DNA from: a virus
Lineage: Duplodnaviria > Heunggongvirae > Uroviricota > Caudoviricetes
Virus record (IMG/VR): IMGVR_UViG_2529292997_000008
Coordinates: 1-38,707 of that record
Reading direction: 5' to 3' (one strand)
Length of the DNA stretch: 38,707 nt
Part shown: piece by piece, positions 1 to 38,707 of the stretch
Layout of the letters: each line of letters opens with the position of its first letter
Position numbering within the stretch: the stretch's first letter is position 1
Notes under the pieces: model-generated
Told to the model about the DNA's origin: nothing
The model's input: the letters and a program-made list of their open reading frames with translations, nothing else
Databases searched by the model: none
Program-made: the position numbers and the translations under genes

Positions 1-129
<129 letters not shown>

Positions 130-330
130 TCAGGGACTTGTTCGCACCTTCCTTAAGTGTTTAATTGTCTCAGGCAAGCATCCTGCTTCGTCATATTCCG
201 CTGATAATCCTGTTTTCTGGCGTAACTGCTGCATTGTGTCGATGCCATCCAGTTCAAGGATGTTGATAATTTTTGTTTCAAGTTCAATGCTCATTGTTTT
301 TAGCCTCAATTTAAGCGCGAAAACAGCCAC
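130..330 (-). CDS. hypothetical small protein downstream of helicase gene
   Basis: 66-codon ORF in track, same orientation as replication operon; no recognisable motifs; alternative internal start at 294. Confidence 0.3.
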   Translation of the reverse strand: MAVFALKLRLKTMSIELETKIINILELDGIDTMQQLRQKTGLSAEYDEAGCLPETIKHLRKVRTSP

Positions 331-373
331 CAGAAAGCGGTAAACTTTCCGGTAAGCCGTTTGCTCAAGTTAA

Positions 374-1795
374 TTAAAAAGATGCTTTATTCTGGTTGTT
401 TCGTGGCGAGAATCGGCTTACCGCCGGACGTTGTTGCATTGACTGGATGCAAGCTGACGCCGCGCGGGCCTGGTCACACGGTAATATGTTGCCGTTGTCG
501 TCAAAACGCTGGTAAACAGTCCCGGTTTTTCCGTGACGGTTTTTTGAAACGATAATCTCCATGTATTCGCGTGCAACAGATTGTTCGTTGTAGTAGCCGT
601 CGCGGTATACCATGATGATCCGGTCTGCGTCCTGTTCAAGATTGCCGGAATCGCGCAGATCAGAATTGTTCGGTCGCTTGTTCGGTCGTTCCTCGACGCG
701 GCGGGATAATTGCGCCAGCGCCGCCACTGGTACGCGCAATTCTTTCGCCATCATTTTCAATGACCACGACAATTGCCCTACAGCGAGATCGTGACGTTCT
801 GCCTTAGCCAGCTTCATTAACCCGATGTAGTCAATCATTACCATACCCAGGTTGGGATAATCCTGCTTCATTCGTTCAGTTGTGGCGCGTATTTCCTCGA
901 CAGTTAACTGTGATGCATCAACAATCCACACATCGAGATCAGCAAGTGCGCTCATTCCCTGGGCAACGTGCGCCCATCCTTCGTCATCCAGTTTTACCGG
1001 ATTACGTAAGCAATCCGTTGACAAATTCCCTGCGCCAGCGATAGCGCGTTCAGTCATCTGATCGAGCGACATTTCAAGCGTGAACAGCAAAACGCCGACC
1101 CGCTGACCTTCGCCTCCAGGGTATGGGCGTTCAGCCGCCGCGCGGGCAATTGCCAACGCCAACGCCGATTTACCAGACCCTGGGCGTCCGGCGATAAGCA
1201 CCAGATCAGTAGCGTTAATGCCGCCTAACATTTCGTCGAGTGGGTCAATCCCTGTTTTGATGTTGTCAGAGTTCACGCCACACTCCATGCGTTTACTTAA
1301 CACTTCCGTGTATTCCTGGACCGCATCGCGCAACAGCACCGGGATAATTTGATCTTTTGTTACCTTTAATTTTGAATACCGGGAATCAAAATCTTTCATC
1401 GTCTCCCTGACGACTTCAAGCGTCCCTGTTTCCAGCTTGTAGCGAATGTCTTCCATTAGTTCCAGCATTTGCCGACGCTGGTGTTCTTCCTGTAGTAGTT
1501 GCGCATATCCTTTCAGGTTGGCAGCAGAAGGGCACGATCGTGCCGTTTGCATTAGCGGTACAAAGTTTTCATTGCCAATCTCATCGCCAACCAATAACGC
1601 GTCGATAAGATTTCTGTTTCTGGCTTGCGCCCGGATAACTTCAAACGCACGTTTATAAAGCGGGATCGTGAACACTTCAGGATCAAGTGTGGCGAGAACA
1701 TCTTGCGCGTTAGGAGTAAGGCCACCTAACAGTAGCCCGCCGATAACTGACGCTTCACGTTCCTGCCGTAGTGAGTTTATTTGCTCAGTTACCAT
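374..1795 (-). CDS. replicative DNA helicase, DnaB family
   Basis: 473 aa; Walker A GRPGSGKSALAL, DnaB-like N-terminal and RecA-like C-terminal layout; GGAGG RBS upstream of ATG at 1795. Confidence 0.9.
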   Translation of the reverse strand: MVTEQINSLRQEREASVIGGLLLGGLTPNAQDVLATLDPEVFTIPLYKRAFEVIRAQARNRNLIDALLVGDEIGNENFVPLMQTARSCPSAANLKGYAQLLQEEHQRRQMLELMEDIRYKLETGTLEVVRETMKDFDSRYSKLKVTKDQIIPVLLRDAVQEYTEVLSKRMECGVNSDNIKTGIDPLDEMLGGINATDLVLIAGRPGSGKSALALAIARAAAERPYPGGEGQRVGVLLFTLEMSLDQMTERAIAGAGNLSTDCLRNPVKLDDEGWAHVAQGMSALADLDVWIVDASQLTVEEIRATTERMKQDYPNLGMVMIDYIGLMKLAKAERHDLAVGQLSWSLKMMAKELRVPVAALAQLSRRVEERPNKRPNNSDLRDSGNLEQDADRIIMVYRDGYYNEQSVAREYMEIIVSKNRHGKTGTVYQRFDDNGNILPCDQARAASACIQSMQQRPAVSRFSPRNNQNKASF

Positions 1796-1813
1796 TATGT
1801 TATTGCCTCCGGT

Positions 1814-2932
1814 TTACAAAATGGAATATTCAGGGTAATAAACAAAGCGCCCAATTTCCCCATGATCCGGGCTGTAAATAATCACCGCTGCCAGACGCCG
1901 CGACCGCCAGCCGCCATTAGTTGAATATGCGTCTTTGCCAGCTAATGTGCCGTGGTGCTCAACTATTCCAAGTGATGTTTCAACAACTGATTGATGGTGC
2001 AGATGTCCAGTGTGAGCGTAAACAGCCACAGACCTTCCGAAATCCTCCCGCCAGTCAGCTACGCAAGCAGACAATAAATTTTCCGGCTTTTTGATAGTGT
2101 GCCCGTGGTGGTAAGCAAGGAATGTTTTGCCATACTGTGTGTGGTGGACAATGGCAGGTGACACGTCAACAGTCACGCGCGGCTCATCTTCGTAAAAAGC
2201 CGCAAGCGCAGCACGTAGCCAGATCATACCTGATTGGTCGTGATTACCGGATAATACCTGGATCTCGACATCCTTATGATTTAGTAACATCTTCCCGACC
2301 GCACGCCGGACCGACCGGATCGCCACATAAACCAGTTTTGCGTAGCGTGAATCACAATCTAAAACGTGATTACTTGATGGCGTCACTGGTAACAGGCCGT
2401 CAGTGTGAAGCACATCACCGCCGAGAAGTAAAACAGCTTTTTCAGACATCGGAGCAGCGCCAACAGCGTAGTCAAAGAAGTCATTCAACACGCGCTCAGC
2501 GATCCCAGTATCGTAGCTCTCACCGCATTCAGCTTTATGAGCAAGCGCCCCGATATGCAGATCAAACACCGGATAAAGTGCCAGGCTTTTTTGAAAATCA
2601 ATTTCAGGCACTGGCACAGCCTCCGCGCGTGGTATTTCATCAGTGAAAGCGTCGCGGGCCGCTTCCATTAGCTGTTCCATTTCTTCGCGGTCACGGGCTG
2701 TTTTAATCCAGCGCATGATAACATTGCCGTTCTTATCGACTAGCAACGACTCGCCATTGACGCCAAAACCAGGAGCGCGGCGTGTTGATAATAAACCACG
2801 TTTCGCCAGTTTTGCGCCCAGGCGCTCGACATTGCGTTTTGACATGCCATATTTTTCAGCAATCTGCTTGTACGTTAAACCGTTGTTATATTCAGCGATC
2901 AATTGCTCATCGCTGATTTTTCTTTGCGACAT
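1814..2932 (-). CDS. HTH domain protein fused to calcineurin-like metallophosphoesterase
   Basis: 372 aa; N-terminal HTH (LTYKQIAEKYGMSKRNVERL); metallophosphatase motifs DLH, GGD, GNHD, HHGH, GHLHH in canonical order; GAGGA RBS. Confidence 0.6.
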   Translation of the reverse strand: MSQRKISDEQLIAEYNNGLTYKQIAEKYGMSKRNVERLGAKLAKRGLLSTRRAPGFGVNGESLLVDKNGNVIMRWIKTARDREEMEQLMEAARDAFTDEIPRAEAVPVPEIDFQKSLALYPVFDLHIGALAHKAECGESYDTGIAERVLNDFFDYAVGAAPMSEKAVLLLGGDVLHTDGLLPVTPSSNHVLDCDSRYAKLVYVAIRSVRRAVGKMLLNHKDVEIQVLSGNHDQSGMIWLRAALAAFYEDEPRVTVDVSPAIVHHTQYGKTFLAYHHGHTIKKPENLLSACVADWREDFGRSVAVYAHTGHLHHQSVVETSLGIVEHHGTLAGKDAYSTNGGWRSRRLAAVIIYSPDHGEIGRFVYYPEYSIL

Positions 2933-2966
2933 AATGTTAATTCCTCAGGTTTACATTTTGTATACA

Positions 2967-4022
2967 TCAGGATATAGCACAACGAAAAAACTTGCACCCC
3001 AAATAATCCTCAATGCGTTTTTGTCTTATCGCATCGCTTTTTGCTTGCCGTTTGTGATGTGATTCATCAATTTCTACAGCAATATTATTCACAAGATCGT
3101 AGCCATCAATAAAATACTTGTTGCCAGCAACATTAACAGGATATTGCCTTATTAATTTAACTCCTTTTAGTTTTTCGTACATAGTTAATCCAGCATGTTC
3201 ATAACGCTTCCTAATCATATTTTTACAATTATAACTCATTTCTGATAATTTCTCGTCACATTCCCTTTTTATTTCCTCAATTACATTCTTGTCGCTTTTT
3301 AATTCAATAAAGTTTTCTATGTCGTTATAATTACCGCATTCAAAATTATTACTAAGACCTTTATTTTGACCCCATGTATGATACTTTTCCGCTATCTTAT
3401 CGCTAATATATCTTTCATATCCATAATTTGTTTTAACTGTAAAATATTCAATATTTAAATCAATGGTAAACTCATCATTATTAAGATGTTCATTTAAAAA
3501 CGTATCTGGATCTGCAATATCGCTTGAATGAAACAACCTTACCCATAGTTTTTCTATTGATACTCCGCGAGTAACGAACAACCATTTTTTATACTTTTCA
3601 GCATCTTCCTTTGACACATACACAGAGCATCGCCCGGGAGTATCACTAGTTTCAACATAGTTGTTACACCATAAAACATAATTATAAGCATAAGGACTAT
3701 CTTTTCTGGTATTATTTGAATATTTATTAAACACATCTTGTAAATCAACTAATCCACAAGATTCAATAACTGGCTTAACCCAATTTTCATTATATTCATA
3801 ATGTCTATATTTACCAGGTGTAACGAATCTAATAAACGTTATAGGTGTGATATACACATCATCACCATCAATAATAAAATCCTTGTATTCCTCAAATCCG
3901 TAAAGATCAGAGTATTTAACAAATGATTTAAGCCTATCGATTTCAAGTTCAGAAACAAGATTATTAACAGATAGTAATTGCGTGTCCTTACAATTTAGTT
4001 TCACATGATAAGTGGCAATCAT
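2967..4022 (-). CDS. low-GC accessory protein with C-terminal DUF559/Vsr-like (PD-(D/E)xK) endonuclease-type motif
   Basis: Track ORF 2967..4103 trimmed to ATG at 4022 preceded by AAGAGG; 351 aa; markedly AT-rich versus flanks; C-terminus FIDGYDLVNNIAVEIDESHH..DAIRQKRIEDYLGCKFFR fits pattern aIE.DG..HH...D..R...L...G..v.R. Confidence 0.6.
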   Translation of the reverse strand: MIATYHVKLNCKDTQLLSVNNLVSELEIDRLKSFVKYSDLYGFEEYKDFIIDGDDVYITPITFIRFVTPGKYRHYEYNENWVKPVIESCGLVDLQDVFNKYSNNTRKDSPYAYNYVLWCNNYVETSDTPGRCSVYVSKEDAEKYKKWLFVTRGVSIEKLWVRLFHSSDIADPDTFLNEHLNNDEFTIDLNIEYFTVKTNYGYERYISDKIAEKYHTWGQNKGLSNNFECGNYNDIENFIELKSDKNVIEEIKRECDEKLSEMSYNCKNMIRKRYEHAGLTMYEKLKGVKLIRQYPVNVAGNKYFIDGYDLVNNIAVEIDESHHKRQAKSDAIRQKRIEDYLGCKFFRCAIS

Positions 4023-4175
4023 ATGTACCTCTTTTCTTAATTTTATATATAACGCCTCAGACGTGCTACAACGCAAAAATCCCACCGCGTAACCCGTTTG
4101 CACAGGTTGCAGTGTCTTATTGCGTCAGAGGCGCTCTCAGGTGGCTAATTTTTGATTTACAGGCTGGTATGAAGG

Positions 4176-4277
4176 TTATGGATTGATAAGAAGGAACAAA
4201 CCGCCGAACAAAGCGACGTTAACAGCGATTGCAGCAGCGATGGCAAAGGCCAGGGCGAAAACGTGTTTACCGTCCAT
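4176..4277 (-). CDS. small hydrophobic peptide (33 aa, single predicted TM helix)
   Basis: MDGKHVFALAFAIAAAIAVNVALFGGLFLLINP; ATG with GAGAGGA RBS; not in track (<60 aa). Confidence 0.3.
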   Translation of the reverse strand: MDGKHVFALAFAIAAAIAVNVALFGGLFLLINP

Positions 4278-4410
4278 TTTAAAATCCTCTCTAAAACGCT
4301 CTATAACGAGCTAAATAGCTAAAGATATGCAATCGTAGCACCATGCGTGTTTTAGCTCGCTGGTGAGGTTGTTTTGTGGGTAATTTTGGATTTTTGCGAA
4401 TCGTGGTTGG

Positions 4411-5463
4411 TCAAAGAGCGCCTGCGCGTGTGTCGCGTAGCGTTTTTGGTTTAAGCAGGAAATCAAGTGTCGCTGTGAAGCCATTGCCGAAGTAAAAATC
4501 TGAAGCCGTGTTTTTGAATGTTTCGAAGTAGGCGACAAAGCCGTTAATGCTTTTGTCTTTCAGGTAGTCAGTGAACGCATAGATCTTGCGTTCAAGATCC
4601 CGATCCAGTTCGACAGGTGGTAACAGGCCGTCAAACGTGCTGTTAAATGCTTCCACCACGTCGGCAGCGTTTGCAGTGGCTGACAGTTTGCGCCATTGTT
4701 CAGCATCAGTCAGATACCCATCAAATTTAGTTACCCGGCAAATATTGATAGGCTTAGGTGTTCCACCACGGCTACGCCATTGCGTTAAAGCCCACTCAAT
4801 CACTAATGTGATCTCATCCTCCGTATACGCTTTACGTGTTTTTGTTTCTGTCAGTAGTTCGATGAATGGCTTCGCATCACGACATTTGCATCCTGCCTTG
4901 TCGTTGTAGAAGGCCAGGCAACGCAACGCCGCTTCGTTTACGCCATCATGATTGACCATTTTTTGTTCATTTTCGACAATACACGAAGTGTATATATCTT
5001 TTTCTCTTTCTTCTTCTACTTCTAATTCTAATTCATGACCCTTTCCTGACCCGGTCATGACCCTATCATGACCTTTTTGTGTTGGATTGATTAACTTTTC
5101 TAATTTTAATTGCTCCTTAGCTGTGTTTATGGCGGCCCTGTACGCGCTTTTAGAAGTCATTGATTGGTCAAGCCTTTTCAATAACTTTAAACAAGTTATG
5201 TGGCCTTGAGAACATTCAAACAAACCAATTTCGATGAAGTATTTCATCATTTCTTCTATACGTTTTTCAGTCGATCCGACGTTTCGCGCAATGATTCTCG
5301 CGTCATGTCGTAGGTCAAAAGTCAGATTGTGCTGATCTACGTCATAAGTTATTAGTTCGAGGCAATACCAATAAAGCCCGTACCCTTCCAGGCCATAATC
5401 TAACAAAACGTTTTGAAGTTTTTCATCGCGGTTCGCATCGCTGTCATGCTTAAACCACTTCAT
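4411..5463 (-). CDS. replication initiation protein, phage replisome-organizer N-terminal type
   Basis: 350 aa; N-terminus MKWFKHDSDANRDEKLQNVLLDYGLEGYGLYWYCLELI resembles replisome organizer N-domain; acidic linker; GGAGGG RBS; start overlaps upstream stop. Confidence 0.65.
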   Translation of the reverse strand: MKWFKHDSDANRDEKLQNVLLDYGLEGYGLYWYCLELITYDVDQHNLTFDLRHDARIIARNVGSTEKRIEEMMKYFIEIGLFECSQGHITCLKLLKRLDQSMTSKSAYRAAINTAKEQLKLEKLINPTQKGHDRVMTGSGKGHELELEVEEEREKDIYTSCIVENEQKMVNHDGVNEAALRCLAFYNDKAGCKCRDAKPFIELLTETKTRKAYTEDEITLVIEWALTQWRSRGGTPKPINICRVTKFDGYLTDAEQWRKLSATANAADVVEAFNSTFDGLLPPVELDRDLERKIYAFTDYLKDKSINGFVAYFETFKNTASDFYFGNGFTATLDFLLKPKTLRDTRAGAL

Positions 5464-5466
5464 AGA

Positions 5467-5724
5467 TCATCCCTCCGGCAACATCACTACATAGACATCA
5501 CTGAATGCATCAAGACGACAAACAAATCCTTTATCCATTAACGCGGCGAAGGCATCATGTACCGTATGAACAGGAAGTTCACACATTGCGGCTACTTCTT
5601 TGCGTGATGCATCATGTACCCGTCCTTTGTTATCTGCCTTTTCAGCCAGAGCCATTAAGACAAGTTTTTGAATCGGGCTATTAAGTTTTACGTTCCATGC
5701 TTTACTAATCATGTTTATACTCAT
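5467..5724 (-). CDS. small winged-helix DNA-binding protein at Cro/CII position
   Basis: 85 aa from ATG at 5724 with AGGAGA RBS (the 111-aa track version needs a TTG start); first gene of leftward operon divergent from cI. Confidence 0.5.
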   Translation of the reverse strand: MSINMISKAWNVKLNSPIQKLVLMALAEKADNKGRVHDASRKEVAAMCELPVHTVHDAFAALMDKGFVCRLDAFSDVYVVMLPEG

Positions 5725-5833
5725 CGCATTTTCTCCTATGGTTAGAGTGAACGCGCGGGCGGGCATCCCATTAGCATTAGATAGCAGTGACTGACCGCTC
5801 AACAGATCCCGCCGTTGCGTGATATTTGTTTTT

Positions 5834-5867
5834 CGCTTCGCAGCGACACCGGATTTTTAAAGAGCAT
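5834..5867 (-). promoter_or_regulatory. candidate nut-like site (boxA TGCTCTTTAAAAA plus boxB-like hairpin CGCU-GCGA-AGCG) in leftward leader
   Basis: Read on minus strand; boxA 11-12/13 to rrn/lambda boxA consensus, followed 8 nt later by 4-bp stem with GNRA-type loop. Confidence 0.35.
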
Positions 5868-6029
5868 AAGGTAAGTGCCTTTTTGTGCCTTCCGTTATCT
5901 TTTTCCTTGCGTCTTTGCAAGTATGGCCTTACCTTGTCTGCAAGTTTACAAAATGGAATTTTAAGATCAAGGCTTAAAATACACGTTTTGTGACTTGCAT
6001 CAAACTTTTTGAGGTTATAGGGTAGCGAC

Positions 6030-6677
6030 ATGAAAACAAAATGGTATGACTTAGCAAAGCAGCTCATGCGGGCGCAGGGCATGAGCCAGGATTCGCTCGC
6101 GGATCGTATGGGGATAACTAAAGGCGGCCTGTCACACTGGCTGAACGGTCGCCGAGAGCCAAATCTTGAAGATATTGCGCGGATTATGCGCGAGCTTGGT
6201 CGTCGGCAGTTTACTGTTACACATGATGGCATGGTCATTGATGATTCTGTTTCTAATACACTTCAGGCCGTGCCGCCGCGTGATTTAGGTAGTTACCCGG
6301 TTATTGACTGGAAGGACACAGTAAACAATATGGATGACGCAAGGCGTTCAGCATTACGACACGTTACGACTAGCGTTATTTGTTCAGATGACAGTTACTG
6401 GCTGGTTGCCAAAGGTGAATCAATGAACGCGCCGCAGGGGTTGAGCATCCCGGCGGGGACGATGATACTTGTGGACCCGCACGCGCCAGCTATTGACGGC
6501 AAACTGGTTATAGCCCAGCTTGAGGAAGGGCAGATACCGACGTTTAAACAGTTGATTATTGATGGAGGTCAAAGGCTTTTACGTTCGCTCAATCCGCTGT
6601 ATCCGCCAATCCCTATGAATCCAGAATCAAAAATTATAGGCGTGGTGGTTGATGCGAAGATCGTAAACCTGCCATAA
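6030..6677 (+). CDS. CI-type prophage repressor (HTH-XRE N-domain, LexA-like S24 peptidase C-domain)
   Basis: 215 aa; HTH QDSLADRMGITKGGLSHWLNGRR; C-domain with GESM serine motif and downstream Lys-containing segment; GAGG RBS. Confidence 0.85.
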   Translation: MKTKWYDLAKQLMRAQGMSQDSLADRMGITKGGLSHWLNGRREPNLEDIARIMRELGRRQFTVTHDGMVIDDSVSNTLQAVPPRDLGSYPVIDWKDTVNNMDDARRSALRHVTTSVICSDDSYWLVAKGESMNAPQGLSIPAGTMILVDPHAPAIDGKLVIAQLEEGQIPTFKQLIIDGGQRLLRSLNPLYPPIPMNPESKIIGVVVDAKIVNLP

Positions 6678-6684
6678 ACATTAG

Positions 6685-6708
6685 CCGCCGAATGGCGGCT
6701 TTTCTTTG
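6685..6708 (+). terminator. rho-independent terminator after repressor gene
   Basis: GCCGCC-GAAT-GGCGGC hairpin followed by TTTTCTTTG. Confidence 0.7.
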
Positions 6709-6800
6709 CCTGGGAAACACCAAAACGTAAACAGAAAACGTTATTTATTATTTAAATATCAATGGCATATAAAATATTTTAAAAAAGTATACAAAATGGA

Positions 6801-6829
6801 TTGACTCGATGTTTTACGGGGCGTATATT
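6801..6829 (+). promoter_or_regulatory. sigma70-like promoter (PL-analogue) driving rightward early operon
   Basis: TTGACT-17 nt-TATATT; TACAAAATGGA motif immediately upstream (6790-6800). Confidence 0.5.
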
Positions 6830-7082
6830 GCGAGTCAAAGGAAGGGCGCAGGTAACAAAAGCAACTTCCTGGCACTTTAAAAATCAGGCTTAACACCTTG
6901 TCAACCGTGGAGTAACTCCCCGATGGGGGACCGAAAGCGGCACTGATAACAAGGCGCATGGGGTGTTTAAAGCGTTACATCCCCCACGAAACCGCACGCA
7001 AGGCGACGAGTCAGCTTGCTTGGAGTGAGCAAGGTCACGCCGGGAACGGCGATGATTGCGGGATTAGTTGAAAGATGTTAAG

Positions 7083-7120
7083 CCGCTCATTAACAATCTG
7101 GTCAGCCGCTGGAAGTGCGG
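7083..7120 (+). promoter_or_regulatory. candidate nutL-like site (boxA CGCTCATTAACAA, boxB-like hairpin GCCGC-UGGAAGU-GCGGC)
   Basis: boxA 11/13 to consensus, 11-nt spacer, 5-bp stem hairpin; about 60 nt upstream of N-like ORF. Confidence 0.45.
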
Positions 7121-7177
7121 CAATTAACGAAGATGATTTTTTATTAAGTATCATCAAGGATATACGGAGATCAGATT

Positions 7178-7468
7178 ATGAGCGTTACAATTATATATGG
7201 TAAATGTGATAGCAAAATGAATGCCAGGGAACGCAGAAGGATAAAAAGAGAAAACGAAAGAAAATCATCACCTGCAATCAATAAAACAGACAATGTGGAT
7301 AAAGCTATTCGATTTGCAAACGAGGAAAGATGCAAACCAAATAGCATTAAAGAACGTCGCAAAGGATCAGTAAAATGGTATACGGAAAATGAAAGCGGCA
7401 GCTACTACCACGCAACGCAACCACGCCATTTAGGGGAAAAACCCCTGGATAAAGTCCGCTACCATTAA
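7178..7468 (+). CDS. N-like transcription antiterminator candidate (arginine-rich motif protein)
   Basis: 96 aa, basic; N-proximal ARM NARERRRIKRENERK; first gene after PL-like promoter and nut-like site. Confidence 0.5.
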   Translation: MSVTIIYGKCDSKMNARERRRIKRENERKSSPAINKTDNVDKAIRFANEERCKPNSIKERRKGSVKWYTENESGSYYHATQPRHLGEKPLDKVRYH

Positions 7469-7498
7469 TACAAAATGTAAACATCCGGAGATGACATT

Positions 7499-7621
7499 AT
7501 GGTTATTCAGGCGCTTCAATTCAAACTGGCAGTAGCGGAAATGCTTCACGATGCCGAAATGTGGAGCGCCGCGAATAAAGCCTTATACATAGTGTTAACA
7601 GCACGGGAGATTAAATGGTGA
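7499..7621 (+). CDS. small ORF (40 aa)
   Basis: ATG with GGAG RBS, preceded by conserved 15-mer ATACAAAATGTAAAC cassette; overlaps erf start. Confidence 0.35.
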   Translation: MVIQALQFKLAVAEMLHDAEMWSAANKALYIVLTAREIKW

Positions 7622-8259
7622 AAACAGAGTTACATAAAAAGCTATGGACGATTCAGCAAACGCTGAACGCGCCGAAAAATCAGCGTAATAATTTTGGTGG
7701 ATATAATTACAGGTCGGCGGAGGATATTTTAGAGGCGGTTAAACCACTGCTTCAAAATATCACGCTGACTGTTAGTGATGAAATTGTCCTGATCGGCAAT
7801 CGCTATTATGTGAAAGCAACGGCGACGCTAAGCGACGGTGAAGACGTAATAGCGGTAACTGCTTATGCCAGGGAGGAAGAAAACAAGAAGGGTATGGACG
7901 CCAGCCAGCTAACAGGAGCAACATCAAGTTACGCGCGTAAATATGCTTTGAACGGTTTATTCTGTATAGATGATGCTCGCGATCCTGATACTGATGCTTA
8001 CGCGAAGCAGACAGGCCAGCAGCCGCGACAACAGAAAAACCCACCAAAACAACAACCGCAGCAGAAGAAAGCGCCGCCAAATCCTGATGAAGTATTAGCA
8101 CGTTTCTGTGATGCAGCAGCGAAAGCGCAGGACGCTAACAAGCTGCGTGAAATATTTGGCAAATGCTGGAAATTACTACCGGAAGGATCGGAACATCGAA
8201 TCAAGGCAAAAGATGTTTATGACATCCGGGTCGCAGAGCTTAACGGGGAGATGGGTTAA
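7615..8259 (+). CDS. erf: ERF-family single-strand annealing recombinase
   Basis: 214 aa; N-terminal ERF-like core, Q/P-rich linker, C-terminal domain; GGGAGA RBS. Confidence 0.8.
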   Translation: MVKTELHKKLWTIQQTLNAPKNQRNNFGGYNYRSAEDILEAVKPLLQNITLTVSDEIVLIGNRYYVKATATLSDGEDVIAVTAYAREEENKKGMDASQLTGATSSYARKYALNGLFCIDDARDPDTDAYAKQTGQQPRQQKNPPKQQPQQKKAPPNPDEVLARFCDAAAKAQDANKLREIFGKCWKLLPEGSEHRIKAKDVYDIRVAELNGEMG

Positions 8260-8678
8260 TGAGTTTGAATTCAATTACGCTGGGCGGGAATATCGGAAAC
8301 GACATGGAAGTTCGCTACACGCAAAACGGTAAAGCGATTGGTAGTTTTCCGTTAGCTGTAACGAATGGCTACGGTGATAACAAGCGGACAATGTGGATCA
8401 CTTGCCTGGTATTTGGTGAGCGTGCGGAAAAATTAGCGCCACATATCCGCAAGGGTGGAAAAATAGTGGTAAGCGGTCGCCTGGATGTTCGGCAATATGA
8501 CCGGAACGACGGCACGAAGGGGACTGCGGTAGAAGTGGCGGTTAATGAATTTGAATTCATGAATGTTAACCAACAAGGCCAGCAGCAAGGACAGCAGCAG
8601 AAAGCGCCGCCGCAGCAGCAGAATAATAACGGGAATAATCCGCCTCCGATGGACTTCGACGACGATATTCCTTTTTAG
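8259..8678 (+). CDS. ssb: single-stranded DNA-binding protein
   Basis: 139 aa; OB-fold core, Gln/Gly/Pro-rich linker, acidic C-terminal tail DFDDDIPF. Confidence 0.9.
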   Translation: MSLNSITLGGNIGNDMEVRYTQNGKAIGSFPLAVTNGYGDNKRTMWITCLVFGERAEKLAPHIRKGGKIVVSGRLDVRQYDRNDGTKGTAVEVAVNEFEFMNVNQQGQQQGQQQKAPPQQQNNNGNNPPPMDFDDDIPF

Positions 8679-8694
8679 AATCAATGTGTTAGCG

Positions 8695-8973
8695 ATGAGT
8701 GATTATCTAAAACCGCCGCCGCAACCACGAACAAAAGAGCAAGTATTAAAAGAAGCCCGCGATCAAATCGATCGCGGGCTTTTTTTATGCGGCACGGCAG
8801 CGGAACGGATGGCAAAAAGATTTAGTGACCTGTACGCAAAACAAATATGGTTCGACAACTGGCAGGCAAGTTTTTATCCGCTGCAAAGAAAACCGGATAT
8901 GCATTGGCCTGAATATGTCGATCCGCGTATGCGCAAATATCGCGGGCGTATGGGCCAGGTTATTAACGATTAA
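8695..8973 (+). CDS. hypothetical protein
   Basis: 92 aa from first ATG after ssb stop; co-directional compact operon. Confidence 0.5.
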   Translation: MSDYLKPPPQPRTKEQVLKEARDQIDRGLFLCGTAAERMAKRFSDLYAKQIWFDNWQASFYPLQRKPDMHWPEYVDPRMRKYRGRMGQVIND

Positions 8974-8987
8974 TGAGGTATTAAATC

Positions 8988-9212
8988 ATGATCGAAGATA
9001 AAGAAGTTGACAATGAAATTCCTGACGGCGCTGATGAACTTATCACTTTCGGTGGCGGGCTGTACGAGTTTGAAACGTCGGCTGGGTGGACGGATAAGTG
9101 GCCTTTCCCAACGCGCCAGGAATTAAGCGTTCGTAAATCATTTGGCGAAGATGCCGAACGGCTGGCTAATAACAAGTGGCTTAATAAGTTTATTGCGGAG
9201 GGTGGCAAATGA
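8988..9212 (+). CDS. hypothetical protein
   Basis: 74 aa; GAGG RBS. Confidence 0.5.
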   Translation: MIEDKEVDNEIPDGADELITFGGGLYEFETSAGWTDKWPFPTRQELSVRKSFGEDAERLANNKWLNKFIAEGGK

Positions 9213-9322
9213 ACCTTGCAAAAATTGCCGCATTGCTTGCGGCTTTGTCTATCGCTGTGCTGTATCTCAGCGCATCTCTTTATATCACGGCAGCGATCAT
9301 TAAACTCATTACTAACATGTGA
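9209..9322 (+). CDS. small hydrophobic peptide (37 aa)
   Basis: MNLAKIAALLAALSIAVLYLSASLYITAAIIKLITNM; GGAGGGTGG RBS; ATGA overlap with upstream stop. Confidence 0.4.
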   Translation: MNLAKIAALLAALSIAVLYLSASLYITAAIIKLITNM

Positions 9323-9330
9323 GGCCAATT

Positions 9331-9450
9331 ATGAAAGTCGGTAAGGATATTGTGACTGTCGCGTTTTGCATTATTTGCTTCCTGTTTGTGTTTGTTTCTT
9401 GTGGCGCATTTGCTGCGCTGGTTAGCTTTATTTTCAGAGGGTTGCTGTGA
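9331..9450 (+). CDS. small hydrophobic peptide (39 aa)
   Basis: MKVGKDIVTVAFCIICFLFVFVSCGAFAALVSFIFRGLL; GAGG RBS; stop overlaps next start. Confidence 0.4.
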   Translation: MKVGKDIVTVAFCIICFLFVFVSCGAFAALVSFIFRGLL

Positions 9451-9722
9451 TGAAAACATGGGATGCAAAGTCTGGTGATCTTGTCGTGTTGCCTGAATAT
9501 CGTGATGACCCTGGCCTGGTTGTACTGAATAAGATGTATAACGATCTCGAGCGCCCGCTAGTGGTTAAATACCTGGACGGAACAATCATCGAACCGCGCT
9601 ACTTTGATGATATTGAACTGAAGGCCCGCAATGTTCGCGTTAAGCCGTTCCGGGCTTATGCTGAAAACCACTGGCGGAAATTGTTCGCCGGACTGAATGG
9701 GATGTTCGGCGTATGGCTATAA
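9447..9722 (+). CDS. hypothetical protein
   Basis: 91 aa track ORF, overlapping start/stop with neighbours. Confidence 0.5.
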   Translation: MMKTWDAKSGDLVVLPEYRDDPGLVVLNKMYNDLERPLVVKYLDGTIIEPRYFDDIELKARNVRVKPFRAYAENHWRKLFAGLNGMFGVWL

Positions 9723-9904
9723 AATTGGTGAAAGTTAAAGATTTAAAAGGCGGCGAAAAGATCCGAACGTGGTATGGGTATAAATTTATCATAGCTGCCT
9801 TTTCTTTTGGGCCTGGTGGTCAGGTAACATTATTTGACGAGGAAGATGATGAGGTGGGTCAATGGCATCTTGAACAATATGTTGAGGTGTTAAATGAAAA
9901 TTAA
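9713..9904 (+). CDS. hypothetical protein
   Basis: 63 aa track ORF. Confidence 0.45.
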   Translation: MAIKLVKVKDLKGGEKIRTWYGYKFIIAAFSFGPGGQVTLFDEEDDEVGQWHLEQYVEVLNEN

Positions 9905-10226
9905 ATTCCATAAAGCATATGATAGCGAAACAAACAAGCTATCACTATTTATCGAATTCGAACGCCGGATCGTGGTTGTGCCCTGGGCGCGGCGCTTCAA
10001 TGACGCTGGCGGACGTAGACAATTCGCGGTCGATATGCTGTTACGCGGCTGCGGCCTTATGCGTCCGCTATCTGATTTAAAACGAATGATGCCGGGATCG
10101 TTCGGTCAGATTGATGAAATAGAAATAAGCCCGGAAGAACTGAAACGGGAGCGTGATTTATTCCTTTCAAGCGAAGGAAACCCGTTTAATTCAGAAACTG
10201 AAATGAAATGGCATCACCCACTATAA
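9894..10226 (+). CDS. hypothetical protein
   Basis: 110 aa track ORF. Confidence 0.5.
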   Translation: MKIKFHKAYDSETNKLSLFIEFERRIVVVPWARRFNDAGGRRQFAVDMLLRGCGLMRPLSDLKRMMPGSFGQIDEIEISPEELKRERDLFLSSEGNPFNSETEMKWHHPL

Positions 10227-10239
10227 AAGGATAAATATC

Positions 10240-10860
10240 ATGAACGACATCAAAACAGCTTACTCTCTCGGTAATGAAGGTATGTTGATCACTCGCTATA
10301 CAGATGATGCAAACTTTCACGAAGTGGAAATTAAAGATTATCACGAAGTATTGAAAGATATGGAAGCTGGCGCGTATGACGCTGATTTGAATCTGGCGCT
10401 ACAGGTTGTTGATATTGTGATGGGTGCGTCAATCCGCGATTACGTGTCTTTAAGTATGGAAGAAAAAACATCGGTAGCGCGTTATGTATTCTCTCTTACT
10501 TTTGTGAAGCGCATGGAGGAAGAATTCGGACGCGTACCAGTGCCGGAAGAGGTTGATCCGCTCGCGTTCGGAAGTGCTGTCATTTTCCCGTTGAACAAGG
10601 AACAGCTTGGTAGTGTTTCACTGCATTCTATGCGCGTCCTGATGAAAAATATCTTTGAGGTTAAGATGTTGCAGAAATGCATTGAGGAAGGCCACAAAGA
10701 GGAAGAAGTAAAAGCGCTCATGCCATTGTTTTACGGTGAAATGGTTGGCAATGATATGCGTGCAAATGATTTCGGCGTACAGGCGGCTATCGCTGTGCTT
10801 AATTACGCACGGAAAAACGCACAGCCGACGCCTGAACAGGGAAAACGTGTACTGCATTAA
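10240..10860 (+). CDS. hypothetical protein (206 aa)
   Basis: Long ORF with RBS; no motif recognised. Confidence 0.6.
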   Translation: MNDIKTAYSLGNEGMLITRYTDDANFHEVEIKDYHEVLKDMEAGAYDADLNLALQVVDIVMGASIRDYVSLSMEEKTSVARYVFSLTFVKRMEEEFGRVPVPEEVDPLAFGSAVIFPLNKEQLGSVSLHSMRVLMKNIFEVKMLQKCIEEGHKEEEVKALMPLFYGEMVGNDMRANDFGVQAAIAVLNYARKNAQPTPEQGKRVLH

Positions 10861-10959
10861 CCGAGTAATTCCGATCACATAAATATACATTTTGTATTGT
10901 GATTGTATATCCGTTTTGTAAGCCGAAATCAAAAGGTTTACGGTGCGGAGGAAGCAAAA

Positions 10960-11178
10960 ATGGAACGCGAATTGATGCTTTATTGCGTAGAAGGTGGCGT
11001 AGGTCACGATGCCTACGTCGCCGGGAAAGACTATCCAGCCGATGAAGTGCTTTCTAATATGCACTTCAGAGAAAATGAAAGCCAGGTGTCTGTGTGGAAA
11101 CGGTGTATTGATGGTATTGAGGTTGTAAGTATCGAACGGTATTTAGGCACGTTTGATTACGGTGTTATTGAGGCTTAA
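10960..11178 (+). CDS. hypothetical protein
   Basis: Track ORF 10903 trimmed to ATG with GGAGGAAG RBS; preceded by motif-bearing intergenic region. Confidence 0.45.
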   Translation: MERELMLYCVEGGVGHDAYVAGKDYPADEVLSNMHFRENESQVSVWKRCIDGIEVVSIERYLGTFDYGVIEA

Positions 11179-11180
11179 TT

Positions 11181-11273
11181 ATGGACGATACATTGTTTTA
11201 TATGTGCTGTTTCTGGGGTTTTATTGCCTTATACCTGTTTATCAGGTGGTTTATTGAATACCATATGAGGTAA
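11181..11273 (+). CDS. small hydrophobic peptide (30 aa)
   Basis: MDDTLFYMCCFWGFIALYLFIRWFIEYHMR; GAGG RBS. Confidence 0.3.
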   Translation: MDDTLFYMCCFWGFIALYLFIRWFIEYHMR

Positions 11274-11276
11274 TGT

Positions 11277-11471
11277 ATGGAACAAGAAACTGATTATCGA
11301 ATACCTGATAGCCTAAAATTAGTTGGCATTGGTTTCGGGTGTAGATTTGTATCTGACGCAAAAGGAGCGATTTATTTAATACGTCTTATTGATGGCGTTC
11401 AACATATAAGGAGATTAGGAATTTACATCAAAGCATTCAGAAGAGGTTATTTAAAAACTCATGAAATTTAA
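11277..11471 (+). CDS. hypothetical protein
   Basis: 64 aa track ORF. Confidence 0.45.
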   Translation: MEQETDYRIPDSLKLVGIGFGCRFVSDAKGAIYLIRLIDGVQHIRRLGIYIKAFRRGYLKTHEI

Positions 11472-11664
11472 ACATTACATGGAATGGAAAATTCCAGAAG
11501 CAGCAACAAAGGCAGCGCCAGGAAATTTTTCTGGCGTTTATTTTTATATGGATGGCAAATGGTATTTCGGCAGCAGGCCGGATCACTACTATCAAGAAAT
11601 ATGCAAGCCTCACGTATGGGATATTAAAGAGCGCGTGAAAGGCGGGGTAATTGAGGACGTTTAA
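11461..11664 (+). CDS. hypothetical protein
   Basis: 67 aa track ORF. Confidence 0.45.
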   Translation: MKFKHYMEWKIPEAATKAAPGNFSGVYFYMDGKWYFGSRPDHYYQEICKPHVWDIKERVKGGVIEDV

Positions 11665-11665
11665 A

Positions 11666-11902
11666 ATGCTTAAGAGCTTTTTTAACTGGTTGGGGGCGTG
11701 GCTTTTGGCTACGCTTTTTGTTTTCCTGGCGGCCCTGACTGTTATCGGTGTTATTATGCTGGGGGCTATGTTTATTACGTGGTCGCTTCCTGAATTTAAC
11801 GACATTGGGAATATTCTTTTTGCAGCCCGCGCTTTATTGGCTGTTAGCGCATTCATTGGTTTTTGCTGGACTGCCGCGCCGGATTGGACTGACACATGGT
11901 GA
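11666..11902 (+). CDS. membrane protein (2 predicted TM helices)
   Basis: Track ORF trimmed to ATG after GAGGA RBS; hydrophobic segments. Confidence 0.5.
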   Translation: MLKSFFNWLGAWLLATLFVFLAALTVIGVIMLGAMFITWSLPEFNDIGNILFAARALLAVSAFIGFCWTAAPDWTDTW

Positions 11903-11906
11903 TCCT

Positions 11907-12140
11907 ATGGCCTTATTCAATATGTCAGAGCCGCAATTTAACGCCGTAAAGACTGCCGCCCGCGCCGCGCTTTCGGCCTGCAAAGCGGAGGTAGAGAAGA
12001 ACGGCTACAGCGATAAAGCCACGCGGCTGATACTCGACAAGCATTATCGCAAGGTCGCCCCGCTAATCAGCATTGAGCGTTTTGTGTGGTTGGTGGGGTA
12101 TCTGAATAACCGCTGGGGGACGGAGCAGGATTATTTCTAA
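11907..12140 (+). CDS. hypothetical protein
   Basis: Track ORF 11748 trimmed to in-frame ATG after previous stop. Confidence 0.45.
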   Translation: MALFNMSEPQFNAVKTAARAALSACKAEVEKNGYSDKATRLILDKHYRKVAPLISIERFVWLVGYLNNRWGTEQDYF

Positions 12141-12150
12141 GGGGGACGCA

Positions 12151-12690
12151 ATGAAAAATGATTACGGCGGCAGTCATACGCCGAAAGAAATAAAAGACCT
12201 ATGGCAGACGCCGAAACCTGTTTTTAGAGGAATGGATCGGGAATTCGAATTCGTCGCGGACGTGGCGGCAAACAAGGCAAATGCATTAGTTCCGCGATAT
12301 ATAACCGAAGAAATGAACACGCTTAATTACCCGTGGGGAGCGGTGGCGATGCCTGGTGAATATGTCTGGATGAATCCACCATATTCTAATCCGGGACCAT
12401 TCGTTGATAAGGCGGCGTTTGAACACCACCGAAATCATATTGGCTGTGTAATGTTATTGCCAGCCGACACTTCTGTTAGTTGGTTTATGAACGGCGTGGA
12501 GACGGCAAATGAATGCCGATTAATCACGCGCGGGCGGCTGGCGTTTATTAATGCCGCGACGGGTAAACCAGCAAGCGGAAACAATAAGGGGAGCTTGTTC
12601 TTGATCTGGCATCCACGGTGCAGACATGAATGTATTTTCACGCAGATAACACGTAAAGAGCTATATGCAAGAGGTGCAGATAATGACTAA
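12151..12690 (+). CDS. DNA N6-adenine methyltransferase, phage Dam family
   Basis: 179 aa; catalytic NPPY motif (WMNPPYSNPGPF); size and layout typical of small phage Dam-family enzymes. Confidence 0.75.
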   Translation: MKNDYGGSHTPKEIKDLWQTPKPVFRGMDREFEFVADVAANKANALVPRYITEEMNTLNYPWGAVAMPGEYVWMNPPYSNPGPFVDKAAFEHHRNHIGCVMLLPADTSVSWFMNGVETANECRLITRGRLAFINAATGKPASGNNKGSLFLIWHPRCRHECIFTQITRKELYARGADND

Positions 12691-13015
12691 GGCAGCAGAT
12701 TTATTGAGACTTGCAGCGGAAACCATAGAGCAAAGAGGTAAACAAAACGGCTACGACAAAAAAGAGGAAAAATCAGCGCCAAAAATAGCCACTATTTACA
12801 ACGCTAAGAAGGGAGCAGATTTAACCCCGCTTGATGTATGGGATCTGCTAATTTGTCTCAAGGAGGCGCGTTTAGAGGCCATTTTAAGCAATAAATCAGA
12901 TCCGACAGACACGCTAATTGATTTGATTAGCTATAACGCGCTAAAAGCGGAGCAAATATTAACGGAGCGGGAGGAAGCACAAAGAAAGAAACGGGCTGTT
13001 TTGATATACCGTTAA
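12683..13015 (+). CDS. hypothetical protein
   Basis: Track ORF 12665 trimmed to ATG after AGAGGTG RBS; overlaps methyltransferase stop. Confidence 0.5.
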   Translation: MTKAADLLRLAAETIEQRGKQNGYDKKEEKSAPKIATIYNAKKGADLTPLDVWDLLICLKEARLEAILSNKSDPTDTLIDLISYNALKAEQILTEREEAQRKKRAVLIYR

Positions 13016-13153
13016 ATTGCGGCTGTAAGAATGCCTCAATACCAGGCGACTTAATCGCCAGCAGCAAGGTAACGCTAAATAGTGTCCTTGCAAACAGGCT
13101 TGATGGTAAGTGTGATAACGAATCACTACTACGCGCGGCGGGGTATCATAAAA

Positions 13154-13657
13154 ATGGAAAGGGTGACAATTGACAGGTTATTGGCCTGCATTTATGTCGC
13201 CGTTTTCGTGATCATTAACCTTATTGTTAACCACTGCGGCCCGTGGGTAATTCCGATCACCACGGTAGCCGCCGTGTGCGTCAATATGATGATCCGTGAC
13301 TTCCTGTTATATGACGGCGGCCTGAAATGGTCGGCTACAACATGCGCCGCCGCTGGCGCAATCACGGTGCTGATAAACTACGATGCCGGGATGGTGGCGA
13401 TCGCGTCATTCGTCGCGGTTGTTTCCGGTGCGCTTATTTCTGGCGGTGTTTACCGGATTTTACCTGGCGATTTCGATTCAAAACGCTGGCCTGCGAATAT
13501 AGCGTCCGCCATTGGTGATGCGTTAATTTTTCCCACGCTATCGTTTATGGCATTTATGCCGGAAATATCAGCTATGCAATTCATCTCAAAAATGGCGGCT
13601 GTAACGGTGATCACTATCATCATTCGTCGCTATTTTACGTTCGAGGGTAGGAAATGA
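13154..13657 (+). CDS. polytopic membrane protein, possibly YhhQ/VUT-like transporter
   Basis: 167 aa, about 5 hydrophobic helices; loose resemblance to YhhQ from memory only, unverified. Confidence 0.45.
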   Translation: MERVTIDRLLACIYVAVFVIINLIVNHCGPWVIPITTVAAVCVNMMIRDFLLYDGGLKWSATTCAAAGAITVLINYDAGMVAIASFVAVVSGALISGGVYRILPGDFDSKRWPANIASAIGDALIFPTLSFMAFMPEISAMQFISKMAAVTVITIIIRRYFTFEGRK

Positions 13658-14418
13658 GTGGGCTTAGAAATTGGGTGGTGTGGTCGCTGTACGACGGCAG
13701 CGGGTACGCCGTTAAAGATTGGGCCGACGCTGGCTATAAGTGTTATTGTTTCAATTATGACGGCGCTAATCATGGCGATTATGAAGGCGTCAAGATCATT
13801 CATCCTAACATTGAATATGTCAACGTATGGATTGACAGCCATTTCCTGGTAATGTTCTCCCCTGAATTGTCTGTTTATCCAGATCCTGACATTATCCTGG
13901 GCTTTCCTCCGTGCGACGATCTTGCGGTGTCCGGCGCTCGTTGGTTTTCAAGCAAGCGTGAAAAAGATCCTTACTTCCAGCAGAAGGCGGCATACAACGC
14001 AAAACTGGTAGAAACGCTTGCTGACATGTACCACGTCCCGTGGATGGTGGAAAACCCGGTTGGAGCACTGTCAACGTTATGGCGTAAGCCGGATTTCATT
14101 TTTAATCCGTGCGCTTACGGTGGCTACCTGCCGGAAGATGATAAGCATCCAGCTTTCCCGGAATACATCGCCGACCGCGACGCCTACACGAAGAAAACTT
14201 GTATCTGGTGCGGCAACGGATTTAAACAGCCGCTATTTCGGCCTGTACCAATGCCTGATGAGTGGGAAGATAGTAAGCAGCACGCGAAGTTAGGCTGGAA
14301 GTCGAAGCGCACTAAGATGATCCGCTCACTCACGCCGCGAGGATTCGCCCGTGCTGTATTCCTGGCTAATGACCGGGCAATCACGCGGACTACTCTTAAC
14401 CGCGTTTTACCGGATTGA
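13654..14418 (+). CDS. compact C5-cytosine methyltransferase-like protein with PCD variant of motif IV
   Basis: 254 aa; motif I-like LYDGSGYA, motif IV GFPPCDD (PC then D instead of Q), motif VI MVENPVG; ATGA overlap with upstream gene. Confidence 0.55.
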   Translation: MSGLRNWVVWSLYDGSGYAVKDWADAGYKCYCFNYDGANHGDYEGVKIIHPNIEYVNVWIDSHFLVMFSPELSVYPDPDIILGFPPCDDLAVSGARWFSSKREKDPYFQQKAAYNAKLVETLADMYHVPWMVENPVGALSTLWRKPDFIFNPCAYGGYLPEDDKHPAFPEYIADRDAYTKKTCIWCGNGFKQPLFRPVPMPDEWEDSKQHAKLGWKSKRTKMIRSLTPRGFARAVFLANDRAITRTTLNRVLPD

Positions 14419-14440
14419 TGTTTACAAAATGGCGTCATTG

Positions 14441-14456
14441 TGTGATGCGGATCACA
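14441..14456. promoter_or_regulatory. CRP-type palindrome TGTGATGCGGATCACA
   Basis: Perfect TGTGA-N6-TCACA, lying between inverted TACAAAATGG motif copies in the 160-bp intergenic region. Confidence 0.4.
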
Positions 14457-14578
14457 TAATGGCGCTTTATTGTTTGTTCGCATGTATCCGTTTTGTATAC
14501 TTCAAACAAACAAAATGCTCTTTAAAAATCCGGTAACGCTGAAATGCGTAAAAATCACCTGAAAAAGGAGAGAGCATT

Positions 14579-14755
14579 ATGTCTTTTGAGAATTACCAAT
14601 GGCATGACGACTATGAACGGGAAAGTGTCATGCGTGCAATGTGCAGTGTATGCAGCACGAAGAAGGGAGAATGTAACGAGTGCAACGAATGCGTAGATCG
14701 CTTGCTAAGGGCTGGACACGCCGAAAGGCTGAACGAAACAGAGAATCAAGAATAA
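14579..14755 (+). CDS. small Cys-rich protein (58 aa)
   Basis: AAGGAGAGAG RBS; CSVCS and CNECNEC motifs; overlaps ninG start region. Confidence 0.35.
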   Translation: MSFENYQWHDDYERESVMRAMCSVCSTKKGECNECNECVDRLLRAGHAERLNETENQE

Positions 14756-14769
14756 TCGGGGTGGTTTTT

Positions 14770-15375
14770 ATGCAAAACCCTAAGAAACCAATAAGACGCC
14801 GTTGCAAATGCTGCGGCGTTTTTTTTGAGCCTAAATATCACAATCAAACGTGGTGCAGCGATGAATGTCTGGAAGAACTGAAGTTTGACCAGCTATGCCG
14901 CGACCGTGAGAAGGCTATGAAGGCTATGGAGCGGAAGAAACGCCGTGATAGCCAGAGGGAAGAACGCAACCGGAAGCGTAAACAGTTAAATCCGCGTAGT
15001 TATTGGATCAAACAAGTTCAAAATGTATTTAACGCCTATATTCGCGAACGTGACGCGCGCTTGCCGTGTATATCTTGCGGGACTTACTACGGTGAGCAAT
15101 GCGGGTGGGATGCAGGTCATTACAGGACGGTAGCCGCCGCCGGACACCTTCGCTTCAACGAGGATAATTGCCATAAGCAATGTAGGCACTGCAACCAGAC
15201 ACTAGACGGCAGCATCGGAGGGTATCGCCCGGCACTGATTCGAAAAATTGGCCTCGCAAGGGTGGTAGCACTGGAAAACAACAATGATACGCATAAATGG
15301 ACGATCGCAGAATGTAAGGAGCTAATAAACATCTATCAGGCGAAATTGGACGCCTTAAGGAGAAAGGCAGCATGA
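14770..15375 (+). CDS. ninG: NinG/Rap-family recombination protein
   Basis: Track ORF trimmed to MQNPKKPIRRRCKCCG; strong match to lambda NinG core (RSYWIKQ..ERD..LPCISCGT..WDAGHYRT.AAA..LRFNE.N.HKQC..CNQ). Confidence 0.85.
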   Translation: MQNPKKPIRRRCKCCGVFFEPKYHNQTWCSDECLEELKFDQLCRDREKAMKAMERKKRRDSQREERNRKRKQLNPRSYWIKQVQNVFNAYIRERDARLPCISCGTYYGEQCGWDAGHYRTVAAAGHLRFNEDNCHKQCRHCNQTLDGSIGGYRPALIRKIGLARVVALENNNDTHKWTIAECKELINIYQAKLDALRRKAA

Positions 15376-15779
15376 ATGAATATACTTTTAGCCTGCCTTA
15401 CCCGCCATCGAATAACCGCTATTACCGACATTCACGGGGTTTTCACTATATCAGCGAAGTGGGGAAGGAATACCGGGAACAAGTAAAAGACATCATCGAA
15501 TTATTAAATCTAGACATTAACCTGTCTTGCCGACTGGCAATCGCCATTTATGCCGCGCCGCCTGATAACCGGACCAGGGATCTTGATAATATCCCTAAAT
15601 GCCTATTTGACAGCCTTACTTATGCCGGATTTTGGAAAGATGATGGACAAATTGACTCAATAAAAATTGTCCGCTGCCGGAAGGTAAAAGGCGGACGCTT
15701 GTTTATTAAGATCCGCGAACGCGGCGACCTACTACCGGATATTGACGAATACGCGACTAATATGTGGGGTGAGCAATGA
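15372..15779 (+). CDS. rusA: RusA-family Holliday junction resolvase
   Basis: 135 aa; LPYPPSNNRYYRH, RDLDN, GGRL motifs as in E. coli RusA; ATGA overlap. Confidence 0.9.
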   Translation: MNEYTFSLPYPPSNNRYYRHSRGFHYISEVGKEYREQVKDIIELLNLDINLSCRLAIAIYAAPPDNRTRDLDNIPKCLFDSLTYAGFWKDDGQIDSIKIVRCRKVKGGRLFIKIRERGDLLPDIDEYATNMWGEQ

Positions 15780-15958
15780 AAAACGAAGTTAAAGATCTGC
15801 AAATAGATATTCAGCGCGATGAGCATGATTTAGCTACAGTCCGACAAATCCGGGCTTTTCATATGCGCGAATTGCTTGCATTGAAAGAGCTTGAGAAAAA
15901 GTTAGTCCAGTCTATTTCTGATCGTAAACAACTTATTGCTCGTTACGGGGGGAAATAA
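15776..15958 (+). CDS. hypothetical protein
   Basis: 60 aa; overlapping start/stop. Confidence 0.5.
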   Translation: MKNEVKDLQIDIQRDEHDLATVRQIRAFHMRELLALKELEKKLVQSISDRKQLIARYGGK

Positions 15959-16680
15959 TGAATTTAGAATCCATTCTGAAATTCCACTTTCCCAAATCAC
16001 CGCGATTATCAGACGAAAGCCGGGGCACATCCCCGGATGCGCTTAATACGACTGATGCGCTAACCGCTGCAGGTATGGCGCAATCGCGCGTAGAGCTTGG
16101 TTACAGCGCTTTTTTAGGGAAGATGGAACTATCGCAAGCCGAAAAACACAGGGCCGTAGTTTTGCTTACAGAGCGTTTAAGAGCTATGGCAAAAGATTAC
16201 GAATACGTCATGGAGCTGGACGAGGACAAACGCAATGATCTTATTATTCTTGTTGCCGTTTTCGCGTTTCGGGATTACTGCCAGAGTGCCGCGACAGAAA
16301 AAACTTGTATGGATTGCGGCGGATATAAATTTACGTTTGACGACTACGGAGAAAAACACCTTTGCAAAAAATGCAAGGGGCATGGAAAAGTTCGCAATCA
16401 TTGTAAACGATGCAAAGGGCGCGGCGAGATACCGGATAAAGCAGCCAGTGAAGCAGCGGAAATGCCAGTGTTCAAAACGTGCCAGCATTGCGGCGGGCGC
16501 GGGTACTCGCGTTTCCCTGTAGATCTTGTCCGGCGTGCGGTTAATCAGCTTGTATTTCCGGTAAGCCGATCAACATGGTGGAAAAAATACCGGGTTTTCT
16601 ATGAAGACGCCATCGCTGAATTGTTCAAGGAAGAGGCGCGGGCTGATAACGAAATTAAACGAGTTACGCGGGGTGAATGA
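15958..16680 (+). CDS. Cys-rich protein with four CxxCxGxG repeats; possible Q-type late antiterminator
   Basis: 240 aa; CMDCGGYK, CKKCKGHGK, CKRCKGRGE, CQHCGGRGY; sits after ninG-rusA where Q normally lies; function uncertain. Confidence 0.4.
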   Translation: MNLESILKFHFPKSPRLSDESRGTSPDALNTTDALTAAGMAQSRVELGYSAFLGKMELSQAEKHRAVVLLTERLRAMAKDYEYVMELDEDKRNDLIILVAVFAFRDYCQSAATEKTCMDCGGYKFTFDDYGEKHLCKKCKGHGKVRNHCKRCKGRGEIPDKAASEAAEMPVFKTCQHCGGRGYSRFPVDLVRRAVNQLVFPVSRSTWWKKYRVFYEDAIAELFKEEARADNEIKRVTRGE

Positions 16681-16883
16681 TGGATAAACTGGAAATAAAC
16701 GATCAGTTTGCCGTTATCTTGTTCGAAGATAAAACAGGCGGCGCATGGTGTAAGAAAGTCACTGGTGCTGAAGCACGCTTAATATTGGGTATGGCAAGCG
16801 CGTTAAATGATGGCGAATTGCCAGCCGTGCCAATTAAGCCAGTACATATTTACGGACGGAGTAACGACAATGAAAATACTTAA
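16677..16883 (+). CDS. hypothetical protein
   Basis: 68 aa track ORF. Confidence 0.45.
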   Translation: MMDKLEINDQFAVILFEDKTGGAWCKKVTGAEARLILGMASALNDGELPAVPIKPVHIYGRSNDNENT

Positions 16884-17217
16884 CATTGGGTGGCTGTATT
16901 GCGAAAACTGCGACGACGATGGCATGGTCGTAAAAACCGAAAAAGGTTGCGGCCTCATGCTGTATCAAGGTGATAAATTCGTTTGTCCTCGCTGCGGCGG
17001 CGGTGGTGAGATAGAAATTGTTAATGATATTGCTACAGCATATAAGCCATCTCGCATTGCCCTTGATGAAAAAATAAAAATTCATCCTTATTTATTACAG
17101 CAAATTATCGATCACGTATCGGCAGCCGCAATCTATAGCGGTAACAATTATCAGCGAGAAATGAACGTCAAACGTGCGATTGAGCAGTATTTCGAAGGTG
17201 ACGACAATGAAGCCTAA
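16870..17217 (+). CDS. zinc-ribbon protein
   Basis: Track ORF trimmed to ATG after GGAG RBS; CENC..(N)..CPRCGG motif. Confidence 0.5.
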   Translation: MKILNIGWLYCENCDDDGMVVKTEKGCGLMLYQGDKFVCPRCGGGGEIEIVNDIATAYKPSRIALDEKIKIHPYLLQQIIDHVSAAAIYSGNNYQREMNVKRAIEQYFEGDDNEA

Positions 17218-17476
17218 ATTAAAAGAGCATGAATTTAGGGATCTCATAAACGGAATAACCGATAAAGCTAGGATGTACTCAAATGCGCAACAGTTAAGGG
17301 CGGTTATAGTTACGGAATTAATGAAATACATTGAGCCATGCGGACCAGGCGACGAAATGACTATGGATAAGGCCATCAAGCGCCGTTCGGCTGATTGGTC
17401 GGTTAGTAACACTGGATTAACCGGATACATTGAAGGCTATAACGACTGTTTACAGGATCATGGCAATGAAAAGTAA
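17207..17476 (+). CDS. hypothetical protein
   Basis: Trimmed to ATG after GAAGGTGA. Confidence 0.45.
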   Translation: MKPKLKEHEFRDLINGITDKARMYSNAQQLRAVIVTELMKYIEPCGPGDEMTMDKAIKRRSADWSVSNTGLTGYIEGYNDCLQDHGNEK

Positions 17477-17681
17477 CCGCAAGCGCCTTGTAAGGGCATA
17501 CGATAAAGCATTAAAGGCTTTTGATGATCTGCGACACAATAAGCGCCAGCGCCGCAAATGGGCGCGTATGCTTGTTTATGAGTGGCATTATTCTGATGCT
17601 TTCATGGAAAGTGCGCCGCTATTAACACAGGAACAAGCCGACGAAGTAGCTAACGATAACGTTTATTATATGATGTGGTGA
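17460..17681 (+). CDS. hypothetical protein
   Basis: Trimmed track ORF 17430. Confidence 0.4.
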   Translation: MAMKSNRKRLVRAYDKALKAFDDLRHNKRQRRKWARMLVYEWHYSDAFMESAPLLTQEQADEVANDNVYYMMW

Positions 17682-17685
17682 TAAT

Positions 17686-18051
17686 ATGCAAATAATCATT
17701 GATTATCTTTGCCATGCTGCAAATACGCTTTTTGGTTTTTATCAACAACCATTCCTCAAAGAATGGGACGAAATGCTTAATGACATCATTGATAAAGGGT
17801 TAATAGTTGAGGTTGGCGAGCTAACGATAAAATTTAATTACGAAGGCAAAGAATATGATATATGGGTAGGTAACAGATGGTACGCATACGGGCATATTTA
17901 TTCAATTGGCGGCAAATACATTAAACGTAGCCAGGAGTTCAGGCCGCGATTCCGCACAATGCGCCGCCTGCGTGACCTGCATATGAATATATTTGAAAAT
18001 CAGGAAGCGTGTGAACTATTCAAAATCTACGGAGATAAATCATGGAACTAA
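17686..18051 (+). CDS. hypothetical protein
   Basis: 121 aa track ORF. Confidence 0.5.
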   Translation: MQIIIDYLCHAANTLFGFYQQPFLKEWDEMLNDIIDKGLIVEVGELTIKFNYEGKEYDIWVGNRWYAYGHIYSIGGKYIKRSQEFRPRFRTMRRLRDLHMNIFENQEACELFKIYGDKSWN

Positions 18052-18272
18052 AAATCTGGCAGGGTATCGACGTAGTTGATAATGAATTGTCTATGTTCGC
18101 CACTAACGGGAAACGCGTGGTGATCGCTACATGGACGCGCAACCATGATGATATAGCTTTTCGTCGCAAGGCTGCGGAGTGGCTTTTCTCTGATGAAGGC
18201 TACACGATGAATATCTCCCAGCTTGCCAGAATGAAGGATGAAAAGCTGGTTGATAGTTACACAACTGCATAG
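18042..18272 (+). CDS. hypothetical protein
   Basis: 76 aa track ORF. Confidence 0.45.
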   Translation: MELKIWQGIDVVDNELSMFATNGKRVVIATWTRNHDDIAFRRKAAEWLFSDEGYTMNISQLARMKDEKLVDSYTTA

Positions 18273-18282
18273 TGGGGCAAAT

Positions 18283-18516
18283 ATGTGTATCTATGAACAC
18301 AAGCGGGATAAAACCCGCTTTTTTGTTCGTGCTGGCGTGGCTTACCAGTATCACGACTGCGGATATATCGAGGCGCTTGCTTACGATCTGGACTTCGAAC
18401 AAGAAAAAGAATGGTTCGATTTCAAAATTTACCGGAAGCGTAAACCGACGCGCGACGAGCGACACGCTATCCGGGACTTTTTAATCAGCATAGACCGCTG
18501 GGAGACAGAGGAATGA
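18283..18516 (+). CDS. hypothetical protein
   Basis: Trimmed to ATG after GTGGGG. Confidence 0.45.
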   Translation: MCIYEHKRDKTRFFVRAGVAYQYHDCGYIEALAYDLDFEQEKEWFDFKIYRKRKPTRDERHAIRDFLISIDRWETEE

Positions 18517-18800
18517 GAGCGAAGAAAACAGCAGATCAGAAAGCGTTAGTTATCACTACAACTGATGTGTCGTTATTCACGAAGGGTGAAGAAATAGATC
18601 TTAAATTACTTTTCGGCATGTTTGAGCCACACGAAAAGCCGTGGTTCGTGCATGAAGACAAACAGGGAAATATGCGCGTAGTAGTGCCGGACAAAAACAG
18701 CGACATATTTTTTGCTATTCCAGACCCGTTACATGACGGTGAATTGCTGGCGGTATTGTTGATCGCTGATGCTGTTACTTATAAAGGGAAAGAAATATGA
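18513..18800 (+). CDS. hypothetical protein
   Basis: 95 aa; ATGA overlap. Confidence 0.5.
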   Translation: MRAKKTADQKALVITTTDVSLFTKGEEIDLKLLFGMFEPHEKPWFVHEDKQGNMRVVVPDKNSDIFFAIPDPLHDGELLAVLLIADAVTYKGKEI

Positions 18801-19024
18801 AAGTTAAATTCTTGCACGATCACGGCTACCCATCATTAAAACGCGTGGTAGGGGAAACGGTAGACGTTGTTCATTCTGATGATGTGACCTGCGTCATTTT
18901 GGGTAAAGACCTTATCGCTCACGGTGCTGATGATTACTACATTAACCCGGCGTGGTCATATACGTTTAGCCTGGGCGACTTCGTAGGCGATAAGGGGCGC
19001 GGCTTGCAAGTAGTCGAGGGTTAA
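18797..19024 (+). CDS. hypothetical protein
   Basis: 75 aa; ATGA overlap. Confidence 0.5.
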   Translation: MKVKFLHDHGYPSLKRVVGETVDVVHSDDVTCVILGKDLIAHGADDYYINPAWSYTFSLGDFVGDKGRGLQVVEG

Positions 19025-19028
19025 TATC

Positions 19029-19277
19029 ATGGACGTTTACGAAGATTTATACCTTCAAACAAATACCAGCACTTTTTATTTTTTGAAAAACGGCGTCGTA
19101 TATCGCAGCGACAACGGGGTGATAATGAAAGAGTGTTTATTTAAGCGTAAAGACCTACTCGAAGATCTGGTTTTTGCCGGGATATTTCGTAAACGTCCGG
19201 CTAACCTGGAAGAAGAAATGTTGATTGAGGTTATTAAACATGAAAATCAGGGTAAGTTATTTCCGGGCGAAAGATAA
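19029..19277 (+). CDS. hypothetical protein
   Basis: 82 aa track ORF. Confidence 0.5.
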   Translation: MDVYEDLYLQTNTSTFYFLKNGVVYRSDNGVIMKECLFKRKDLLEDLVFAGIFRKRPANLEEEMLIEVIKHENQGKLFPGER

Positions 19278-19491
19278 GGCAACAGGAAAGCGGATGGCGA
19301 TCCTGGTTAATGAAGCTAATTATATGTTTGTGCTTCAGCCGTGGTGCATAGCTGACTATAACGATGATTATCGCCGTCACGGTGCGCGGGGTGCTGTAGG
19401 GATGAAGGGATGGCAACCGCGTGACATGGAAAACTATTGTGAATGGAAATTGATAGCAAAATATACGGTCGATTATAAAGGTGTTTTCTAA
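19240..19491 (+). CDS. hypothetical protein
   Basis: Trimmed track ORF 19225; overlaps preceding gene in another frame. Confidence 0.4.
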   Translation: MKIRVSYFRAKDKATGKRMAILVNEANYMFVLQPWCIADYNDDYRRHGARGAVGMKGWQPRDMENYCEWKLIAKYTVDYKGVF

Positions 19492-19697
19492 TGTACGTCA
19501 GATGCACTGAATCAAAATCATCATGCTTTGAGGTTGGCGGAATATATACCGTAGATCACCTGACTGGTGATGAACTTAACACCCAATACATTAAAGACGA
19601 CCTCGGCGACGCGTGGCGCTATTGGGATTGCTACGCGCGTGGACACGTTACCAGTCAGTTTGGTACGGAACCGATCGCGCGTTTTGTTAAGTGGTGA
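19491..19697 (+). CDS. hypothetical protein
   Basis: 68 aa track ORF. Confidence 0.45.
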   Translation: MYVRCTESKSSCFEVGGIYTVDHLTGDELNTQYIKDDLGDAWRYWDCYARGHVTSQFGTEPIARFVKW

Positions 19698-19716
19698 GGC
19701 GTTGGACAACCATAAA

Positions 19717-19732
19717 TGTGATCTGTATCACA
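19717..19732. promoter_or_regulatory. CRP-type palindrome TGTGATCTGTATCACA
   Basis: Perfect TGTGA-N6-TCACA, flanked by AAA and A, close to the idealised CRP site; intergenic. Confidence 0.45.
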
Positions 19733-19735
19733 ATG

Positions 19736-19776
19736 TATACGAAATGGCATTGTTTCGACAGTGCCATTTTGTTATA
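19736..19776 (+). promoter_or_regulatory. inverted TACAAAATGG-type motif pair enclosing a sigma70-like promoter
   Basis: TATACGAAATGG-16 nt-CCATTTTGTTATA; TTGTTT-17-TATATA promoter inside; same architecture as 36082-36121. Confidence 0.4.
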
Positions 19777-19811
19777 TATAAGCCACGGAAAGACGGAGGG
19801 GAGGCAAGAAG

Positions 19812-19952
19812 ATGAGCGCTAACGCTAAATATCCGGCATGGGTTTTTGAGTTATACGCCCGCTACTTTGAATTGCTGGCACAAGGTGAAGAAGCATTAAG
19901 CATTGACGAGTACGCGGAGTGCTTAGGGTTTAAAGGAGACGAAGAAGCATAA
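19812..19952 (+). CDS. small protein (46 aa)
   Basis: ATG preceded by GGAGGGGAGG; below track cut-off. Confidence 0.35.
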   Translation: MSANAKYPAWVFELYARYFELLAQGEEALSIDEYAECLGFKGDEEA

Positions 19953-19995
19953 AACACGGGGCCGGATGGCCCCATCAAATCAGAAGGGTGTAATC

Positions 19996-20289
19996 ATGAA
20001 AAGCGCTAAATTTATTGCTTGCTGTTTTGTTGAAGTTCCCTATAACGATGCGTTCTATCACGCTACTTTTACCGATAAGAATGGGAATGATCACGTTATT
20101 GTCGGCAAGCGTGGTGACTGGCTTTATATAACTGATGATGATTGCATTTTCACTAAAAATCAGTTGCAAAAACTGGTTATCGGTAAACAGGAACAGGAAG
20201 GCTATCAAATCATCCCGGTGGAAAGACTGAAAAGGGAGCAGAGAATTAAACGCGCTCAAGAGGAATTAAATAACATAAAGGGTATGTGA
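19996..20289 (+). CDS. hypothetical protein
   Basis: Track ORF 19966 trimmed to ATG after AAGGGTG. Confidence 0.5.
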   Translation: MKSAKFIACCFVEVPYNDAFYHATFTDKNGNDHVIVGKRGDWLYITDDDCIFTKNQLQKLVIGKQEQEGYQIIPVERLKREQRIKRAQEELNNIKGM

Positions 20290-20290
20290 T

Positions 20291-20545
20291 ATGAAAACAA
20301 TCAGACTATGGCGCGGCAATAGCCGACTTGATGGTGAGTACATCCGCGTGATTGAAGATGTTAATCGTGGTCGGTTTTATGAATTGGCATACAGCGAAAA
20401 AAGGGAGAAAGAATATCTGAACGAATCGACCCCTATGTGGCGTAAAGTGGCTGGCCTTGCCTCAATTCTGCGCCACGGGTTTTATGCAGATCATAACACG
20501 CTAATTGATGCCGAACTGGTGACAACTCTTTACGAAGGAGAATAA
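20291..20545 (+). CDS. hypothetical protein
   Basis: 84 aa track ORF. Confidence 0.5.
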   Translation: MKTIRLWRGNSRLDGEYIRVIEDVNRGRFYELAYSEKREKEYLNESTPMWRKVAGLASILRHGFYADHNTLIDAELVTTLYEGE

Positions 20546-20548
20546 ACA

Positions 20549-20872
20549 ATGAGTAAATTTATCAGCGTTAAGGTTTTCCGTGGCAATTTTCCAGAAGATA
20601 AAGAAATTGGACAATTCGCAGGTGAACGTGGCGTATGTTTCCGTGTAGCTACTGAAGACGATGCGCACGTTAAATGCTTTCACGTATCTGAACCGCCTTT
20701 TAATGCAGACCATCTTGAAGACCTGAATAGAATTAAAAGCCTTATTTTTGCCTATCTGGCGTTCCCTGGCATAGCTGATGCTGATGTTGAATTGGTTGGG
20801 GCCGAACTGGTGGCAGAATACAAAATGACTGAAGGCGAAAACGGAGGGGTGGAAATTGAGCGCATCAAATAA
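20549..20872 (+). CDS. hypothetical protein
   Basis: 107 aa track ORF. Confidence 0.5.
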   Translation: MSKFISVKVFRGNFPEDKEIGQFAGERGVCFRVATEDDAHVKCFHVSEPPFNADHLEDLNRIKSLIFAYLAFPGIADADVELVGAELVAEYKMTEGENGGVEIERIK

Positions 20873-21107
20873 GCTGTATAAAGTCAGGTGTAAAGGCGAA
20901 TACCCTGGCTTTACGGTTGGTTGCGAATATCTGGGCCACATTGGGTACGGCCCTTTCGGTGAGTTGGGAATGAATACGATTGACGACGACGGCGACAGCA
21001 GGACGCTTGATCTTGATAGCGATGATTTCGAATACATCCCGCCAGTCACTTACCGCGTCGTCGATGATTTCCTGGCTGAACATGAAGACGAGGATGATGA
21101 TGATTGA
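20856..21107 (+). CDS. highly acidic small protein
   Basis: 83 aa; C-terminal half dominated by D/E, ending EHEDEDDDD. Confidence 0.5.
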   Translation: MSASNKLYKVRCKGEYPGFTVGCEYLGHIGYGPFGELGMNTIDDDGDSRTLDLDSDDFEYIPPVTYRVVDDFLAEHEDEDDDD

Positions 21108-21294
21108 ATGCCTTATCGCTGTGATTGTTTTGCTTTATATCGCTGGCGCGATCCTGATGTCATGTTTTATTAAGTTTAGCGGCGCTGAACCTGGTGGCCT
21201 TGAGATTCCTTTTTGGCCTGTGACTGTGTTTATCGCTTTCTTCGACGCTACGGCAGAGCAGATCAATCGAGCTATTAAGGAGCGCAAGAAATGA
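21098..21294 (+). CDS. small membrane protein
   Basis: Trimmed to ATG after GAGGA; two hydrophobic segments. Confidence 0.4.
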
Positions 21295-21470
21295 TTGAAG
21301 ATGGGGTGTACGCAACAGTAGTAGACGGGCTGTTTTACCGCGTAGAAGGTGATGATATTCGCATCCGCGTTGGCGGTGGTGAGTGGGTAGCGCCAATCAT
21401 TAAGACGACGCGAGAAACAATTAAAATATTTCTTGATGCTGGTGAACTGGTGAGGGTTAGCGACCTATGA
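21291..21470 (+). CDS. small protein (59 aa)
   Basis: ATGA overlap; N-terminus MIEDGVY resembles next ORF (MNEIEDGIY). Confidence 0.4.
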   Translation: MIEDGVYATVVDGLFYRVEGDDIRIRVGGGEWVAPIIKTTRETIKIFLDAGELVRVSDL

Positions 21471-21643
21471 ACGAGATCGAAGATGGTATCTATTTACATA
21501 AGGTATTTAACATCGTCTATTTGGTTAGAGGTGAATCGGTGATGATAAGACCTGATGATGATCCTTATTGGGAATTAAGCGACATGGATCGGTGGCATAT
21601 GCAAACATTGCTTGATAATGGCCTGATATATAGAAAGCCGTAA
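21467..21643 (+). CDS. small protein (58 aa), possible paralogue of preceding ORF
   Basis: ATGA overlap; stop lies inside the first copy of a 15-bp direct repeat. Confidence 0.4.
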   Translation: MNEIEDGIYLHKVFNIVYLVRGESVMIRPDDDPYWELSDMDRWHMQTLLDNGLIYRKP

Positions 21644-21655
21644 AGCCGTATTTGT
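21641..21655 (+). repeat. direct repeat copy 1 (TAAAGCCGTATTTGT)
   Basis: Identical 15-mer recurs at 21891-21905; both copies begin at a stop codon. Confidence 0.6.
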
Positions 21656-21665
21656 TGGGGGGAAT

Positions 21666-21893
21666 ATGGAAGAAATGGTTTTACTGTCATCAATATGGCA
21701 TCGGTTCGGAACTGAAAAAGGATACTCACCTGCTTGCTGGCTGGATAGTAAAAGCGGAAAGGAGTATCAAAACGAGTGCGAATTTAGAAGGGAGTGGCGA
21801 GGTGGTAAGGAAGTGCAAGGATATTTTGCACCAAAACACGTTGCCGCCAAATACAAAGAATGGCTTGTGCGTTTGCTTGGCCCTTATCGTTAA
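21666..21893 (+). CDS. hypothetical protein flanked by 15-bp direct repeats
   Basis: 75 aa; GGGGGGAA RBS. Confidence 0.45.
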   Translation: MEEMVLLSSIWHRFGTEKGYSPACWLDSKSGKEYQNECEFRREWRGGKEVQGYFAPKHVAAKYKEWLVRLLGPYR

Positions 21894-21905
21894 AGCCGTA
21901 TTTGT
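21891..21905 (+). repeat. direct repeat copy 2 (TAAAGCCGTATTTGT)
   Basis: Identical to 21641-21655. Confidence 0.6.
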
Positions 21906-21929
21906 AGGGCGTAAACAAACAGATTAAAA
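21902..21929 (+). promoter_or_regulatory. candidate late promoter (TTGTAG-16-TAAAAT) upstream of a terminator and the lysis genes
   Basis: Promoter-like hexamers about 30 nt upstream of hairpin 21959-21981; resembles lambdoid PR'-tR' layout. Confidence 0.35.
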
Positions 21930-21958
21930 TATTCTCTAACAATGCGAAACTGTAACTA

Positions 21959-21981
21959 CCCGGCCCAGCGCCGGGTTTTTG
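21959..21981 (+). terminator. rho-independent terminator upstream of holin (tR'-like)
   Basis: CCCGGC-CCAGC-GCCGGG hairpin followed by TTTTTG. Confidence 0.7.
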
Positions 21982-22000
21982 CTTTGTTGGAGGTAAATCT

Positions 22001-22201
22001 ATGTTCGACAAAATACGGGCGGCGTGCGCTTATGTAACAGGGACCGTAACCGCTTTTTTTGGTGCGATAACCATTAATGACGTTGCCGTCTTTGTGGGTA
22101 TCTTATCAACCATTGGCACATTTGCCGTTAACTATTACTTCAAATCACAGGAGAACAAGCGAGCGCAAGAGGAACACGACGCACGAATGGGGAATAAGTA
22201 A
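22001..22201 (+). CDS. holin, class II / pinholin-like
   Basis: 66 aa; two TM segments, charged C-terminus; immediately precedes SAR endolysin. Confidence 0.75.
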
Positions 22202-22202
22202 C

Positions 22203-22694
22203 ATGATTAGCCAATCGCTAAAGAATAAAATTATTGCTGCGGCGGCTGGTGGGGCTATCGCTATTGCGGCTGTGATGGTTAAACCATTGGAAGGCGTGGA
22301 ATATGATCCTTATCGTGATGTTGTCGGTGTATGGACTGTTTGCCACGGTCACACCGGAAAGGACATCATGCTTGGTAAGACTTACACGCAATTTGAATGC
22401 GATGCTTTGTTGAACAAAGATCTACACAAAACCGCAAAAGCGATTGACCCATATATCAAAGTCGAAATATCAGATTTTACCCGCGCAGCACTTTATTCAT
22501 TCGCCTATAACGTAGGCGCAACCAACTTCAAAACATCAACCTTATTAAAGCTACTTAATGACGGCAAGAAATCGGAAGCGTGCGCACAGCTTAAACGCTG
22601 GGTATACGCTGGCGGTAAGAAGTGGCAAGGCCTGGTTAACCGCCGTGATATTGAATATGCCGTTTGCGAATGGGGTGAAACATGGACAAGGTGA
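22203..22694 (+). CDS. SAR endolysin (phage lysozyme, R21-like)
   Basis: Trimmed to MISQSLKNK; Gly/Ala-rich SAR segment then [34 protein letters not shown], near-identical to phage 21 lysozyme core as recalled. Confidence 0.9.
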
Positions 22695-23152
22695 AGACGT
22701 TAATCATCGCCGTTGTTGTTTGCATTATTGCCGGGCTTACCGCCGTAACGTGTTATTACCAGGGTGAGGCGGCAAGGTTACAGGAAGAAGTCACGGTGAC
22801 GAAAGGCGCACTAAAAACAGCAAGTAACACTATCCAGCAGATGAAGGAGCGAAACGCCGAACTGTCAAAACTTGATAAGAGGTATCACGATGAGATTAAA
22901 GCTATCAGATCTGACATTGCCGATCTTCGCGCTGGCATTGATAGCGGTGCTATCAGGTTGCACGTCAACGCCGAGCCAGTGTACGTGCACGACGCCACCG
23001 GAACCGCCAGCAGCATTAATGGAGCCACCTGTAGACTTACTGCCAGTGCTCAATCAAATTATCTATCCCTCAGAGAACAACTAAAAGAGAAAGACGCGAA
23101 GATCACCGGATTACAGGACTACATCAAAACGCAGTGCATACGCAAAGAATAA
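22682..23152 (+). CDS. Rz: Rz-type i-spanin
   Basis: 156 aa; N-terminal TM helix then coiled-coil periplasmic domain; overlaps endolysin end. Confidence 0.8.
22890..23084 (+). CDS. Rz1: Rz1-type o-spanin lipoprotein embedded in Rz (+1 frame)
   Basis: Lipobox LSGC, proline-rich mature region; wholly inside Rz. Confidence 0.7.
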   Translation: MRLKLSDLTLPIFALALIAVLSGCTSTPSQCTCTTPPEPPAALMEPPVDLLPVLNQIIYPSENN

Positions 23153-23420
23153 CAGCGCGCGGACGTGTCGCCGTTTCCGCCAGCCAGCCATAACCGGGCC
23201 AATCCTTCCCGCGAGCGACAGCGGAAATTCAAAAACACGTAATACCGGATCAACAGTCCCATTAACAGGTCGGGCGCTACCTGGGTAGAAGAAAGCGCCA
23301 TTCACCAATTTTATAAAATTCTGGAAACGGTACTGATGAAGCGCCGTTCTCAGTGTTTTATGTCATTCCTGCCGCTGTATAAACAGGAAGTAAAAGCAAA
23401 CCAGACAGGAGATTATTCTG

Positions 23421-23993
23421 ATGGCTAAGGCTAAAGGCATTAAGTTGCCTCAATTCAAAGTCCCGCTCTTTGAGCATACAACCGTTTTCTTTTGCCCGAC
23501 CCGCGAGATGTTCTATGAATTTTGCGAAAAGGCCGGAATACCAATCGAACCTGATTTCGAACTAGCTGGCGGTCTGACGTTAACCTGTACTGGTGAGACC
23601 GGCGGTAATTTCTACGTGATCGCAGTATTCAACAATGAGACTGGAACGCTGGTCCATGAATGCGCTCACACTACATTCCACGTTTTAAGTGATGTAGGCG
23701 TCGTGGCGACCACTGATCCTACTCATCCTGCGAATGAGACTTACGCTTACATGGTTGGACGTATCTTTGACGCATTCTTCCCAATCCTGGCTGAATCAAA
23801 CGAAGCACAGATCACAGCGATGCAGGCGGCTGAAGTCGTTGAGCAGGCGTTAGAAAAGGCAGAGCAGGCGACTGATGCAGCAGAACAGGCAGAGGAGCCG
23901 AAAGAAGAGAAAAAACCAGCTAAGAAAGGCAAACGTAAGCCGAAAGCAAAAGAGGCGCTTGTACCGCGCGTTATGAGCTTTAAGAGAGGGTAA
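23421..23993 (+). CDS. HExxH-motif protein with Ala/Glu-rich linker and Lys-rich tail
   Basis: 190 aa; LVHECAHTTFH zincin-like motif; C-terminal KKPAKKGKRKPKAK; GGAGA RBS. Confidence 0.55.
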   Translation: MAKAKGIKLPQFKVPLFEHTTVFFCPTREMFYEFCEKAGIPIEPDFELAGGLTLTCTGETGGNFYVIAVFNNETGTLVHECAHTTFHVLSDVGVVATTDPTHPANETYAYMVGRIFDAFFPILAESNEAQITAMQAAEVVEQALEKAEQATDAAEQAEEPKEEKKPAKKGKRKPKAKEALVPRVMSFKRG

Positions 23994-23995
23994 TT

Positions 23996-24064
23996 ATGTT
24001 TACTTTTCTGTTAGGCGTATTTGTTGGCATAGCTGCCGCTGTGATCTTGATATACGGACATTGA
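23996..24064 (+). CDS. micro-ORF 1 of tandem array (22 aa, single TM helix)
   Basis: MFTFLLGVFVGIAAAVILIYGH; GAGGG RBS. Confidence 0.4.
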   Translation: MFTFLLGVFVGIAAAVILIYGH

Positions 24065-24068
24065 TATT

Positions 24069-24173
24069 ATGGATGCTTACATCATCGCCGGATTAATCGG
24101 CGTTTCTGTGTTTCTTGTGGGTTCTATTATAGTTGCGCTGATAAACGTATATATCAAGTATTTGGTGGGGTGA
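24069..24173 (+). CDS. micro-ORF 2 (34 aa, single TM helix)
   Basis: MDAYIIAGLIGVSVFLVGSIIVALINVYIKYLVG; weak GGA RBS. Confidence 0.4.
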   Translation: MDAYIIAGLIGVSVFLVGSIIVALINVYIKYLVG

Positions 24174-24178
24174 AAAAT

Positions 24179-24253
24179 ATGATTGACCCGCTAATTATCC
24201 TTTCTGCCTGCGTCGCTGTATGGCTGGCGATCATGATATTCATTGAAAGCTGA
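24179..24253 (+). CDS. micro-ORF 3 (24 aa, single TM helix)
   Basis: MIDPLIILSACVAVWLAIMIFIES; GGTGGGG RBS. Confidence 0.4.
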   Translation: MIDPLIILSACVAVWLAIMIFIES

Positions 24254-24264
24254 AGGTATCCACA

Positions 24265-24345
24265 ATGAACGCATACGAAATGCTATTGCTGGTGGCTGTT
24301 ATTACAGTTATTGCCGTAGATGTTTATCGGGAGTTTAAAAAATGA
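24265..24345 (+). CDS. micro-ORF 4 (26 aa, single TM helix)
   Basis: MNAYEMLLLVAVITVIAVDVYREFKK; GAAGG RBS. Confidence 0.4.
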   Translation: MNAYEMLLLVAVITVIAVDVYREFKK

Positions 24346-24410
24346 AATGGCTTGATTTCTTTTTCCTGATCGTTGCGATTGTTCTCACTATGACAGCGCT
24401 TGCTCAATAG
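24342..24410 (+). CDS. micro-ORF 5 (22 aa, single TM helix)
   Basis: MKWLDFFFLIVAIVLTMTALAQ; GGGAG RBS; ATGA overlap. Confidence 0.4.
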   Translation: MKWLDFFFLIVAIVLTMTALAQ

Positions 24411-24418
24411 GTGAAAGC

Positions 24419-24493
24419 ATGAACGCTATTGATATTATGTTGATCGTGTGTACCGTTGCATTAGTTATTATTGGGGTGATTATCAATGTCTGA
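24419..24493 (+). CDS. micro-ORF 6 (24 aa, single TM helix)
   Basis: MNAIDIMLIVCTVALVIIGVIINV; AGGTGA RBS. Confidence 0.4.
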   Translation: MNAIDIMLIVCTVALVIIGVIINV

Positions 24494-24554
24494 TGGTGAT
24501 TTCTTAATCATGGCTATATGCACGCTGTTAACTGTTATTGTTTTCTTCGCGTAA
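24486..24554 (+). CDS. micro-ORF 7 (22 aa, single TM helix)
   Basis: MSDGDFLIMAICTLLTVIVFFA; GGGGTGA RBS; overlaps ORF 6 stop. Confidence 0.4.
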   Translation: MSDGDFLIMAICTLLTVIVFFA

Positions 24555-24563
24555 AGGTAAACA

Positions 24564-24647
24564 ATGAAAGAATTATTCGATTGGTTGGAAGTATTAACAT
24601 ACTGTGCAAGTTTTGTTGCTTGCGTATATATCATCAATAAATATTGA
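24564..24647 (+). CDS. micro-ORF 8 (27 aa, single TM helix)
   Basis: MKELFDWLEVLTYCASFVACVYIINKY; AAGG RBS. Confidence 0.4.
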   Translation: MKELFDWLEVLTYCASFVACVYIINKY

Positions 24648-24657
24648 GAGGTGAATT

Positions 24658-25173
24658 ATGGCCCGCACTAAAAAGGCAAAAGCTGACGACAAAAAGCCAG
24701 CCGCAAAAAGGGTGGGCCGTCCGCATGGTTATACCGAAGAAAAGGCGTTAGAAATCTGTGAACTGGTGGCGGACGGTCAGAGCGTTAACAAAATTTCGAA
24801 GATGCCTGGTATGCCTACCCGTTCAACAATCCTGAAATGGTTTAGAGACGTGCCGGAATTCTCGGACATGTACATGCGCGCGAAGGAAATCGGCTTCGAG
24901 GTATTAGCTGATGAGATCCTCGATATAGCTGATGATGCTAAGAACGTTGATAAAGACCAACTACGCCGCCACCAATTAATGATTGAAACGCGTAAATGGT
25001 TATTGGCTAAGCTACAACCGCGCAAATACGGCGAACGCGTCACACAGGAGATCGTCGGTAACAAGGAAGAAGCACCCGTCCAGGTAGAAGTAAATCAGAC
25101 TACTGTCCTTGAGATAATCGATAACCTGAATAAGGAGTACAATACTCATGGAGACTGCGACGACAAAGATTGA
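24658..25173 (+). CDS. terS: terminase small subunit (Sf6/P22-like HTH type)
   Basis: 171 aa; pattern GRP..Y....IC..V..G.S..KI.KMPGMP..ST...W.......Y..A.E......EI..IAD.A......TRKW.LA...PRKYG matches Sf6-type small terminase as recalled; GAGGTGA RBS. Confidence 0.8.
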   Translation: MARTKKAKADDKKPAAKRVGRPHGYTEEKALEICELVADGQSVNKISKMPGMPTRSTILKWFRDVPEFSDMYMRAKEIGFEVLADEILDIADDAKNVDKDQLRRHQLMIETRKWLLAKLQPRKYGERVTQEIVGNKEEAPVQVEVNQTTVLEIIDNLNKEYNTHGDCDDKD

Positions 25174-26662
25174 CAGAGAGGTTCTAAGGGGGTTGTGTGT
25201 TAAAGGTTGTGCTCCCAAAGACATATCAGCACCTTTGTTTTTTAGTTCCTACTTTTATAAGCAACAGGTTGGCAAGGACTTTTTGGTTGGGCGTCATCAC
25301 AGAATAATTGCCGATACGCTACAACGAGTTATTAATGGTGAAATCACCAGGTTGATAATCAACATCCCACCGGGCTATGGCAAAACAATGATTGCCACAA
25401 TTCACATGATGGCCCGCTGCCTCGCAATAGAACCCCGCACCAGATTCCTGCATGTATCGTATTCACACGGACTCGCCTTGCTTAATTCCTCAGAGACAAG
25501 AAACATAATCACGATGCCGCAATATCAGGAATTGTGGCCTATGCAAATGCGCAACGATTCGAACGCGAAAAACCTGTGGTGGACCACTCAGGGTGGCGGC
25601 GTGTATGCGACGTCATCGCTTGGACAGGTGACAGGGTTCCGCGCCGGGTACATGGAACCTGGGTTTAACGGCGCAATGATTATTGATGACCCCCTGAAAC
25701 CAGCTGACGCTTATTCTGATGTGGTGCGAAAGCAGGTTAATACCAATTACAACGACACGCTTTCTTCGCGCCTGGCTGTGCAAACAACGCCAGTGATCGT
25801 CATCATGCAGCGTATCCACTACGATGATTTATCCGGCTACCTGTTACGTGGCGGTAGTGGTGAGAAATGGCATCACCTTTGCCTGCCAGTGAAGATCGAC
25901 AACAGTCTTGACTATTGGGATCTGTACCCGGAAAACAAATTCGCTATTCCTGTTCCTCACAACCTGCCGGATGGCTGGCTATGGTTGCATAAGCATAGTG
26001 ATAAAGATGAATCAACTCTTAAATCACATCGCCGAACATTCGAAGCTCAATATATGCAGTGTCCGCGCAAGTTCGATCAAGAGGGCGCATTGTGGACTGA
26101 AGCGATGATAACCGCCGCGCACATGATGCAGATAACGCGGGAGAAAATTCGCACGGTGATAGCCATCGACCCGGCGACAACATCATCTGATGAGTCAGAC
26201 GAAACAGGGATTGTAGCCTGTTCCGCTTATGGTGGTGGCAAGAATGCTCAGTATTCAGTAGACGGTGACTACTCAGGCCGCATGTCACCTAATGACTGGG
26301 CGCAAGCAGCAATGAACGCCTACAACATCCATGAAGCTGACGCGATGGTTATCGAAACCAACCAGGGTGGTGATATGGCAGAGGCCACACTACGCAATGC
26401 AGGATTTAAGGGCCGCATTGTTAAGGTGCACGCAAGCAAGGGTAAATTTGCCCGCGCCGAACCAATATCTGCATTGTATGCACAGGGTAGGGTAGCCCAC
26501 ACTGGCAGCCTGTACACGCTGGAAAATCAAATGATGGAATATGTGCCAGCTACCGCTAAAAAATCCCCTGACCGTATGGATGCGATGGTATGGGGGATCA
26601 CTGAATTAAGCCAACCACAGGCGATGGGGCTTATGTTACCTAAACGCCTGCGCGGATTTTAA
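25148..26662 (+). CDS. terL: terminase large subunit
   Basis: 504 aa; N-terminal ATPase with PPGYGKT Walker A-like loop, C-terminal nuclease-type region; AAGGAG RBS; overlaps terS. Confidence 0.85.
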   Translation: METATTKIDREVLRGLCVKGCAPKDISAPLFFSSYFYKQQVGKDFLVGRHHRIIADTLQRVINGEITRLIINIPPGYGKTMIATIHMMARCLAIEPRTRFLHVSYSHGLALLNSSETRNIITMPQYQELWPMQMRNDSNAKNLWWTTQGGGVYATSSLGQVTGFRAGYMEPGFNGAMIIDDPLKPADAYSDVVRKQVNTNYNDTLSSRLAVQTTPVIVIMQRIHYDDLSGYLLRGGSGEKWHHLCLPVKIDNSLDYWDLYPENKFAIPVPHNLPDGWLWLHKHSDKDESTLKSHRRTFEAQYMQCPRKFDQEGALWTEAMITAAHMMQITREKIRTVIAIDPATTSSDESDETGIVACSAYGGGKNAQYSVDGDYSGRMSPNDWAQAAMNAYNIHEADAMVIETNQGGDMAEATLRNAGFKGRIVKVHASKGKFARAEPISALYAQGRVAHTGSLYTLENQMMEYVPATAKKSPDRMDAMVWGITELSQPQAMGLMLPKRLRGF

Positions 26663-26680
26663 GTTATTGATTATTATCAA

Positions 26681-26699
26681 CTTCGAAAAATTTTCGAAG
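26681..26699. repeat. hairpin-forming inverted repeat CTTCGAAAA-a-TTTTCGAAG between terL and portal
   Basis: Perfect 9-bp arms with a single central base. Confidence 0.5.
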
Positions 26700-26810
26700 A
26701 TGAACAAGAATAATTCTCAATTGGCTACATAAAATCTGTCTCACAATCCCCCACAAGTTTTTCTATTTTTCGCGTAGCAACGCGTAAACATGTATTCAGG
26801 AGTAAACATT

Positions 26811-28196
26811 ATGCCATCCAATTTAGAATTGGCGGTTAATGCTGCCTTGTCACAACGCAAGGCGGCCTTTGCCCGCTATGCAGCCGCTAACCCATTCTCA
26901 ATGGGTATTGATGCAAAACGTGATGCTGCGTGGAGTGAATACGGATTCAAAGAAGAAATCACCTATGACGATTTATACAAACTGTATCGTCGCGGTGGTA
27001 TCGCTCACGGTGCTATTGAGAAGATCATCACTACGTGCTGGCGCACCAGGCCAACGCTGATCGAAGGTACGGAAGACGAGAAAGCAGAAAAGGAAACGCC
27101 GTGGGAAAGAGAAATCAAAAAACAATTTGATAATCGTTTCTGGCGCGTCATAGCTGAATGTGATCGCCGCCGCCTCATTGGTCGTTATGCTGGCCTGTTG
27201 ATTCATGTCAGAGATAACCAGCCGTGGGATCAGCCAGTAACAAAAGGCGTAGGCATTGCCAAATTTACTCCAGTATGGGCTGGTGCTCTGACGCCGAAGG
27301 ACTTCGAAGAAAACCCGGATAAAGAAAACTATGGCCTGCCTACATGGTGGGAATACAAGGAGCGCATCAATAGTAAGACCATAGCAAGAAAGATACATCC
27401 AGACCGGATATTCATCTTCGGTGACTATTCTGATGATGCTATCGCTTTCCTTGAGCCGTCCTATAACGCTTTTGTATCGCTGGAGAAAGTGGAAGGAGGT
27501 AGCGGTGAATCCTTTCTAAAAAACGCCGCACGTCAACTGGCTATCTCGTTCGATAAAGAGATTGATTTCCGTTCCCTGGCTGCAACATACGGTTGCGACG
27601 TTACAGAGCTACGCGAAAAATTCAATGAAGCGGCAGAGGATATAAACAAAGGGAATGATGTGATGATGGCATTACAGGGAGCCACCGTTAGCCCGCTGGT
27701 CACTGCCGTAGCAGATCCGTCCGCAACCTATGACGTCAACCTGCAAACCGCCGCCGCTGGTATCGACATTCCAACGCGTATCCTGGTTGGGAATCAGCAG
27801 GGCGAACGCGCATCAACTGAAGACCTCCGCTACTTCAATAATCGCTGTATGACCCGCCGTGAGGAAATAGGAGGCGAGCTTGAGGAACTATTCCGCAAGA
27901 TGGCAGATCTCCGCCTTATCAGTATGCCAGTCGATGTATCAGTGTTATGGGATGACCTTAACGCCATGACAAAAGCCGAACTACTGGAAGCGGCACACAA
28001 GATGGCGCAAATCAATCAGGCATGTCTCGCTACTGGTGAGGAAATATTTAGCGGCGATGAGATCCGCGAAGCTGCCGGATATGAAGGGCCAACGCAGGAA
28101 GTAGAAGTGGAAGACGAGGACGATAAAGATGAAGATGAAGATGAAAGTAAAGAGAATAATCAAAAAGATTCCGCCGTCCGCGATAATGCCATCTAA
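26811..28196 (+). CDS. portal protein (positional call)
   Basis: Track ORF trimmed to ATG after CAGGAGT; 461 aa directly after terL; acidic C-terminal tail. Confidence 0.6.
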   Translation: MPSNLELAVNAALSQRKAAFARYAAANPFSMGIDAKRDAAWSEYGFKEEITYDDLYKLYRRGGIAHGAIEKIITTCWRTRPTLIEGTEDEKAEKETPWEREIKKQFDNRFWRVIAECDRRRLIGRYAGLLIHVRDNQPWDQPVTKGVGIAKFTPVWAGALTPKDFEENPDKENYGLPTWWEYKERINSKTIARKIHPDRIFIFGDYSDDAIAFLEPSYNAFVSLEKVEGGSGESFLKNAARQLAISFDKEIDFRSLAATYGCDVTELREKFNEAAEDINKGNDVMMALQGATVSPLVTAVADPSATYDVNLQTAAAGIDIPTRILVGNQQGERASTEDLRYFNNRCMTRREEIGGELEELFRKMADLRLISMPVDVSVLWDDLNAMTKAELLEAAHKMAQINQACLATGEEIFSGDEIREAAGYEGPTQEVEVEDEDDKDEDEDESKENNQKDSAVRDNAI

Positions 28197-29082
28197 CACC
28201 GAAGACCCGACCATGACAGGTAAGTTGCGGTCTGGAGCTATTAAGCGTTTTAAATCCTGCCTGAAGAAAATAGCCGATCCATATATCGCCATACTGGACA
28301 AAATACAATATAGCCTGGCTGTTAATAAGAAATATACCTTCCAGATTTACATGGATGAATTGCACGACATGCTGGAGGACGCCAGCGACATGATTGATGA
28401 TATATTCGAGCTAACCGACCCGGAAAGTTTTTGGTTCTGGCAGGAATACGTGAAGGTCGCGTATCTGCGAGGCACGGCACAGGAATACGCCAACCTTGCT
28501 AACCAGTCTGTCACGTACTCAAGCGTTTATCCCGATGTATCTGCCGTACTATCAAGCACAACCTACCGCACGCGCCTTGCCCTGGTCCGTACCCGTGTAT
28601 TTGAGGAAATGCGCGGGCTGACAGCACAGATCAAAAAGGATATGGCCCGCCGACTAACTGAAGGCATGGCCCGTGGCTTAAACCCACTTGAAATAGCGCG
28701 CACATTGCAGCAGGAAACGCAATTGCCGCTATACAGGTGCAAACGTATTGCTCGAACTGAAATATGCACAGCGTTGCGCACAGCGCGTATGGATGAGGCA
28801 GAAGCAGCGTCAGAAGAGCTTAATTTGCGCACCATGCAAATGCATATTTCGGCATTATCACCGACTACCAGGTTATCACACGCACAGCGGCACGGGAAAA
28901 CATACACCATAGAAGAGCAGCGCGAATGGTGGAGCAGATCCCCTAATTCAATTAACTGCAAATGTAGCACGATTACCGTATTAGTTGACGAAGACGGTAA
29001 TATATTAAACAAACGAATATTAGATCGGGCGCAAGAAAACTATAAGGTTGCGCACGCTAAATATGGCGAAGATTGGGAGTAA
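28186..29082 (+). CDS. minor head / head morphogenesis protein (positional call)
   Basis: Track ORF trimmed to ATG at 28186; about 298 aa directly after portal. Confidence 0.5.
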   Translation: MPSNTEDPTMTGKLRSGAIKRFKSCLKKIADPYIAILDKIQYSLAVNKKYTFQIYMDELHDMLEDASDMIDDIFELTDPESFWFWQEYVKVAYLRGTAQEYANLANQSVTYSSVYPDVSAVLSSTTYRTRLALVRTRVFEEMRGLTAQIKKDMARRLTEGMARGLNPLEIARTLQQETQLPLYRCKRIARTEICTALRTARMDEAEAASEELNLRTMQMHISALSPTTRLSHAQRHGKTYTIEEQREWWSRSPNSINCKCSTITVLVDEDGNILNKRILDRAQENYKVAHAKYGEDWE

Positions 29083-29087
29083 AAATC

Positions 29088-30377
29088 GTGAGTAAAGAAC
29101 TGATTCAGGTTAATACCAAATTAACCGCTAATACCATCCGCCGGGAAACATATAACGGGCGTGAACACATTGTAGTCCCGTCGTATACGTTGCCCTTCAA
29201 TATCGTTATGAATCGTGAATATTACCCGGAAGCCGAAATCATTGCTAATTATCAATCTCTGGAAGGCACGCTCGCACCGCTGGGCCATCCTACGGTTGAC
29301 GGCGAATTTGTTTCCGCATTTAGCCCTGAAGGTCTGAATATTGGCTTTTGTGGCGCATGGAACAGGAATGTAGAATTACGCGGGAACCGTGTTTATGTGG
29401 AAAAGTGGGTGGATGTTGAAACCGCCAGCCATTCAGAACAAGGCCGCGAATTATTAAGCCGACTGGAAGCACTGGAAAAAGGCGAAAGCAAATATCCGAT
29501 CTGGTCATCTGTTGCCGTATATCGTCAGCGTATGCCAGCTACTGAAGAAATGAAAGCCCAGGGCGCTGACAGCGTTGTCAAAATCATGTCGATTGACCAT
29601 GACGCCATCTTACTGCATGAACCGCCAGCCGCATCGCCTGAACAGGGCGTTGGCCTGATGGTTAACACTGACCAGGCGAAACCGTTAATGGCGGTGGCAA
29701 TGAAAGAAAACAGTTACCGTACGCTTGAGAAACAATTAACCGACGCGGCGCGTGAATTATTTCCTGATGCCGATTACGTGTATGTTGTGGACTTCACTGA
29801 TAAAGAAGTGACGATTGCCACTAATACCGAAAGTGCTCAAGTTTGCGCATATGAAAAACAGGCTGATAAAATTATTCTCAATAATGGCGAGCTTGCAACC
29901 AATGAGGAAAGTAAATCATGGTTCGCTCAGTTCGCTGAACACCTGTCTAATCTTTTCTCCCTGAATGAAAAAATTAAGGCCAATAAATCGGAGGACGATC
30001 CCATGCCTTTGACCAAAGAAGAACGCGCCGAACTGGTAAAAGAAATTAACGAAGGCTTATCCGCCAATATCGCTAATGCAGTAGCAGAGGCATTAAAACC
30101 AGTACAGGCAAGCGTTGAAGAATTACAGACCAACCAAGAAGAATTACAGACCAACCAGAAAGCAATTAAAGAAGAAATTGCAGCAAACGCAAATAAAGAA
30201 GTAGCAGAAAAACGCGCCGCAGTAGCAAAAGTTCACGGAGAAATTGTTGCTAACGCATTAAGCGGTGAAGCATTAGAGGCAATGTTTAAATCCCTGGGTA
30301 AAGCAACTCCGCTAGCCGCCAACACAGCAAGTGAAGACAAAAAAGGTGAAGTCCCTGACTTTAACACTTATTTCTAA
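29088..30377 (+). CDS. putative scaffolding or head maturation protein
   Basis: GTG start after GGGAG (track start is TTG); C-terminal coiled-coil-like repeats EELQTNQEELQTNQ. Confidence 0.45.
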   Translation: MSKELIQVNTKLTANTIRRETYNGREHIVVPSYTLPFNIVMNREYYPEAEIIANYQSLEGTLAPLGHPTVDGEFVSAFSPEGLNIGFCGAWNRNVELRGNRVYVEKWVDVETASHSEQGRELLSRLEALEKGESKYPIWSSVAVYRQRMPATEEMKAQGADSVVKIMSIDHDAILLHEPPAASPEQGVGLMVNTDQAKPLMAVAMKENSYRTLEKQLTDAARELFPDADYVYVVDFTDKEVTIATNTESAQVCAYEKQADKIILNNGELATNEESKSWFAQFAEHLSNLFSLNEKIKANKSEDDPMPLTKEERAELVKEINEGLSANIANAVAEALKPVQASVEELQTNQEELQTNQKAIKEEIAANANKEVAEKRAAVAKVHGEIVANALSGEALEAMFKSLGKATPLAANTASEDKKGEVPDFNTYF

Positions 30378-30391
30378 CTGGAGGGAATACA

Positions 30392-30820
30392 ATGTCTCGT
30401 TTTCGTCGTGTAAATATTGATGGTAAATCCATTACCGAAACCTACACTGCTAAGGTCGCAGTAAAACCAGGTGAACTGGTAAAACTGGACGGAGGTAAGT
30501 TTGCAAAAGCAACCAGTGCTGATGTCGGTGCAGCTCAGTTGTACATCGTCAACCCGGCATTCCACGAAGGCAAAACCATTACTGATGCAATCGCTGCAAA
30601 TGAAACTGTTGTTGCTGATTATGTGGAACAGGGCCGAGAGTTTGCTCTCCTTGTTCCTGCAGCCGCTTATGTTAAGGGTGCAGCTATTGCTCTCGCAGCT
30701 GACGGGGTGAAACTGTTTGTTGCGCCAAGTGAACAGGCAGCGCCAGATCCGATCATCGCATACTGCCAGGAAGACGTAACCCTGGAAGCGGAAGATTTTA
30801 TCCGCGTTCGCGTGGCTTAA
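30392..30820 (+). CDS. small head protein (decoration/cement-like, positional)
   Basis: 142 aa, Ala/Val-rich, immediately upstream of capsid gene; GGAGGGAA RBS. Confidence 0.4.
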   Translation: MSRFRRVNIDGKSITETYTAKVAVKPGELVKLDGGKFAKATSADVGAAQLYIVNPAFHEGKTITDAIAANETVVADYVEQGREFALLVPAAAYVKGAAIALAADGVKLFVAPSEQAAPDPIIAYCQEDVTLEAEDFIRVRVA

Positions 30821-30837
30821 TTTAAAAGGGGAATAAC

Positions 30838-31902
30838 ATGTACTTTACTAAAGAAAACCTTGTCGCCAACTCCCGGATGCAGAGCCATTGGAAAGAACTG
30901 TGGGCGCAACGCAATATCTTCAACGAGCAGCACAACGCCATGATTGCAGCAAATCAGGCAAATATGACCGCTGAAATGTTGACCTGTAACGCCGTCGGCG
31001 GCTTCGCAAAAGAATTCTGGAAAGAAATCGATAACCAAATCATTGAACTGAACACCGAAGAGGTCGGTATCGAGATCGTAAACGACCTGATGGGTGTACA
31101 GACCGTATTACCAATCGGTAAAACGCTGAAAATGTACAACGTATCCGGCGACATTAACGATGAGGTCGTAATGTCTATGGATGGTCAAGCGCCACACAGC
31201 TTTGATCACACCGAATACGGCAGCGATGGCGACCCGATCCCGATGTTCGCAGCGGGTTACGGTGTTAACTGGCGTTTAGCTCAGGGCTTAAATACTGTAG
31301 GTATCGACCTTGCATTAGACAGCCAGCGCCTTAAACTGAAAAAATTCAACAAAGCACGCGTCCAGTTCTACCTGAATGGTAACGATCGCATCGTGGTTGA
31401 TGATCATAAAGCAATGGGTATTAAAAACCACAAAAACACCCAGCAACTTAAACTGAAAACTGTTGCTAAAATCGACCTTACCACTGCGGCTTTCGATAAG
31501 ATTATTGAATTCTTTACCACTGGTGAGTTCGGGAAACTGGCCCGCGCCAACTTCGTAGCTAAATACGATGTAATGTGGGTATCGCCAGAAATCATGGCTA
31601 ACCTGGCACGCCCACACATCGTTAATGGCGCAATTGTTGGTAGTGTGCTGGATGTTATCAAGCCGTTTGTCCCGGTTGGTGATATTCGCCAGACCTATGC
31701 GCTGACTGGCAACGAATTTATCGCTTATCAGCGTAGCCGCAGCGTCATCACCCCGCTGATTGGCATGACCACTGGCGTAGTTCCGTTACCGCGCATGATG
31801 CCGACTGATAACTACAACTTCCGCATCATGTCCGCTGAGGGTCTGCAAATCACCCGTGACATGGAAGGTCGTTCAGGAGTGGTCTACGGCAGCAATACCT
31901 GA
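30838..31902 (+). CDS. major capsid protein (positional call)
   Basis: 354 aa; strong RBS; followed by a strong terminator, typical of the highest-expressed head gene. Confidence 0.65.
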   Translation: MYFTKENLVANSRMQSHWKELWAQRNIFNEQHNAMIAANQANMTAEMLTCNAVGGFAKEFWKEIDNQIIELNTEEVGIEIVNDLMGVQTVLPIGKTLKMYNVSGDINDEVVMSMDGQAPHSFDHTEYGSDGDPIPMFAAGYGVNWRLAQGLNTVGIDLALDSQRLKLKKFNKARVQFYLNGNDRIVVDDHKAMGIKNHKNTQQLKLKTVAKIDLTTAAFDKIIEFFTTGEFGKLARANFVAKYDVMWVSPEIMANLARPHIVNGAIVGSVLDVIKPFVPVGDIRQTYALTGNEFIAYQRSRSVITPLIGMTTGVVPLPRMMPTDNYNFRIMSAEGLQITRDMEGRSGVVYGSNT

Positions 31903-31921
31903 TTGATATGTTTCTGTAGCT

Positions 31922-31950
31922 CCCCGGCGCAATGCCGGGGATTTTTTTTG
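31922..31950 (+). terminator. rho-independent terminator after capsid gene
   Basis: CCCCGGC-GCAAT-GCCGGGG hairpin plus T8; near-identical hairpin recurs at 38511. Confidence 0.7.
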
Positions 31951-31967
31951 TATGTGGAGAAAACAAA

Positions 31968-32354
31968 ATGGTTACCACACAACAGGCGCGGGAATATCTC
32001 GAAAGCCAGGGGATTGAAATACCAGACGTGGTTTTATCTTTGCTGGTGGAGCAGGCAAATAGCGTTAATGAATGCCTTGATGCCAATTATCCGTCCTCCA
32101 CTGCAACATTGATTCAGCTTTATCTCATTGGCCTGTTAGGACTCAGCCAGGCTGATAAATACGTTTCCTCGCAGACTGGTCCGAACGGTGCAAGCCAGTC
32201 TTACCGCTATGTCGATTTTAATAAGCGATGGAAGGCGGCCTATTCGTTGCTTTACTCACTGGACAAACACCATTGTACAGCCGAACTAATTCCACCAGAT
32301 CCAGAAAACACCGCGCACGCCGGGCTGTGGATTGGTAAGAGCAGGAGGATGTGA
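31968..32354 (+). CDS. head-tail connector/adaptor protein (positional)
   Basis: Track ORF trimmed to ATG at 31968. Confidence 0.45.
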   Translation: MVTTQQAREYLESQGIEIPDVVLSLLVEQANSVNECLDANYPSSTATLIQLYLIGLLGLSQADKYVSSQTGPNGASQSYRYVDFNKRWKAAYSLLYSLDKHHCTAELIPPDPENTAHAGLWIGKSRRM

Positions 32355-32542
32355 CAATGTGGAACGACCTGACATTACCAAATCCAGTATTGCCGAAACC
32401 ATTTACCCGCGTGTGGGTTAAAACGGATAGCGGACGCCAGGTGGCGGCCTACCTCAATGATGCTGGCTTATGGGTAATTCTTTGCCCGCGCGTGGCGAAA
32501 ACTCATCCAAAGGTCATTAGCTGGAGTTACGGCTATGAGTAA
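32351..32542 (+). CDS. hypothetical structural protein
   Basis: 63 aa; ATGA overlap. Confidence 0.45.
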   Translation: MTMWNDLTLPNPVLPKPFTRVWVKTDSGRQVAAYLNDAGLWVILCPRVAKTHPKVISWSYGYE

Positions 32543-32903
32543 GATTGCGCGATTCAGTTACAAGGCATTAGCCACCATCTACCCCGTAACGCATGACGAC
32601 TGGACAAACGCCGACGTATACGGCGCACCATACCTGATTAACTGCGCATGGGAGCGCACCGACGGCACTGCAACAGACACAAACGGTAATGAGGTTAGCA
32701 ATACAATAACCGTATTTACCGAACTGCTTCATAATATGCAGCCAGTGCAGCGCCCGAAAAACGGCTGGATGATTGCCACTGGCGACACCACTAATATTTC
32801 CGACCCGCTGGTGGCTGGGGCCAACGTTATTACCGGGATCGTTGAATGGGATATGAGCATGTTTAACGACACGCCGGATTATAAGATCGTGACAGGGGGT
32901 TAA
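32535..32903 (+). CDS. head-tail joining protein (positional)
   Basis: 122 aa; overlapping start/stop. Confidence 0.45.
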   Translation: MSKIARFSYKALATIYPVTHDDWTNADVYGAPYLINCAWERTDGTATDTNGNEVSNTITVFTELLHNMQPVQRPKNGWMIATGDTTNISDPLVAGANVITGIVEWDMSMFNDTPDYKIVTGG

Positions 32904-32905
32904 TC

Positions 32906-33370
32906 ATGCCTATCAAGGGGGTTAAACGCGTCCGTGAGAGATTAAAGCAGGAACTAAAGGAAATCACCGATAAAAAGACGCACGAAGTTTTATGGCGCGT
33001 CGGTATGCTGGCTGGTGGCTTCGCGGCAAACATGACACCAGTTGATACGGGTTTTTTAATTAACAGCCAATTTCAATATATAGGTAACACGGCGGACGGT
33101 ATGCAATTACGCCTGGGATATACGGCCCGCTACGCTGAATGGGTGCACAATATGCCGGGTACATTAAAAGGCCAGCCGCGCGAAGATTTCGGCAAAACGA
33201 ATAACCTTTCAGATTTCGGACCGAAACAGGTAATTAGTTTTGGTGGTGGTACTGGAAAGGGTAATTATTGGGATCCAAATGCGGAGCCTGGATTCTTGCG
33301 TAAGGCATTCGAAGATCCTAACCACGCCGATGATATTTATAAAGAAATTGTAGAAGGTTACAAAGTATGA
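32906..33370 (+). CDS. head-tail joining / tail completion protein (positional)
   Basis: 154 aa track ORF. Confidence 0.5.
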   Translation: MPIKGVKRVRERLKQELKEITDKKTHEVLWRVGMLAGGFAANMTPVDTGFLINSQFQYIGNTADGMQLRLGYTARYAEWVHNMPGTLKGQPREDFGKTNNLSDFGPKQVISFGGGTGKGNYWDPNAEPGFLRKAFEDPNHADDIYKEIVEGYKV

Positions 33371-33753
33371 AACGCAGCGAAGTTTACGACGAAATAAGGG
33401 ATTGGATTCAATCCCACGGATACGATGAAGGCTATATTTTGCAGGCCCGTTTCTGGAATGAGCGAAGTAATTCGAATAATGACAGATACATCGTGATCCA
33501 GCAAAACGGCGGCGCGGCTGGTGAGGAAGCAATAACCCGTGATTATTTCCGCATCCTGGTTATTTCAGCGCGTAATGATGCAAATATCAGTGAGGTGGAA
33601 GACCTTGCCGATGCCATCCGTCAAAGTATGTTAACAGAATATAAAACTGATAAAATTACACACATGAAGCCAGTTGGCGCTATTCCTGCAATACAGACAA
33701 GAGAAGGGCGCTTTATTTTTACCGTAGCCTTTCAAACCATCATATCAAGATAA
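33367..33753 (+). CDS. tail completion protein (positional)
   Basis: 128 aa; ATGA overlap. Confidence 0.5.
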   Translation: MKRSEVYDEIRDWIQSHGYDEGYILQARFWNERSNSNNDRYIVIQQNGGAAGEEAITRDYFRILVISARNDANISEVEDLADAIRQSMLTEYKTDKITHMKPVGAIPAIQTREGRFIFTVAFQTIISR

Positions 33754-33766
33754 GAGGTAAATTAAC

Positions 33767-34243
33767 ATGTCTCAGACTTGCGAAAAAGGCACGTTTACAG
33801 GCCGTGACGTTGCTGTATTCTTCGCTATCGCTTGTCCAAATGCGAAGCCGGAAGCTGAAGCGTACAAAGCGTTAGGCATGATGCGTGGTAAAACACTTTC
33901 CGTTGAATGGGAAACCGCTGACGCCACCGCCGATAAATCAGCCGATTACACGAAAGAATCAATGGTTACTTACAAATCCGTTTCTTTCTCCGGCGACGGT
34001 GTGTCCCGCACTGAAGAAATCCATAATCAGAAAGCGCTGAAACGCCACGTAATTACGCCAGGTGAAACCACCGGATCACAACCTTATGTATGGCTGAAGA
34101 TCGTTTCTCCTGTAGACGTAACTGAAGGCCCATTCCTTTGCACTTCCTTTAAAGAAGAAGATCCGCATGATGATGTTTCCACCTGGTCTATTGAGTGCGA
34201 AAGCGCTGGCAAGGTAACGGTAGGCGACGTTCCGCCAGCATAA
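33767..34243 (+). CDS. major tail (tube) protein candidate
   Basis: 158 aa; followed by terminator hairpin; upstream of chaperone-position gene and tape measure. Confidence 0.5.
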   Translation: MSQTCEKGTFTGRDVAVFFAIACPNAKPEAEAYKALGMMRGKTLSVEWETADATADKSADYTKESMVTYKSVSFSGDGVSRTEEIHNQKALKRHVITPGETTGSQPYVWLKIVSPVDVTEGPFLCTSFKEEDPHDDVSTWSIECESAGKVTVGDVPPA

Positions 34244-34261
34244 CAGCCAATATTAACAATC

Positions 34262-34286
34262 GGGGCCATTTGGCCCCTTTTCTTTT
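34262..34286 (+). terminator. rho-independent terminator after major tail gene
   Basis: GGGGCC-ATTT-GGCCCC hairpin followed by TTTTCTTTT. Confidence 0.65.
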
Positions 34287-34298
34287 AAGGTGAATACT

Positions 34299-34997
34299 AT
34301 GATCCATGTTCGTACAGGACAATTTGCTGCCGTGGTGAACGGTAAGCGCTATGAGTTTAATCCTTGCTTTGCTGCGATGGCTAAAATCGGCAACGATAGT
34401 GAGCTTGTCGAATATTTCGCACTTATCCACGGCGGCAAATATCCATCACGATTGCCAGCAGATCCAGACCTACGCAATCGCATTCTGGCGCGGTGTTATG
34501 GTGAAATAGTTCAGACATCAATGCACATCCTGAAATGTTGCTCAGACGACGAAATAGGCCCGTTATTGGGCGAATGCTGGTTTACTCCTTCGGGTAAGTT
34601 AAAGTTAAAGCCCGGATTAATGCCGATCGAGGATATCATCACGCTTGCGCAGCACTGCATGTACCACGGTCTTATTGGTGATGGCCCGGAAGAAGAGTCC
34701 GGGGAAATTCCGGAAGGGGAATATAAGCCGACTTTTAACGTCCTTGAATTCGTCTATTCTGCCGTTGCTCACCTGGGCTTGTCAGAATCGGAAGCATGGA
34801 ATATGACAATGACCGGATATAGGGCCGCTGTACGCGCTAAAACGCCGCCAGACGAAAGAAACGAGAAAAGCAAGCCAAACATTCACATAAATAAACGTGC
34901 TTATGACGAGCAAATGGAGGCCGCTAAAAAGGCACTAGAAAGAATGAAAAATCGTGAGCAAGAAAAGCCCGGTAGATCCGGGCGTTTTGCTAATTGA
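34299..34997 (+). CDS. tail assembly chaperone-position protein
   Basis: Trimmed to ATG after AAGGTGA (track start is GTG); last + gene before tape measure. Confidence 0.4.
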   Translation: MIHVRTGQFAAVVNGKRYEFNPCFAAMAKIGNDSELVEYFALIHGGKYPSRLPADPDLRNRILARCYGEIVQTSMHILKCCSDDEIGPLLGECWFTPSGKLKLKPGLMPIEDIITLAQHCMYHGLIGDGPEEESGEIPEGEYKPTFNVLEFVYSAVAHLGLSESEAWNMTMTGYRAAVRAKTPPDERNEKSKPNIHINKRAYDEQMEAAKKALERMKNREQEKPGRSGRFAN

Positions 34998-35364
34998 AAT
35001 CTTTAATTGCTGTACCTGGTGAACTGTGTGTGATTGTATTGTATACAGACTTTGCCTTACTGCGATCTTTCCATTCTTTTAGGATGCAGTTATCAAACTT
35101 TGCGATAACCCTTGAAGGGGATAATTCTTCAACATCCATGTAAGTAAATCCTATCGTGCTGGTTACTGAATACCATACGTGATAACTATAATTACCGTCA
35201 TGCTCGATTCTTTGTGGTTCCCCCATTATTTTATTCACTTGCTCACAAGTCATTCCAACTTGCAAATTTTTATCAGCTAACTTAACGAAATCAGTTGATC
35301 TTGCGCACCCTGTAAGAGCTAAAGCCATAACACCAATGAGAACCGCTTTGATTATTTTTTTCAT
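34990..35364 (-). CDS. moron lipoprotein with BamE/SmpA-OmlA-like motif
   Basis: 124 aa; signal peptide plus lipobox LTGC; GMTCEQVNKIMGEP resembles BamE motif; opposite strand inside tail module. Confidence 0.7.
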   Translation of the reverse strand: MKKIIKAVLIGVMALALTGCARSTDFVKLADKNLQVGMTCEQVNKIMGEPQRIEHDGNYSYHVWYSVTSTIGFTYMDVEELSPSRVIAKFDNCILKEWKDRSKAKSVYNTITHSSPGTAIKDFN

Positions 35365-35374
35365 GATTTACCCC

Positions 35375-36034
35375 TTAATTCCAGTTGCAAGCGTTTTTCA
35401 CTTTGTCGATGTGGTTATAAAGACCATCAATGTTAAACACTGCTTTCTCAATGTCGCCAGCTTCCGGCACTACTTCAATGATGAATTGTTTTTCGTTAAC
35501 CAGTTTTTTAATCATTGGGATGGCTTTTTTGCCGTCCCATAATCCAAGAGCTTTATAATTAGTTGACCGCCACCACTCAGTAGCTACAGCTTTGTGAACG
35601 CCGATCCGGTAGTTAATATAAGTAGTGTCCCCGGCGTCAGTTACATGGTGTGACCATGCTACGAACATTTTTGTTTTATTACCCTGGCAAGCGATTGTTA
35701 ATACCGGTTTATTCTTATCCTGTGCCTTCAGTGTCGGGAAAGCATCAAGACTTCCGCTGAATTGTTCTGCTTTCACAAAAAGGAATACGTTTTTTGCGTC
35801 CTGCATATCATCTTTTCTTTCAACTACAAGCCACTGTTTACCAGCATTTTCTTTTTCTAACTGTGCATCGTATGCGGCTTGTTTTGCTTGTTGTTCTGCA
35901 AGCCATTTAGCATTTTTCTCTGCTAATGCTTGTTGCTCTTGATTGGTCACTATAGGCGCTTTTTCATTATCCTCATTGCAACCAACCAGACCCAATACCG
36001 CCGCAATCATTGCCACTTTTGCTAACCGTTTCAT
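35375..36034 (-). CDS. moron lipoprotein (219 aa)
   Basis: Signal peptide plus lipobox LVGC; Gln/Ala/Lys-rich linker; GGTGGG RBS; own promoter at 36082-36121. Confidence 0.7.
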   Translation of the reverse strand: MKRLAKVAMIAAVLGLVGCNEDNEKAPIVTNQEQQALAEKNAKWLAEQQAKQAAYDAQLEKENAGKQWLVVERKDDMQDAKNVFLFVKAEQFSGSLDAFPTLKAQDKNKPVLTIACQGNKTKMFVAWSHHVTDAGDTTYINYRIGVHKAVATEWWRSTNYKALGLWDGKKAIPMIKKLVNEKQFIIEVVPEAGDIEKAVFNIDGLYNHIDKVKNACNWN

Positions 36035-36081
36035 AACCCACCACGCTAACTTGATTTACTGACCATTCCCTTTAGCTTCCT

Positions 36082-36121
36082 TATACAAAATGGAGTCGTT
36101 GAAGTAAAGCCATTTTGTATA
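36082..36121. promoter_or_regulatory. 40-bp inverted TACAAAATGG motif pair with divergent promoters
   Basis: TATACAAAATGG-16 nt-CCATTTTGTATA; minus-strand TTTACT-17-TATAAG inside; plus-strand TGTATAAAAT extended -10-like element. Confidence 0.5.
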
Positions 36122-36161
36122 AAATAGATACACAGATCACATTTTTGCATGAGGTTAAATC

Positions 36162-38504
36162 ATGGCTACCAGTGTAGGTACAATTTATTACGAAGTTGAT
36201 GCGAAAACTGGTCAACTTCTCGTTGCACAACGACAGGCAGACCAGGCCTTTGATCGTATAGAGCGCGGCGCAAAACAGGCTGACCGCCAGGTAAACACCC
36301 TGAAAACATCCATCAAGGCACTGACCAGGGTTATCCATCTGCTAATTGCTGCGGAGGCTGTGCGCCAATTTATGGATATGGCGGAGCAAGCAAAAATGCT
36401 TCGCGTAAAAATCAAAATGCTTACGGGCGATGCGGAGTCCGCCGGACGGGTTTTCGACGGCCTGAAAGCAATATCCAGGGAGACGGGGCAGAGCCTGAAA
36501 GATACTGGCGAATTATGGCAAGGCCTGGCTATCTCACTAAAAAACACCTCCGCTACGGAAGGGCAATTGCTTAACCTGGTTGGCACTATTCAGAAAATGG
36601 GTGCATTAGGCGGCGCGTCAGCGGAACAGATGTCTAACTCAATGCGTCAATTCCGTCAGTCTATCGACGGCGGTGTTCTTCGTGCCGAAGAATTTAACAG
36701 CCTGCTTGAAAATACGCCGACCATCGTACAAACAATGGCCCGCCATATGGGATTATCAATGGGCCAGTTCCGCGCCGAAATGCTGGACGGCAAGATCACG
36801 GCTGAAAGGATGGTTAACGCAATACAGGCGGCTACGCAGGAAACAAACGATAAGTTTGCTCAGTTGCCGCGCACATCCGGCATGGCTATCAATGAGCTTA
36901 AAGTAGAAATTATGGGCCTTGTTGAGCAGTTGGATGATCTTTTTGGCGTGTCAGATGGCGTTGTTTCAGCTATCGACTTGATCACGAAAGGCGTTAAAGG
37001 GCTTGGCGATGGCGCTAAATTCGCTAAAACCTGCTTCGACACACTCAAAACGGCTGGTAGCGAATTTATCGACATGTTTGATGATGTGGCTGTTAAGGCT
37101 GGAGAGGTGGCAGAGAAGATCATCGCAATGGTGACGCCAATCAAGGCGCTAATGGATGGCTATAAATGGATGAAGGAGGTAGTAGGAGAGCAAACCGACG
37201 AATATAACAGCAACTACGAGAAGAAATACGGGAAGACCGTTGGCAAGGTCATGCAACTACAGGATGATCTGACCGCAGCAATCCAGGCTACAGAAGAAGC
37301 AAGGAAAAATGAACAGAATGCTGCCAATGACGGAGCGATTACCGGATTCGACAAGCCAGTAGACAAGCCGAAAAAACAGAAAAAAGAGAAGAAATCGGAA
37401 GCTGATCGGCTTGGTGACAAAGGTATAAGCGTTTCTGATCAGTACAACAAAGACGCCGCCGCCATGCGCAAAGCGTTGGAGAACGGCAAGGCCATTGATG
37501 CTGCATTTGCCCAGGGTAAAATCACGCTCCTTGAGTACCGCGCCGCGCAAAAAGGGATCGGCAAGGAACTGAAAGAAGAATTAGCACAAATTCCGGTAGA
37601 TGAATTGCGTGATAAATGGTCACAAATAGTAAGCCCGATGGATCAGCTAAAAGGCGAAGTTGACCCCATCCAGCAGGCGCAAAATGAATGGGCCATCCGT
37701 AAGCAAATGCTTATAGACCTGGGCGCTACTGAAGCGCAACAGAAACAGGAATTGTTAGCCTATGAGCAACAGATCCGCGATCTGAAATGGGAACAATGGC
37801 AGGCGCAAAGCGACACAAACGGCCTTATCGGTGATTGTGTTAATGGCCTTAAAGGCGGAATGAGTAATGCGCTTGTTGGCCTGTTAAACGGCACTCAATC
37901 ATTGAGTGATGTTTTTGCTAACTTAGGAAGCAATATACTCGGCAATATCGGTAACAGACTCTCAGACATAGCTGCAAACTGGATAGCAGATCAGATCATG
38001 ATGGAGACACAAAGCAAGGCCACGCAAACAAGTACAACAGCAAGCGCGGTAGCAGCTCAGGGAAGCATTGCTGCGGCGGCGGCCCCAGCAGCGGCGGCAA
38101 CTGCGGCGTCAACTGGCGGTAGCTGGGCGGCGGCTGGTTCGGCGGCGCTCACTGCGATCATGTCGCTGGCTACGTCAATTTTCGGCGGCGGTCGCTTTAA
38201 TGGTGGTAGCGTCATTGGTGGTAATATGTACCGCGTAGGGGAACACAACAGGCCGGAGCTATTCCAGACATCTAACGGCAATCAATATATGATCCCTGGC
38301 GAGAACGGCAGAGTTATTCCGGGCCGTGATATTGGCGGCGGTGGCGGTATTAGTATGCCTGTCAGTATCAGCATTCAGACCACGAACGGATTCAGCGACG
38401 AAGACAGCCGCAGACTTGAATTAACAATGGAACGTGTAGCCATGAAAATGATAACAAGGGAATCTCAAAGACCAGGCGGAATGTTGCAACCTCGCCGCAA
38501 ATAA
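36162..38504 (+). CDS. tail tape measure protein
   Basis: 780 aa; long helical Ala/Gln/Glu-rich protein, Gly-rich C-terminal region, in tail module. Confidence 0.8.
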   Translation: MATSVGTIYYEVDAKTGQLLVAQRQADQAFDRIERGAKQADRQVNTLKTSIKALTRVIHLLIAAEAVRQFMDMAEQAKMLRVKIKMLTGDAESAGRVFDGLKAISRETGQSLKDTGELWQGLAISLKNTSATEGQLLNLVGTIQKMGALGGASAEQMSNSMRQFRQSIDGGVLRAEEFNSLLENTPTIVQTMARHMGLSMGQFRAEMLDGKITAERMVNAIQAATQETNDKFAQLPRTSGMAINELKVEIMGLVEQLDDLFGVSDGVVSAIDLITKGVKGLGDGAKFAKTCFDTLKTAGSEFIDMFDDVAVKAGEVAEKIIAMVTPIKALMDGYKWMKEVVGEQTDEYNSNYEKKYGKTVGKVMQLQDDLTAAIQATEEARKNEQNAANDGAITGFDKPVDKPKKQKKEKKSEADRLGDKGISVSDQYNKDAAAMRKALENGKAIDAAFAQGKITLLEYRAAQKGIGKELKEELAQIPVDELRDKWSQIVSPMDQLKGEVDPIQQAQNEWAIRKQMLIDLGATEAQQKQELLAYEQQIRDLKWEQWQAQSDTNGLIGDCVNGLKGGMSNALVGLLNGTQSLSDVFANLGSNILGNIGNRLSDIAANWIADQIMMETQSKATQTSTTASAVAAQGSIAAAAAPAAAATAASTGGSWAAAGSAALTAIMSLATSIFGGGRFNGGSVIGGNMYRVGEHNRPELFQTSNGNQYMIPGENGRVIPGRDIGGGGGISMPVSISIQTTNGFSDEDSRRLELTMERVAMKMITRESQRPGGMLQPRRK

Positions 38505-38510
38505 ACTAAA

Positions 38511-38538
38511 CCCCGGTGCAATGCCGGGGTTATTTTTG
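38511..38538 (+). terminator. rho-independent terminator after tape measure gene
   Basis: CCCCGGT-GCAAT-GCCGGGG hairpin plus TTATTTTTG; near-copy of 31922 hairpin. Confidence 0.7.
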
Positions 38539-38540
38539 TG

Positions 38541-38568
38541 CACAGAAAACCCCCAGCTAGGCTGGGGG
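38541..38568 (-). terminator. candidate convergent terminator for minus-strand transcription from beyond the window
   Basis: CCCCCAGC-TAG-GCTGGGGG hairpin with T-run on the minus strand only. Confidence 0.4.
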
Positions 38569-38707
38569 TTCCGGAAAGCTTTCAGCTTTAAGCCAGTTAT
38601 TAAAACCCCTTTTGATTTGTTAAAACACCTTGCGGTCTGGCAACTGCAAGTGTCAAACAAGAAATCAAAAGGGGGTCCCAATGGGGAACGAAAAGAGCTT
38701 AGCGCAC

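Follow-up and report, generated by a model that had tools for sequence, protein, structure and literature searches.

A repeated pseudo-palindrome as the probable operator of the cI-like repressor in a prophage of the mEpimmI group

The window, which is the whole stretch of 38,707 nt that was analysed, is a phage of the mEp021/mEpimmI group, and the motif TACAAAATGG that recurs along it is probably the conserved core of the sites to which the prophage's own repressor (encoded at 6030-6677) binds. The motif is enriched, biased towards intergenic DNA, conserved in position among relatives, set in a common architecture and found together with one repressor family. The repressor operators of this group are not described in the 2025 paper on the group (PMC11893012), which does report that expressed Rep021 blocks infection by all six of the mEpimmI phages tested and that there is no UV induction. 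The mEpimmI phages have been reported to be as frequent as lambdoid phages in human gut E. coli.

The motif forms the core of an 11-mer pseudo-palindrome, TACA-NNN-TG(T/G)A, and a TACAAAATGG-type sequence is present at all 13 of the coordinates given in the sequence-only reading of this DNA. In the window, TACAAAAYGK occurs 11 times against 0.53 ± 0.78 in shuffled sequences (maximum of 4 among 300 shuffles). When one mismatch is allowed, TACAAAATGG has 17 matches against 3.94 ± 2.26 in dinucleotide shuffles, none of which (0 of 100) reaches 17. An unbiased k-mer scan returned TACAAAATG as the top over-represented 9-mer of the window (10 observed, 0.55 expected) and CATTTTGTAT as the top 10-mer. 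The intergenic count was done in the prophage of E. coli M15, the closest PGAP-annotated relative, where 13 of 19 matches (at most one mismatch) are non-coding and non-coding sequence makes up 14.9% of the DNA (binomial P = 2e-7); this bias bears out the earlier statement that the copies lie almost only between genes. Most sites combine one good half-site (TACA) with another that is systematically weaker (TGG instead of TGT), and a single operon can hold both orientations, as at 7469 (+) and 10886/10910 (-). Three sites of the window are perfect palindromes, and the most symmetric ones stand elsewhere than at the main early promoters. When the sites of the window were used to make a position-weight matrix for scanning, the result was 13 strong sites in the window, 12 in the first 50 kb of mEp021 and 14 in MagusPhagus, so that each mEpimmI genome carries 12-14 strong, positionally conserved sites. 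They are kept at every position in 42 related loci, and 11 of the 13 in the window are more than 400 nt away from the repressor gene.

Weaker copies beyond the 13 were found at 5982-5992, 6815-6825 and possibly 6035-6045, all in the immunity region, where the candidate operators flank the repressor gene as follows (no strand is assigned to the operators):
6030-6677, + strand: repressor gene Rep (215 aa; HTH_3 and Peptidase_S24, lambda-cI-like), the proposed motif binder
5947-5957: putative operator TACAAAATGGA; it overlaps the -10 hexamer of the early promoter predicted to read leftward
5982-5992: weaker, inverted partner operator CACGTTTTGTG, its centre 35 bp from that of the 5947 site
6035-6045: possible third operator AACAAAATGGT, within repressor codons 2-6; uncertain
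6790-6800: putative operator O_A TACAAAATGGA, which abuts the -35 hexamer of the early promoter that reads rightward
6815-6825: putative operator O_B TACGGGGCGTA, which overlaps the -10 hexamer of the promoter at 6801-6829 and is centred 25 bp from O_A

The product of 6030-6677 matches the Pfam domains HTH_3 (1.5e-12) and Peptidase_S24 (5.8e-19), as well as the lambda cI structure 3bdn over residues 15-208 (E 1.4e-20). It has the features of a lambda-type, cI/LexA-like repressor, namely an N-terminal HTH, a C-terminal S24 domain, flanking candidate operators and a spacing of ~2.3 helical turns between them, and it is 91-100% identical across 40 related loci. The predicted leftward promoter is TTGATC-16-TAAACT on the minus strand (5970 to 5943), with TTGATC or TTGACC as the -35 in relatives. 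The partner site at 5982-5992, which is kept in 22 unique relatives, some of which read ACATTTTGTG, lies 2 nt upstream of TTGCAT (5995-6000), the -35 of a predicted repressor promoter that would yield a leaderless transcript. The site at 6035-6045 is uncertain because Lys-Trp codons by themselves produce AAATGG. Downstream of the gene, the pair at 6790-6800 and 6815-6825 lies over TTGACT-17-TATATT (6801-6829), which is the best sigma-70 match within an intergenic gap; as had been noted from the sequence, the 6790 copy directly abuts the -35 of this PL-like promoter. Among relatives the motif and both hexamers are invariant here, and the 17-nt spacer is variable.

The repressor is 40-51% identical to those of Klebsiella, Erwinia, Enterobacter, ST64T/L and Vibrio phages, and the TACA-NNN-TG core also flanks the homologous repressor gene in five unrelated phages (Klebsiella ST340-VIM1phi10.1, Salmonella ST64T, Enterobacter ENT1, Erwinia Midgardsormr38 and Vibrio P2). 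In the 36-kb Klebsiella phage, whose repressor is 51% identical, TACAWAAYGK occurs four times, never more than about 130 nt from the repressor gene, and the layout of PL matches the O_A/O_B arrangement of the window. The other four, with repressors that are 40-45% identical and have the HTH signature T.G..(S/G)HWL(N/G) in common, each carry two or three TACA-NNN-TGTA sequences in the interval from cro to the repressor gene, plus a pair downstream of the latter. The downstream (OL-side) pairs are spaced 25 bp from centre to centre in all five phages. The closest parallel is drawn with c2 of phage L/ST64T, likewise an HTH_3 and S24 protein (44% identity over 98% of the length; HTH ...GITKGGLSHWLNGRREP in the window, ...GKTQGAIGHWLNGRREP in ST64T), whose gene also has operator sets on either side. 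In ST64T, two copies of TACAAAATGTA lie downstream of c2, and TACGAAATGTA, TACAATATGTG and TACGAGATGTA upstream, with the same TACA-NNN-TGTA core; its PL reads TACATTTTGTA-TTGACG-17-TATTGT, the -10 being covered by another operator, similarly to 6801-6829. Since the core travels with homologous repressors, with the same spacing and the same promoter layout, we assign the sites to the 6030-6677 repressor; an operator set of the phage repressor was one of the options previously raised, and the comparative evidence from these five phages favours it, with binding itself as what we infer from sequence.

The two systems also differ. Genome-wide scans with the same matrix gave only 2-3 strong sites around the repressor gene in the Klebsiella phage, ENT1 and ST64T, with no dispersed sites of comparable score in these three genomes; L/ST64T thus has 2-3 strong sites (about 5-6 operators in total) against the 12-14 of mEpimmI, which are mostly kilobases from the repressor. 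In the window, TGG replaces TGT in one half of most sites, and the repressor has no Ala-Gly cleavage motif where the Klebsiella homologue carries one. A heteroimmune relative in which changes of motif and repressor could be compared was looked for within the mEpimmI group and none was found.

The L/ST64T type has a Cro, whereas no Cro homologue of the repressor family was found in the window, in the first 50 kb of mEp021 or in the 43-kb M15 prophage stretch. Searches by tblastn with Cro proteins of the family match only the HTH of the repressor, which is the sole protein with this type of HTH in the window or in mEp021, and the gene in the position of cro is unrelated and variable. This bears on whether another phage regulator binds the sites, instead of the repressor or alongside it, the candidates being the 5467-5724 protein, a winged-helix regulator whose gene follows that of the helicase in relatives, or a Cro analogue that has escaped recognition. 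Cro uses the operators of the repressor in lambdoid phages, the Cro proteins of the outgroups have a repressor-like HTH, and a lytic-phase factor acting at many promoters would be biologically sensible. Across 42 relatives, all of which retain the sites, the 5467-5724 protein is anything from 100% to 29% identical, or is missing, and its role as the binder is not supported. It gave no match in a Pfam search and has no homology to the Cro of the family; its counterpart in mEp021 resembles the N-terminus of the adjacent replication protein. The outgroup phages, moreover, have only the repressor in common with the window and not the candidate proteins. We therefore regard another regulator, which the sequence-only reading had also proposed, as unlikely.

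Away from the immunity region, the following candidate sites were located, again without an assigned strand:
10886-10896 and 10910-10920: two direct operators, 24 bp apart
14423-14433: operator at the 5' base of the t4 terminator hairpin (14431-14466)
14487-14497: operator TCCGTTTTGTA, overlapping the -10 of the predicted promoter TTGTTC-16-TATACT (14474-14501)
19738-19748 and 19763-19773: operator pair with centres 25 bp apart, around a predicted promoter
36084-36094 and 36109-36119: operator pair with centres 25 bp apart, covering overlapping divergent promoters

The pairs of the window are spaced 25, 25, 25 and 24 bp from centre to centre, and five cassettes built as O_A-(-35)-O_B-TATAWW can be aligned in register. 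The 10886/10910 pair encloses the minus-strand promoter-like sequence TATACA-16-TATATT, which would be antisense to the early operon. The predicted promoter at 14474-14501 is about 15 nt upstream of the nutR2 boxA (14517-14530). At 14423, t4 is an intrinsic terminator with a 16-bp stem (14431-14466; dG -26.6 kcal/mol, z = -6), and the CRP-type palindrome noted here (14441-14456) does have perfect TGTGA-N6-TCACA halves, although the sequence is the apex of the t4 stem. A second perfect CRP-type site lies at 19717-19732, at about -61 of a predicted promoter. The promoter of the 19738-19773 pair is predicted to serve a small gene starting at about 19812. The promoters under 36084-36119 belong to the tape-measure gene (36162, +) and to a minus-strand, VasI-like cargo gene (35375-36034). 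Both operators of this last pair are kept in 33 unique relatives, in which the spacer and the cargo-side flank vary; the operators change only at positions 8 (T/C) and 10 (G/T), the same ones that vary between sites.

The 40-bp architecture reported at 19736-19776 and 36082-36121 (a 12-bp inverted repeat with a 16-bp spacer) is as described, and the perfect 12-bp arms at 36082-36121 could pair across their 16-nt spacer, which would make the inverted pairs RNA or DNA hairpins, such as processing sites, terminators or cruciforms. In 23 of the 33 unique relatives, however, the arms are non-complementary at the variable positions and there are no compensatory changes; in addition, the 10886/10910 pair is direct rather than inverted, and single copies are common. 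The probability of hairpins is accordingly close to negligible.

Three further sites stand within operons next to ribosome-binding sites, which they and their partners flank (no strand is assigned):
1815-1825: putative operator; the start codon of the helicase lies 25 nt downstream of it
2952-2962: fully symmetric putative operator TACAAAATGTA; gene 1814-2932 starts 25 nt downstream of it
7469-7479: fully symmetric putative operator, directly after the stop of the N-like gene (7178-7468)

Each has a partner that covers an ATG: the weak AACATAATGGT at 1791-1801 that of the helicase, AACATTATGTC at 2928-2938 that of gene 1814-2932, and GACATTATGGT at 7493-7503 the next start codon, 25 nt downstream of the 7469 site. 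The position of the 1815 site is kept in relatives, and nearly all related loci have the one at 7469. Inspection of the sequence found no promoter hexamers at these three sites, where a start site would land within or past the ribosome-binding site. The earlier description of the motif as promoter-associated thus holds for about two thirds of the sites, and not for 1815, 2952 and 7469, which are away from promoters.

It could be argued that the motif is a promoter element read by the host RNA polymerase with no regulator of its own, either a UP-like A-tract (-46 to -37) or an extension of the -10. The centre of the motif is an A-tract, and in the five cassettes it lies at a fixed 23-25 nt upstream of TATAWW, at about -46 to -37, which is the proximal UP subsite. 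This explanation does not account for the three sites that have no hexamers, and the position of 14423 also misfits. The outer TAC and TG are conserved like the A-tract, which is unexpected in a UP element, the site is pseudo-palindromic and present in both orientations, and the five other phages confine the sequence to the flanks of the homologous repressor gene. The extended -10/UP-like design that had been suggested is therefore improbable in our estimate.

The ~33 nt that the three RBS-adjacent cassettes have in common extend past the operator, so these sites may be copies of one junction sequence that were not independently selected. The 19738-19773 pair is located at a mosaic breakpoint, the homology to other prophages breaking at 19718, 19731 or 19812. 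Several sites at such breakpoints, together with the common ~33 nt and a cargo gene to the left of 36084 that differs among relatives with retention of the control region, could indicate that the repeats are mainly short junctions promoting the exchange of modules by recombination, with protein binding as a secondary property. At 10-12 bp they are very short for homologous exchange, and this would leave unexplained the relation to the -35 and -10, the 24-25 bp pairing and the repressor-only placement in other phages; we hold it to be very improbable.

The operator reading leads to the following model. The repressor, of the phage L/ST64T c2 type, would bind each 11-15 bp pseudo-palindrome, (A/T)(A/T)TACA-NNN-TG(T/G)(A/C), as a dimer, and sites 24-25 bp apart might be bound cooperatively, as in lambda OL and OR. 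At the early promoters (6801-6829 and 5943-5970), bound operators would exclude RNA polymerase. The promoter/operator cassette and single operators appear to have spread genome-wide in the mEpimmI group, and therefore the repressor would shut off secondary promoters directly, the presumed targets being those that precede nutR2, the ~19812 small gene, the tape-measure gene and cargo genes on the minus strand. At the three gene junctions, repressor on either side of the ribosome-binding site would probably be a roadblock to read-through transcription. With about a dozen conserved, scattered copies, it may directly silence many promoters and gene junctions.

A more far-reaching and tentative possibility is that the mEpimmI repressor acts as a genome-wide silencer, with roadblock pairs, that controls secondary early promoters and cargo genes and is more than a switch at two loci. 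The antirepressor operon in the late region of mEp021 and mEp515 could then also be under the repressor, many sites in the lysogen could be bridged into a multi-loop repressed structure, and a stoperator-like strategy would have arisen independently in an enterobacterial, lambda-cI-type system lacking Cro. The stoperators of the mycobacteriophage L5 repressor gp71, reportedly described by Brown et al. in EMBO J in 1997, resemble the window in that many repressor sites occupy short intergenic gaps in early and late operons, some without a promoter, and by analogy blocking of read-through transcription in the lysogen is plausible for both. In L5, however, a monomeric, non-S24 repressor binds asymmetric 13-mers that all point the same way relative to transcription, whereas the sites of the window are pseudo-palindromic, face either way, frequently form pairs 24-25 bp apart and go with a cI-like repressor. 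Phage P1 has dispersed C1 operators, and the phiC31 repressor binds conserved inverted repeats (CIRs). Both resemble what we propose in having one immunity repressor with many scattered operators and transcription units, although the repressor families, operator sequences and genome types of P1 (a plasmid prophage) and phiC31 (an actinophage) are unrelated to those of the window.

For the mEpimmI repressor there is now a specific operator sequence, together with about 13 candidate sites mapped along the window. If the dispersed sites are bound, the group would exemplify a genome-wide regulon under a cI-type repressor in enterobacterial phages. This bears on the working of a switch that lacks a Cro homologue and, apparently, self-cleavage of the repressor, on the silence of the prophage, and on whether the cargo genes of the tail region switch on only after induction. 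Cargo genes are usually viewed as expressed in the lysogen, and a repressor acting at their promoters conflicts with that view.

The window shares 87-93% identity with the coliphages mEp021, mEp515, mEp010 and MagusPhagus, as well as with some 30 prophages of E. coli. These four phages and related E. coli prophages constitute the "mEpimmI" group, in which a single repressor, Rep021, blocked infection by all six phages tested, the N-like protein Gp17 is active at three nut sites, a Q-like protein is present and UV induction is reported to be lacking (PMC11893012). Neither operators nor the motif considered here, a repeated 11-12 bp element, were identified in that study. The features of the window needed for the analysis are as follows.

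Leftward replication operon: the 5467-5724 protein, a replication protein and a helicase (374-1795)
5852-5865, minus strand: nutL, boxA-like sequence
6030-6677, plus strand: repressor gene, HTH_3 and Peptidase_S24 domains
6872: boxA-like site
Rightward operon: N-like gene first (7178-7468), then recombination genes, Q (15958-16680), lysis, head and tail genes, and the tape-measure gene (36162)
14517: nutR2, boxA-like sequence
35375-36034, minus strand: cargo gene for a protein with a VasI-like domain (type VI secretion-associated; Pfam 1.2e-15), inserted after the tail assembly genes and before the tape-measure gene

All 13 copies of the motif listed in the sequence-only reading were found in the window, and a genome-wide search with the 10-mer TACAAAATGG (at most 1 mismatch) confirmed its enrichment, with 17 hits where dinucleotide shuffles gave 3.9 ± 2.3. 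For the degenerate form TACAAAAYGK there are 11 occurrences (0.53 ± 0.78 expected), and a motif-free k-mer scan with a second-order background returned TACAAAATG (10 observed, 0.55 expected) and CATTTTGTAT as the top 9-mer and 10-mer. Maximal-order Markov statistics were dropped as uninformative, since sub-words of the motif are themselves enriched. The intergenic placement also holds: in the E. coli M15 prophage, the closest annotated relative (94% identical), 13 of 19 hits fall within the 14.9% of the DNA that is non-coding (P = 2e-7). As to what the motif is, a reading of the reversed motif as a -10 region (CCATTTTG-TAnAnT) was rejected, the final T of the hexamer being present in just 3 of 13 sites. 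The motif does not fit the consensus sequences of the host factors Fis, IHF, TyrR, OmpR, CpxR or LexA either.

Homologues of the repressor at 40-51% identity are found in unrelated phages. Klebsiella phage ST340-VIM1phi10.1 has the exact 10-mer 48 nt before the start of its repressor gene and the reverse-complement copy about 100 nt beyond the stop, and all four copies of TACAWAAYGK in the whole 36-kb genome flank the repressor gene. The repressors of Salmonella ST64T (phage L-type c2), Erwinia Midgardsormr38, Enterobacter ENT1 and Vibrio P2 have in common the HTH signature ...T.G..(S/G)HWL(N/G)..., and each of these phages has TACA-NNN-TGTA two or three times in the interval from cro to the repressor gene, plus a pair downstream of the latter. 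Since such copies flank homologous repressor genes, the motif is taken to be the core of an 11-mer pseudo-palindrome centred at the sixth base. Perfect palindromes (TACAAAATGTA) are present at 2952, 7469 and 10886, and most of the remaining window sites have TGG replacing TGT in one half. The relaxed form TACA-NNN-TGTA (at most 1 mismatch) is weakly enriched in the window (23 against 13.9 ± 3.6), so that the AAA centre belongs to the signal in this phage, and sites with other centres are not callable from sequence alone. Scored with a position-weight matrix made from the window's own sites, the genomes of the Klebsiella phage, ENT1 and ST64T have 2-3 strong sites each, all of them grouped around the repressor gene. 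The same matrix gives 13 strong sites for the window, 12 for the first 50 kb of mEp021 and 14 for MagusPhagus.

The motif is thus probably the operator of the prophage repressor, as the first of the earlier proposals had it, and this is favoured by the same core flanking homologous repressor genes in the outgroup phages. The other regulator suggested, the 5467-5724 protein at the Cro position, is not supported as the binder: in 42 related loci, all of which keep the sites at the same offsets, its identity falls from 100% to as low as 29%, and it can be missing altogether. The outgroup Cro proteins are related to one another and have a repressor-like HTH, and the 5467-5724 protein is unrelated to them. 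When they were used as tblastn queries against the window, mEp021 and the M15 prophage, the sole match was the repressor's own HTH, and the mEpimmI group seems to lack a Cro homologue. The repressor is therefore the only shared protein able to explain the shared motif. Of the 42 loci centred on the N-like gene, 40 cover the repressor region, and every one of these has the same repressor (91-100%). MagusPhagus, which looked heteroimmune in a first search, also has this repressor, at the start of its record. The 5467-5724 gene product (minus strand) has no Pfam match; in mEp021, its counterpart is similar to the N-terminus of the replication protein encoded next to it. Of the S24 motifs, Ser (GESM) and Lys (TFKQL) are present in the repressor, and Ala-Gly is missing at the position where the Klebsiella homologue has SAG, in agreement with the reported lack of UV induction (PMC11893012).

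The arrangement of sites around promoters is similar in the different phages. In PL of ST64T, TACATTTTGTA-TTGACG-17 nt-TATTGT, another operator covers the -10, at a centre-to-centre distance of 25 bp, which is also the spacing of the pairs in the Klebsiella, Erwinia, ENT1 and Vibrio phages. In the window, the strongest intergenic sigma-70 match (TTGACT-17-TATATT, 6801-6829) has the 6790 site directly abutting its -35 and TACGGGGCGTA (6815-6825) over its -10, exactly 25 bp further on. Relatives differ in the spacer of this promoter but not in the motif or in either hexamer, and the inverted repeat TTGACTCG/CGAGTCAA around the promoter is not kept. The pairs 19738/19763 and 36084/36109 are 25 bp apart and 10886/10910 24 bp, and five such regions, among them one of mEp021, can be aligned in register, with the order operator, -35, operator, TATAWW. 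Given this register, the 12-bp inverted repeats with a 16-nt spacer, noticed earlier at 19736-19776 and 36082-36121 and indeed present there, are better read as two predicted operators for overlapping promoters. An IMG/VR scan for the 16-nt-spaced inverted pair returned mEp021-like contigs only, plus a few chance matches at other spacings.

The 5947 operator overlaps the -10 of a predicted leftward promoter, TTGATC-16-TAAACT (-35 TTGATC or TTGACC in relatives), and a weaker partner (5982-5992) sits just upstream of TTGCAT-17-TAGGGT, a promoter that would start at the repressor ATG and give a leaderless transcript, as at lambda PRM. The 14487 site overlaps the TATACT of a promoter predicted shortly before nutR2, and the 14423 site is at the foot of terminator t4; the CRP-type palindrome previously placed at 14423-14499 turns out to lie inside the t4 stem (14431-14466, -26.6 kcal/mol, z = -6). 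A perfect CRP consensus, TGTGATCTGTATCACA, is found at 19717-19732, 5 nt upstream of the 19738 operator and at about -61 of the predicted start site (class I position), with about 0.04 expected by chance in the window. At 10882-10909, a minus-strand promoter-like TATACA-16-TATATT flanked by both operators points leftwards, antisense to the early gene 10240-10860; relatives have no minus-strand gene annotated there, and the site may give rise to a repressor-controlled antisense RNA. Two boxA-like sequences, GCACTTTAAAAATC at 6872 and GCTCATTAACAATC at 7085, lie in the interval from the early promoter to the N-like gene (6840-7100); in relatives whose leader is shorter by about 213 nt, only the second is present. 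Exact copies of AATCCGGTAA number 5 (0.14 expected), at 994, 13450, 14407, 14527 and 37339: that at 14527 is part of nutR2, one inverted copy lies just upstream of the 14423 operator, and the rest are in coding DNA.

At 36084-36119, divergent promoters are predicted, one toward the tape-measure gene and one toward the minus-strand cargo gene, and relatives have different genes at the cargo position behind the same operator-bearing control region. The stretch preceding the tape-measure gene was compared in 33 unique versions, which differ in the cargo-side flank and in the 16-nt spacer and keep TATACAAAA(T/C)G(G/T) and (C/A)CATTTTGTATA. The arms no longer pair in 23 of the 33 versions and no change is compensating, which speaks against a hairpin and for two predicted protein sites where Y is tolerated at position 8 and K at 10. 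GATCACA, which includes a GATC Dam site, is also invariant in the 33 relatives, unlike the remaining half of the would-be CRP site. TGTGATC/GATCACA recurs beside operator sites at 36135-36141 (TGTGATC on the minus strand), 10873-10879 and 14450-14456.

Sites 1815, 2952 and 7469 and the homologous mEp021 site 7723 lie between co-directional genes, where no -35/-10 hexamers fit. All four have the operator centred exactly 25 nt before the A of the following start codon, a weaker operator-like (A/G)ACAT(T/A)ATG(G/T)N with the ATG inside it centred 24 bp away, and the Shine-Dalgarno sequence between the two. Most simply, such sites would form a roadblock at gene starts that depends on the repressor; alternatively, the four could be copies of one junction sequence. 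Roles in both repression and roadblock are plausible for the scattered sites.

The system is of the lambdoid cI/c2 repressor-operator kind, in particular the phage L/ST64T c2 type, from which it differs in its genome-wide scatter of operators and in its apparent lack of a Cro homologue. Dispersed operator sets are known in the stoperators of mycobacteriophage L5, the C1 operators of P1 and the CIRs of phiC31. The dispersal in the window resembles these, although the proteins are unrelated and the window sites break the single-orientation rule of the L5 stoperators. Searching full texts for the operator sequence brought up no phage paper, and neither the operator assignment for mEpimmI nor the genome-wide dispersal is described in the open literature searched. 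Operator-like sites are also seen elsewhere in the group, at 43920 of mEp021, upstream of an operon holding an antirepressor gene, and in MagusPhagus (PP925836.1, 12784-12794), where a perfect TACAAAATGTA lies about 100 nt upstream of a lipoprotein gene; lipoproteins of this kind mediate superinfection exclusion (PMC11893012).

Follow-up and report, generated by a model that had tools for sequence, protein, structure and literature searches.

An HTH-metallophosphoesterase beside the DnaB-type helicase gene of a temperate coliphage is a member of the phage T1 gp16 family and a candidate DNA nuclease

Introduction

What does a protein that joins an N-terminal HTH to a metallophosphoesterase (MPE) domain do in a phage operon that also encodes a replication initiator and a replicative helicase? 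The question was raised by a first-pass annotation of a viral sequence of 38,707 nt (the whole stretch of DNA analyzed here, referred to as the window). It singled out a 372-aa protein of this kind and offered dephosphorylation of a host protein, hydrolysis of a nucleotide signal, or a part in replication as guesses at its function.

The gene and its operon

The open reading frame list places the gene at positions 1814-2932 of the window, precisely where it had been annotated, on the minus strand, with an ATG start and 372 codons plus stop. A Shine-Dalgarno-like GAGGA (2942-2946, minus strand) can be read in the sequence 9 nt 5' of the ATG. The MPE stop codon is only 18 nt away from the start of the gene for the DnaB-type replicative helicase (374-1795, minus strand; Pfam DnaB_C E 2e-75, DnaB N-terminal domain E 8e-12), and the co-orientation and tight linkage of the two genes had been described correctly. 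When the gene was compared with its orthologues in phages mEp554 and mEp021, dN/dS amounted to 0.06-0.12, which shows that it is a real gene under selection.

The location given earlier, between initiator and helicase, holds insofar as the gene is flanked by both, but a 378-aa moron of low GC content (30%), evident in the GC profile at 2967-4103 (minus strand), separates it from the initiator. This moron lies 5' of the MPE gene in a slot whose content varies, and it ends in a C-terminal DUF559/Vsr-like endonuclease motif (PF04480 E 1.4e-4, PADLOC mREase_II E 2.4e-7). The O-like replication initiator with its Lin1244_N domain is encoded at 4411-5463 (minus strand; PF14297 E 6.9e-11; PHROGs 20981, 428 and 345). 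Also upstream of the MPE gene is a gene for a small HTH protein (5467-5802, minus strand), from which a cI-like repressor gene (6030-6677) diverges. A scan for promoters and terminators gave counts not above those in shuffled sequence; we therefore infer co-transcription of the MPE gene only from spacing and orientation. On these grounds, the gene would be transcribed from the early rightward operon together with the replication genes.

The phage is of the mEp021/mEp554 type

Bases 153-11998 of the window share 87-89% identity with phages mEp021, mEp554, mEp010, mEp013, mEp044 and mEp515. The element that carries the gene is a temperate coliphage of the mEp021/mEp554 type (mEpimmI) and not a lambdoid phage; the nucleotide identity to the mEp phages replaces the lambdoid-module setting in which the gene had been viewed. 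The mEpimmI phages are Nus-dependent, non-lambdoid temperate coliphages (PMC11893012). The closest match of the protein is mEp554_11, which is 95% identical and labelled 'hypothetical protein'.

Domain architecture and active site

The AlphaFold2 (AF2) model of the protein, built on a 78-sequence alignment (mean pLDDT 85.5, pTM 0.73), consists of a three-helix bundle (residues 8-44), a hairpin (60-77) followed by a helix (79-98), and an MPE sandwich (114-372). This bears out the proposed architecture of an HTH fused to an MPE domain. In the following, the positions of protein features refer to the minus strand of the window.

Residues 1-55 (2768-2932) form the basic three-helix HTH (pI 10.3), with helices at residues 8-16, 21-28 and 32-44 according to the AF2 secondary structure. 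The Pfam matches of this region to Rrf2, Sigma70_r4_2, HTH_IclR and HTH_28 are all sub-threshold, and the family profile reaches E 0.017 against GerE; relatives match Sigma70_r4_2, GerE and HTH_23 at their N-termini with E-values down to 1.5e-9. At least 40 residues precede the conserved core in 142 of 150 family representatives, with HTH matches of many types. Judged by these sequences, the N-terminal part appears to be a basic DNA-binding module that has been kept in the family, yet drifts or is swapped.

The next segment, residues 56-113 (2594-2767), comprises the beta-hairpin (60-77), the long helix (79-98) and a linker in the AF2 model and is family-specific. Its hairpin has the conserved residues G60, S62, G69, W75 and K77, with W75 present in 141 of the 150 representatives.

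The catalytic domain proper spans residues 114-372 (1814-2593) and contains five motifs. Motif I, D124-L-H126 (2555-2563), provides metal ligands, with the Asp found in 147 and the His in 148 of the 150 representatives. Motif II, G172-D173-V-L-H176 (2405-2419), includes the invariant bridging Asp D173 as well as H176 (145/150). N230 and H231 are invariant in motif III, G229-N230-H231-D232 (2237-2248), and so is H276 in motif IV, H275-H276-G277-H278 (2099-2110). In motif V, G309-H310-L-H312 (1997-2008), G309 and H312 are invariant, and position 310 is His in 141 representatives and Asp in 6. Between motifs II and III lies a loop, T184-P185...D192-x-D194-x-R196 (residues 184-196; 2345-2383), which is family-specific and invariant or nearly so. 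Its pLDDT in the AF2 model is low (59-71); we consider it a candidate substrate-binding element.

Across 58 diverse homologues, D124, H126, D173, N230, H231, H276 and H312 are invariant and H310 is nearly so, and the same eight residues are invariant or nearly invariant in the alignment of 78 homologues. The complete set, i.e. seven metal ligands plus the catalytic His, is retained by 140 of the 150 representatives taken at 50% identity, the remaining 10 being fragments or carrying single substitutions such as H310D. The full series of motifs listed in the first-pass annotation (DxH, GD, GNHD, HHGH, GHxH) was thus found, and these are the conserved ones; a degenerate active site, which would have spoken against an enzyme, is excluded. 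Together with the dN/dS of 0.06-0.12, the invariance of the catalytic residues indicates that the enzyme is almost certainly catalytically active.

Assignment to the calcineurin-like superfamily is based on the presence of the five motifs and on the beta-sandwich MPE fold of the AF2 model. When the protein itself was scanned against Pfam and NCBIfam, it gave the sub-threshold HTH matches alone and no Metallophos match; of its 58 relatives, 10 matched PF00149 (best E 5.8e-5) and 7 matched PF12850. In the PDB, neither sequence nor profile searches returned a significant match for the MPE part, and a BFVD fold search returned uncharacterised phage MPEs only.

Comparison with Mre11/SbcD, NinI and helicase loaders

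In the structural comparison, the nearest neighbours of the modelled MPE domain are nucleases. The active site resembles that of Mre11/SbcD, and H176 in motif II is the counterpart of the GDxxH His of Mre11. The protein may be pictured as a metal-dependent nuclease, probably using Mn2+. Its distance from Mre11/SbcD is considerable: identity is about 15-17%, and the family profile aligns with PDB entries of Mre11/SbcD at E 0.9-2.8 over motifs I and II only. Mre11/SbcD has no N-terminal module of HTH and beta-hairpin. Conversely, merely 60 residues follow motif V in the 372-aa protein, so that the Mre11-type capping domain is missing, and no Rad50/SbcC partner is encoded in the operon or annotated in mEp554, mEp021, T1, Bas01 or any further locus examined. 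The absence of both the capping domain and the partner argues against a nuclease.

The proposed comparison with lambda NinI (PP-lambda) leads away from the protein phosphatases. NinI belongs to the same superfamily and is encoded in the early/nin region of its phage, and one lambdoid prophage carries a member of the present family in its nin region; a NinI-like Ser/Thr/Tyr phosphatase acting on host proteins could be imagined from this. However, the structural score against NinI is much lower, and the PPP signatures GDxHG, GDxVDRG and GNHE are absent from the 372-aa protein. NinI is not known to have an HTH. We consider a phosphatase of this type highly improbable.

A further possibility is a replication factor. 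With the HTH on DNA and the MPE domain as a protein scaffold, it would bring the DnaB-type helicase of the phage to the origin or load it there, or it would process the origin or replication intermediates specifically for replication. Searches of Pfam, NCBIfam and PHROGs with the protein gave no match to helicase-loader families (lambda P, DnaC/IstB-like) or to an AAA+ domain. P22-type modules, which combine an initiator with a DnaB-like helicase, are not known to need a loader. Furthermore, strict conservation of the catalytic residues speaks against a scaffold role, the family occurs in phages with unlike replication systems and far from helicase genes, and frameshift mutants in a T1-like orthologue are viable (see below). 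A replication factor is, in our view, very unlikely. In summary, both of these explanations are largely excluded by the strictly conserved catalytic residues, by the portable nature of the gene and by the signatures that are missing, and the helicase-loader and NinI-like readings were rejected given the lack of a loader-family match and the low structural score.

A large phage family

The gene is an ordinary member of a known and very large phage family, that of T1 gp16. Residues 4-368 of the protein match PHROG 704 with an E-value of 8.5e-140 over positions 2-387 of the 390 in the profile. Full-length BLASTP alignments gave 58% identity to phage T1 gp16 (E 7e-158) and 56% to Bas01_0050 (E 6e-152), the orthologue in the T1-like phage Bas01. 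By tblastn, homologues were detected in 2,048 of 50,697 phage records, among them T1-like Drexlerviridae, Klebsiella weberviruses and Jersey-like Salmonella phages as well as phages of Vibrio, Campylobacter, Flavobacterium and roseobacters. An exhaustive HMMER search yielded 4,391 clusters (50% identity) at E ≤0.001, of which 953 were recovered at E ≤1e-30.

T1 gp16 and Bas01_0050 have the same order of HTH, beta-hairpin and MPE domain and share all catalytic residues with the 372-aa protein, which is slightly shorter (372 versus 376-377 aa) and falls within the 370-440 aa typical of the family. The phages differ in lifestyle and in gene order: T1 and Bas01 (BASEL phage AugustePiccard) are virulent Drexlerviridae with the gene upstream of the lysis cassette, whereas the phage studied here is temperate, of the mEpimmI type, and has the gene between replication initiator and DnaB helicase. 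Our literature search did not find a biochemical study of the T1 gp16/PHROG 704 family and on this point agrees with the first-pass annotation. Databases label family members 'DNA repair exonuclease' (PHROG 704), 'putative phosphoesterase' or 'hypothetical protein'.

Genomic context and a recurrent cassette

Only in the mEp group is the MPE gene part of a replication module. In T1, Bas01, mar001J1 and weberviruses, the family member ends the DNA-metabolism operon immediately before the lysis genes, and in Jerseyvirus it is located between tail genes. In the lambdoid prophage mentioned above, it lies in the nin region 5' of an HNH gene and Q; in metagenomic phages and one Vibrio phage, it adjoins endolysin genes. 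SP6-like and N4-like phages have it in early or middle regions, namely in the DNA-metabolism region of SP6-like Era103 and near a virion RNA-polymerase-like gene in an N4-like Vibrio phage. Genes for HNH homing endonucleases flank it in many phages, and such flanking is typical of conserved DNA-metabolism genes. This variety of positions across lineages identifies a portable accessory gene that does not stand in for a helicase loader; the view of the gene as a feature of the replication module does not extend to the family. Most likely, the MPE gene is an accessory and not a core replication gene in the present phage as well.

We also searched for a conserved partner gene. This idea was rejected, as neighbours vary by lineage, and only one arrangement was found to be recurrent, though not universal. 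Genes for a HAD_PNKP phosphatase and a P-loop kinase come directly after the MPE gene in Era103 (gp26-28), Yersinia phage vB_YenM_574 (gp51-53) and Klebsiella weberviruses. These three lineages are unrelated. The phosphatase is a stand-alone PNKP-type HAD protein with a DxDGT motif, which matches PF25109 above threshold (E 5e-17 to 9e-19), and the kinase matches PHROG 139, 'dNMP kinase' (E 1e-46). T1 encodes the MPE, a HAD phosphatase and a kinase at unlinked positions, and Bas01 has the kinase. A HAD phosphatase and a dNMP-kinase-like gene are both absent from the window, and Bas01 is without a HAD phosphatase.

The cassette brings up a different explanation, in which the MPE strips a 3'-phosphate, a 2',3'-cyclic phosphate or another block from broken DNA or RNA and, with a PNKP-type 3'-phosphatase and 5'-kinase as partners, repairs the damage done by host defence nucleases. 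A comparable end-healing role is fulfilled by the MPE domain of bacterial Pnkp. In line with this, HAD_PNKP phosphatase and P-loop kinase genes lie directly 3' of the MPE gene in all three lineages, a gene for an ATP-dependent DNA ligase comes next in Era103, and a survey of jumbo phages reports calcineurin-like domains in RNA-repair contexts (PMC7824862). However, the kinase matches a dNMP kinase and not a polynucleotide kinase, and the ligase of Era103, a gp24 homologue, belongs to the SP6-like core genes and lies outside the inserted cassette. The mEp-type phage and Bas01 do without the HAD phosphatase, and neither the toxicity of an orthologue nor escape from a defence system upon its loss, as described below, is expected of a repair enzyme. 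We regard end healing as unlikely, and as the weightiest of the four rival explanations; it is followed by a nucleotide-signal phosphodiesterase, the replication or loader role and the NinI-like phosphatase, in this order.

Orthologue genetics and phage MPE precedents

Additional information on the family comes from the genetics of the Bas01 orthologue. According to a preprint of February 2026, spontaneous mutants of the T1-like phage that escape the reverse-transcriptase defence DRT7 (UG10) have missense or frameshift changes in Bas01_0050, which is described as a 'putative nucleic acid-targeting phosphoesterase', is too toxic for expression in E. coli and is dispensable to the phage (bioRxiv 10.64898/2026.02.16.706125). 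In lambda mutants that escape DRT7, gam is missing (bioRxiv 10.64898/2026.02.16.706125). The T1-like orthologue would thereby expose its phage to DRT7. Toxicity and DRT7 escape were measured on Bas01_0050 and not on the 372-aa protein, which, being 56% identical, may be expected by analogy to behave in the same way. The toxicity of Bas01_0050 could also stem from something besides DNA cleavage.

The same phenotypes bear on the suggestion of nucleotide-signal hydrolysis, i.e. a counter-defence phosphodiesterase that destroys cyclic oligonucleotides, cNMPs or other small nucleotides of host immunity. Contrary to this suggestion, a phage that has lost the orthologue fares better, not worse, against DRT7, and expression of the orthologue alone is toxic. 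Moreover, a DNA-binding HTH is hard to reconcile with a small-molecule substrate, the protein matched none of the PADLOC models (0 families at E ≤0.01 in the PADLOC-DB of 2023, which covers the families known by then), and T5 A1 is now linked to DNA degradation. We consider this explanation distinctly unlikely. A reading of the protein as a defence component in the PADLOC sense, Calcineurin-CE effectors included insofar as they are modelled there, was likewise rejected on the basis of 0 model matches.

Two further phage MPEs provide precedents for DNA as the target. T5 A1 is a predicted metallophosphatase; it is both required and sufficient for degradation of the host chromosome and is toxic (bioRxiv 10.64898/2026.04.02.716235). 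For the MPE gp48 of mycobacteriophage A10ZJ24, DNA degradation has been shown both in vitro and in vivo (PMC12287305). It belongs to a cluster A phage, has the five motifs, is toxic and is not needed in some hosts (PMC12287305); the published numbering of its residues D10, D41 and H175 implies that it lacks the N-terminal HTH extension.

Like the 372-aa protein, T5 A1 is a stand-alone MPE; it shares with Bas01_0050 the toxicity upon expression alone, and its relatives share the N-terminal HTH architecture: A1-family members outside Demerecviridae have an HTH at residues 6-45. As a further parallel, T5 possesses a distinct DNA-binding partner protein, A2, and a gene for a dNMP phosphatase close by. 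In two distinct families of phage MPEs, the combination of HTH and MPE has thus arisen or persisted, and one of the two, that of T5 A1, has DNA as its target in vivo. A1 itself differs in that it is essential and 556 aa long, with the MPE domain starting at about residue 300 (motif I, G303-D304-x-H306). Membership of T5 A1 in the T1 gp16 family was rejected (hhalign probability 27.8%, 60 columns, motifs II-III only); as judged by sequence, the two are homologous at the superfamily level at most. This limits the weight of A1 as an argument for a nuclease.

Proposed function as a DNA-directed nuclease

None of the three functions originally suggested is the best supported; the evidence favours a nuclease directed against DNA. 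This best reading follows from the active site, the basic HTH, the structural neighbours, the genetics of the orthologue, the parallel between the orthologue and Gam in DRT7 escape, the precedents and the gene neighbours. Specifically, we propose a stand-alone DNA nuclease that is tethered by its HTH and has an accessory role, and we assign about even odds (roughly 0.5) to this proposal. From sequence and by analogy, we infer that DNA is the substrate, that the HTH binds it, and what the target in vivo may be.

According to this proposal, the small basic N-terminal HTH would keep the nuclease on DNA, and after induction or infection the enzyme would cut DNA, which could be the host chromosome or else free ends and intermediates of replication or recombination. 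For the virulent relatives, breakdown of the host chromosome coupled to nucleotide salvage is an attractive possibility, and the cassette in lytic relatives would then serve DNA breakdown and nucleotide salvage or, alternatively, end processing. The HAD_PNKP and kinase neighbours suit end healing as well as salvage, and both are missing near the gene for the 372-aa protein; these points weigh against the nuclease. Wholesale destruction of host DNA by a product of the early operon would clash with lysogeny, which makes an action on ends or intermediates, or a tightly limited activity, likelier in the temperate phage.

T1 has a classical, unmapped function for host-DNA degradation. A more far-reaching reading, tentative and in our estimation rather unlikely as a whole, would join these observations: the T1 gp16-type MPE would serve thousands of phages as their main nuclease for degrading host DNA or attacking ends, would be the first enzyme of a portable cassette, ahead of the PNKP-type phosphatase and the dNMP kinase, and could be the classical function of T1. 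Its DNA products, or its interference with end processing of the RecBCD type, would trigger DRT7/UG10, making it a functional counterpart of lambda Gam, and in the replication operon of the mEp type it would act as a regulated early nuclease. A literature search for T1 host-DNA degradation or for a metallophosphoesterase in Drexlerviridae retrieved nothing relevant.

Significance and occurrence in E. coli prophages

The value of these findings lies in the family, with its abundance, its link to DRT7 and its recurrent cassette, and not in the locus at 1814-2932 itself. Among its carriers are T1-like, Jersey-like, webervirus, Vibrio and Campylobacter phages that find use in therapy work. If the substrate were known, this would account for one trigger of DRT7, would test whether MPE nucleases such as T5 A1 and gp48 represent a general phage tool against host DNA, and would clarify the recurrent cassette of nuclease, phosphatase and kinase. 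The temperate mEp setting is well suited to such work, as it provides an inducible prophage in a tractable E. coli K-12 system.

Prophages of the mEp type with the MPE gene were present in 35 of 5,426 complete E. coli genomes, and the DnaB gene is its neighbour in all 35. In these genomes, the slot upstream of the MPE gene varies and encodes a DUF559, a zinc-ribbon or a KilAC protein; mEp021, mEp554 and other prophages have genes there that differ from the moron of the window. In the window, bases 1-155 are occupied by the end of an IS5 element.

Genomic context of the metallophosphoesterase gene in other phages

The neighbourhood of the HTH-metallophosphoesterase (MPE) gene was compared across loci of other phages, for which coordinates are given within each locus. 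We found a recurrent three-gene cassette, in which the HTH-MPE gene is accompanied by two others, one for a stand-alone HAD phosphatase of the PNKP type and one for a P-loop kinase resembling dNMP kinases. This arrangement is present in three unrelated phage families, represented by Era103 (3998-6244), Yersinia phage vB_YenM_574 (3989-6281), and Klebsiella phage K2alpha62 (3498-5729). In T1, all three genes are present but unlinked (ST16, ST64, ST62).

In T1-like phages, mEp021, and a roseobacter phage, the operon that carries the MPE gene also encodes a DNA methyltransferase, a few genes away. Such genes were located in T1 (dam, 39024-39737) and K2alpha62 (1882-2613), as well as in loci L002 (3950-4675), L014 (5091-5894), and L004 (1-574).

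In many unrelated phages, the MPE gene is directly adjoined by an HNH homing-endonuclease gene, as seen in T1 (42028-42510) and in loci L002 (5421-5906), L004 (3081-3584), L005 (9137-9709), L009 (39208-39693), L012 (1720-2028), and L013 (5208-5717). Additionally, the MPE gene itself appears to be split into pieces in phiJLA23, Salmonella phage 36, Jk06, and RDJL Phi 1. Together, the HNH neighbours and the apparently fragmented copies suggest that the MPE gene is a frequent target of mobile endonucleases.

N-terminal HTH in relatives of T5 A1

The separate phage MPE family of T5 A1 includes relatives outside Demerecviridae (P0462, P0464, P0465, P0492, and P0504; ~530 aa, 46-48% identity). These proteins carry an N-terminal HTH at residues 6-45, matching HTH_23, HTH_38, HTH_7 or CENP-B_N, whereas T5 A1 has a different N-terminus at this position. 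In T5, the DNA-binding protein A2 is encoded separately from A1.

Flanks of the metallophosphoesterase gene in the prophage

Upstream of the MPE gene, the window contains a 378-aa ORF (2967-4103, minus strand) with a GC content of 30%, compared to ~48% in its surroundings. Over its C-terminal ~60 residues, it is similar to DUF559 (E 1.4e-4) and is also matched by the PADLOC model mREase_II (E 2.4e-7). Owing to this low GC content and these matches, the ORF looks like a horizontally gained moron with an endonuclease fold and possibly a defence gene. In related prophages, other genes occupy this slot, among them ones for a zinc-ribbon protein and for a protein with a KilAC antirepressor domain.

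On the other side, just past the stop codon of the replicative helicase gene and near the IS5 junction, a 12-pair stem-loop is followed by a T-run (327-355, minus strand). This structure may terminate the early rightward operon; across the region, the count of terminator-like sites was not above that in shuffled sequence. The end of the IS5 element occupies positions 1-155 and shares 99% identity with copies of IS5 from P1 and 434 records. The insertion point lies ~220 bp downstream of the helicase stop codon. Since IS5 thereby severs the operon continuation known from mEp554 (genes 09 to 03 and the integrase gene), the prophage may be disrupted.

Follow-up and report, generated by a model that had tools for sequence, protein, structure and literature searches.

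Operator-like dyads dispersed between early genes of an mEp021-like temperate coliphage: candidate sites for its lambda-type CI repressor

Auxiliary or distant operators that work through looping are known from the lambda OL-OR octamer, from FL/FR of phage 186, from OD of TP901-1 and from O2/O3 of lac, and cluster K mycobacteriophages carry short, conserved start-associated sequences immediately upstream of several start codons. The nut sites of coliphage mEp021 are composed of boxA and boxB, the latter a hairpin with an A-rich loop; they depend on Gp17 and lie, as published, upstream of gp15, upstream of gp17 and downstream of gp32. The stoperators of cluster A mycobacteriophages are asymmetric 13-bp sites in a single orientation, recognised by a monomeric repressor (L5 gp71 and relatives), and are proposed to keep the prophage transcriptionally silent (PMC9283540, PMC6550527). 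T1-like phages possess a 22-bp intergenic repeat, VWATAGCAYKWWTTGYTAAAAV (PMC4319613), and in the epsilon34 genome WTACRAWWTGTAT was described as the putative operator of a related repressor (PMC2629481).

The window analysed here, a whole stretch of 38,707 nucleotides with a coding fraction of about 84% (from rough gene calls), is that of an mEp021-like (mEpimmI) temperate coliphage with E. coli as its host. An initial annotation had pointed to an exact 15-mer, ATACAAAATGTAAAC, upstream of two unrelated genes on opposite strands. We confirmed it at 2949-2963 (minus strand) and 7468-7482 (plus strand); the 34-nt stretches up to the respective ATG, aligned without gaps, are identical at 28 of 34 positions and share the ending ACATTATG. 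One exact 15-mer repeat alone is unremarkable in 38.7 kb: dinucleotide-type shuffles yielded 3.0 repeated 15-mers per window on average, with at least one in 90% of the shuffles, and the window itself holds about 10 distinct repeated loci of at least 15 nt. Each copy is part of a 17-bp dyad, and a related dyad precedes the helicase gene:

Site A: 2949..2965, minus strand, dyad GTATACA-AAA-TGTAAAC with the 15-mer inside.
Site B: 7466..7482, plus strand, dyad TAATACA-AAA-TGTAAAC with the 15-mer inside.
Site 1: 1812..1828, plus strand, GTTTACAAAATGGAATA; the transcribed minus strand reads TATTCCATTTTGTAAAC.

Site A occupies the gap that follows the DUF559 ORF (2967..4103, minus strand) and precedes gp11 (1814..2932, minus strand), beginning 1 nt past the stop of the former and ending 16 nt from the ATG of the latter. 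Site B and the TAA stop of gp17 (7178..7468) overlap, and 16 nt separate the end of the site from the ATG of the 40-codon gp18 (7499..7621), while site 1 covers the last codons and the stop of gp11, with the helicase ATG 16 nt beyond its end. All three fill stop-to-start gaps of about 31 nt inside two early operons. Site A is 3.0 kb and site B 0.8 kb away from cI, and neither a promoter scan nor inspection revealed recognisable promoter-like hexamers at them, so that the classic role of an operator is not applicable to these two sites. We also considered them as nut sites of the mEp021 type and rejected this possibility, as they are devoid of boxA and of a stable hairpin and lie off the published positions; boxA copies are present at 5848-5867 and 14515-14534, the latter belonging to nutR2.

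About 13 related dyads of 17 bp are present in the 38.7 kb, sites A and B among them; this family, GTWTACA-N3-TGKAWAC (arms ATACA/TGTAT), is strongly over-represented and situated between genes. The window has 10 copies of the core TACAAAATG, where 0.79 would be expected, and 11 of TACAAAAYGK, for an expectation of 0.61; these counts were matched by no shuffle. Among the 11 strongest sites, nine lie entirely outside coding sequence, site B reaches no further into gp17 than its stop codon, and site 1 falls in the last gp11 codons. Orientation relative to transcription is mixed across the family, and copies at promoter-less gene junctions are found as far as about 30 kb from cI. All strong copies of the window have the same A-tract spacer, an invariance that exceeds what a simple operator model requires. 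The repressor gene and the further sites are:

cI-like repressor gene: 6030..6677, plus strand, HTH_3 and Peptidase_S24 (Pfam); proposed binder of the dyads.
Operator-like site: 5944..5960, plus strand, where the leftward early operon and cI diverge, over the -10 of a putative leftward promoter.
Weak second dyad: 5979..5995, unstranded, ATACACGTTTTGTGACT; relatives read AATACATTTTGTGAC.
Upstream operator-like site: 6787..6803, plus strand, GTATACAAAATGGATTG; overlaps the -35 TTGACT (6801-6806) of the predicted rightward early promoter.
Core operator-like dyad: 6812..6828, unstranded, TTTTACG-GGG-CGTATAT, between that -35 and the -10 TATATT (6824-6829).
Site C: 10883..10899, minus strand, CAATACAAAATGTATAT, a perfect ATACA-AAA-TGTAT dyad, located in the space that separates a gp25-like from a gp26-like gene.
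Site C2: 10907..10923, minus strand, GCTTACAAAACGGATAT, 24 bp from site C.
Site E1: 14420..14436, plus strand, GTTTACAAAATGGCGTC, just upstream of a terminator hairpin (14431-14466).
Site E2: 14484..14500, minus strand, GTATACAAAACGGATAC, between the terminator and the nutR2 boxA (from 14515).
Arm of a 42-bp inverted pair: 36081..36097, plus strand, TTATACAAAATGGAGTC.
Partner of 36081-36097: 36106..36122, minus strand, TTATACAAAATGGCTTT, 25 bp away centre to centre.

By analogy with KPP5665-2, the leftward promoter would comprise TTGATC (5970-5965), 16 nt and TAAACT (5948-5943); the predicted rightward early promoter is the best sigma-70-like promoter of its region. The sites at 5944, 6787 and 6812 overlap predicted early promoters, whereas sites A and B do not. 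Each cI-proximal promoter has one strong and one weak site instead of the usual triplet, and the best word common to the two regulatory regions flanking cI is this very motif (AAGTWTACAAAATGGA). Sites 6787..6803 and 6812..6828 are 25 bp apart centre to centre, the same spacing as in the OL/OR arrays of phage L and KPP5665-2, and a tandem spacing of 24-25 bp, within the 23-25 bp that would permit cooperativity between pairs, is clear at 6787/6812, 10883/10907 and 36081/36106. Farther from cI, site E2 overlaps a putative promoter (TTGTTC at 14474-14479, 16 nt, TATACT at 14496-14501), and the 36081 pair lies in the gap from which the tape-measure gene and a two-gene insert on the minus strand (34990..36034) diverge.

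Taken together, the sequence comparisons suggest that the 15-mer is probably the core of a 17-bp operator for the lambda-type CI of this phage, sites A and B being two of about 13 such sites. The cI-like protein matches the lambda repressor (3bdn) over its full length (E 1.4e-20) and shares 44-51% identity, again over the full length, with the repressors of phage L (c2) and KPP5665-2. Its N-terminal 72 residues are 51-59% identical to those of the phage L, KPP5665-2 and Midgardsormr38 repressors, and its recognition-helix region is similar to those of the homologues. These three phages, otherwise unrelated, have this dyad in the canonical arrays at repressor/cro and OL (AATACAAAATGTACT, twice, AGTACGAAATGTATT and ATTACGAGATGTATT in phage L; AATACAAAATGGAAG, AATACATAACGTACT and AATACGGAATGTAAT in KPP5665-2; ATATACAAAATGTGT, GTATACATTTCGTAT and GAATACAGATTGTAT in Midgardsormr38), where neighbouring sites are likewise 25 bp apart. 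With at most one mismatch, the epsilon34 motif WTACRAWWTGTAT gives 9 strand matches against 1.52 expected, covering sites A, B, C and 6787; sites A and B agree with it at 12 of 13 positions and site C at 13 of 13, with 0 mismatches. A position weight matrix built only from the operators of phage L, KPP5665-2 and Midgardsormr38 ranks site C first and site B second, places 6787 with them in the top 5 of the window and puts all other family members within the top 20; this heterologous matrix is weak and the genome-wide enrichment modest (8 against 4.3 at scores of at least 10, and 5 against 1.0 at scores of at least 12).

Relatives of the phage conserve the sites as dyads. The arms of site A are kept in 45 relatives with AAA, TTC, ATT, TTT, ATA or TAT as the spacer, site B, where it diverges most (two copies), has a changed spacer and unchanged arms, site 1 is conserved in 39 relatives, even with an HNH gene inserted upstream, and site 6787..6803 is found in all relatives, although these genomes are close (about 90% DNA identity) and conservation of the sites is therefore only mildly informative. 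All relatives with this cI (at least 90% identity) hold 4-12 core copies per approximately 10-20 kb. Conversely, about 40 T1-like phages, which possess gp11 and no such cI, hold 0-2 core copies, and no dyad was found before their gp11. A hetero-immune member of the same phage family was not found, nor did a limited literature search yield mapped operators of the mEpimmI repressor.

The likeness of start regions noticed in the initial annotation is borne out, and it extends to a third gene: no start regions among 2,485 gene-start pairs are more similar than those of helicase, gp11 and gp18, each of which consists of TGTAAAC, exactly 16 nt including GGAG, and ATG. The fixed 16-nt spacing is explained by the need to fit a 17-bp site plus a Shine-Dalgarno sequence into a gap of about 31 nt, and the start regions may be alike because a weak second dyad spans each start codon. 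These tentative partners at +24 bp are weak and were found after the fact:

Weak operator-like dyad (tentative): 2925..2941, minus strand, ATTAACATTATGTCGCA, 24 bp past site A, over the gp11 start codon.
Weak operator-like dyad (tentative): 7490..7506, plus strand, GATGACATTATGGTTAT, 24 bp past site B, over the gp18 start codon.
Weak operator-like dyad (tentative): 1788..1804, minus strand, AATAACATAATGGTAAC, 24 bp past site 1, over the helicase start codon.

With the heterologous matrix, the dyad at 2925..2941 has the best score among offsets 18-31 and falls in the top 0.8% of the window, while those at 7490..7506 and 1788..1804 score in the top 0.5% and 1.6%, respectively.

The suspicion of a recombination footprint, also voiced in the initial annotation, holds to the extent that both copies of the 15-mer lie at gene junctions which are mosaic boundaries in relatives. 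The dyads could accordingly be linkers, providing microhomology for gene-module swaps by the Erf/SSB recombination system of the phage or by the host and persisting as footprints of exchange. Site A is positioned exactly where at least seven unrelated upstream genes end in relatives, the gene having been swapped many times; types of upstream gene and variants of the downstream ribosome-binding site assort semi-independently, pointing to crossovers in or beside the dyad; the HNH gene beside site 1 is present or absent with the motif retained; and the top similarity of the three start regions fits as well. We nevertheless consider such linkers an unlikely explanation, as they leave unaccounted for the copies at promoters, those flanking the terminator, the inverted pairs, the dyad symmetry with a free spacer and the fact that homologous repressors of unrelated phages have the identical dyad in their operators. 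An operator may serve as a crossover point as well, which makes a linker function compatible with CI operators and no true alternative to them. Recognition by a DNA-binding protein other than CI (a host factor, the N-terminal HTH of gp11 or a Cro-like early protein) appears improbable. It is true that gp11, directly downstream of site A, starts with a weak HTH match, that Cro uses the operators of CI too in lambda-like systems, and that the A/T-rich motif presumably bears a superficial resemblance to some host-factor sites; however, gp11 homologues of T1-like phages come without the motif, the HTH protein gp14, encoded by the first leftward gene, shows anywhere from 28% to 100% identity in relatives all of which retain it, and in four unrelated phages the motif goes together with cI homologues.

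The initial annotation had suggested a portable regulatory module in the form of a duplicated initiation cassette. Reuse of a regulatory module is upheld by our analysis; a two-copy cassette tied to two genes is not, both copies being part of the family of about 13 dyads, several of which lie away from gene starts, at promoters and around the terminator, in both orientations. Nor is the conserved part a Shine-Dalgarno module that travels with its downstream gene: it is a DNA dyad with a free spacer, missing from the gp11 homologues of T1-like phages and matching operators that homologous repressors have in unrelated phages. An element acting on the mRNA, as a translational operator, enhancer or processing site at a fixed 16 nt, would agree with the three outlying start regions in which TGTAAAC, 16 nt with GGAG and ATG follow one another, but we hold it to be highly improbable: most family members are away from gene starts, with either orientation relative to transcription represented, arms kept with a free spacer in relatives are the signature of a DNA dyad, predicted folds are weak, differ by site and are no better than those of shuffles (z -1.3, -0.7 and +0.8), and Rfam at the gathering threshold gave 0 matches in positions 1-16000. 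Chance without function would suffice for an exact 15-mer repeat (3.0 per shuffle), yet it deserves hardly any credence and is effectively refuted by a family that is more than tenfold enriched, located between genes and positionally conserved in 45 relatives.

We therefore retain CI operators as the preferred reading, in which the dyads on the predicted early promoters flanking cI would repress initiation in the classic way. In the lysogen, we infer that repressor dimers also occupy sites A, B and 1812, perhaps with the help of the weak partner dyad at +24 bp that spans the start codon. Once bound, these sites would serve as promoter-less auxiliary operators. They could act as roadblocks in the manner of stoperators, stopping leaking RNA polymerase or read-through transcription that arrives from swapped-in genes upstream, or could offer partners for repressor-mediated DNA loops that tighten repression of the early promoters. 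Such a dispersed layout of putative operators between early genes has not yet been described for this phage group.

The systems outlined at the outset each share some of these properties. The start-associated sequences of cluster K include the ribosome-binding site, are always in the sense orientation and are confined to gene starts, whereas the present motif excludes the Shine-Dalgarno sequence and is also found at promoters and terminators. The repeat of T1-like phages similarly consists of about 20 conserved bp filling the gap between a stop and the next Shine-Dalgarno sequence at many early genes, in phages that share gp11 with the present one, but it differs in sequence, is strictly in a single orientation and belongs to lytic phages without CI. 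Looping systems have in common with this phage the extra operator copies away from the regulated promoter, and the C-terminal domain of its repressor is homologous to that of lambda CI, which mediates cooperativity; here, however, there are far more sites, several of them at gene starts, and looping is putative. Stoperators resemble the present family in their many genome-wide copies of a repressor site, mostly in short gaps between genes of lytic operons; by contrast, the sites of this phage are dyads in mixed orientation and fewer in number, its lambda-type repressor with an S24 domain is unrelated to the stoperator repressor, and a block to elongation is only putative. The CI (C2) operators of phage L, epsilon34, KPP5665-2 and Midgardsormr38 have the same 17-bp ATACA-N3-TGTAT dyad, the same spacing of 24-25 bp, one site abutting the -35 and one over the spacer and -10, and a homologous repressor. 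Those sites are confined to the OL/OR arrays beside the repressor gene; here, each cI-proximal promoter has two sites and not three, and most copies of the dyad lie elsewhere.

The 15-mer ATACAAAATGTAAAC, described as duplicated in the initial annotation, is indeed present in two exact copies on opposite strands, at 2949-2963 (-) and 7468-7482 (+), and the 34-nt stretches that reach from each copy to the start codon downstream of it are identical at 28 of 34 positions. Taken by itself, the repeat is not significant against shuffled versions of the window, which contain a mean of 3.0 repeated 15-mers, with at least one in 90% of shuffles; the real window holds approximately 10 loci of repeated 15-mers. 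Significance rests on the motif family to which the 15-mer belongs: the core 9-mer TACAAAATG occurs 10 times in the window versus 0.79 expected and the word TACAAAAYGK 11 times versus 0.61, and none of the shuffles matched the observed count of either. A chance origin is effectively ruled out by this enrichment of the family. Alignment of the copies yields an imperfect 17-bp dyad, GTWTACA-AAA-TGKAWAC. Nine of the 11 strongest copies are wholly non-coding, in a window with a coding fraction of about 84% according to rough gene calls; site B meets coding sequence only at the stop codon of gp17, and the copy at 1812 lies over the last codons of gp11.

The window shares approximately 90% identity with temperate E. 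coli phages of the mEp021/mEp515 group, also described as the "mEpimmI" group of single immunity (PMC11893012), the members of which have one immunity type common to all and are reported to be as frequent as lambdoid phages among human faecal isolates; PMC11893012 gives no operator map for the group. The layout is lambda-like: a leftward operon with the replication genes diverges from cI, and a rightward operon with nutR1, gp17 and recombination genes follows the cI terminator.

Genes of the region; the identities of the helicase, repressor, Gp17 and Erf genes were taken over from the annotation of the mEp021/mEp515 group
374..1795, replicative helicase
1814..2932 (-), gp11, 372 codons, with a weak N-terminal HTH match
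2967..4103 (-), AT-rich ORF upstream of site A, 378 codons, with a DUF559 endonuclease-like C-terminus
6030..6677, cI-like repressor
7178..7468, Gp17, N-like antiterminator, 96 codons
7499..7621, gp18 ORF, 40 codons
7615..8259, Erf

Location of the dyads
1812-1828 (site 1), at the junction ahead of the helicase gene
2949-2965 (-) (site A), between the stop codon of the DUF559-type ORF and the ATG of gp11
5944-5960, in the divergent region upstream of cI
6787-6803, overlapping the -35 of the promoter at 6801-6829
6812-6828, another dyad, this one with GGG as spacer, between the -35 and -10 of the same promoter
7466-7482 (+) (site B), over the gp17 stop codon, 16 nt ahead of the gp18 ATG
10883 (site C) and 10907, spaced by 24 bp, in the interval separating two rightward genes
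14420 and 14484, a pair on either side of a terminator hairpin, just ahead of nutR2
36081 and 36106, in inverted arrangement at a spacing of 25 bp, within the gap that adjoins a minus-strand insert of two genes in the tail region

The promoter at 6801-6829 (TTGACT-17-TATATT) is the best sigma-70-like promoter of its region, and the motif is the best word common to the two regulatory regions flanking cI. The leftward early, nutR2 and late-region-insert promoters score below the threshold of the scan and were assigned by analogy only, to 5943-5970 (-), 14474-14501 (+) and 36080-36108 (-), respectively; the proposed -10 of the last is TATAAG, without the conserved final T. Sites 1812, A and B are single copies at gene junctions within early operons, and neither the promoter scan nor inspection revealed an acceptable sense-direction -35/-10 pair for an internal promoter at A or B. 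An identity of A and B as nut sites was likewise rejected, as the published nut positions lie elsewhere. An 8-bp inverted repeat (TTGACTCG ... CGAGTCAA, 6801-6838) surrounds the rightward early promoter from the -35 to about +1 and could be the site of a second regulator.

Several further repeats were recorded. An exact 20-mer inverted repeat, ATGCTCTTTAAAAATCCGGT in the transcribed direction, at 5848-5867 (-) and 14515-14534 (+), corresponds to the boxA-like portions of nutL and nutR2 as published. The boxA of nutR2 is followed at approximately 14566-14576 by a boxB-like element, CCTGAAAAAGG, which overlaps the Shine-Dalgarno (SD) sequence of a NinG-like gene probably starting at the ATG at 14578. 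Another boxB-like hairpin, GGGGAAAAACCCC (7433-7445), lies 20 nt ahead of site B, within the 3' end of gp17; most relatives retain it, and it is not among the three published nut sites. Two dyad-like candidates in coding sequence, at 7583-7599 (gp18) and 1863-1879 (gp11), were dropped because they drift synonymously in relatives. A strict operator-like dyad, TTATACAAACTGTATCG (26973-26989), is found within the late coding region 26811..28196, a part of the genome that the related loci stop short of, and a perfect palindrome with operator-like arms and a 5-nt spacer, ATACACGAAGTGTAT (4979-4993), lies within the replication-initiator-like gene 4411..5463 and may be origin-related. The minus-strand insert (34990-36160) consists of two genes of unknown function (phrog_1848 and phrog_18614) among the tail genes, just ahead of the tape-measure gene; the gap upstream of it contains a 42-bp palindrome made up of two operator-like sites, and for this reason the insert may be under repressor control. 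Finally, an exact 21-bp tandem duplication (GAAGAATTACAGACCAACCA...) occupies 30117-30158 within a late structural gene.

We compared the window with 42 IMG/VR loci found via gp17 and two GenBank phages, all of which carry the same cI (at least 90% identity) and have the core 4-12 times per approximately 10-20 kb. At least seven unrelated gene ends are found upstream of site A among these relatives, and ATACA-N3-TGTAAAC stands right behind each upstream stop codon, with conserved arms and a spacer that reads AAA, TTC, ATT, TTT, ATA or TAT. Given the conserved arms and the variable spacer, the pattern at site A is, judging from sequence, the signature of a protein-binding dyad and not of duplicated primary sequence. 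Site B shows variation only in the two most divergent loci, where the spacer is altered and the arms are retained (ATACATAACGTAAAC, ATACATATCGTAAAC). The family exists, lies between genes and is conserved as a dyad. As to gene content, the slot upstream of site A (2967-4410 in the window) is occupied by at least seven unrelated genes among relatives L003-L044, and an HNH endonuclease gene between the helicase gene and gp11 is present in some relatives and absent from others.

Approximately 40 more distant gp11 loci (58-73% identity) belong to T1-like lytic phages; they lack homologues of cI and gp17 as well as a dyad ahead of gp11, and core copies number 0-2. Since these loci possess gp11 without cI or the dyad, the motif appears to travel with the immunity module and not with the downstream gene, the comparison being a presence/absence control and not a covariation test; no hetero-immune phage of this family was found, all gp17-linked loci carrying the same cI. 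The HTH protein gp14, encoded by the first leftward gene, shows identities of 28-100% across genomes all of which retain the motif and is therefore not its conserved partner.

The repressor of the window is lambda-CI-like across its full length (HTH_3 + S24) and shares 44-51% identity with those of Salmonella phage L and Klebsiella phage KPP5665-2, and approximately 45% with that of Erwinia phage Midgardsormr38, three phages otherwise unrelated to the window phage. The recognition-helix regions are alike (ITKGGLSHWLNGRR in the window versus KTQGAIGHWLNGRR, ITQGGLGHWLNARR and ITKGAVSHWLNARR in the three homologues), and the same dyad is found in the classic arrays of all three phages, in the repressor-cro gaps and OL regions, where adjacent sites are 25 bp apart.

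Dyads in the arrays of phages with homologous repressors
Phage L: CAATACAAAATGTACTT (twice), TAGTACGAAATGTATTA, TATTACGAGATGTATTG
KPP5665-2: TAATACAAAATGGAAGT, TAATACATAACGTACTA, AAATACGGAATGTAATA, plus a further two on the opposite side of the repressor gene
Midgardsormr38: ATATACAAAATGTGTCT, GTATACATTTCGTATCT, GAATACAGATTGTATGA

Outside the arrays, the dyad occurs at chance level over the complete phage L and KPP5665-2 genomes. The epsilon34 genome paper proposed WTACRAWWTGTAT as an operator, the DNA-binding domain of the repressor being closest to that of phage L; with at most one mismatch, this sequence gives 9 strand matches in the window versus 1.52 expected, sites A, B, C and 6787 included. 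A weight matrix derived solely from the operators of other phages places 10883, 7466 and 6787 among its top five in the window and the rest of the family among its top twenty, its overall enrichment being modest. By sequence comparison, then, the dyad family is the same as the operators of the homologous repressors.

The repeat had also been read as a portable initiation cassette, an interpretation that survives in part. When the 19-nt regions upstream of 71 called genes were compared pairwise (2,485 pairs), the top three in similarity were helicase/gp11 (15/19), gp17/gp18 (14/19) and gp11/gp18 (13/19), and the helicase gene, gp11 and gp18 have a common order of TGTAAAC, 16 nt with GGAG, and ATG, so that their start regions are unusually alike. 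However, the motif is mixed in orientation, is not specific to gene starts and is not tied to the downstream gene, and the likeness is partly a matter of geometry, a 17-bp site and an SD just filling the gap of about 31 nt. The matrix from other phages also detects, exactly 24 bp downstream of each strong site (1812, A and B), a weak dyad with the best score of offsets 18-31 and within the top 0.5-1.6% of the window, in three copies that were found post hoc and are not independent.

Weak dyads 24 bp downstream of strong sites
1788-1804, containing the start codon of the helicase gene
2925-2941, containing the start codon of gp11
7490-7506, containing the start codon of gp18

This strong-weak spacing is that of cooperative operator pairs, which these dyads may form.

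A pure recombination linker would fit the mosaic boundaries at sites A and 1 but not the promoter-associated copies, and such a role could well operate alongside binding. The mixed orientations and free spacer of the motif speak against an RNA-level initiation element, as do the predicted folds of A, B, 1812 and C, which are weak and do not agree with one another, and the lack of any Rfam match at the gathering threshold in 1-16000. Binding by a different protein (gp11 or a host factor, for example) is also disfavoured, as the T1-like control carries gp11 without the dyad and the motif associates with cI across phages; to our knowledge, none of the OmpR, PhoB, Fis, IHF or TyrR boxes fits the site geometry.

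Most likely, the sites, about 13 in number, are lambda-type operators dispersed to gene junctions. CI dimers would bind all copies, repressing initiation at 5944 and 6787/6812 and probably at 14484, while the promoter-less sites A, B and 1812 would serve as auxiliary operators, acting as roadblocks against read-through from swappable upstream genes or cI transcripts, or as looping partners that raise the local repressor concentration, two roles not separable in silico. We consider it rather improbable that a lambda-type dimeric CI runs a genome-wide, stoperator-like network of silencing and insulation in a common group of gut coliphages, with strong and weak operator pairs straddling the SD and start codon of the helicase gene, gp11 and gp18 and blocking read-through from swappable genes, and with operators doubling as crossover points. 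A silencing layout of repressor-bound dispersed dyads would account for a prophage tolerating constant exchange of foreign genes inside its early operons; if the sites are unbound, the finding amounts to ordinary conserved junction sequence.

Among known systems, the window sites belong by sequence to the class of phage L/epsilon34-type CI operators, but A and B fail its positional criterion because they are not located at early promoters. The layout is reminiscent of the 22-bp intergenic repeat of T1-like phages, known in T1 and Stevie and of unknown role (PMC4319613). In the gp11-sharing T1-like loci (L093-L133), this repeat is 21-22 bp long (AAATAGCAC-N5-GYTAAAA), with approximately 8-13 copies per 20 kb (in L094, at 8405, 9425, 15205, 17256, 17762, 20047 and 20510), and sits between genes, after a stop codon and ahead of the following SD, in a single orientation relative to transcription. 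Mycobacteriophage stoperators are defined by an asymmetric site, a single orientation and a monomeric, unrelated repressor, features absent here, but the dispersed layout is functionally similar (PMC9283540, PMC6550527). If the repressor binds the dispersed dyads, the silencing layout would be nearer to that of the stoperators than to that of lambda, made with a lambda-type protein.

Follow-up and report, generated by a model that had tools for sequence, protein, structure and literature searches.

We suggest, at a probability of roughly 0.45, that an AT-rich gene in an Escherichia coli temperate phage encodes a free-standing, site-specific endonuclease of the homing type. The gene makes up a cassette by itself, which occupies a hot-spot for cargo within the early/replication operon. 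The phage, represented here by a window of 38,707 nucleotides (the whole stretch of DNA analysed), is mEp021-like (mEpimmI). Comparison of related sequences points to homing through insertion polymorphism, fidelity to one site, catalytic residues, selection, the presence of homing-type genes in the same slot and a recombination boundary; from these we infer that the N-terminal region binds DNA and that the protein cleaves it, and likewise what the target is and that the gene homes. A homing-type endonuclease fits the context of the gene better than a defence nuclease expressed in the lysogen, and the gene is most likely a known kind of phage passenger and not a new system. The features on which these views rest are collected in Table 1.

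Table 1. Features of the cassette, its product and its neighbours (positions in the window)
Feature	Positions	Strand	Basis
DnaB-type replicative helicase	374..1795	-	domain searches
HTH + metallophosphoesterase-type 'DNA repair exonuclease' (phrog_704), downstream neighbour	1814..2932	-	domain searches
AT-rich single-gene cassette, 1096 bp	2965..4060	none	alignment to empty-site relative and GC content
CDS, 351 aa + stop	2967..4022	-	ATG at 4022; identical to E. coli KTE83 A1W1_01504
Minimal Vsr-like / DUF559 PD-(D/E)xK nuclease domain, residues 271-351	2970..3212	-	profiles and predicted fold
Catalytic block E317-I-D319-E320-S-H322-H323 (AbaSI E72-V-D74-E75-G-H77-H78)	3054..3074	-	alignment
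Codon of D306, equivalent of metal-binding Vsr D51, AbaSI D61 and I-Bth0305I D196	3105..3107	-	alignment
N-terminal region, residues 1-270, presumed DNA-targeting	3213..4022	-	relatives are its own orthologues only
Module M3, residues 153-224, terminal motif ERYISDKIAEKYHTWG	3351..3566	-	weak likeness to M2
Module M2, residues 88-152, terminal motif SVYVSKEDAEKYKKWL	3567..3761	-	weak likeness to M3 and L022 K2
Ribosome-binding site AAGAGG, 5 nt 5' of ATG 4022	4028..4033	-	read directly from sequence
13-bp stem-loop then GGAUUUUUG, terminator-like, conserved	4072..4114	-	adjoins the cargo slot on its upstream side
Conserved 33-aa hydrophobic ORF, upstream of the slot	4176..4277	-	conserved in relatives
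Lin1244-type replication initiation protein, upstream neighbour	4411..5463	-	domain searches

The cassette and its slot

The GC content of the cassette is 0.307, against a mean of 0.462 (s.d. 0.027, minimum 0.394) in 33 non-overlapping segments of the same length taken from the rest of the window (z = -5.7). Its edges are abrupt, with 100-bp bins that run 0.49, 0.34, 0.40...0.25...0.32 and 0.50, and GC at third codon positions is also low: it is 0.233 in this gene, and the exonuclease and helicase genes that flank it have 0.475-0.521. A preliminary description of this DNA had proposed an AT-rich island holding a single gene inserted within the replication operon, and both parts of that proposal are borne out. 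Alignment with a relative that has an empty site defines the insert as the CDS plus a 38-bp leader, and in the phage MagusPhagus and the STEC308 prophage some 15-17 bp stand in place of the cassette. Its presence or absence is a polymorphism with exact borders at one defined intergenic site among otherwise homologous genomes. Neither a tRNA gene nor an Rfam family was found in or beside the cassette by tRNA and Rfam scans.

The slot lies between the Lin1244-type initiator and the genes for the metallophosphoesterase/exonuclease and the DnaB helicase. In every place shown or summarised for 25 contigs, the gene for the exact protein has the 33-aa ORF on one side and the exonuclease gene on the other; the divergent alleles of M15 and Ecol_244 occupy the same slot, and in Ecol_244 the replication initiator upstream is a different module. 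The gene is rare, being present in 2 of 5,426 complete E. coli genomes. The slot seems to be empty in about 7 of the 37 E. coli prophage relatives listed, calls that rest on span lengths and the absence of an annotated cargo gene, with the junction itself read in STEC308 only. The comparison also exposed truncated gene calls in relatives. Alternative cargo consists of single genes and includes Bro-N+KilAC and Rha+KilAC proteins, which carry no nuclease domain. In FAH and mEp021 the cargo joins three to five DUF4379/CapR zinc fingers to T5orf172, a domain of the GIY-YIG homing-endonuclease type; this architecture is that of free-standing homing endonuclease genes that cluster beside essential phage genes (PMC10055350; PMC8096241). 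Because it also holds nuclease-free cargo, the slot is a general accessory-gene hot-spot, and its occupancy alone is therefore no proof of homing. Cassette carriers share a variant at the immediate junction, AACGCCTCAGAC, which is also found with the T5orf172 cargo of mEp021. This junction aside, no carrier-specific flank substitutions that could mark an immunised target were seen in 11 aligned loci. In M15 the cassette-side flank is present as a duplicated copy.

Base composition had been taken earlier to indicate recent acquisition, a view that the divergence of the alleles does not support. Values of dS between cassette alleles range from 0.21 to 1.27, as high as those of the flanking core genes or higher, and all alleles are AT-rich and in the same slot; the GC content of the orthologue alleles is 0.31-0.34 (3 of 3), and none is GC-normal. 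By these comparisons, the alleles look as if they had long been inherited vertically in place, with mosaic exchange, and not as if they had swept recently. Between the window and M15, dS is 0.13 in the Lin1244 gene, 0.21 in the cassette and 0.71 in the exonuclease gene, a pattern that we read as a recombination boundary at the cassette edge. Both halves of the protein are under purifying selection, with dN/dS values of 0.11-0.13 in the N-terminal part and 0.04-0.13 in the C-terminal part.

The ORF called mechanically on the minus strand (2967-4103) opens with GTG and would encode 378 aa. We place the start at the ATG at 4022 because the extension from 4023 to 4103 is intergenic DNA conserved in relatives that lack the gene; the M15 orthologue has the same ATG, preceded by AAGGAGG. 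The 351-residue product given in the preliminary description is thus retained, with its ribosome-binding site, and the longer span to 4103 is not. The terminator-like hairpin with its U-run belongs to the conserved flank and lies outside the cassette. Its position upstream suggests that expression of the cassette gene probably depends on read-through from the early operon. The preliminary description had instead suspected a promoter in a TATATA-containing stretch upstream, a suggestion we do not uphold: no sigma-70-like match was found upstream of the gene on the minus strand, and the best -35 partner of the TATATA stretch matches at only 3 of 6 positions. The best candidate by eye, TTGTAG-N18-TATAAA (8/12), was set aside as weak. 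The lack of a promoter-like site and the co-orientation with the early operon fit expression during lytic growth.

The nuclease domain and the N-terminal region

By profile matches and predicted fold, residues ~275-351 are a minimal Vsr-like (DUF559/PvuRts1I-N-type) PD-(D/E)xK nuclease, as the motifs at the C-terminus had led the preliminary description to propose. Pfam DUF559 (PF04480) matches residues 283-339 at 22.2 bits (E 1.3e-4; gathering score 20.6) over profile positions 28-80 of 109, and relatives score 23.5-25.6 bits. The NCBI name for this very protein is already 'DUF559 domain-containing protein'; no function has been assigned to the DUF559 family. The PADLOC model mREase_II, which describes the PvuRts1I-type nuclease part, matches with E 2.3e-7 over positions 37-101 of its 294 only, PF21598 reaches 13.2 bits, short of its cut-off of 27, and a profile search of the PDB returned AbaSI (E 0.0037) and PvuRts1I (E 0.05). 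The three proteins have in common the block E-[IV]-D-E-x-H-H, which reads EIDESHH here, EVDEGHH in AbaSI and EIDEAHH in PvuRts1I, and in AbaSI residues D61, E75 and H78 are essential by mutagenesis (PMC4081097).

Residues E283, D306, H323 and D330 also agree, with similar spacing, with the composite E-D-x-H-D residues seen in Vsr and I-Bth0305I. Across 17-20 family members E283, D306, E317/D319/E320, H322/H323 and D330 are invariant or nearly so, and the predicted set of metal-binding and general-base residues (E283, D306, E317, D319, E320, H323 and D330) is complete. An AlphaFold model of residues 268-351 (pLDDT 88.9, pTM 0.77) has a predicted alpha-beta-beta-beta-alpha-beta core that superposes on solved Vsr-like/PD-(D/E)xK members, so that a catalytic fold, as far as tested, is predicted to be present. 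The nuclease domain is apparently intact, and with a single Vsr-like active site it may be limited to nicking DNA.

About 290 residues before the nuclease motifs had been described as lacking a recognisable domain, and library searches agree for residues 1-~275, for which Pfam, PHROG and NCBIfam gave no family; when N-terminal segments were scanned by themselves, neither Pfam nor PHROG returned anything relevant at E<=10 and E<=1. An exhaustive HMMER search of 1.84 billion representative proteins found no relatives of residues 1-270 beyond their own orthologue cluster. A match to P0007 (1045 aa, E 3.9e-4) is spurious because its score stems from six copies of one 34-residue stretch. In the AlphaFold model of the full-length protein the N-terminus is unusable (pLDDT <50), and a Foldseek search of the PDB with that model gave nothing significant, PvuRts1I appearing at E 0.2-0.4 only.

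Two segments of this region, M2 and M3, resemble each other (shuffle z 4.2, p~0.0025; hhalign E 0.0012). A threefold internal repeat was not established, since M2 and M3 alone are similar and M1 is not significant. Weak hhalign matches connect M2 with K2, a KilA-N-type module in a protein of the E. coli phage L022 (E 0.0047), and the whole N-terminus with the head of that protein (E 0.05), which itself scores 23.3 bits against KilA-N (PF04383; gathering score 23.8). The window protein has no KilA-N match of its own in Pfam, and the module profile has no match below E 1 among PDB sequences. The terminal motifs of M2 and M3 appear weakly KilA-N-like, and the N-terminal region may be built of tandem DNA-binding modules of this kind. 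An AP2 domain was also considered, on the resemblance of x-Y-V-S-x-x-D-A-E-K-Y to G-x-F-x-T-x-E-E-A-A-x-A-Y, and was dropped for the KilA-N-like reading because no AP2 match was obtained and the spacing is off by one residue.

The nuclease module is found on other heads. At 55-68% identity it is carried on Bro-N in mEp044_12, in the same slot; it is joined to Rha in Krischvirus pEJ01 and Vibrio phage 1.206.O and to KilA-N in L022, adjoins an AntA ORF in large phage contigs and, by structure search, is found in Bro-N proteins of giant viruses too. Behind identical Bro-N or Rha heads it is exchanged with KilAC. Modular fusions of this kind are typical of phage homing endonucleases.

Homing and its alternatives

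We envisage that the gene would be transcribed together with the early genes after infection or induction, and that the lineage-restricted residues 1-270 would confer target specificity on the nuclease. The product would nick or cut related phage genomes that reside in the same cell and do not carry the cassette, at a specific site at or near this slot and beside essential replication genes. Recombinational repair of the cut genome would then give it a copy of the cassette together with neighbouring flank, resulting in homing or marker exclusion.

A less probable explanation, which we regard as unlikely but worth serious attention, is that the protein is a nuclease for defence or for the exclusion of competitors, perhaps a homing endonuclease that has been domesticated, and benefits the carrier phage or lysogen and not the spread of the gene. 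Its N-terminus would recognise DNA from competing phages or from satellites, or else, as PvuRts1I and AbaSI do, modified DNA, and the Vsr-like domain would destroy it. The nuclease block is nearest in sequence to these two modification-dependent enzymes, and nucleases derived from homing endonucleases have been retargeted against satellites, as in the case of ICP1 Odn (PMC10055350). A benefit to the phage would make it easier to explain why purifying selection has persisted over long divergence, and an accessory-gene slot with a strong AT bias is typical of morons. However, the protein has no SRA-like or other reader domain, its domain order is opposite to that of PvuRts1I, the PADLOC match covers a small part of the model and the gene is rare. 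In addition, there is no promoter-like site upstream and the gene lies within the repressed early operon, and expression in the lysogen is therefore not supported.

A bolder form of this idea, which we hold to be improbable, is that the head of 270 residues recognises DNA through a domain not seen before and that the protein is a domesticated weapon made early in lytic growth. Such a weapon would cut a specific competitor, be it a satellite, the replication origin of a rival prophage or chemically modified phage DNA. ICP1 Odn is the nearest analogy, here built on a PvuRts1I-type catalytic core. If this were true, the protein would offer a compact, programmable nuclease module of ~80 aa that comes with a specificity domain of a new type.

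The combinations in which the module occurs also bear on a regulatory role. The protein could be an 'antirepressor-like' regulator of the Bro/KilA/Rha/Ant kind that acts mainly by binding DNA, at early genes or at the lysis-lysogeny switch, with the Vsr-like module as an interaction or DNA-binding domain and not a working nuclease. Most of the alternative cargo in the slot is Bro-N/Rha+KilAC, annotated as antirepressors, the exchange of the nuclease module with KilAC behind identical heads would suit such a role, and CapR provides a precedent for homing-endonuclease DNA-binding domains turned repressor (PMC8096241). Yet the alignable catalytic residues of AbaSI, Vsr or I-Bth0305I are invariant or nearly so throughout the family and dN/dS is low in the C-terminal part, a pattern unexpected for an inactive nuclease domain, and we consider a regulator doubtful at best. 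Least probable is a role as an accessory nuclease in replication or recombination, alongside the initiator, exonuclease and helicase, for example in origin nicking or the processing of intermediates: the gene is co-oriented with these neighbours, and a DUF559 gene of Vibrio phage 1.090.B lies just upstream of replication genes, including one of DUF4373 type, but most relatives have unrelated cargo or nothing at this position, the gene being dispensable in them as far as tested, and the composition of the cassette is foreign to the replication module.

If the protein is indeed a homing-type endonuclease, it adds an example from an enterobacterial temperate phage to the small set of Vsr-like (PD-(D/E)xK) enzymes of this type, and its ~80-residue module would be an interchangeable nuclease cartridge alongside T5orf172/GIY-YIG. 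The module would likewise join the domain-shuffling network of Bro-N, KilA-N, Rha and AntA phage proteins. The mEp021-type slot amounts to a swap experiment made by nature, with at least six alternative cargo genes and an empty allele at one position, and since cultured phages are at hand (the mEp series and MagusPhagus), homing or marker exclusion is directly testable. For annotation, the analysis offers a concrete functional hypothesis for proteins labelled only 'DUF559'. In other respects the gene is unremarkable and belongs to a known class of selfish or accessory genes of phages.

Relation to known systems

The EDxHD homing endonucleases, such as I-Bth0305I (PDB 3R3P), combine an N-terminal DNA-binding region with a C-terminal Vsr-like catalytic domain, as the window protein is predicted to do; they are phage-borne, and some members, those of the phage Hef type, are free-standing (PMC3239194). 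The composite E...D...x...H...D of I-Bth0305I is matched here by E283, D306, D319, H323 and D330 at similar spacing. Identity is ~10%, and sequence searches at E<=10 gave no match to 3R3P; the window protein has an unrelated N-terminal region with none of the NUMOD motifs of the EDxHD family (Pfam, residues 1-275, E<=10), the gene lies in neither an intron nor an intein, and the EIDESHH block is PvuRts1I-like and not the I-Bth0305I version.

Among solved structures, AbaSI and PvuRts1I are the best match at the sequence level and share with the window protein the E-[IV]-D-E-x-H-H block, an upstream aspartate and a downstream D..R helix. In the PvuRts1I family, however, the nuclease is N-terminal and an SRA-like reader C-terminal, whereas here the nuclease is C-terminal; no match to an SRA-like 5hmC reader was found in the window protein, and the equivalent of AbaSI K23 is a threonine, T280. 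Proteins of the DUF559 type, such as NGO0050 (PDB 3HRL), continue into a C-terminal part that the window family, which stops after the last strand, does not have.

Bro-N, KilA-N, Rha and AntA proteins of DNA viruses reportedly form a domain-shuffling network, as described by Iyer, Koonin and Aravind in 2002. The window protein matches no such head in Pfam; the same Vsr-like module is carried on such heads elsewhere. The T5orf172 endonucleases with CapR/DUF4379 fingers differ from the window protein in fold, GIY-YIG as opposed to PD-(D/E)xK, and in the kind of their DNA-binding modules. They occupy the same slot, likewise place repeated N-terminal modules, in our case putative, before a small C-terminal nuclease and, like the cassette gene, lie beside essential replication genes (PMC10055350).

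The cassette, its borders and its expression

The AT-rich island in the replication operon is as sharp as the preliminary description had it. GC is 0.307 in the cassette, against a mean of 0.462 (sd 0.027, minimum 0.394, z = -5.7) for 33 same-size, non-overlapping windows from the rest of the window; in 100-bp bins it passes from 0.49-0.50 outside to 0.25-0.42 within and is 0.50 again at 4065. Third-position GC is 0.233 in the cassette gene versus 0.475 in the adjacent exonuclease and 0.521 in the helicase. The gene had been placed at 2967-4103; its 351-aa product stands but its 5' border does not, 4103 being a mechanical GTG extension. We place the predicted start at ATG 4022 because an AAGAGG ribosome-binding site precedes it and because the orthologue in E. 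coli M15 shares this start, behind AAGGAGG, and we regard 4061-4103 as non-coding for this gene since it is intergenic and conserved in relatives without the gene.

Features of the window and of related DNA, with positions in the sequence named
Feature	Sequence	Positions	Strand	Place
MarR-like gene	window		-	first in listed gene order
Lin1244-type replication initiator	window	4411-5463	-	after MarR-like gene
Conserved 33-aa hydrophobic ORF	window	4176-4277	-	between Lin1244 initiator and island
13-bp hairpin and U-run	window	4072-4114	-	between 33-aa ORF and slot
Cassette	window	2965-4060		slot
Cassette CDS, 351 aa (predicted)	window	2967-4022	-	cassette
HTH + metallophosphoesterase 'DNA repair exonuclease'	window	1814-2932	-	after island
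DnaB helicase	window	374-1795	-	last in listed order
LexA/cI-type repressor	window	6030-6677		divergent
VasI/EvfG-family ORF, 219 aa	window	35375-36034	-	antisense to tail genes
Tape-measure gene	window	36162-38504
STnc490 match	window	38548-38671	+	directly downstream of tape-measure gene
Empty allele	MagusPhagus (L002)	~2960-2985		slot
Empty allele	STEC308 (L024)	1745-1775		slot
HNH 'homing endonuclease' gene	mEp515 (L003)	1831-2385		helicase-exonuclease slot
HNH 'homing endonuclease' gene	mEp021 (L007)	1331-1834		helicase-exonuclease slot
Extra AT-rich DNA	E. coli M15 (L001)	4447-4585		between exonuclease start and DUF559 stop
P0010 ORF	DAPHJQ010000028.1 (L022)	3539-4237		just upstream of holin/lysozyme genes
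AntA-domain ORF and P0013	L012, L013	3792-4285

Alignment with phage MagusPhagus shows homology to the window until 2964, resuming from 4061, with ~15-17 bp between in MagusPhagus, and the STEC308 prophage has an identical empty junction. These junctions therefore define the island as a 1096-bp cassette, exactly one gene with a 38-bp leader, and confirm the earlier description of a single-gene island. The empty allele retains TGTATATTTATT, the stop-codon side found with zinc-finger cargo, abutting TTCCGTAAAAC, the ribosome-binding-site side found with Bro/Rha cargo, and this join gives it the look of a site that lost an ORF by precise deletion, not of one that never held cargo.

The flanks of the cassette are 89-95% identical to phages and prophages of the mEp021/mEpimmI group, Nus-dependent non-lambdoid temperate coliphages (PMC11893012). 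All relatives keep the 33-aa ORF (MDGKHVFALAFAIAAAIAVNVALFGGLFLLINP) upstream of the slot, and it is annotated in mEp phages. A second polymorphic slot, between helicase and exonuclease, is empty in the window (18 bp between the two genes) and holds an HNH gene in mEp515 and mEp021. Elsewhere in the window, the ORF of the T6SS VasI/EvfG family (PF11319, E 1.2e-15) lies just before the tape-measure gene in the stretch of second-lowest GC (0.39) and looks like a second moron-like insertion, here in the structural module, and a full-length match to the Hfq-binding sRNA STnc490 of Rfam reaches 146 bits (gathering score 56).

A promoter of the gene's own had been proposed at a TATATA stretch, but no sigma-70-like site lies upstream of the gene on the coding strand, and the best partner of that stretch is a -35 hexamer with a match of only 3/6. 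The hairpin upstream, followed by GGAUUUUUG, is kept in 11 of 11 aligned relatives (including the equivalents in L001-L010), one base pair having changed in compensatory fashion from C-G to A-U; it probably serves as an intrinsic terminator that the phage overcomes by Nus-dependent antitermination. The lack of a promoter-like site together with this hairpin suggests that the cassette gene is probably a delayed-early lytic gene.

The nuclease domain and the head

The DUF559/Vsr-type domain first described at the C-terminus is upheld by several comparisons. Residues ~275-351 match Pfam DUF559 (22.2 bits, gathering score 20.6) and the PvuRts1I-type part of the PADLOC mREase_II model (E 2.3e-7), and a six-sequence profile searched against solved structures finds AbaSI (E 0.0037) and PvuRts1I (E 0.05), both with an agreeing E-[IV]-D-E-x-H-H block (EVDEGHH in AbaSI, EIDEAHH in PvuRts1I). 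Comparison of the domain scored RAP domains at 8.0-9.1, the Cas4-like SSO0001 at 8.7, the catalytic domain of the homing endonuclease I-Bth0305I at 7.7, the DUF559 protein NGO0050 at 7.6 (24% identity), Vsr at 6.8 and AbaSI at 6.1 (29% identity). Mutagenesis and structures of AbaSI show that D61 (Vsr D51), E75 and H78 are essential, that E72 and D74 help bind metal and that E26 is equivalent to Vsr E25 (PMC4081097); the composite E-D-x-H-D set of I-Bth0305I (E170, D196, N208, H213 and D222) corresponds to Vsr E25, D51, H64, H69 and D97 (PMC3239194). The counterparts in the window protein are E283, Q293, D306, E317-I318-D319-E320, H322-H323 and D330, invariant or nearly so across the nuclease family, and the sole difference found is T280 at the position of AbaSI K23. 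These matches and residues argue that the domain has both the predicted fold and the set of residues expected of an active Vsr-like nuclease.

The N-terminal head (residues 1-270) has no recognisable domain, in keeping with the preliminary description: it matches no Pfam, PHROG or NCBIfam family, and when 1.84 billion representative proteins were searched exhaustively with HMMER, only its own cluster came back, save one repeat-protein match that we rejected as spurious. AlphaFold, run with three orthologues, gives the head a pLDDT below 50. Its dN/dS is 0.11-0.13 between alleles at dS 0.2-1.3, and the head is therefore a real, constrained protein. Within it, SVYVSKEDAEKYKKWL (residues 133-148) resembles ERYISDKIAEKYHTWG (203-218; shuffle z 4.2, hhalign E ~1e-3). 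P0010, annotated as a 78-aa DUF559 protein, is in its E. coli phage contig (L022) only the end of an ORF of 232 aa with a two-module KilA-N-type head (Pfam KilA-N E 6e-5, 23.3 bits, gathering score 23.8) in which the terminal motif of these two stretches recurs twice, as YFAPQHVANEYSGWL and TYATKDVAAAYDAWL, followed by a Vsr-like nuclease module 68% identical to the window's. This phage also carries two HNH_3 insertions. The window modules align co-linearly but weakly with its head (module M2, residues 88-152, with the KilA-N-type module K2, E 0.0047; whole head E 0.05, hhalign), and a head-module profile search of PDB sequences gave no match. The co-linear alignment leads us to propose tentatively, the statistics being weak, that degenerate KilA-N-like DNA-binding modules, two or perhaps three in number, make up the head.

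Slot cargo and the history of the cassette

The slot is a hot-spot for cargo: between its borders (left ...AATGTATA, right ACGC.CTACAACGC...), relatives have different single genes. By annotation, among the complete E. coli genomes listed, the cargo is a 'zinc-ribbon' gene in about 12, KilAC in five, BRO in two, Ant in one, Rha in one and the window cassette gene in two; about seven slots are apparently empty, as judged from span lengths and the lack of an annotated cargo gene, with the junction itself read for STEC308 alone. Pfam scans resolve the cargo of FAH and mEp021 as 3-5 DUF4379/CapR treble-clef zinc fingers with a C-terminal T5orf172/MUG113 domain (GIY-YIG superfamily), that of mEp515_13 and strain 127 as Bro-N+KilAC, that of NRZ96606 and mEp044_11 as Rha+KilAC, that of strain 190 as Rha with a part of no known type, and that of mEp044_12 as Bro-N with the C-terminal module of the window protein. 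Cargo genes have GC of 0.36-0.45, all below the flanks, with the window cassette gene as the extreme.

The exact window protein is present in databases (E. coli KTE83 A1W1_01504, 'DUF559 domain-containing protein') and on at least 127 contigs; in the 25 read, it sits in the same slot in every place shown or summarised. Alleles occur in two of 5,426 complete E. coli genomes (M15, 94%, and Ecol_244, 79% nucleotide identity), and the full gene is absent from all deposited phage genomes. Between the window and Ecol_244, dS is 1.27 for the cassette, 0.78 for the exonuclease and 0.56 for the helicase; between the window and M15 it is 0.13 for Lin1244, 0.21 for the cassette and 0.71 for the exonuclease, which places a recombination boundary at the downstream edge of the cassette. 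At this edge M15 has an additional ~140 bp of AT-rich sequence lying between two versions of the GGTT.AC...TGTATA cassette-side flank, which looks like the scar of a recombinational cassette exchange. No GC-normal orthologue was found at the slot, all three alleles having GC of 0.31-0.34. Recent horizontal acquisition, as proposed earlier, is not supported, given allele dS of 0.21-1.27, shared AT richness and flanks likewise diverged; allele divergence and shared AT richness instead argue that the gene has long resided in this phage family, as a mosaic, and that its AT bias has not been ameliorated.

Candidate roles and precedents

The ~80-aa nuclease module behaves as an interchangeable cartridge of the Bro-N/KilA-N/Rha network. 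Its fusion partners are Bro-N in mEp044_12 and similar cases, KilA-N in the L022 phage, and a Rha head both in Vibrio phage 1.206.O and in a T4-like Krischvirus, whose copy adjoins an HNH gene and frd/td; the module also lies directly 3' of an AntA ORF in phage contigs of ~100-140 kb and forms short stand-alone ORFs. In two such contigs of ~120-140 kb (L012 and L013), a 60-aa AntA-domain ORF and the 94-aa Vsr-like ORF P0013 are separated by 27 bp and represent a split gene or else a head-and-nuclease design in two parts. Among viral proteins, a structure search finds the module in entomopoxvirus ALI-motif proteins, in Bro-N proteins of giant viruses and in proteins of phages that are labelled 'homing endonuclease' or 'VSR endonuclease'.

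We propose the cassette gene as a candidate free-standing homing-type endonuclease gene, at a probability of roughly 0.45; the weaker claim, that its product is an active nuclease of the Vsr-like type whose N-terminal region does the targeting, we hold with good confidence. That the cassette is precisely present or absent at a single intergenic site next to essential genes fits the homing-type reading, as does its fidelity to the slot. Also in line with it are the combination of a small nuclease, intact and under selection, with a variable, putatively DNA-targeting head, the head-swapped paralogues and the T5orf172-type homing endonuclease genes in the slot of relatives. However, the slot also takes non-nuclease cargo, and the alleles appear vertically old. 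A domesticated exclusion or defence nuclease would use the same predicted active site; the promoter and terminator signals do not support expression in a lysogen, and we think this role unlikely. A Bro/KilA-type regulator would draw on the putatively KilA-N-like head and take the nuclease domain, with its nearly invariant catalytic positions, to be inert, which seems to us improbable. A replication accessory nuclease, encoded among replication genes and cleanly missing from MagusPhagus and STEC308, is very improbable.

The nuclease family, its architecture, its ecology and the NCBI label DUF559 are already known. New are the strong divergence of the head, the identification of the slot as a place where homing-type and Bro/Rha genes substitute for one another, and the tie between a mini Vsr-like module and the Bro-N/KilA-N/Rha network in coliphages. 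T5orf172/GIY-YIG shows the same cartridge behaviour as this module (PMC8096241, PMC10055350). In architecture and fold the closest precedent for the window protein is the EDxHD class (I-Bth0305I/Hef), and in catalytic sequence it is PvuRts1I/AbaSI.

Follow-up and report, generated by a model that had tools for sequence, protein, structure and literature searches.

The minus strand of the window (here the whole stretch of DNA analysed, 38,707 nt) carries a 33-codon open reading frame at 4176..4277 that is, we are highly confident, a real protein-coding gene for a membrane helix. The frame begins with an ATG at 4277-4275, ends with a TAA at 4178-4176, and encodes MDGKHVFALAFAIAAAIAVNVALFGGLFLLINP. 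Taken as a whole, the account that we favor, with moderate confidence, is that of a genuine, translated accessory gene of the mEpimmI phages, whose product would be a 33-residue single-pass inner-membrane peptide with the expression and host action proposed below. An earlier note on this DNA had suggested a small gene for one hydrophobic helix, functionally paired with the neighboring AT-rich island and possibly a type I toxin. The gene and its helix stood up to comparative analysis; the pairing with the island and the toxin label did not.

The features discussed here are collected in Table 1. The coordinates and the Shine-Dalgarno motif that had been read earlier were confirmed, on the minus strand, as was the placement of the frame with the initiator gene on one side and the AT-rich gene on the other.

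Table 1. Features in and around the 33-codon frame (positions in the window)
Feature	Position	Strand	Basis
33-codon CDS, 102 nt	4176..4277	-	sequence, codon-position bias, pN/pS, homologue, AlphaFold helix
Shine-Dalgarno GAGAGGA, spacing 7 nt to ATG	4285..4291	-	read from sequence
Conserved 133-nt leader, initiator stop to small ORF	4278..4410	-	alignment of relatives, fold
Upstream neighbor, Lin1244/O-like replication initiator, 350 aa	4411..5463	-	Pfam PF14297 (Lin1244_N), PHROG 'replication initiation O-like'
18-nt direct repeat, upstream copy	4376..4393	.	repeat family D2, 89% identity, 235-nt spacing
18-nt direct repeat, downstream copy; mosaic joint where ORF-less relatives rejoin common sequence	4141..4158	.	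repeat and alignments
Conserved long hairpin (core 4066-4125), left edge of variable cargo slot	4062..4134	-	fold, consensus structure
Downstream neighbor, AT-rich 351-aa cargo gene with DUF559/Vsr-like nuclease C-terminus	2967..4022	-	domain search, composition, slot survey

The reading frame, its peptide and its phage family

Megablast of positions 3900-4700 matched seven phages at 88-94% identity (mEp554, mEp021, mEp515, mEp013, mEp010, mEp044 and MagusPhagus) and, as prophages, 33 complete E. coli genomes. By these matches we assign the window to the mEp021-like (mEpimmI) coliphages or prophages. The mEpimmI phages are Nus-dependent, non-lambdoid temperate coliphages (PMC11893012). The order of features on the strand of the small ORF, with cI divergent, is cI, a nutL-like boxA/boxB, a wHTH gene, the initiator, the small ORF, the conserved hairpin, the cargo slot, a 372-aa exonuclease-like gene and a DnaB helicase.

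Two further observations concern the window at large. Inside the O-like initiator gene, four iterons (TCATGACCC / TCCTGACCC) lie 11 bp apart at 5033-5073, adjoined by an AT-rich tract at 5000-5032; they probably mark the phage replication origin, located within the initiator gene as in lambda. At its other extreme the window stops matching the tape-measure gene of its relatives at ~38537, positions 38548-38671 match Rfam STnc490 (146 bits), and the last ~170 nt match thousands of E. coli chromosome and plasmid sites. The end of the window looks like the end of an insertion sequence in or beside the tape-measure gene, an element that we take to be possibly of the IS200 type.

The ORF had been described earlier as unannotatable, which proved to be wrong, as six GenBank phage records and many E. 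coli records annotate it as 'hypothetical protein'. The phage entries are mEp554_13, mEp515_14, mEp013_13, mEp010_14, mEp044_13 and MagusPhagus CDS0006, that is, six of the seven phages, and an exact-sequence look-up found variants under the same name in hundreds of E. coli contigs (e.g., EQQ67121.1, GDJ46065.1). The annotation is absent solely from the mEp021 record and from PGAP/RefSeq prophage annotations. All annotated members are 33 aa long, are 82-97% identical to the window peptide, and occupy the same site after the replication initiator. The window peptide conforms to the family pattern M-[DN]-G-K-[HR]-x-F-A-L-x-F-A-...-V-N-...-F-G-G-L-...-N-P (33 residues), and its gene has the family's position, directly after the initiator and ahead of the conserved hairpin and cargo slot.

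The exact peptide of the window (I31 with F28) was not found in a collection of 15 billion proteins; an identical CDS is present in four IMG/VR contigs. Searches of the GTDB species representatives, by exact DNA pattern or by degenerate back-translation, found no copy, and the family seems to be limited to phages and prophages of E. coli, none of them carried by the single representative genome. The peptide is not present in the supplements of PMC11893012 and PMC11188072.

The translation signal is conserved along with the frame. All listed relatives have GAGAGGA or a purine variant of it (GAGGGGA, GGGAGGA), except L014 (GAGATGA). The leader contains an 11-nt inverted repeat, AGCGAGCTAAA (4361-4351) and TTTAGCTCGTT (4315-4305), and the long-range hairpin formed by these two arms is the only structure in its centroid fold, in which the GAGAGGA is unpaired. 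Overall, the leader folds no better than shuffled sequences (z = -0.41).

Copies of the ORF were gathered by a peptide-based scan and from two independent DNA anchors, one inside the ORF and the other in the downstream hairpin, the latter hence unbiased as to the presence of the ORF. Nearly all relatives fetched carry the 33-codon frame, and the 28 distinct CDS versions and 40 distinct peptides recovered are, without exception, 33 codons long. The earlier note had staked its case on conservation of the frame in related phages and on a translation signal; both are kept, an outcome that clearly favors a gene.

Variable sites are distributed 16/14/27 over codon positions 1/2/3, and the position of the stop is constant though the stop codon varies (TAA or TGA). 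Pooled pairwise pN/pS for the 28 CDS versions, calculated from the few independent substitutions that a narrow and shallowly diverged family provides, was 0.20 in the ORF frame. The value rose to 1.0-1.6 in four of the other five frames; the remaining one, antisense with third codon positions in common, gave 0.40. The overlapping antisense shadow ORF has neither a conserved start nor a conserved end among the relatives. Between the window and MagusPhagus, dN/dS was 0.12. Part of the nucleotide conservation is not coding-specific, as the non-coding DNA around the ORF is also highly conserved. We read the pattern of substitutions as purifying selection on the peptide.

The single hydrophobic helix proposed earlier was borne out by two predictions: the Kyte-Doolittle mean is 2.55 over residues 6-24, and AlphaFold2, run on the single sequence, gave one helix spanning residues 3-31 at a mean pLDDT of 93.7. 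The peptide has a GRAVY of 1.58, and its hydrophobic run covers residues 6-31. Charged or basic residues are found N-terminally only (D2, K4, H5/R5). Since the basic residues are at the N-terminus, the positive-inside rule suggests an N-in/C-out topology. Ten positions are invariant in the family: M1, K4, F7, F11, A12, I17, V19, N20, G25 and L27. Helix-helix association in membranes is driven by features such as an invariant Asn midway along an Ala/Gly-rich helix. Sequence searches of Pfam, PHROGs, NCBIfam, PADLOC and PDB found no relative of the peptide.

Transfer, exchange and the neighboring cargo slot

A HMMER scan of 1.84 billion representative proteins returned three matches only. These were the family itself (cluster representative P0002, phmmer E = 3.4e-12 for the window peptide), an over-extended 78-aa call of the same gene at locus L062 (P0032), and P0033, MDNKRMFALVFAFVMAIVVNAILFGGLFMLVNP, which is 64% identical to the window peptide and is the only distant homologue. 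P0033 is encoded on a metagenomic contig (L060/L061) crowded with small same-strand genes, and its neighbors show matches to PHROGs without assigned function and to proteins of large coliphages of the rV5/Av-05 type. A terminator with an 11-bp stem follows the gene. The window and L060 versions share 68% DNA identity, with dS > 1 and dN/dS of 0.20, and the similarity is confined to the CDS, from ATG to stop; the ribosome-binding sites and flanks are unrelated.

We conclude that the gene has passed from one phage to another, unrelated one with nothing beyond its CDS. Such a transfer, with the peptide kept, is hard to explain except as that of a protein-coding gene. As the homologue resides in a different type of phage with different neighbors, the peptide more likely targets the membrane itself, or a host component within it, than some other protein of the phage.

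Within the mEpimmI group the small ORF behaves as a cassette, bracketed by the 18-nt direct repeats. In one contig (L017 6872-7208, IMG/VR UViG_3300045988_062505) the cassette is duplicated in tandem with a period of 235 nt, equal to the repeat spacing, and the start codon is ATT. ATT replaces ATG in L013, L017 and L024, together with A8T, L9Q and A15V relative to the closest intact allele; these alleles look like decay, or relaxed constraint after loss of translation. A 77-aa MarR-like wHTH gene (L053 1201-1434, minus strand; L062 959-1192) takes the place of the ORF behind the same leader in L039 and L053, and follows the ORF in L062, which we interpret as a second exchangeable cassette position upstream of the hairpin. 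Because the ORF has been replaced in L039 and L053 and has lost its start codon in three contigs, we regard the gene as widespread but dispensable. It is found beside both types of initiator N-terminus, Lin1244-type and helix-turn-helix-type (L010), and is independent of both neighboring genes. The sequence GTGCTACNNTTGC, upstream of the ORF and recurring before the 77-aa gene of L062, was considered as a regulatory signal and rejected, as its frequency in the window is at chance (11 occurrences vs 9.7 expected).

The hairpin downstream of the ORF has an A-tract on its 5' side and GGAUUUUU on its 3' side. Its folding energy is -24.9 kcal/mol (z = -4.6), and 0 of 200 shuffles fold as well. It is kept in all relatives, including the ORF-less L039 and L053, and the consensus structure of 24 sequences includes a single compensatory change, from C-G to A-U, found in 4 of them. 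Between the stem and the U-run lie three unpaired bases, and the hairpin is absent from the terminator predictions in the deposited records of relatives. It looks like an intrinsic terminator, possibly bidirectional, or an RNase III-type processing site, and it is a separate feature, not part of the peptide gene. A study of mEp021 antitermination reportedly mapped terminators t1-t5. We also considered a long-range antiterminator pairing through the 11-nt complementarity of 4388-4398 with 4072-4082, and discarded it, as the upstream arm shows no co-variation in relatives.

The hairpin ends invariantly in TTGTAG, and in the loci with the 'TCTGAGGCGTT' flank this is followed after 16-18 nt by TATATA/TATAAA (4051-4076, minus strand). 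A -35/-10-like match is present here at 8/12 in 14 of 37 sequences, and may act as the promoter of the cargo gene.

The variable slot, bounded by the conserved hairpin and the exonuclease-like gene, was measurable in 41 loci. It is empty (53-54 nt) in 11 of these, and nine empty-slot loci (54 nt) have the ORF. Other loci hold at least 10 different, unrelated cargo genes of 178-495 aa. The AT-rich gene, 351-353 aa long, occupies the slot in six of the 41 loci; its GC content is 24-37%, vs about 45-50% around it, and with a PADLOC match to mREase_II (2.3e-7) it looks like a defense-type moron. The small ORF is present in all measured loci except L039 and L053. As the ORF is present whatever the cargo, it is not functionally paired with the island, contrary to what had been proposed from the window by itself.

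These comparisons bear on three alternatives to a peptide acting on its own account. If conservation belonged to an RNA or DNA element (a leader, a processing site or a recombination joint), the frame would be incidental. The flanking non-coding sequence is indeed equally conserved, a strongly structured element lies just downstream, and PGAP never calls the ORF. However, substitutions concentrate at third positions, pN/pS is as low as 0.20 in the ORF frame only, the stop stays in place across TAA and TGA, the antisense shadow ORF keeps neither end, and the L060 homologue retains the peptide with synonymous sites saturated and flanks unlike. We conclude that this non-coding reading, which we consider most unlikely, is largely refuted. 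An extremely improbable alternative is a regulatory leader peptide, whose translation would control the hairpin and, with it, read-through to the genes for cargo, exonuclease and helicase, whatever the sequence of the peptide. It would suit the location of the ORF, since a conserved terminator-like hairpin follows ~40 nt downstream, ahead of genes needed for replication, but a ribosome at the stop (4176) is out of reach of the stem, which begins near 4134, and the amino-acid sequence is under selection. Moreover, L062 has the 77-aa gene between ORF and hairpin, L053 has the hairpin without the ORF, and the L060 homologue has a different downstream context. To the idea that the peptide is a partner (an immunity or anchor subunit) of the AT-rich DUF559-like gene we give almost no credence. 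It is suggested by physical adjacency, in this window only, and we consider it refuted by the comparative data: the AT-rich gene is in few of the loci, the ORF in nearly all and beside nine empty slots, and the conserved hairpin separates the two genes.

Expression and possible action

Consensus scans of the window and its relatives found no sigma-70-like promoter between the initiator gene and the ORF. The leader may hold a weak or non-sigma-70 promoter, one candidate being the conserved TGCTACNNT, which resembles an extended -10. Farther upstream on the same strand, at ~5830-5866, a boxA-like TGCTCTTTAAAAA precedes the hairpin TCGCTGCGAAGCGA and an A-run, an arrangement that we take to be the probable nutL site of Gp17 (N-like) antitermination; Gp17-dependent antitermination and a nutL-like site have been reported for mEp021 (PMC11893012 section 3.5). 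A second boxA-like sequence, CGCTCTTTGACC, at 4408-4419 on the minus strand, overlaps the initiator stop codon and hardly varies among relatives; its conservation may be no more than that of coding sequence.

With no promoter before the ORF and a nutL-like site upstream on the same strand, read-through is the simplest model. The small ORF is most likely co-transcribed with the initiator, and expression by read-through of the early operon seems to us reasonably probable. The ORF, lacking a promoter of its own, would be reached by transcription from the CI-repressed early leftward promoter, passing the nutL-like site and the initiator gene. The peptide would be an early lytic product, like the replication proteins, and would be translated from its own exposed Shine-Dalgarno element. 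Published proteomics of mEp021 covered virion proteins only (PMC11893012).

Once translated, the helix would insert with its K4/H5 end in the cytoplasm and its Asn-Pro end in the periplasm. Asn20, in mid-membrane, and an Ala/Gly-rich face (A8, A12, A16, G25, G26) could promote helix-helix association, between copies of the peptide or with a membrane protein of the host. The peptide would act by modifying a host inner-membrane function during infection, for host takeover or for blocking a second phage, and it would serve neither the adjacent AT-rich gene nor the replication initiator. We put forward this helix-packing action on the host inner membrane, with exclusion of a second phage as one option, as a tentative proposal that may well be wrong. 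A bolder version, which we regard as improbable, is that the peptide belongs to a new class of mobile phage 'micro-effectors'. The helix would oligomerize via the invariant Asn and form a small pore or disable a specific E. coli inner-membrane machine early, and the cassette with its 18-nt direct repeats would be exchanged between temperate mEpimmI phages and unrelated lytic-type coliphages.

Two more specific functions were weighed against this proposal. A dedicated superinfection-exclusion or abortive-infection factor, like T4 Imm, P22 SieA/SieB or HK97 gp15, would have the predicted inner-membrane location. Homologues come from temperate phages and also from a phage contig, made up mostly of small genes, that resembles the early region of large lytic coliphages, a distribution that fits a function against the host envelope or against competing phages. 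Exclusion is, moreover, compatible with the explanation that we favor, as one of its two sub-options. Temperate-phage exclusion proteins of this type are expressed from the prophage. The small ORF lies in a CI-repressed early operon, on the opposite strand to cI, with no recognizable promoter of its own, and would therefore probably protect only an already infected cell, not a lysogen. The peptide has no PADLOC or PHROGs match, and exclusion experiments with mEpimmI phages implicated Lpp lipoproteins, not the small ORF (PMC11893012 section 3.7). We consider this reading unlikely, if worth keeping in view. A type I toxin would be a membrane-depolarizing peptide held in check by a cis- or trans-encoded antisense sRNA, as in hok/sok, ldr/rdl, ibs/sib and tisB/istR. 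At 33 aa the peptide falls within the small hydrophobic membrane peptides (under about 60 aa, one transmembrane helix); it shares the size and shape of these toxins (small, very hydrophobic, single helix) and lies in a mobile element. However, the antisense promoter that the earlier note had proposed looking for did not emerge: a consensus scan of the opposite strand from -160 to +240 found no conserved sigma-70-like promoter, with at most 2 of 37 sequences matching at any position and none in the window. Rfam gave no match in 3950-4500 even at E<=1, and there was no match to PADLOC or to the Pfam and NCBIfam toxin families (Hok/Gef, Ldr, Ibs, ShoB, TisB, DinQ, Zor and others). The Shine-Dalgarno element is strong and, by prediction, not sequestered, in a leader whose structure does not exceed that of shuffled sequence; the gene forms part of an operon and is not a self-contained locus; the distant homologue shares nothing beyond the CDS; and the peptide is without the charged C-terminal tail typical of Hok and Ldr. 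We therefore regard a type I toxin as very unlikely. Near the ORF, the plus strand has a single terminator-like hairpin (4422-4440). We considered that it might end an antisense RNA and rejected the idea; the hairpin is inside the initiator CDS and is lost in mEp515 and mEp010.

Significance and comparison with known systems

The small ORF is one more well-supported case of the very short phage membrane proteins that standard pipelines such as PGAP skip. Its strong conservation, its sharing with an unrelated phage, and its natural knock-out and replacement alleles make it a clean and cheap candidate for a functional test, and the mEp021 system is experimentally tractable. For practical purposes two corrections apply: no link should be drawn from the gene to the AT-rich nuclease-like one, and the label of type I toxin should be avoided. 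No long-standing question hangs on it.

The type I toxins of E. coli (Hok, LdrD, IbsC, ShoB, TisB, DinQ, ZorO) resemble the window peptide as short single hydrophobic helices with a predicted place in the inner membrane. Unlike them, it has no family match and no detectable antisense RNA gene, and it is distinguished by an exposed strong Shine-Dalgarno element, a phage early operon and an uncharged C-terminus. T4 Imm, P22 SieA and HK97 gp15 are phage inner-membrane proteins, some of them early, of ~80 aa or more and often with two or more transmembrane segments. The window peptide is likewise phage-encoded and predicted to be in the inner membrane, but is smaller and shows no sequence similarity to them.

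KdpF (29 aa), MgtS (31 aa), CydX (37 aa), AcrZ (49 aa) and YldA (29 aa) are small inner-membrane accessory proteins of enterobacteria. The window peptide is like them in length, in consisting nearly entirely of one transmembrane helix, in having one or two basic residues at one end, and in having faces of small residues fit to pack on a larger membrane protein; it differs in being phage-borne and in having no homology to them. The best NCBIfam match, to YldA, scored 14 bits (cutoff 45) and was obtained with the L060 homologue only; the window peptide gave none. Compared with the 33-aa mEpimmI family (mEp554_13 and its relatives), for which no function is annotated, the window peptide shows no essential difference: they are the same gene family, and the gene takes its place as an ordinary, uncharacterized 'hypothetical small phage protein' among the small phage membrane proteins.

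Follow-up and report, generated by a model that had tools for sequence, protein, structure and literature searches.

The early region of an mEpimmI-group coliphage probably carries an N-type antitermination module of the mEp021 kind

The early region of the phage genome studied here (the window, i.e. the whole stretch of 38,707 nucleotides that was analysed) very probably holds the N-type processive antitermination module of an mEpimmI-group coliphage, and the same system as that of phage mEp021. The evidence in the window consists of the sequence features themselves, a non-random grammar that they obey, their conservation together with compensatory variation, and the family-level homology of a small protein; Gp17-dependent antitermination at three nut sites has been reported for mEp021 and would carry over to the window by analogy. 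An N-style antitermination set had been proposed for this DNA in an earlier, sequence-only reading. That interpretation is essentially right and was already in print: the Gp17/nut system was characterised in 2023 and its conservation across 48 genomes was shown in 2025, according to Negrete-Mendez et al. 2025 (PMC11893012). The system is known from the mEp021 group, of which the window is one further member. The features on which the argument turns are the following.

5833..5846, minus strand: nutL boxB, UCGCU[GCGA]AGCGA, a GNRA tetraloop with a U-A closing pair (sequence read and fold)
5854..5866, minus strand: nutL boxA, TGCTCTTTAAAAA / UGCUCUUUAAAAA (sequence read)
6030..6677, plus strand: cI-like repressor (HTH_3 and Peptidase_S24; Pfam E = 5.8e-19 and 1.5e-12), the immunity gene, with an early leader on either side
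6683..6700, plus strand: intrinsic terminator after the repressor gene (mEp021 TERM_1; terminator scan)
6801..6829, plus strand: candidate rightward early promoter, TTGACT-17-TATATT (promoter scan, 10/12)
7084..7096, plus strand: nutR1 boxA, CGCTCATTAACAA / CGCUCAUUAACAA (sequence read)
7105..7121, plus strand: nutR1 boxB, GCCGC-U[GGAAG]U-GCGGC, with a five-base loop (sequence read)
7178..7468, plus strand: gp17 ortholog, N-like antiterminator of 96 aa (homology; mEp021 work as given in PMC11893012)
9227..9243, plus strand: candidate terminator downstream of nutR1 (mEp021 TERM_2; scan and mEp021 match)
11516..11536, plus strand: candidate terminator (mEp021 TERM_3; scan and mEp021 match)
14431..14466, plus strand: 16-bp terminator hairpin after the DNA methyltransferase gene (mEp021 TERM_4; scan and mEp021 match)
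14516..14528, plus strand: nutR2 boxA, UGCUCUUUAAAAA (sequence read)
14534..14551, plus strand: nutR2 boxB, UAACGC-U[GAAA]U-GCGUAA (sequence read and fold)

Membership of the mEpimmI group is supported by both nucleotide relatedness and gene order. Positions 5700-7700 are 91-93% identical to mEp515, mEp010, mEp021, mEp044, mEp554 and mEp013, and 99.4% identical to phage MagusPhagus, where the gp17-equivalent gene is annotated as 'anti-termination protein N-like protein'. An E. coli prophage is 99.9% identical over the same region. Of 5426 complete E. coli genomes, 35 contain the region, within a chromosomal prophage that occurs in single copy. The synteny with mEp021 extends over the repressor, gp17, kil-like, Erf and SSB genes and further on over the methyltransferase, ninF/G, RusA and Q genes. 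The cI-like repressor is the ortholog of mEp021 gp15/Rep021 and ORF 7178-7468 that of mEp021 Gp17 (92.7% identity), the three nut sites occupy equal positions, and the two phages agree in their terminators TERM_1 to TERM_5 and in the nin/Q block. In particular, nutR2 sits between the methyltransferase terminator and the ninF/NinG/RusA/Q-like genes, as it does in mEp021. Section 3.5 of PMC11893012 (citing Valencia-Toxqui et al. 2023, Arch Virol 168:92) states that Gp17 has been found by experiment to mediate early antitermination in mEp021 via nutL, nutR1 and nutR2, which are located upstream of the repressor gene, upstream of gp17 and downstream of the cytosine methyltransferase gene, respectively. 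The window differs from mEp021 in being another member of the group (99-100% identical to E. coli prophages and MagusPhagus), in the first base of the nutL boxA (U in the window, A in mEp021) and in a longer Q-to-TERM_5 region. The stem of terminator 11516..11536 shows a compensatory C-G to A-U change relative to mEp021, and hairpin 14431..14466 has a conserved stem and a hypervariable loop.

The three nut sites, all oriented toward downstream genes, share a common grammar: a boxA, a YCYGG spacer, a stem, U, a GNRA(N) loop, A or U, and the second half of the stem. This grammar is obeyed by 131 sites in 46 sequences, and the loops are only GAAA, GCGA, GUGA, GCAA or GGAAG. The stems vary through compensatory changes (CCGC/GCGG, ACGC/GCGU, GCAC/GUGC, CUAC/GUAG, UUGCU/AGCAA), and every loop stays GNRA or GGAAG. 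Chance would hardly produce such an arrangement. The boxA core GCTC[AT]TTAA[AC]AA occurs three times in the window where 0.042 occurrences are expected from dinucleotide shuffles, and none of 2000 such shuffles of the window reached three cores. Each of the three cores has a GNRA hairpin of 4 bp or more within the next 4-12 nt, a situation that holds for only 1.8% of arbitrary positions. The isolated 51-nt nut segments fold no better than their shuffles (z = -0.2 to -0.7), as expected for hairpins this short.

Two of the sites had been recognised in the sequence-only reading and both are real, whereas the third (nutR2, 14516-14551) had been missed. The leftward site described there agrees by position with nutL (boxA 5866-5854 and hairpin 5846-5833 on the minus strand). 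All 43 sequences that extend over the site have the same boxA core, GCTCTTTAAAAA (a further locus, L003, the 44th, stops short of it), and the only loop variants among relatives, GUGA (L031) and GCAA with U.U closure (L040), are both still GNRA. The rightward boxA and hairpin correspond to nutR1; the hairpin is shifted rightward by about 2 nt relative to the range first given (7083-7120) and ends 56 nt before the ATG at 7178, close to the estimated 60 nt. Some relatives have other hairpins in place of this boxB: UGCAC-U[GAAA]U-GUGCA (L043), GCUAC-U[GAAA]U-GUAGC (L044/45), GCACU[GAAA]AGUGC (L088) and CGCU[GAAA]AGCG (L086). The sixth position of the nutR1 boxA in the window is A, which counts against the antitermination reading, as the change U39G at the equivalent position of the lambda boxA weakens NusB:NusE binding and inhibits N (PMC2800207). 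A further point against it is the nutR1 loop of five bases (GGAAG), one of which would have to be left out. In nutR2 the stem is CAGCGC/GCGUAG in the commonest version of the group and CCCCGC/GCGGAA in another, the outer pair shifting from U-A to C-G through U.G. The nutR2 boxA with its flanks (14514-14533) has 20 identical nt, ATGCTCTTTAAAAATCCGGT, in common with the nutL site.

It had been regarded as unusual that a single N protein should read boxB loops of different kinds. The loops do differ (U[GCGA]A in nutL, U[GGAAG]U in nutR1 and U[GAAA]U in nutR2), but that worry largely dissolves. In divergent relatives the nutR1 loop is U[GAAA]U or U[GAAA]A, so that all three sites present a GNRA-type loop, and with the common grammar little difficulty would be left in having a single protein read them all.

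The arginine-rich N-like protein noticed earlier is encoded by ORF 7178-7468, whose basic 96-aa product carries A16-RERRRIKRENERK-29, including the arginine-rich motif A16 R E R R R I K R24. The motif is kept across 17 Gp17 sequences, down to 62% identity, with N15, A16, R17, R20 and R24 invariant and R19 and R21 conserved in at least 90%. The residues R17, R19, R20 and R24, all of which are present in the Gp17 of the window, are kept in all genomes of the group according to PMC11893012. The C-terminus, VRYH, is aromatic and strictly conserved. Gp17 belongs to the N family by sequence: it matches PHROG 271, 'anti-termination protein N-like' (E = 1.3e-13), which is also matched by the P22-type gp24 (5.3e-43) and lambda N (4.1e-23), and hhalign links it, moderately, to P22-type gp24 (79% probability, E = 1.6e-5, 31% identity over 86 columns). 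A Pfam match was not found, and a sequence search of the PDB returned only noise and hence no relative of solved structure. The family is narrow, as a profile search of 1.8 billion representative proteins yielded only four matches; tblastn against 50,697 phage records recovered seven group members only, and no relative of Gp17 turned up among the GTDB species representatives.

The set had been called 'Lambda-style'. The N type holds, but its closest relative is gp24/nut of P22 rather than the lambda system; as judged by sequence comparison, the Gp17/nut system is nearer to P22 than to lambda. P22 gp24 falls in the same PHROG family as Gp17, gives the best direct profile match over the whole length and has the N-terminal pattern V-I-x-Y-G-K...N-A-(K/R)-x-R-R in common with it. 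P22 and the window also share the boxB stem CGCU/AGCG with its U-A closing pair: nutL of phage L (P22-type) reads CGCTCTTTAAC, 9 nt, GCGCU[GACAA]AGCGC, with the CGCU...AGCG stem of the nutL of the window. The GACAA loop of P22 adopts a GNRA fold from which the C is extruded (PMC12550061). On the other hand, Gp17 is only about 31% identical to gp24, the loops in the window system are true tetraloops (GCGA, GAAA) or GGAAG instead of GACAA, the closing pairs are often U.U, unlike those of P22, and there are three nut sites against two in P22.

The arginine-rich motifs can be aligned in a common register (Gp17 A16-R-E-R-R-R-I-K-R24, lambda N A3-QTRRRERR, P22 N A15-KTRRHERRR). Lambda N thus shares with Gp17 the register A-x-x-R-R-x-x-(R/K)-R as well as the boxA-then-boxB layout, and in both phages the N gene is the first of the early operon and adjoins the immunity region. 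Lambda differs in its boxB loops, which are the pentaloops GAAAA and GAAGA, and in its boxA, CGCUCUUA, the copies in the window being nearer to the rrn type. Unlike in lambda, the N-gene operon of the window is drawn rightward and the replication genes leftward, and a third nut site precedes the nin/Q block. PMC11893012 reports dependence on Nus factors, a likeness to lambda, for the mEp group, the mEp collection having been defined by it, and describes the phage backbone of the mEp021 group as not lambdoid.

We propose that the module works as follows. Once repression is lifted, host RNA polymerase would start at two divergent early promoters, one on either side of the cI-like repressor gene, so that nutL would appear on the leftward transcript and nutR1 on the rightward transcript just before gp17. 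The arginine-rich motif of Gp17 would then bind the GNRA-type boxB of each nut RNA, and the near-consensus boxA beside each hairpin would recruit NusB/NusE, together with NusA and NusG. The RNA-tethered complex would ride the polymerase through downstream terminators, for which 9227-9243, 11516-11536 and 14431-14466 are the candidates on the plus strand. Directly after hairpin 14431-14466 and before the ninF/ninG/rusA/Q-like block, nutR2 would re-modify the polymerase, leading to expression of the Q-like late regulator. The terminator at 6685-6708, suggested earlier for a read-through assay, is misplaced for that purpose: the terminator 6683-6700 is located upstream of the rightward early promoter, outside the path of that transcript. 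The candidate rightward promoter is preceded by a TACAAAATGG motif (6790-6799) and is kept in long- and short-leader relatives; in L088 it reads TTGACA-17-TATAGT. Two further promoter-like elements are predicted.

5943..5970, minus strand: candidate leftward early promoter, PL-like, with -35 TTGATC (5970-5965), a 16-nt spacer and -10 TAAACT (5948-5943)
14474..14501, plus strand: putative PL-like promoter module, TTGTTC-16-TATACT, with CCGTTTTGTA overlapping the -10

The second of these, directly upstream of nutR2, appears to be undescribed and suggests another role for that site. Instead of acting (only) as a booster on the 7.4-kb transcript from the rightward early promoter, nutR2 may serve as nut site to a third early transcription unit, driven by a PL-like promoter of its own. 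Transcription would then begin shortly past the insulating hairpin 14431-14466 and only a few bases ahead of the nutR2 boxA, and each of the three nut sites would serve its own promoter. We regard this as a genuine possibility rather than as the expected outcome. The PL region CTTGATC..TTCCATTTTGTAAACTTGCA is paralleled upstream of nutR2 by (C)TTGTTC..ATCC(A/G)TTTTGTATACTTCAA, and in locus L088 the two positions read TTGACC-16-TAAACT and TTGTCC-16-TATACT, respectively. Both hexamer regions of the nutR2 module are conserved across 35 distinct loci, while the five spacer nucleotides beside the -35 differ in almost every locus at constant spacing, as expected for a promoter spacer. The 20 nt that nutL and nutR2 have in common point the same way, as does the occurrence of TACAAAATGG-type motifs around all three early regions (the candidate PL overlaps one copy). 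However, the PL-like hexamer pairs, leftward and before nutR2, score only 8/12, under the threshold of the scan, which did not call them, and the conserved ATCCATTTTGTATACTT block recurs in opposite orientation just upstream of the -35 of the rightward promoter and thus may bind a protein instead of forming a -10 element. In addition, the 2023 abstract on mEp021 reportedly has the polymerase from nutR1 arriving at nutR2 over 'more than 7.9 kbp', a figure that fits the 7947 nt between the rightward boxA copies of mEp021 (nutR2 boxA at position 20171 of its record). Two hypervariable patches upstream of nutR2 showed, by inspection, no consistent complementarity to each other.

The rightward leader is about 340 nt long, as had been noted before; the accompanying statement that it contains no ORF is nearly right, as there is one of 37 codons (6958-7071). 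RNA folding, proposed earlier as a check, gave a leader more stable than all 100 of its shuffles (z = -3.46). Its length is due to a lineage-specific insertion, which is not an intrinsic part of the nut site.

6871..6888, plus strand: degenerate boxA copy with spacer, GGCACTTTAAAAATCAGG (alignment with short-leader relatives)
6889..7083, plus strand: structured leader insert of 195 nt (leader alignment, folding)

The insert lies between nutR1 and the degenerate boxA copy, which is homologous to the boxA and spacer of short-leader relatives such as mEp044, mEp013 and mEp554, and it is closed by a helix between GGCUUAACA (6887-6895) and UGUUAAGCC (7076-7084). It is present in 34 of the 43 compared loci (about a fifth of the relatives are without it), once per genome and in this phage group only. 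Its diversity (pi = 0.016) is low compared to that of neighbouring third codon positions (0.12-0.15), and both the insert and its strong conservation appear to be undescribed. Tentatively, it may be a functional RNA element, a closed multi-helix domain that would either tune Gp17 synthesis or nut-complex assembly in cis or be released from the leader as a stable RNA acting in trans; it would then be no protein gene, and more than a neutral scar of recombination. The consensus fold of 17 distinct leaders contains real compensatory change in one hairpin only (three pairs, in one lineage), and for that reason the overall fold is plausible but unproven. Rfam searches returned nothing credible for the region at E <= 10 or for the insert alone at E <= 5, and when the entire window was searched at gathering thresholds the sole match was STnc490, at its far end; a tRNA/tmRNA search found none. 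A multi-copy mobile element (MITE) was considered and rejected: the insert occurs once per genome and in these prophages only, and the flanking 17-nt repeats differ at four positions while the insert is nearly invariant.

That the extra 195 nt are instead a coding moron for a 37-aa protein (gp16 in mEp021) seems improbable. ORF 6958-7071 is open in 17 of 17 distinct leader variants, one of which loses the stop codon, and gp16 is annotated in the mEp021 record MH706966. Nevertheless, the ORF lacks a Pfam or PHROG match, nothing is annotated at this location by RefSeq (PGAP) in 31 E. coli genomes, and AAGG stands just 3 nt ahead of the ATG. The unique substitutions comprise 11 non-synonymous and 6 synonymous changes, the 69 nt of the insert before the ATG seem, by eye in the alignments, about as conserved as the ORF itself, and one hairpin of the insert has been swapped by compensatory changes that alter five residues.

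It is very unlikely that boxA acts with host Nus factors alone, in the manner of the rrn operons, and that the hairpins and Gp17 are unrelated to it. The boxA copies in the window come near to the rrn boxA sequence, and the nutR1 boxA of the short-leader relatives, exactly UGCUCUUUAACAA, makes the likeness to E. coli rrn (boxB-boxA-boxC; NusB/E/A/G, S4, SuhB) near-identity. The order of the elements is different, however, boxA followed by a hairpin being the phage order, and downstream of each boxA, at constant spacing, is a GNRA hairpin whose stem changes in a compensatory way; by analogy, the system would also depend on a phage protein. NusB:NusE binds boxA RNA, that of rrnG about ten times tighter than that of lambda (PMC2800207), but dependence on Gp17 is reported for mEp021 in PMC11893012.

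That Gp17 is a factor of exclusion or termination like Nun, which would attach to nut RNA and halt transcription of competing phages, is very unlikely. Its small size, arginine-rich character and strictly conserved aromatic C-terminus would suit such a role, and the Nun protein of HK022 also uses an arginine-rich motif on boxB, but gp17 lies behind a lytic early promoter beside its own nut site, like N genes, and the matching sites are in the three early leaders of the phage itself. Moreover, antitermination was reported in the mEp021 experiments (PMC11893012).

As a discovery the window matters little, since the Gp17/nut system of the mEp021 group is already known. Its additions are modest. 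They are the common nut grammar, the two forms of the nutR1 leader, of which the form with the insert has 195 nt that are more conserved than anything nearby, and the PL-like promoter module before nutR2, which would provide a testable alternative to nutR2 as a far-downstream reloading site.

The mEp021-type N-like antitermination system is very probably present in the window, in which three nut (boxA plus boxB) sites were identified. The sequence-only reading had proposed a set of two sites together with an arginine-rich N-like ORF and a rightward leader. All of these features were found, with slightly corrected coordinates, but the set was incomplete, as the same boxA search gave a third site at 14516-14551.

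nut sites and adjoining features of the window
5866-5854, minus strand: nutL boxA, UGCUCUUUAAAAA
5846-5833, minus strand: nutL boxB hairpin, UCGCU[GCGA]AGCGA
6801-6829, plus strand: sigma-70-like promoter, TTGACT-17-TATATT, rated good, 3' of the repressor-gene terminator (6683-6700)
7084-7096, plus strand: nutR1 boxA, CGCUCAUUAACAA
7105-7121, plus strand: nutR1 boxB hairpin, GCCGC-U[GGAAG]U-GCGGC, 56 nt 5' of the ATG
13654-14418: DNA methyltransferase gene, followed by a 16-bp terminator hairpin (14431-14466)
14516-14528, plus strand: nutR2 boxA, UGCUCUUUAAAAA
14534-14551, plus strand: nutR2 boxB hairpin, UAACGC-U[GAAA]U-GCGUAA

The nut sites are more than chance occurrences. Three copies of the 12-nt boxA core are present versus 0.042 expected, a number reached in 0 of 2000 shuffles, and a GNRA hairpin follows the core at 4-12 nt in 3/3 copies versus 1.8% of arbitrary positions. 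The nutR2 site with its flanks (14514-14533) has 20 consecutive identical bases in common with the nutL site; it has the 14431-14466 hairpin on one side and a ninF-like, NinG, RusA and Q-like gene block on the other. Given the promoter at 6801-6829, the rightward leader is indeed about 340 nt long, as had been suggested; it folds better than 100/100 shuffles (z = -3.46).

The system has already been published, and the window belongs to a phage closely related to those described. According to the summary of experimental work from 2023 in Negrete-Mendez et al. (PMC11893012), early antitermination in mEp021 depends on the action of Gp17 at three nut sites, one 5' of the repressor gene (nutL), one 5' of gp17 (nutR1) and one 3' of the cytosine methyltransferase gene (nutR2), the most alike pair being nutL and nutR2. 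The gp17 gene is found in 48/48 genomes of the group, with R17, R19, R20 and R24 fully conserved (PMC11893012). The three sites of the window agree point by point with this published description, and the mEp021 terminators could be mapped as well, which identifies the two terminators of the sequence-only reading as TERM_1 and TERM_5.

Window equivalents of the mEp021 terminators
6684-6699: TERM_1
9227-9243: TERM_2
11516-11536, plus strand: TERM_3
14432-14465: TERM_4
21959-21975: TERM_5

Between the TERM_3 equivalent and its mEp021 counterpart there is a compensatory difference in one pair (CGCCCGG...CGGGCG versus CGCCAGG...CTGGCG). The boxA copies of nutR1 and nutR2 lie at 12224 and 20171 of the mEp021 record, 7947 nt apart; the abstract of the 2023 paper reportedly speaks of 'more than 7.9 kbp'.

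The region 5700-7700 is 90-93% identical to mEp515, mEp010, mEp021, mEp044, mEp554 and mEp013, six sequenced coliphages of the 'mEpimmI' group, and 99.4% identical to phage MagusPhagus. It is found in 35/5426 complete E. coli genomes, as a single chromosomal copy each, at up to 99.9% identity. The mEp021 record has the same local gene order.

Local gene order in the window
4411-5463, minus strand: replication protein
5467-5727, minus strand: helix-turn-helix protein
6030-6677, plus strand: cI-like HTH/S24 repressor
7178-7468, plus strand: 96-aa ORF, gp17 ortholog
7499-7621, plus strand: Kil-like 40-aa ORF
7615-8259, plus strand: Erf
8259-8678, plus strand: SSB-like (product name from the mEp021 record)

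The 40-aa ORF directly 3' of gp17 matches lambda Kil weakly (Pfam PF06301, E = 2.2e-4, under the curated cut-off) and PHROG 34942 at 3.7e-32; the more distant relatives L086 and L088 contain a 39-aa ORF in the same place. The far end of the window holds a full-length hit to the Rfam family STnc490, an Hfq-binding sRNA (38548-38671, plus strand; 146 bits, gathering score 56, E = 4.6e-30).

The Gp17 ORF carries A16-RERRRIKRENERK. Its family is narrow (31 clusters, 60-98% identity): only four matches were obtained when 1.8 billion representative proteins were searched by profile, and none among the GTDB species representatives. Within the family the N-terminal motif residues N15, A16, R17, R20 and R24 are invariant, and conservation is particularly high in the C-terminal third (W67, Y68, E70, E72, S73, G74 and Y76, and further Q81, R83, L85, G86, E87, P89, L90, V93, R94, Y95 and H96). 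Sequence searches gave no match to Pfam or to solved structures. PHROG 271 ('anti-termination protein N-like') matches Gp17 (1.3e-13) as well as the P22-type gp24 of phage L (5.3e-43) and lambda N (4.1e-23), and a profile comparison of Gp17 and gp24 covered 86 columns at 31% identity (probability 79%, E = 1.6e-5). The arginine-rich motif A-R-E-R-R-R-I-K-R of Gp17 stands in a common register with A-Q-T-R-R-R-E-R-R of lambda N and A-K-T-R-R-H-E-R-R of P22; the P22 sequence was confirmed at 100% identity.

The sequence logic of the nut sites is conserved. In a comparison set of 44 related viral contigs, mEp021, L086 and L088, one grammar was found in 131/131 recognisable sites (46 sequences): boxA, a YCYGG(UC) spacer, a stem of at least 3 and typically 4-6 pairs, U, GNRA (or GGAAG), A/U and the complementary stem. 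Among the relatives the nutL loop varies between GCGA, GUGA and GCAA; in L086, nutL is AUUGCU[GAAA]AGCAAU, 3' of a cro-like gene. The nutR2 loop is always GAAA, on ACGC/GCGU, GCGC/GCGU or CCGC/GCGG stems, and its outer pair changes from U-A to C-G via U.G. Most relatives have the nutR1 hairpin of the window, but it is UGCAC-U[GAAA]U-GUGCA in the contig L043, GCUAC-U[GAAA]U-GUAGC in L044/45, GCACU[GAAA]AGUGC in L088 and CGCU[GAAA]AGCG in L086. Stems that drift with compensation around a fixed loop class are what selection for a protein-recognised GNRA hairpin would predict. The CGCU/AGCG stem with U-A closure of the window's nutL is also found in the nutL of the P22-type phage L (CGCTCTTTAAC, 9 nt, GCGCU[GACAA]AGCGC).

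The 'seven-base loop' of nutR1 is best read as a U.U-closed GGAAG, i.e. GGAA plus one extra base. The loops do differ between sites (GCGA versus GGAAG), as the sequence-only reading had remarked, but the puzzle of one protein reading both largely dissolves since all sites are GNRA-class. The extra base is the one remaining odd feature of nutR1; in known N-boxB complexes a pentaloop is accommodated as a GNRA-like fold with one base looped out (PMC12550061).

The comparison of leaders indicates that the long rightward leader is a lineage-specific insertion. From promoter region to ATG, 34/43 comparable loci have 400-404 nt and 9/43 have 187-189 nt; mEp044, mEp554 and mEp013 also show the leader gap. 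In the short leaders the -10 element lies about 45 nt from a consensus boxA. In the long leaders, the first 53 nt show homology to the entire short leader and contain a degenerate boxA with its spacer (GGCACTTTAAAAATCAGG, 6871-6888); 195 extra nt (6889-7083) and then the working boxA follow, so that boxA-spacer repeats (6871-6888 and 7084-7101) flank the insert. Both forms occur in both major Gp17 lineages, and L086 and L088 have short leaders. The insert was found in the mEpimmI group only (31 E. coli genomes with one copy each, 4 phages and 34 viral contigs); no copy was found in the GTDB representatives and no Rfam family matched.

The predicted fold closes the insert by a 9-bp helix (6887-6895 with 7076-7084) around a multi-helix domain. 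The sequence GCCGC is present at 7082-7086, in overlap with the first bases of the nutR1 boxA, and at 7105-7109, as the 5' arm of boxB. In the isolated 51-nt nutR1 segment the 3' arm is predicted to pair with the upstream copy instead; the closing helix of the insert partly occupies this copy in the long leader.

In the short-leader relatives the nutR1 boxA is UGCUCUUUAACAA, the rrn-type boxA sequence. The rrnG boxA is bound by NusB:NusE about 10 times more tightly than the lambda boxA, and point mutations of the latter at G35, C38 and U39 lead to loss of binding and function (PMC2800207). In the nutR1 boxA of the window an A takes the place of U39, so that among the three boxA copies this one may be the weakest.

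No other stretch of the region is as conserved as the insert.

Nucleotide diversity (pi) among 28 distinct long-leader loci
Insert, 6889-7083: 0.016
nutR1, boxA to boxB: 0.038
Spacer upstream of the promoter: 0.078
Third codon positions of flanking genes: 0.12-0.15

This low diversity could also result from a recent spread by recombination. In four sequences a hairpin at about 7015-7033 is swapped from CUUGCU/AGCAAG to the equally paired AUCACU/AGUGGU by three double changes. The 37-codon ORF in the insert (mEp021 gp16) stays open but has 11 non-synonymous versus 6 synonymous changes, lies in a poor context for ribosome binding and matches no family. Taken together, we consider the insert more likely to be a functional RNA (or DNA) element than to encode a peptide.

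The stretch between the 14431-14466 hairpin and nutR2 (module 14420-14515) is strongly conserved among the relatives, except for three short patches of constant length whose sequence is different in nearly all loci. The candidate leftward promoter PL reads TTGATC-16-TAAACT, with CCATTTTGTA over the -10 element; upstream of nutR2, TTGTTC-16-TATACT has CCGTTTTGTA likewise over the -10. The counterparts in L088 are TTGACC-16-TAAACT and TTGTCC-16-TATACT. The conserved block may be a protein-binding site only, as the same block is found reversed beside the rightward promoter. A third early promoter belonging to nutR2, possibly repressor-controlled, is a tentative reading, suggested by the parallel to PL, by a hypervariable patch that falls exactly within the candidate spacer at constant spacing, and by the motif TACAAAATGG, which occurs at or beside both early promoters and upstream of nutR2. 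The motif has 17 copies with at most one mismatch versus 3.9 expected, six exact (1815, 5947, 6790, 14423, 36084 and 36110) and 11 with one mismatch, and may be the repressor operator or the site of another regulator. Inverted pairs 26 bp apart are found at 19738/19764 and 36084/36110; L086 has the motif at its promoters and a nearly identical repressor helix-turn-helix.

Upon derepression, polymerase would most likely start at the divergent early promoters, Gp17 would bind boxB and NusB/E boxA on the nascent nut RNAs, and with NusA and NusG the complex would ride with polymerase past downstream terminators; here we infer both the molecular contacts and the terminators overcome. Just 3' of the 14431-14466 hairpin, nutR2 would renew the modification ahead of the nin-like genes and the Q-like late regulator. 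Finally, neither the leader insert nor the possible nutR2 promoter was found described in the 2025 paper (PMC11893012), and it is mainly in these two side observations that the value of the present finding lies.
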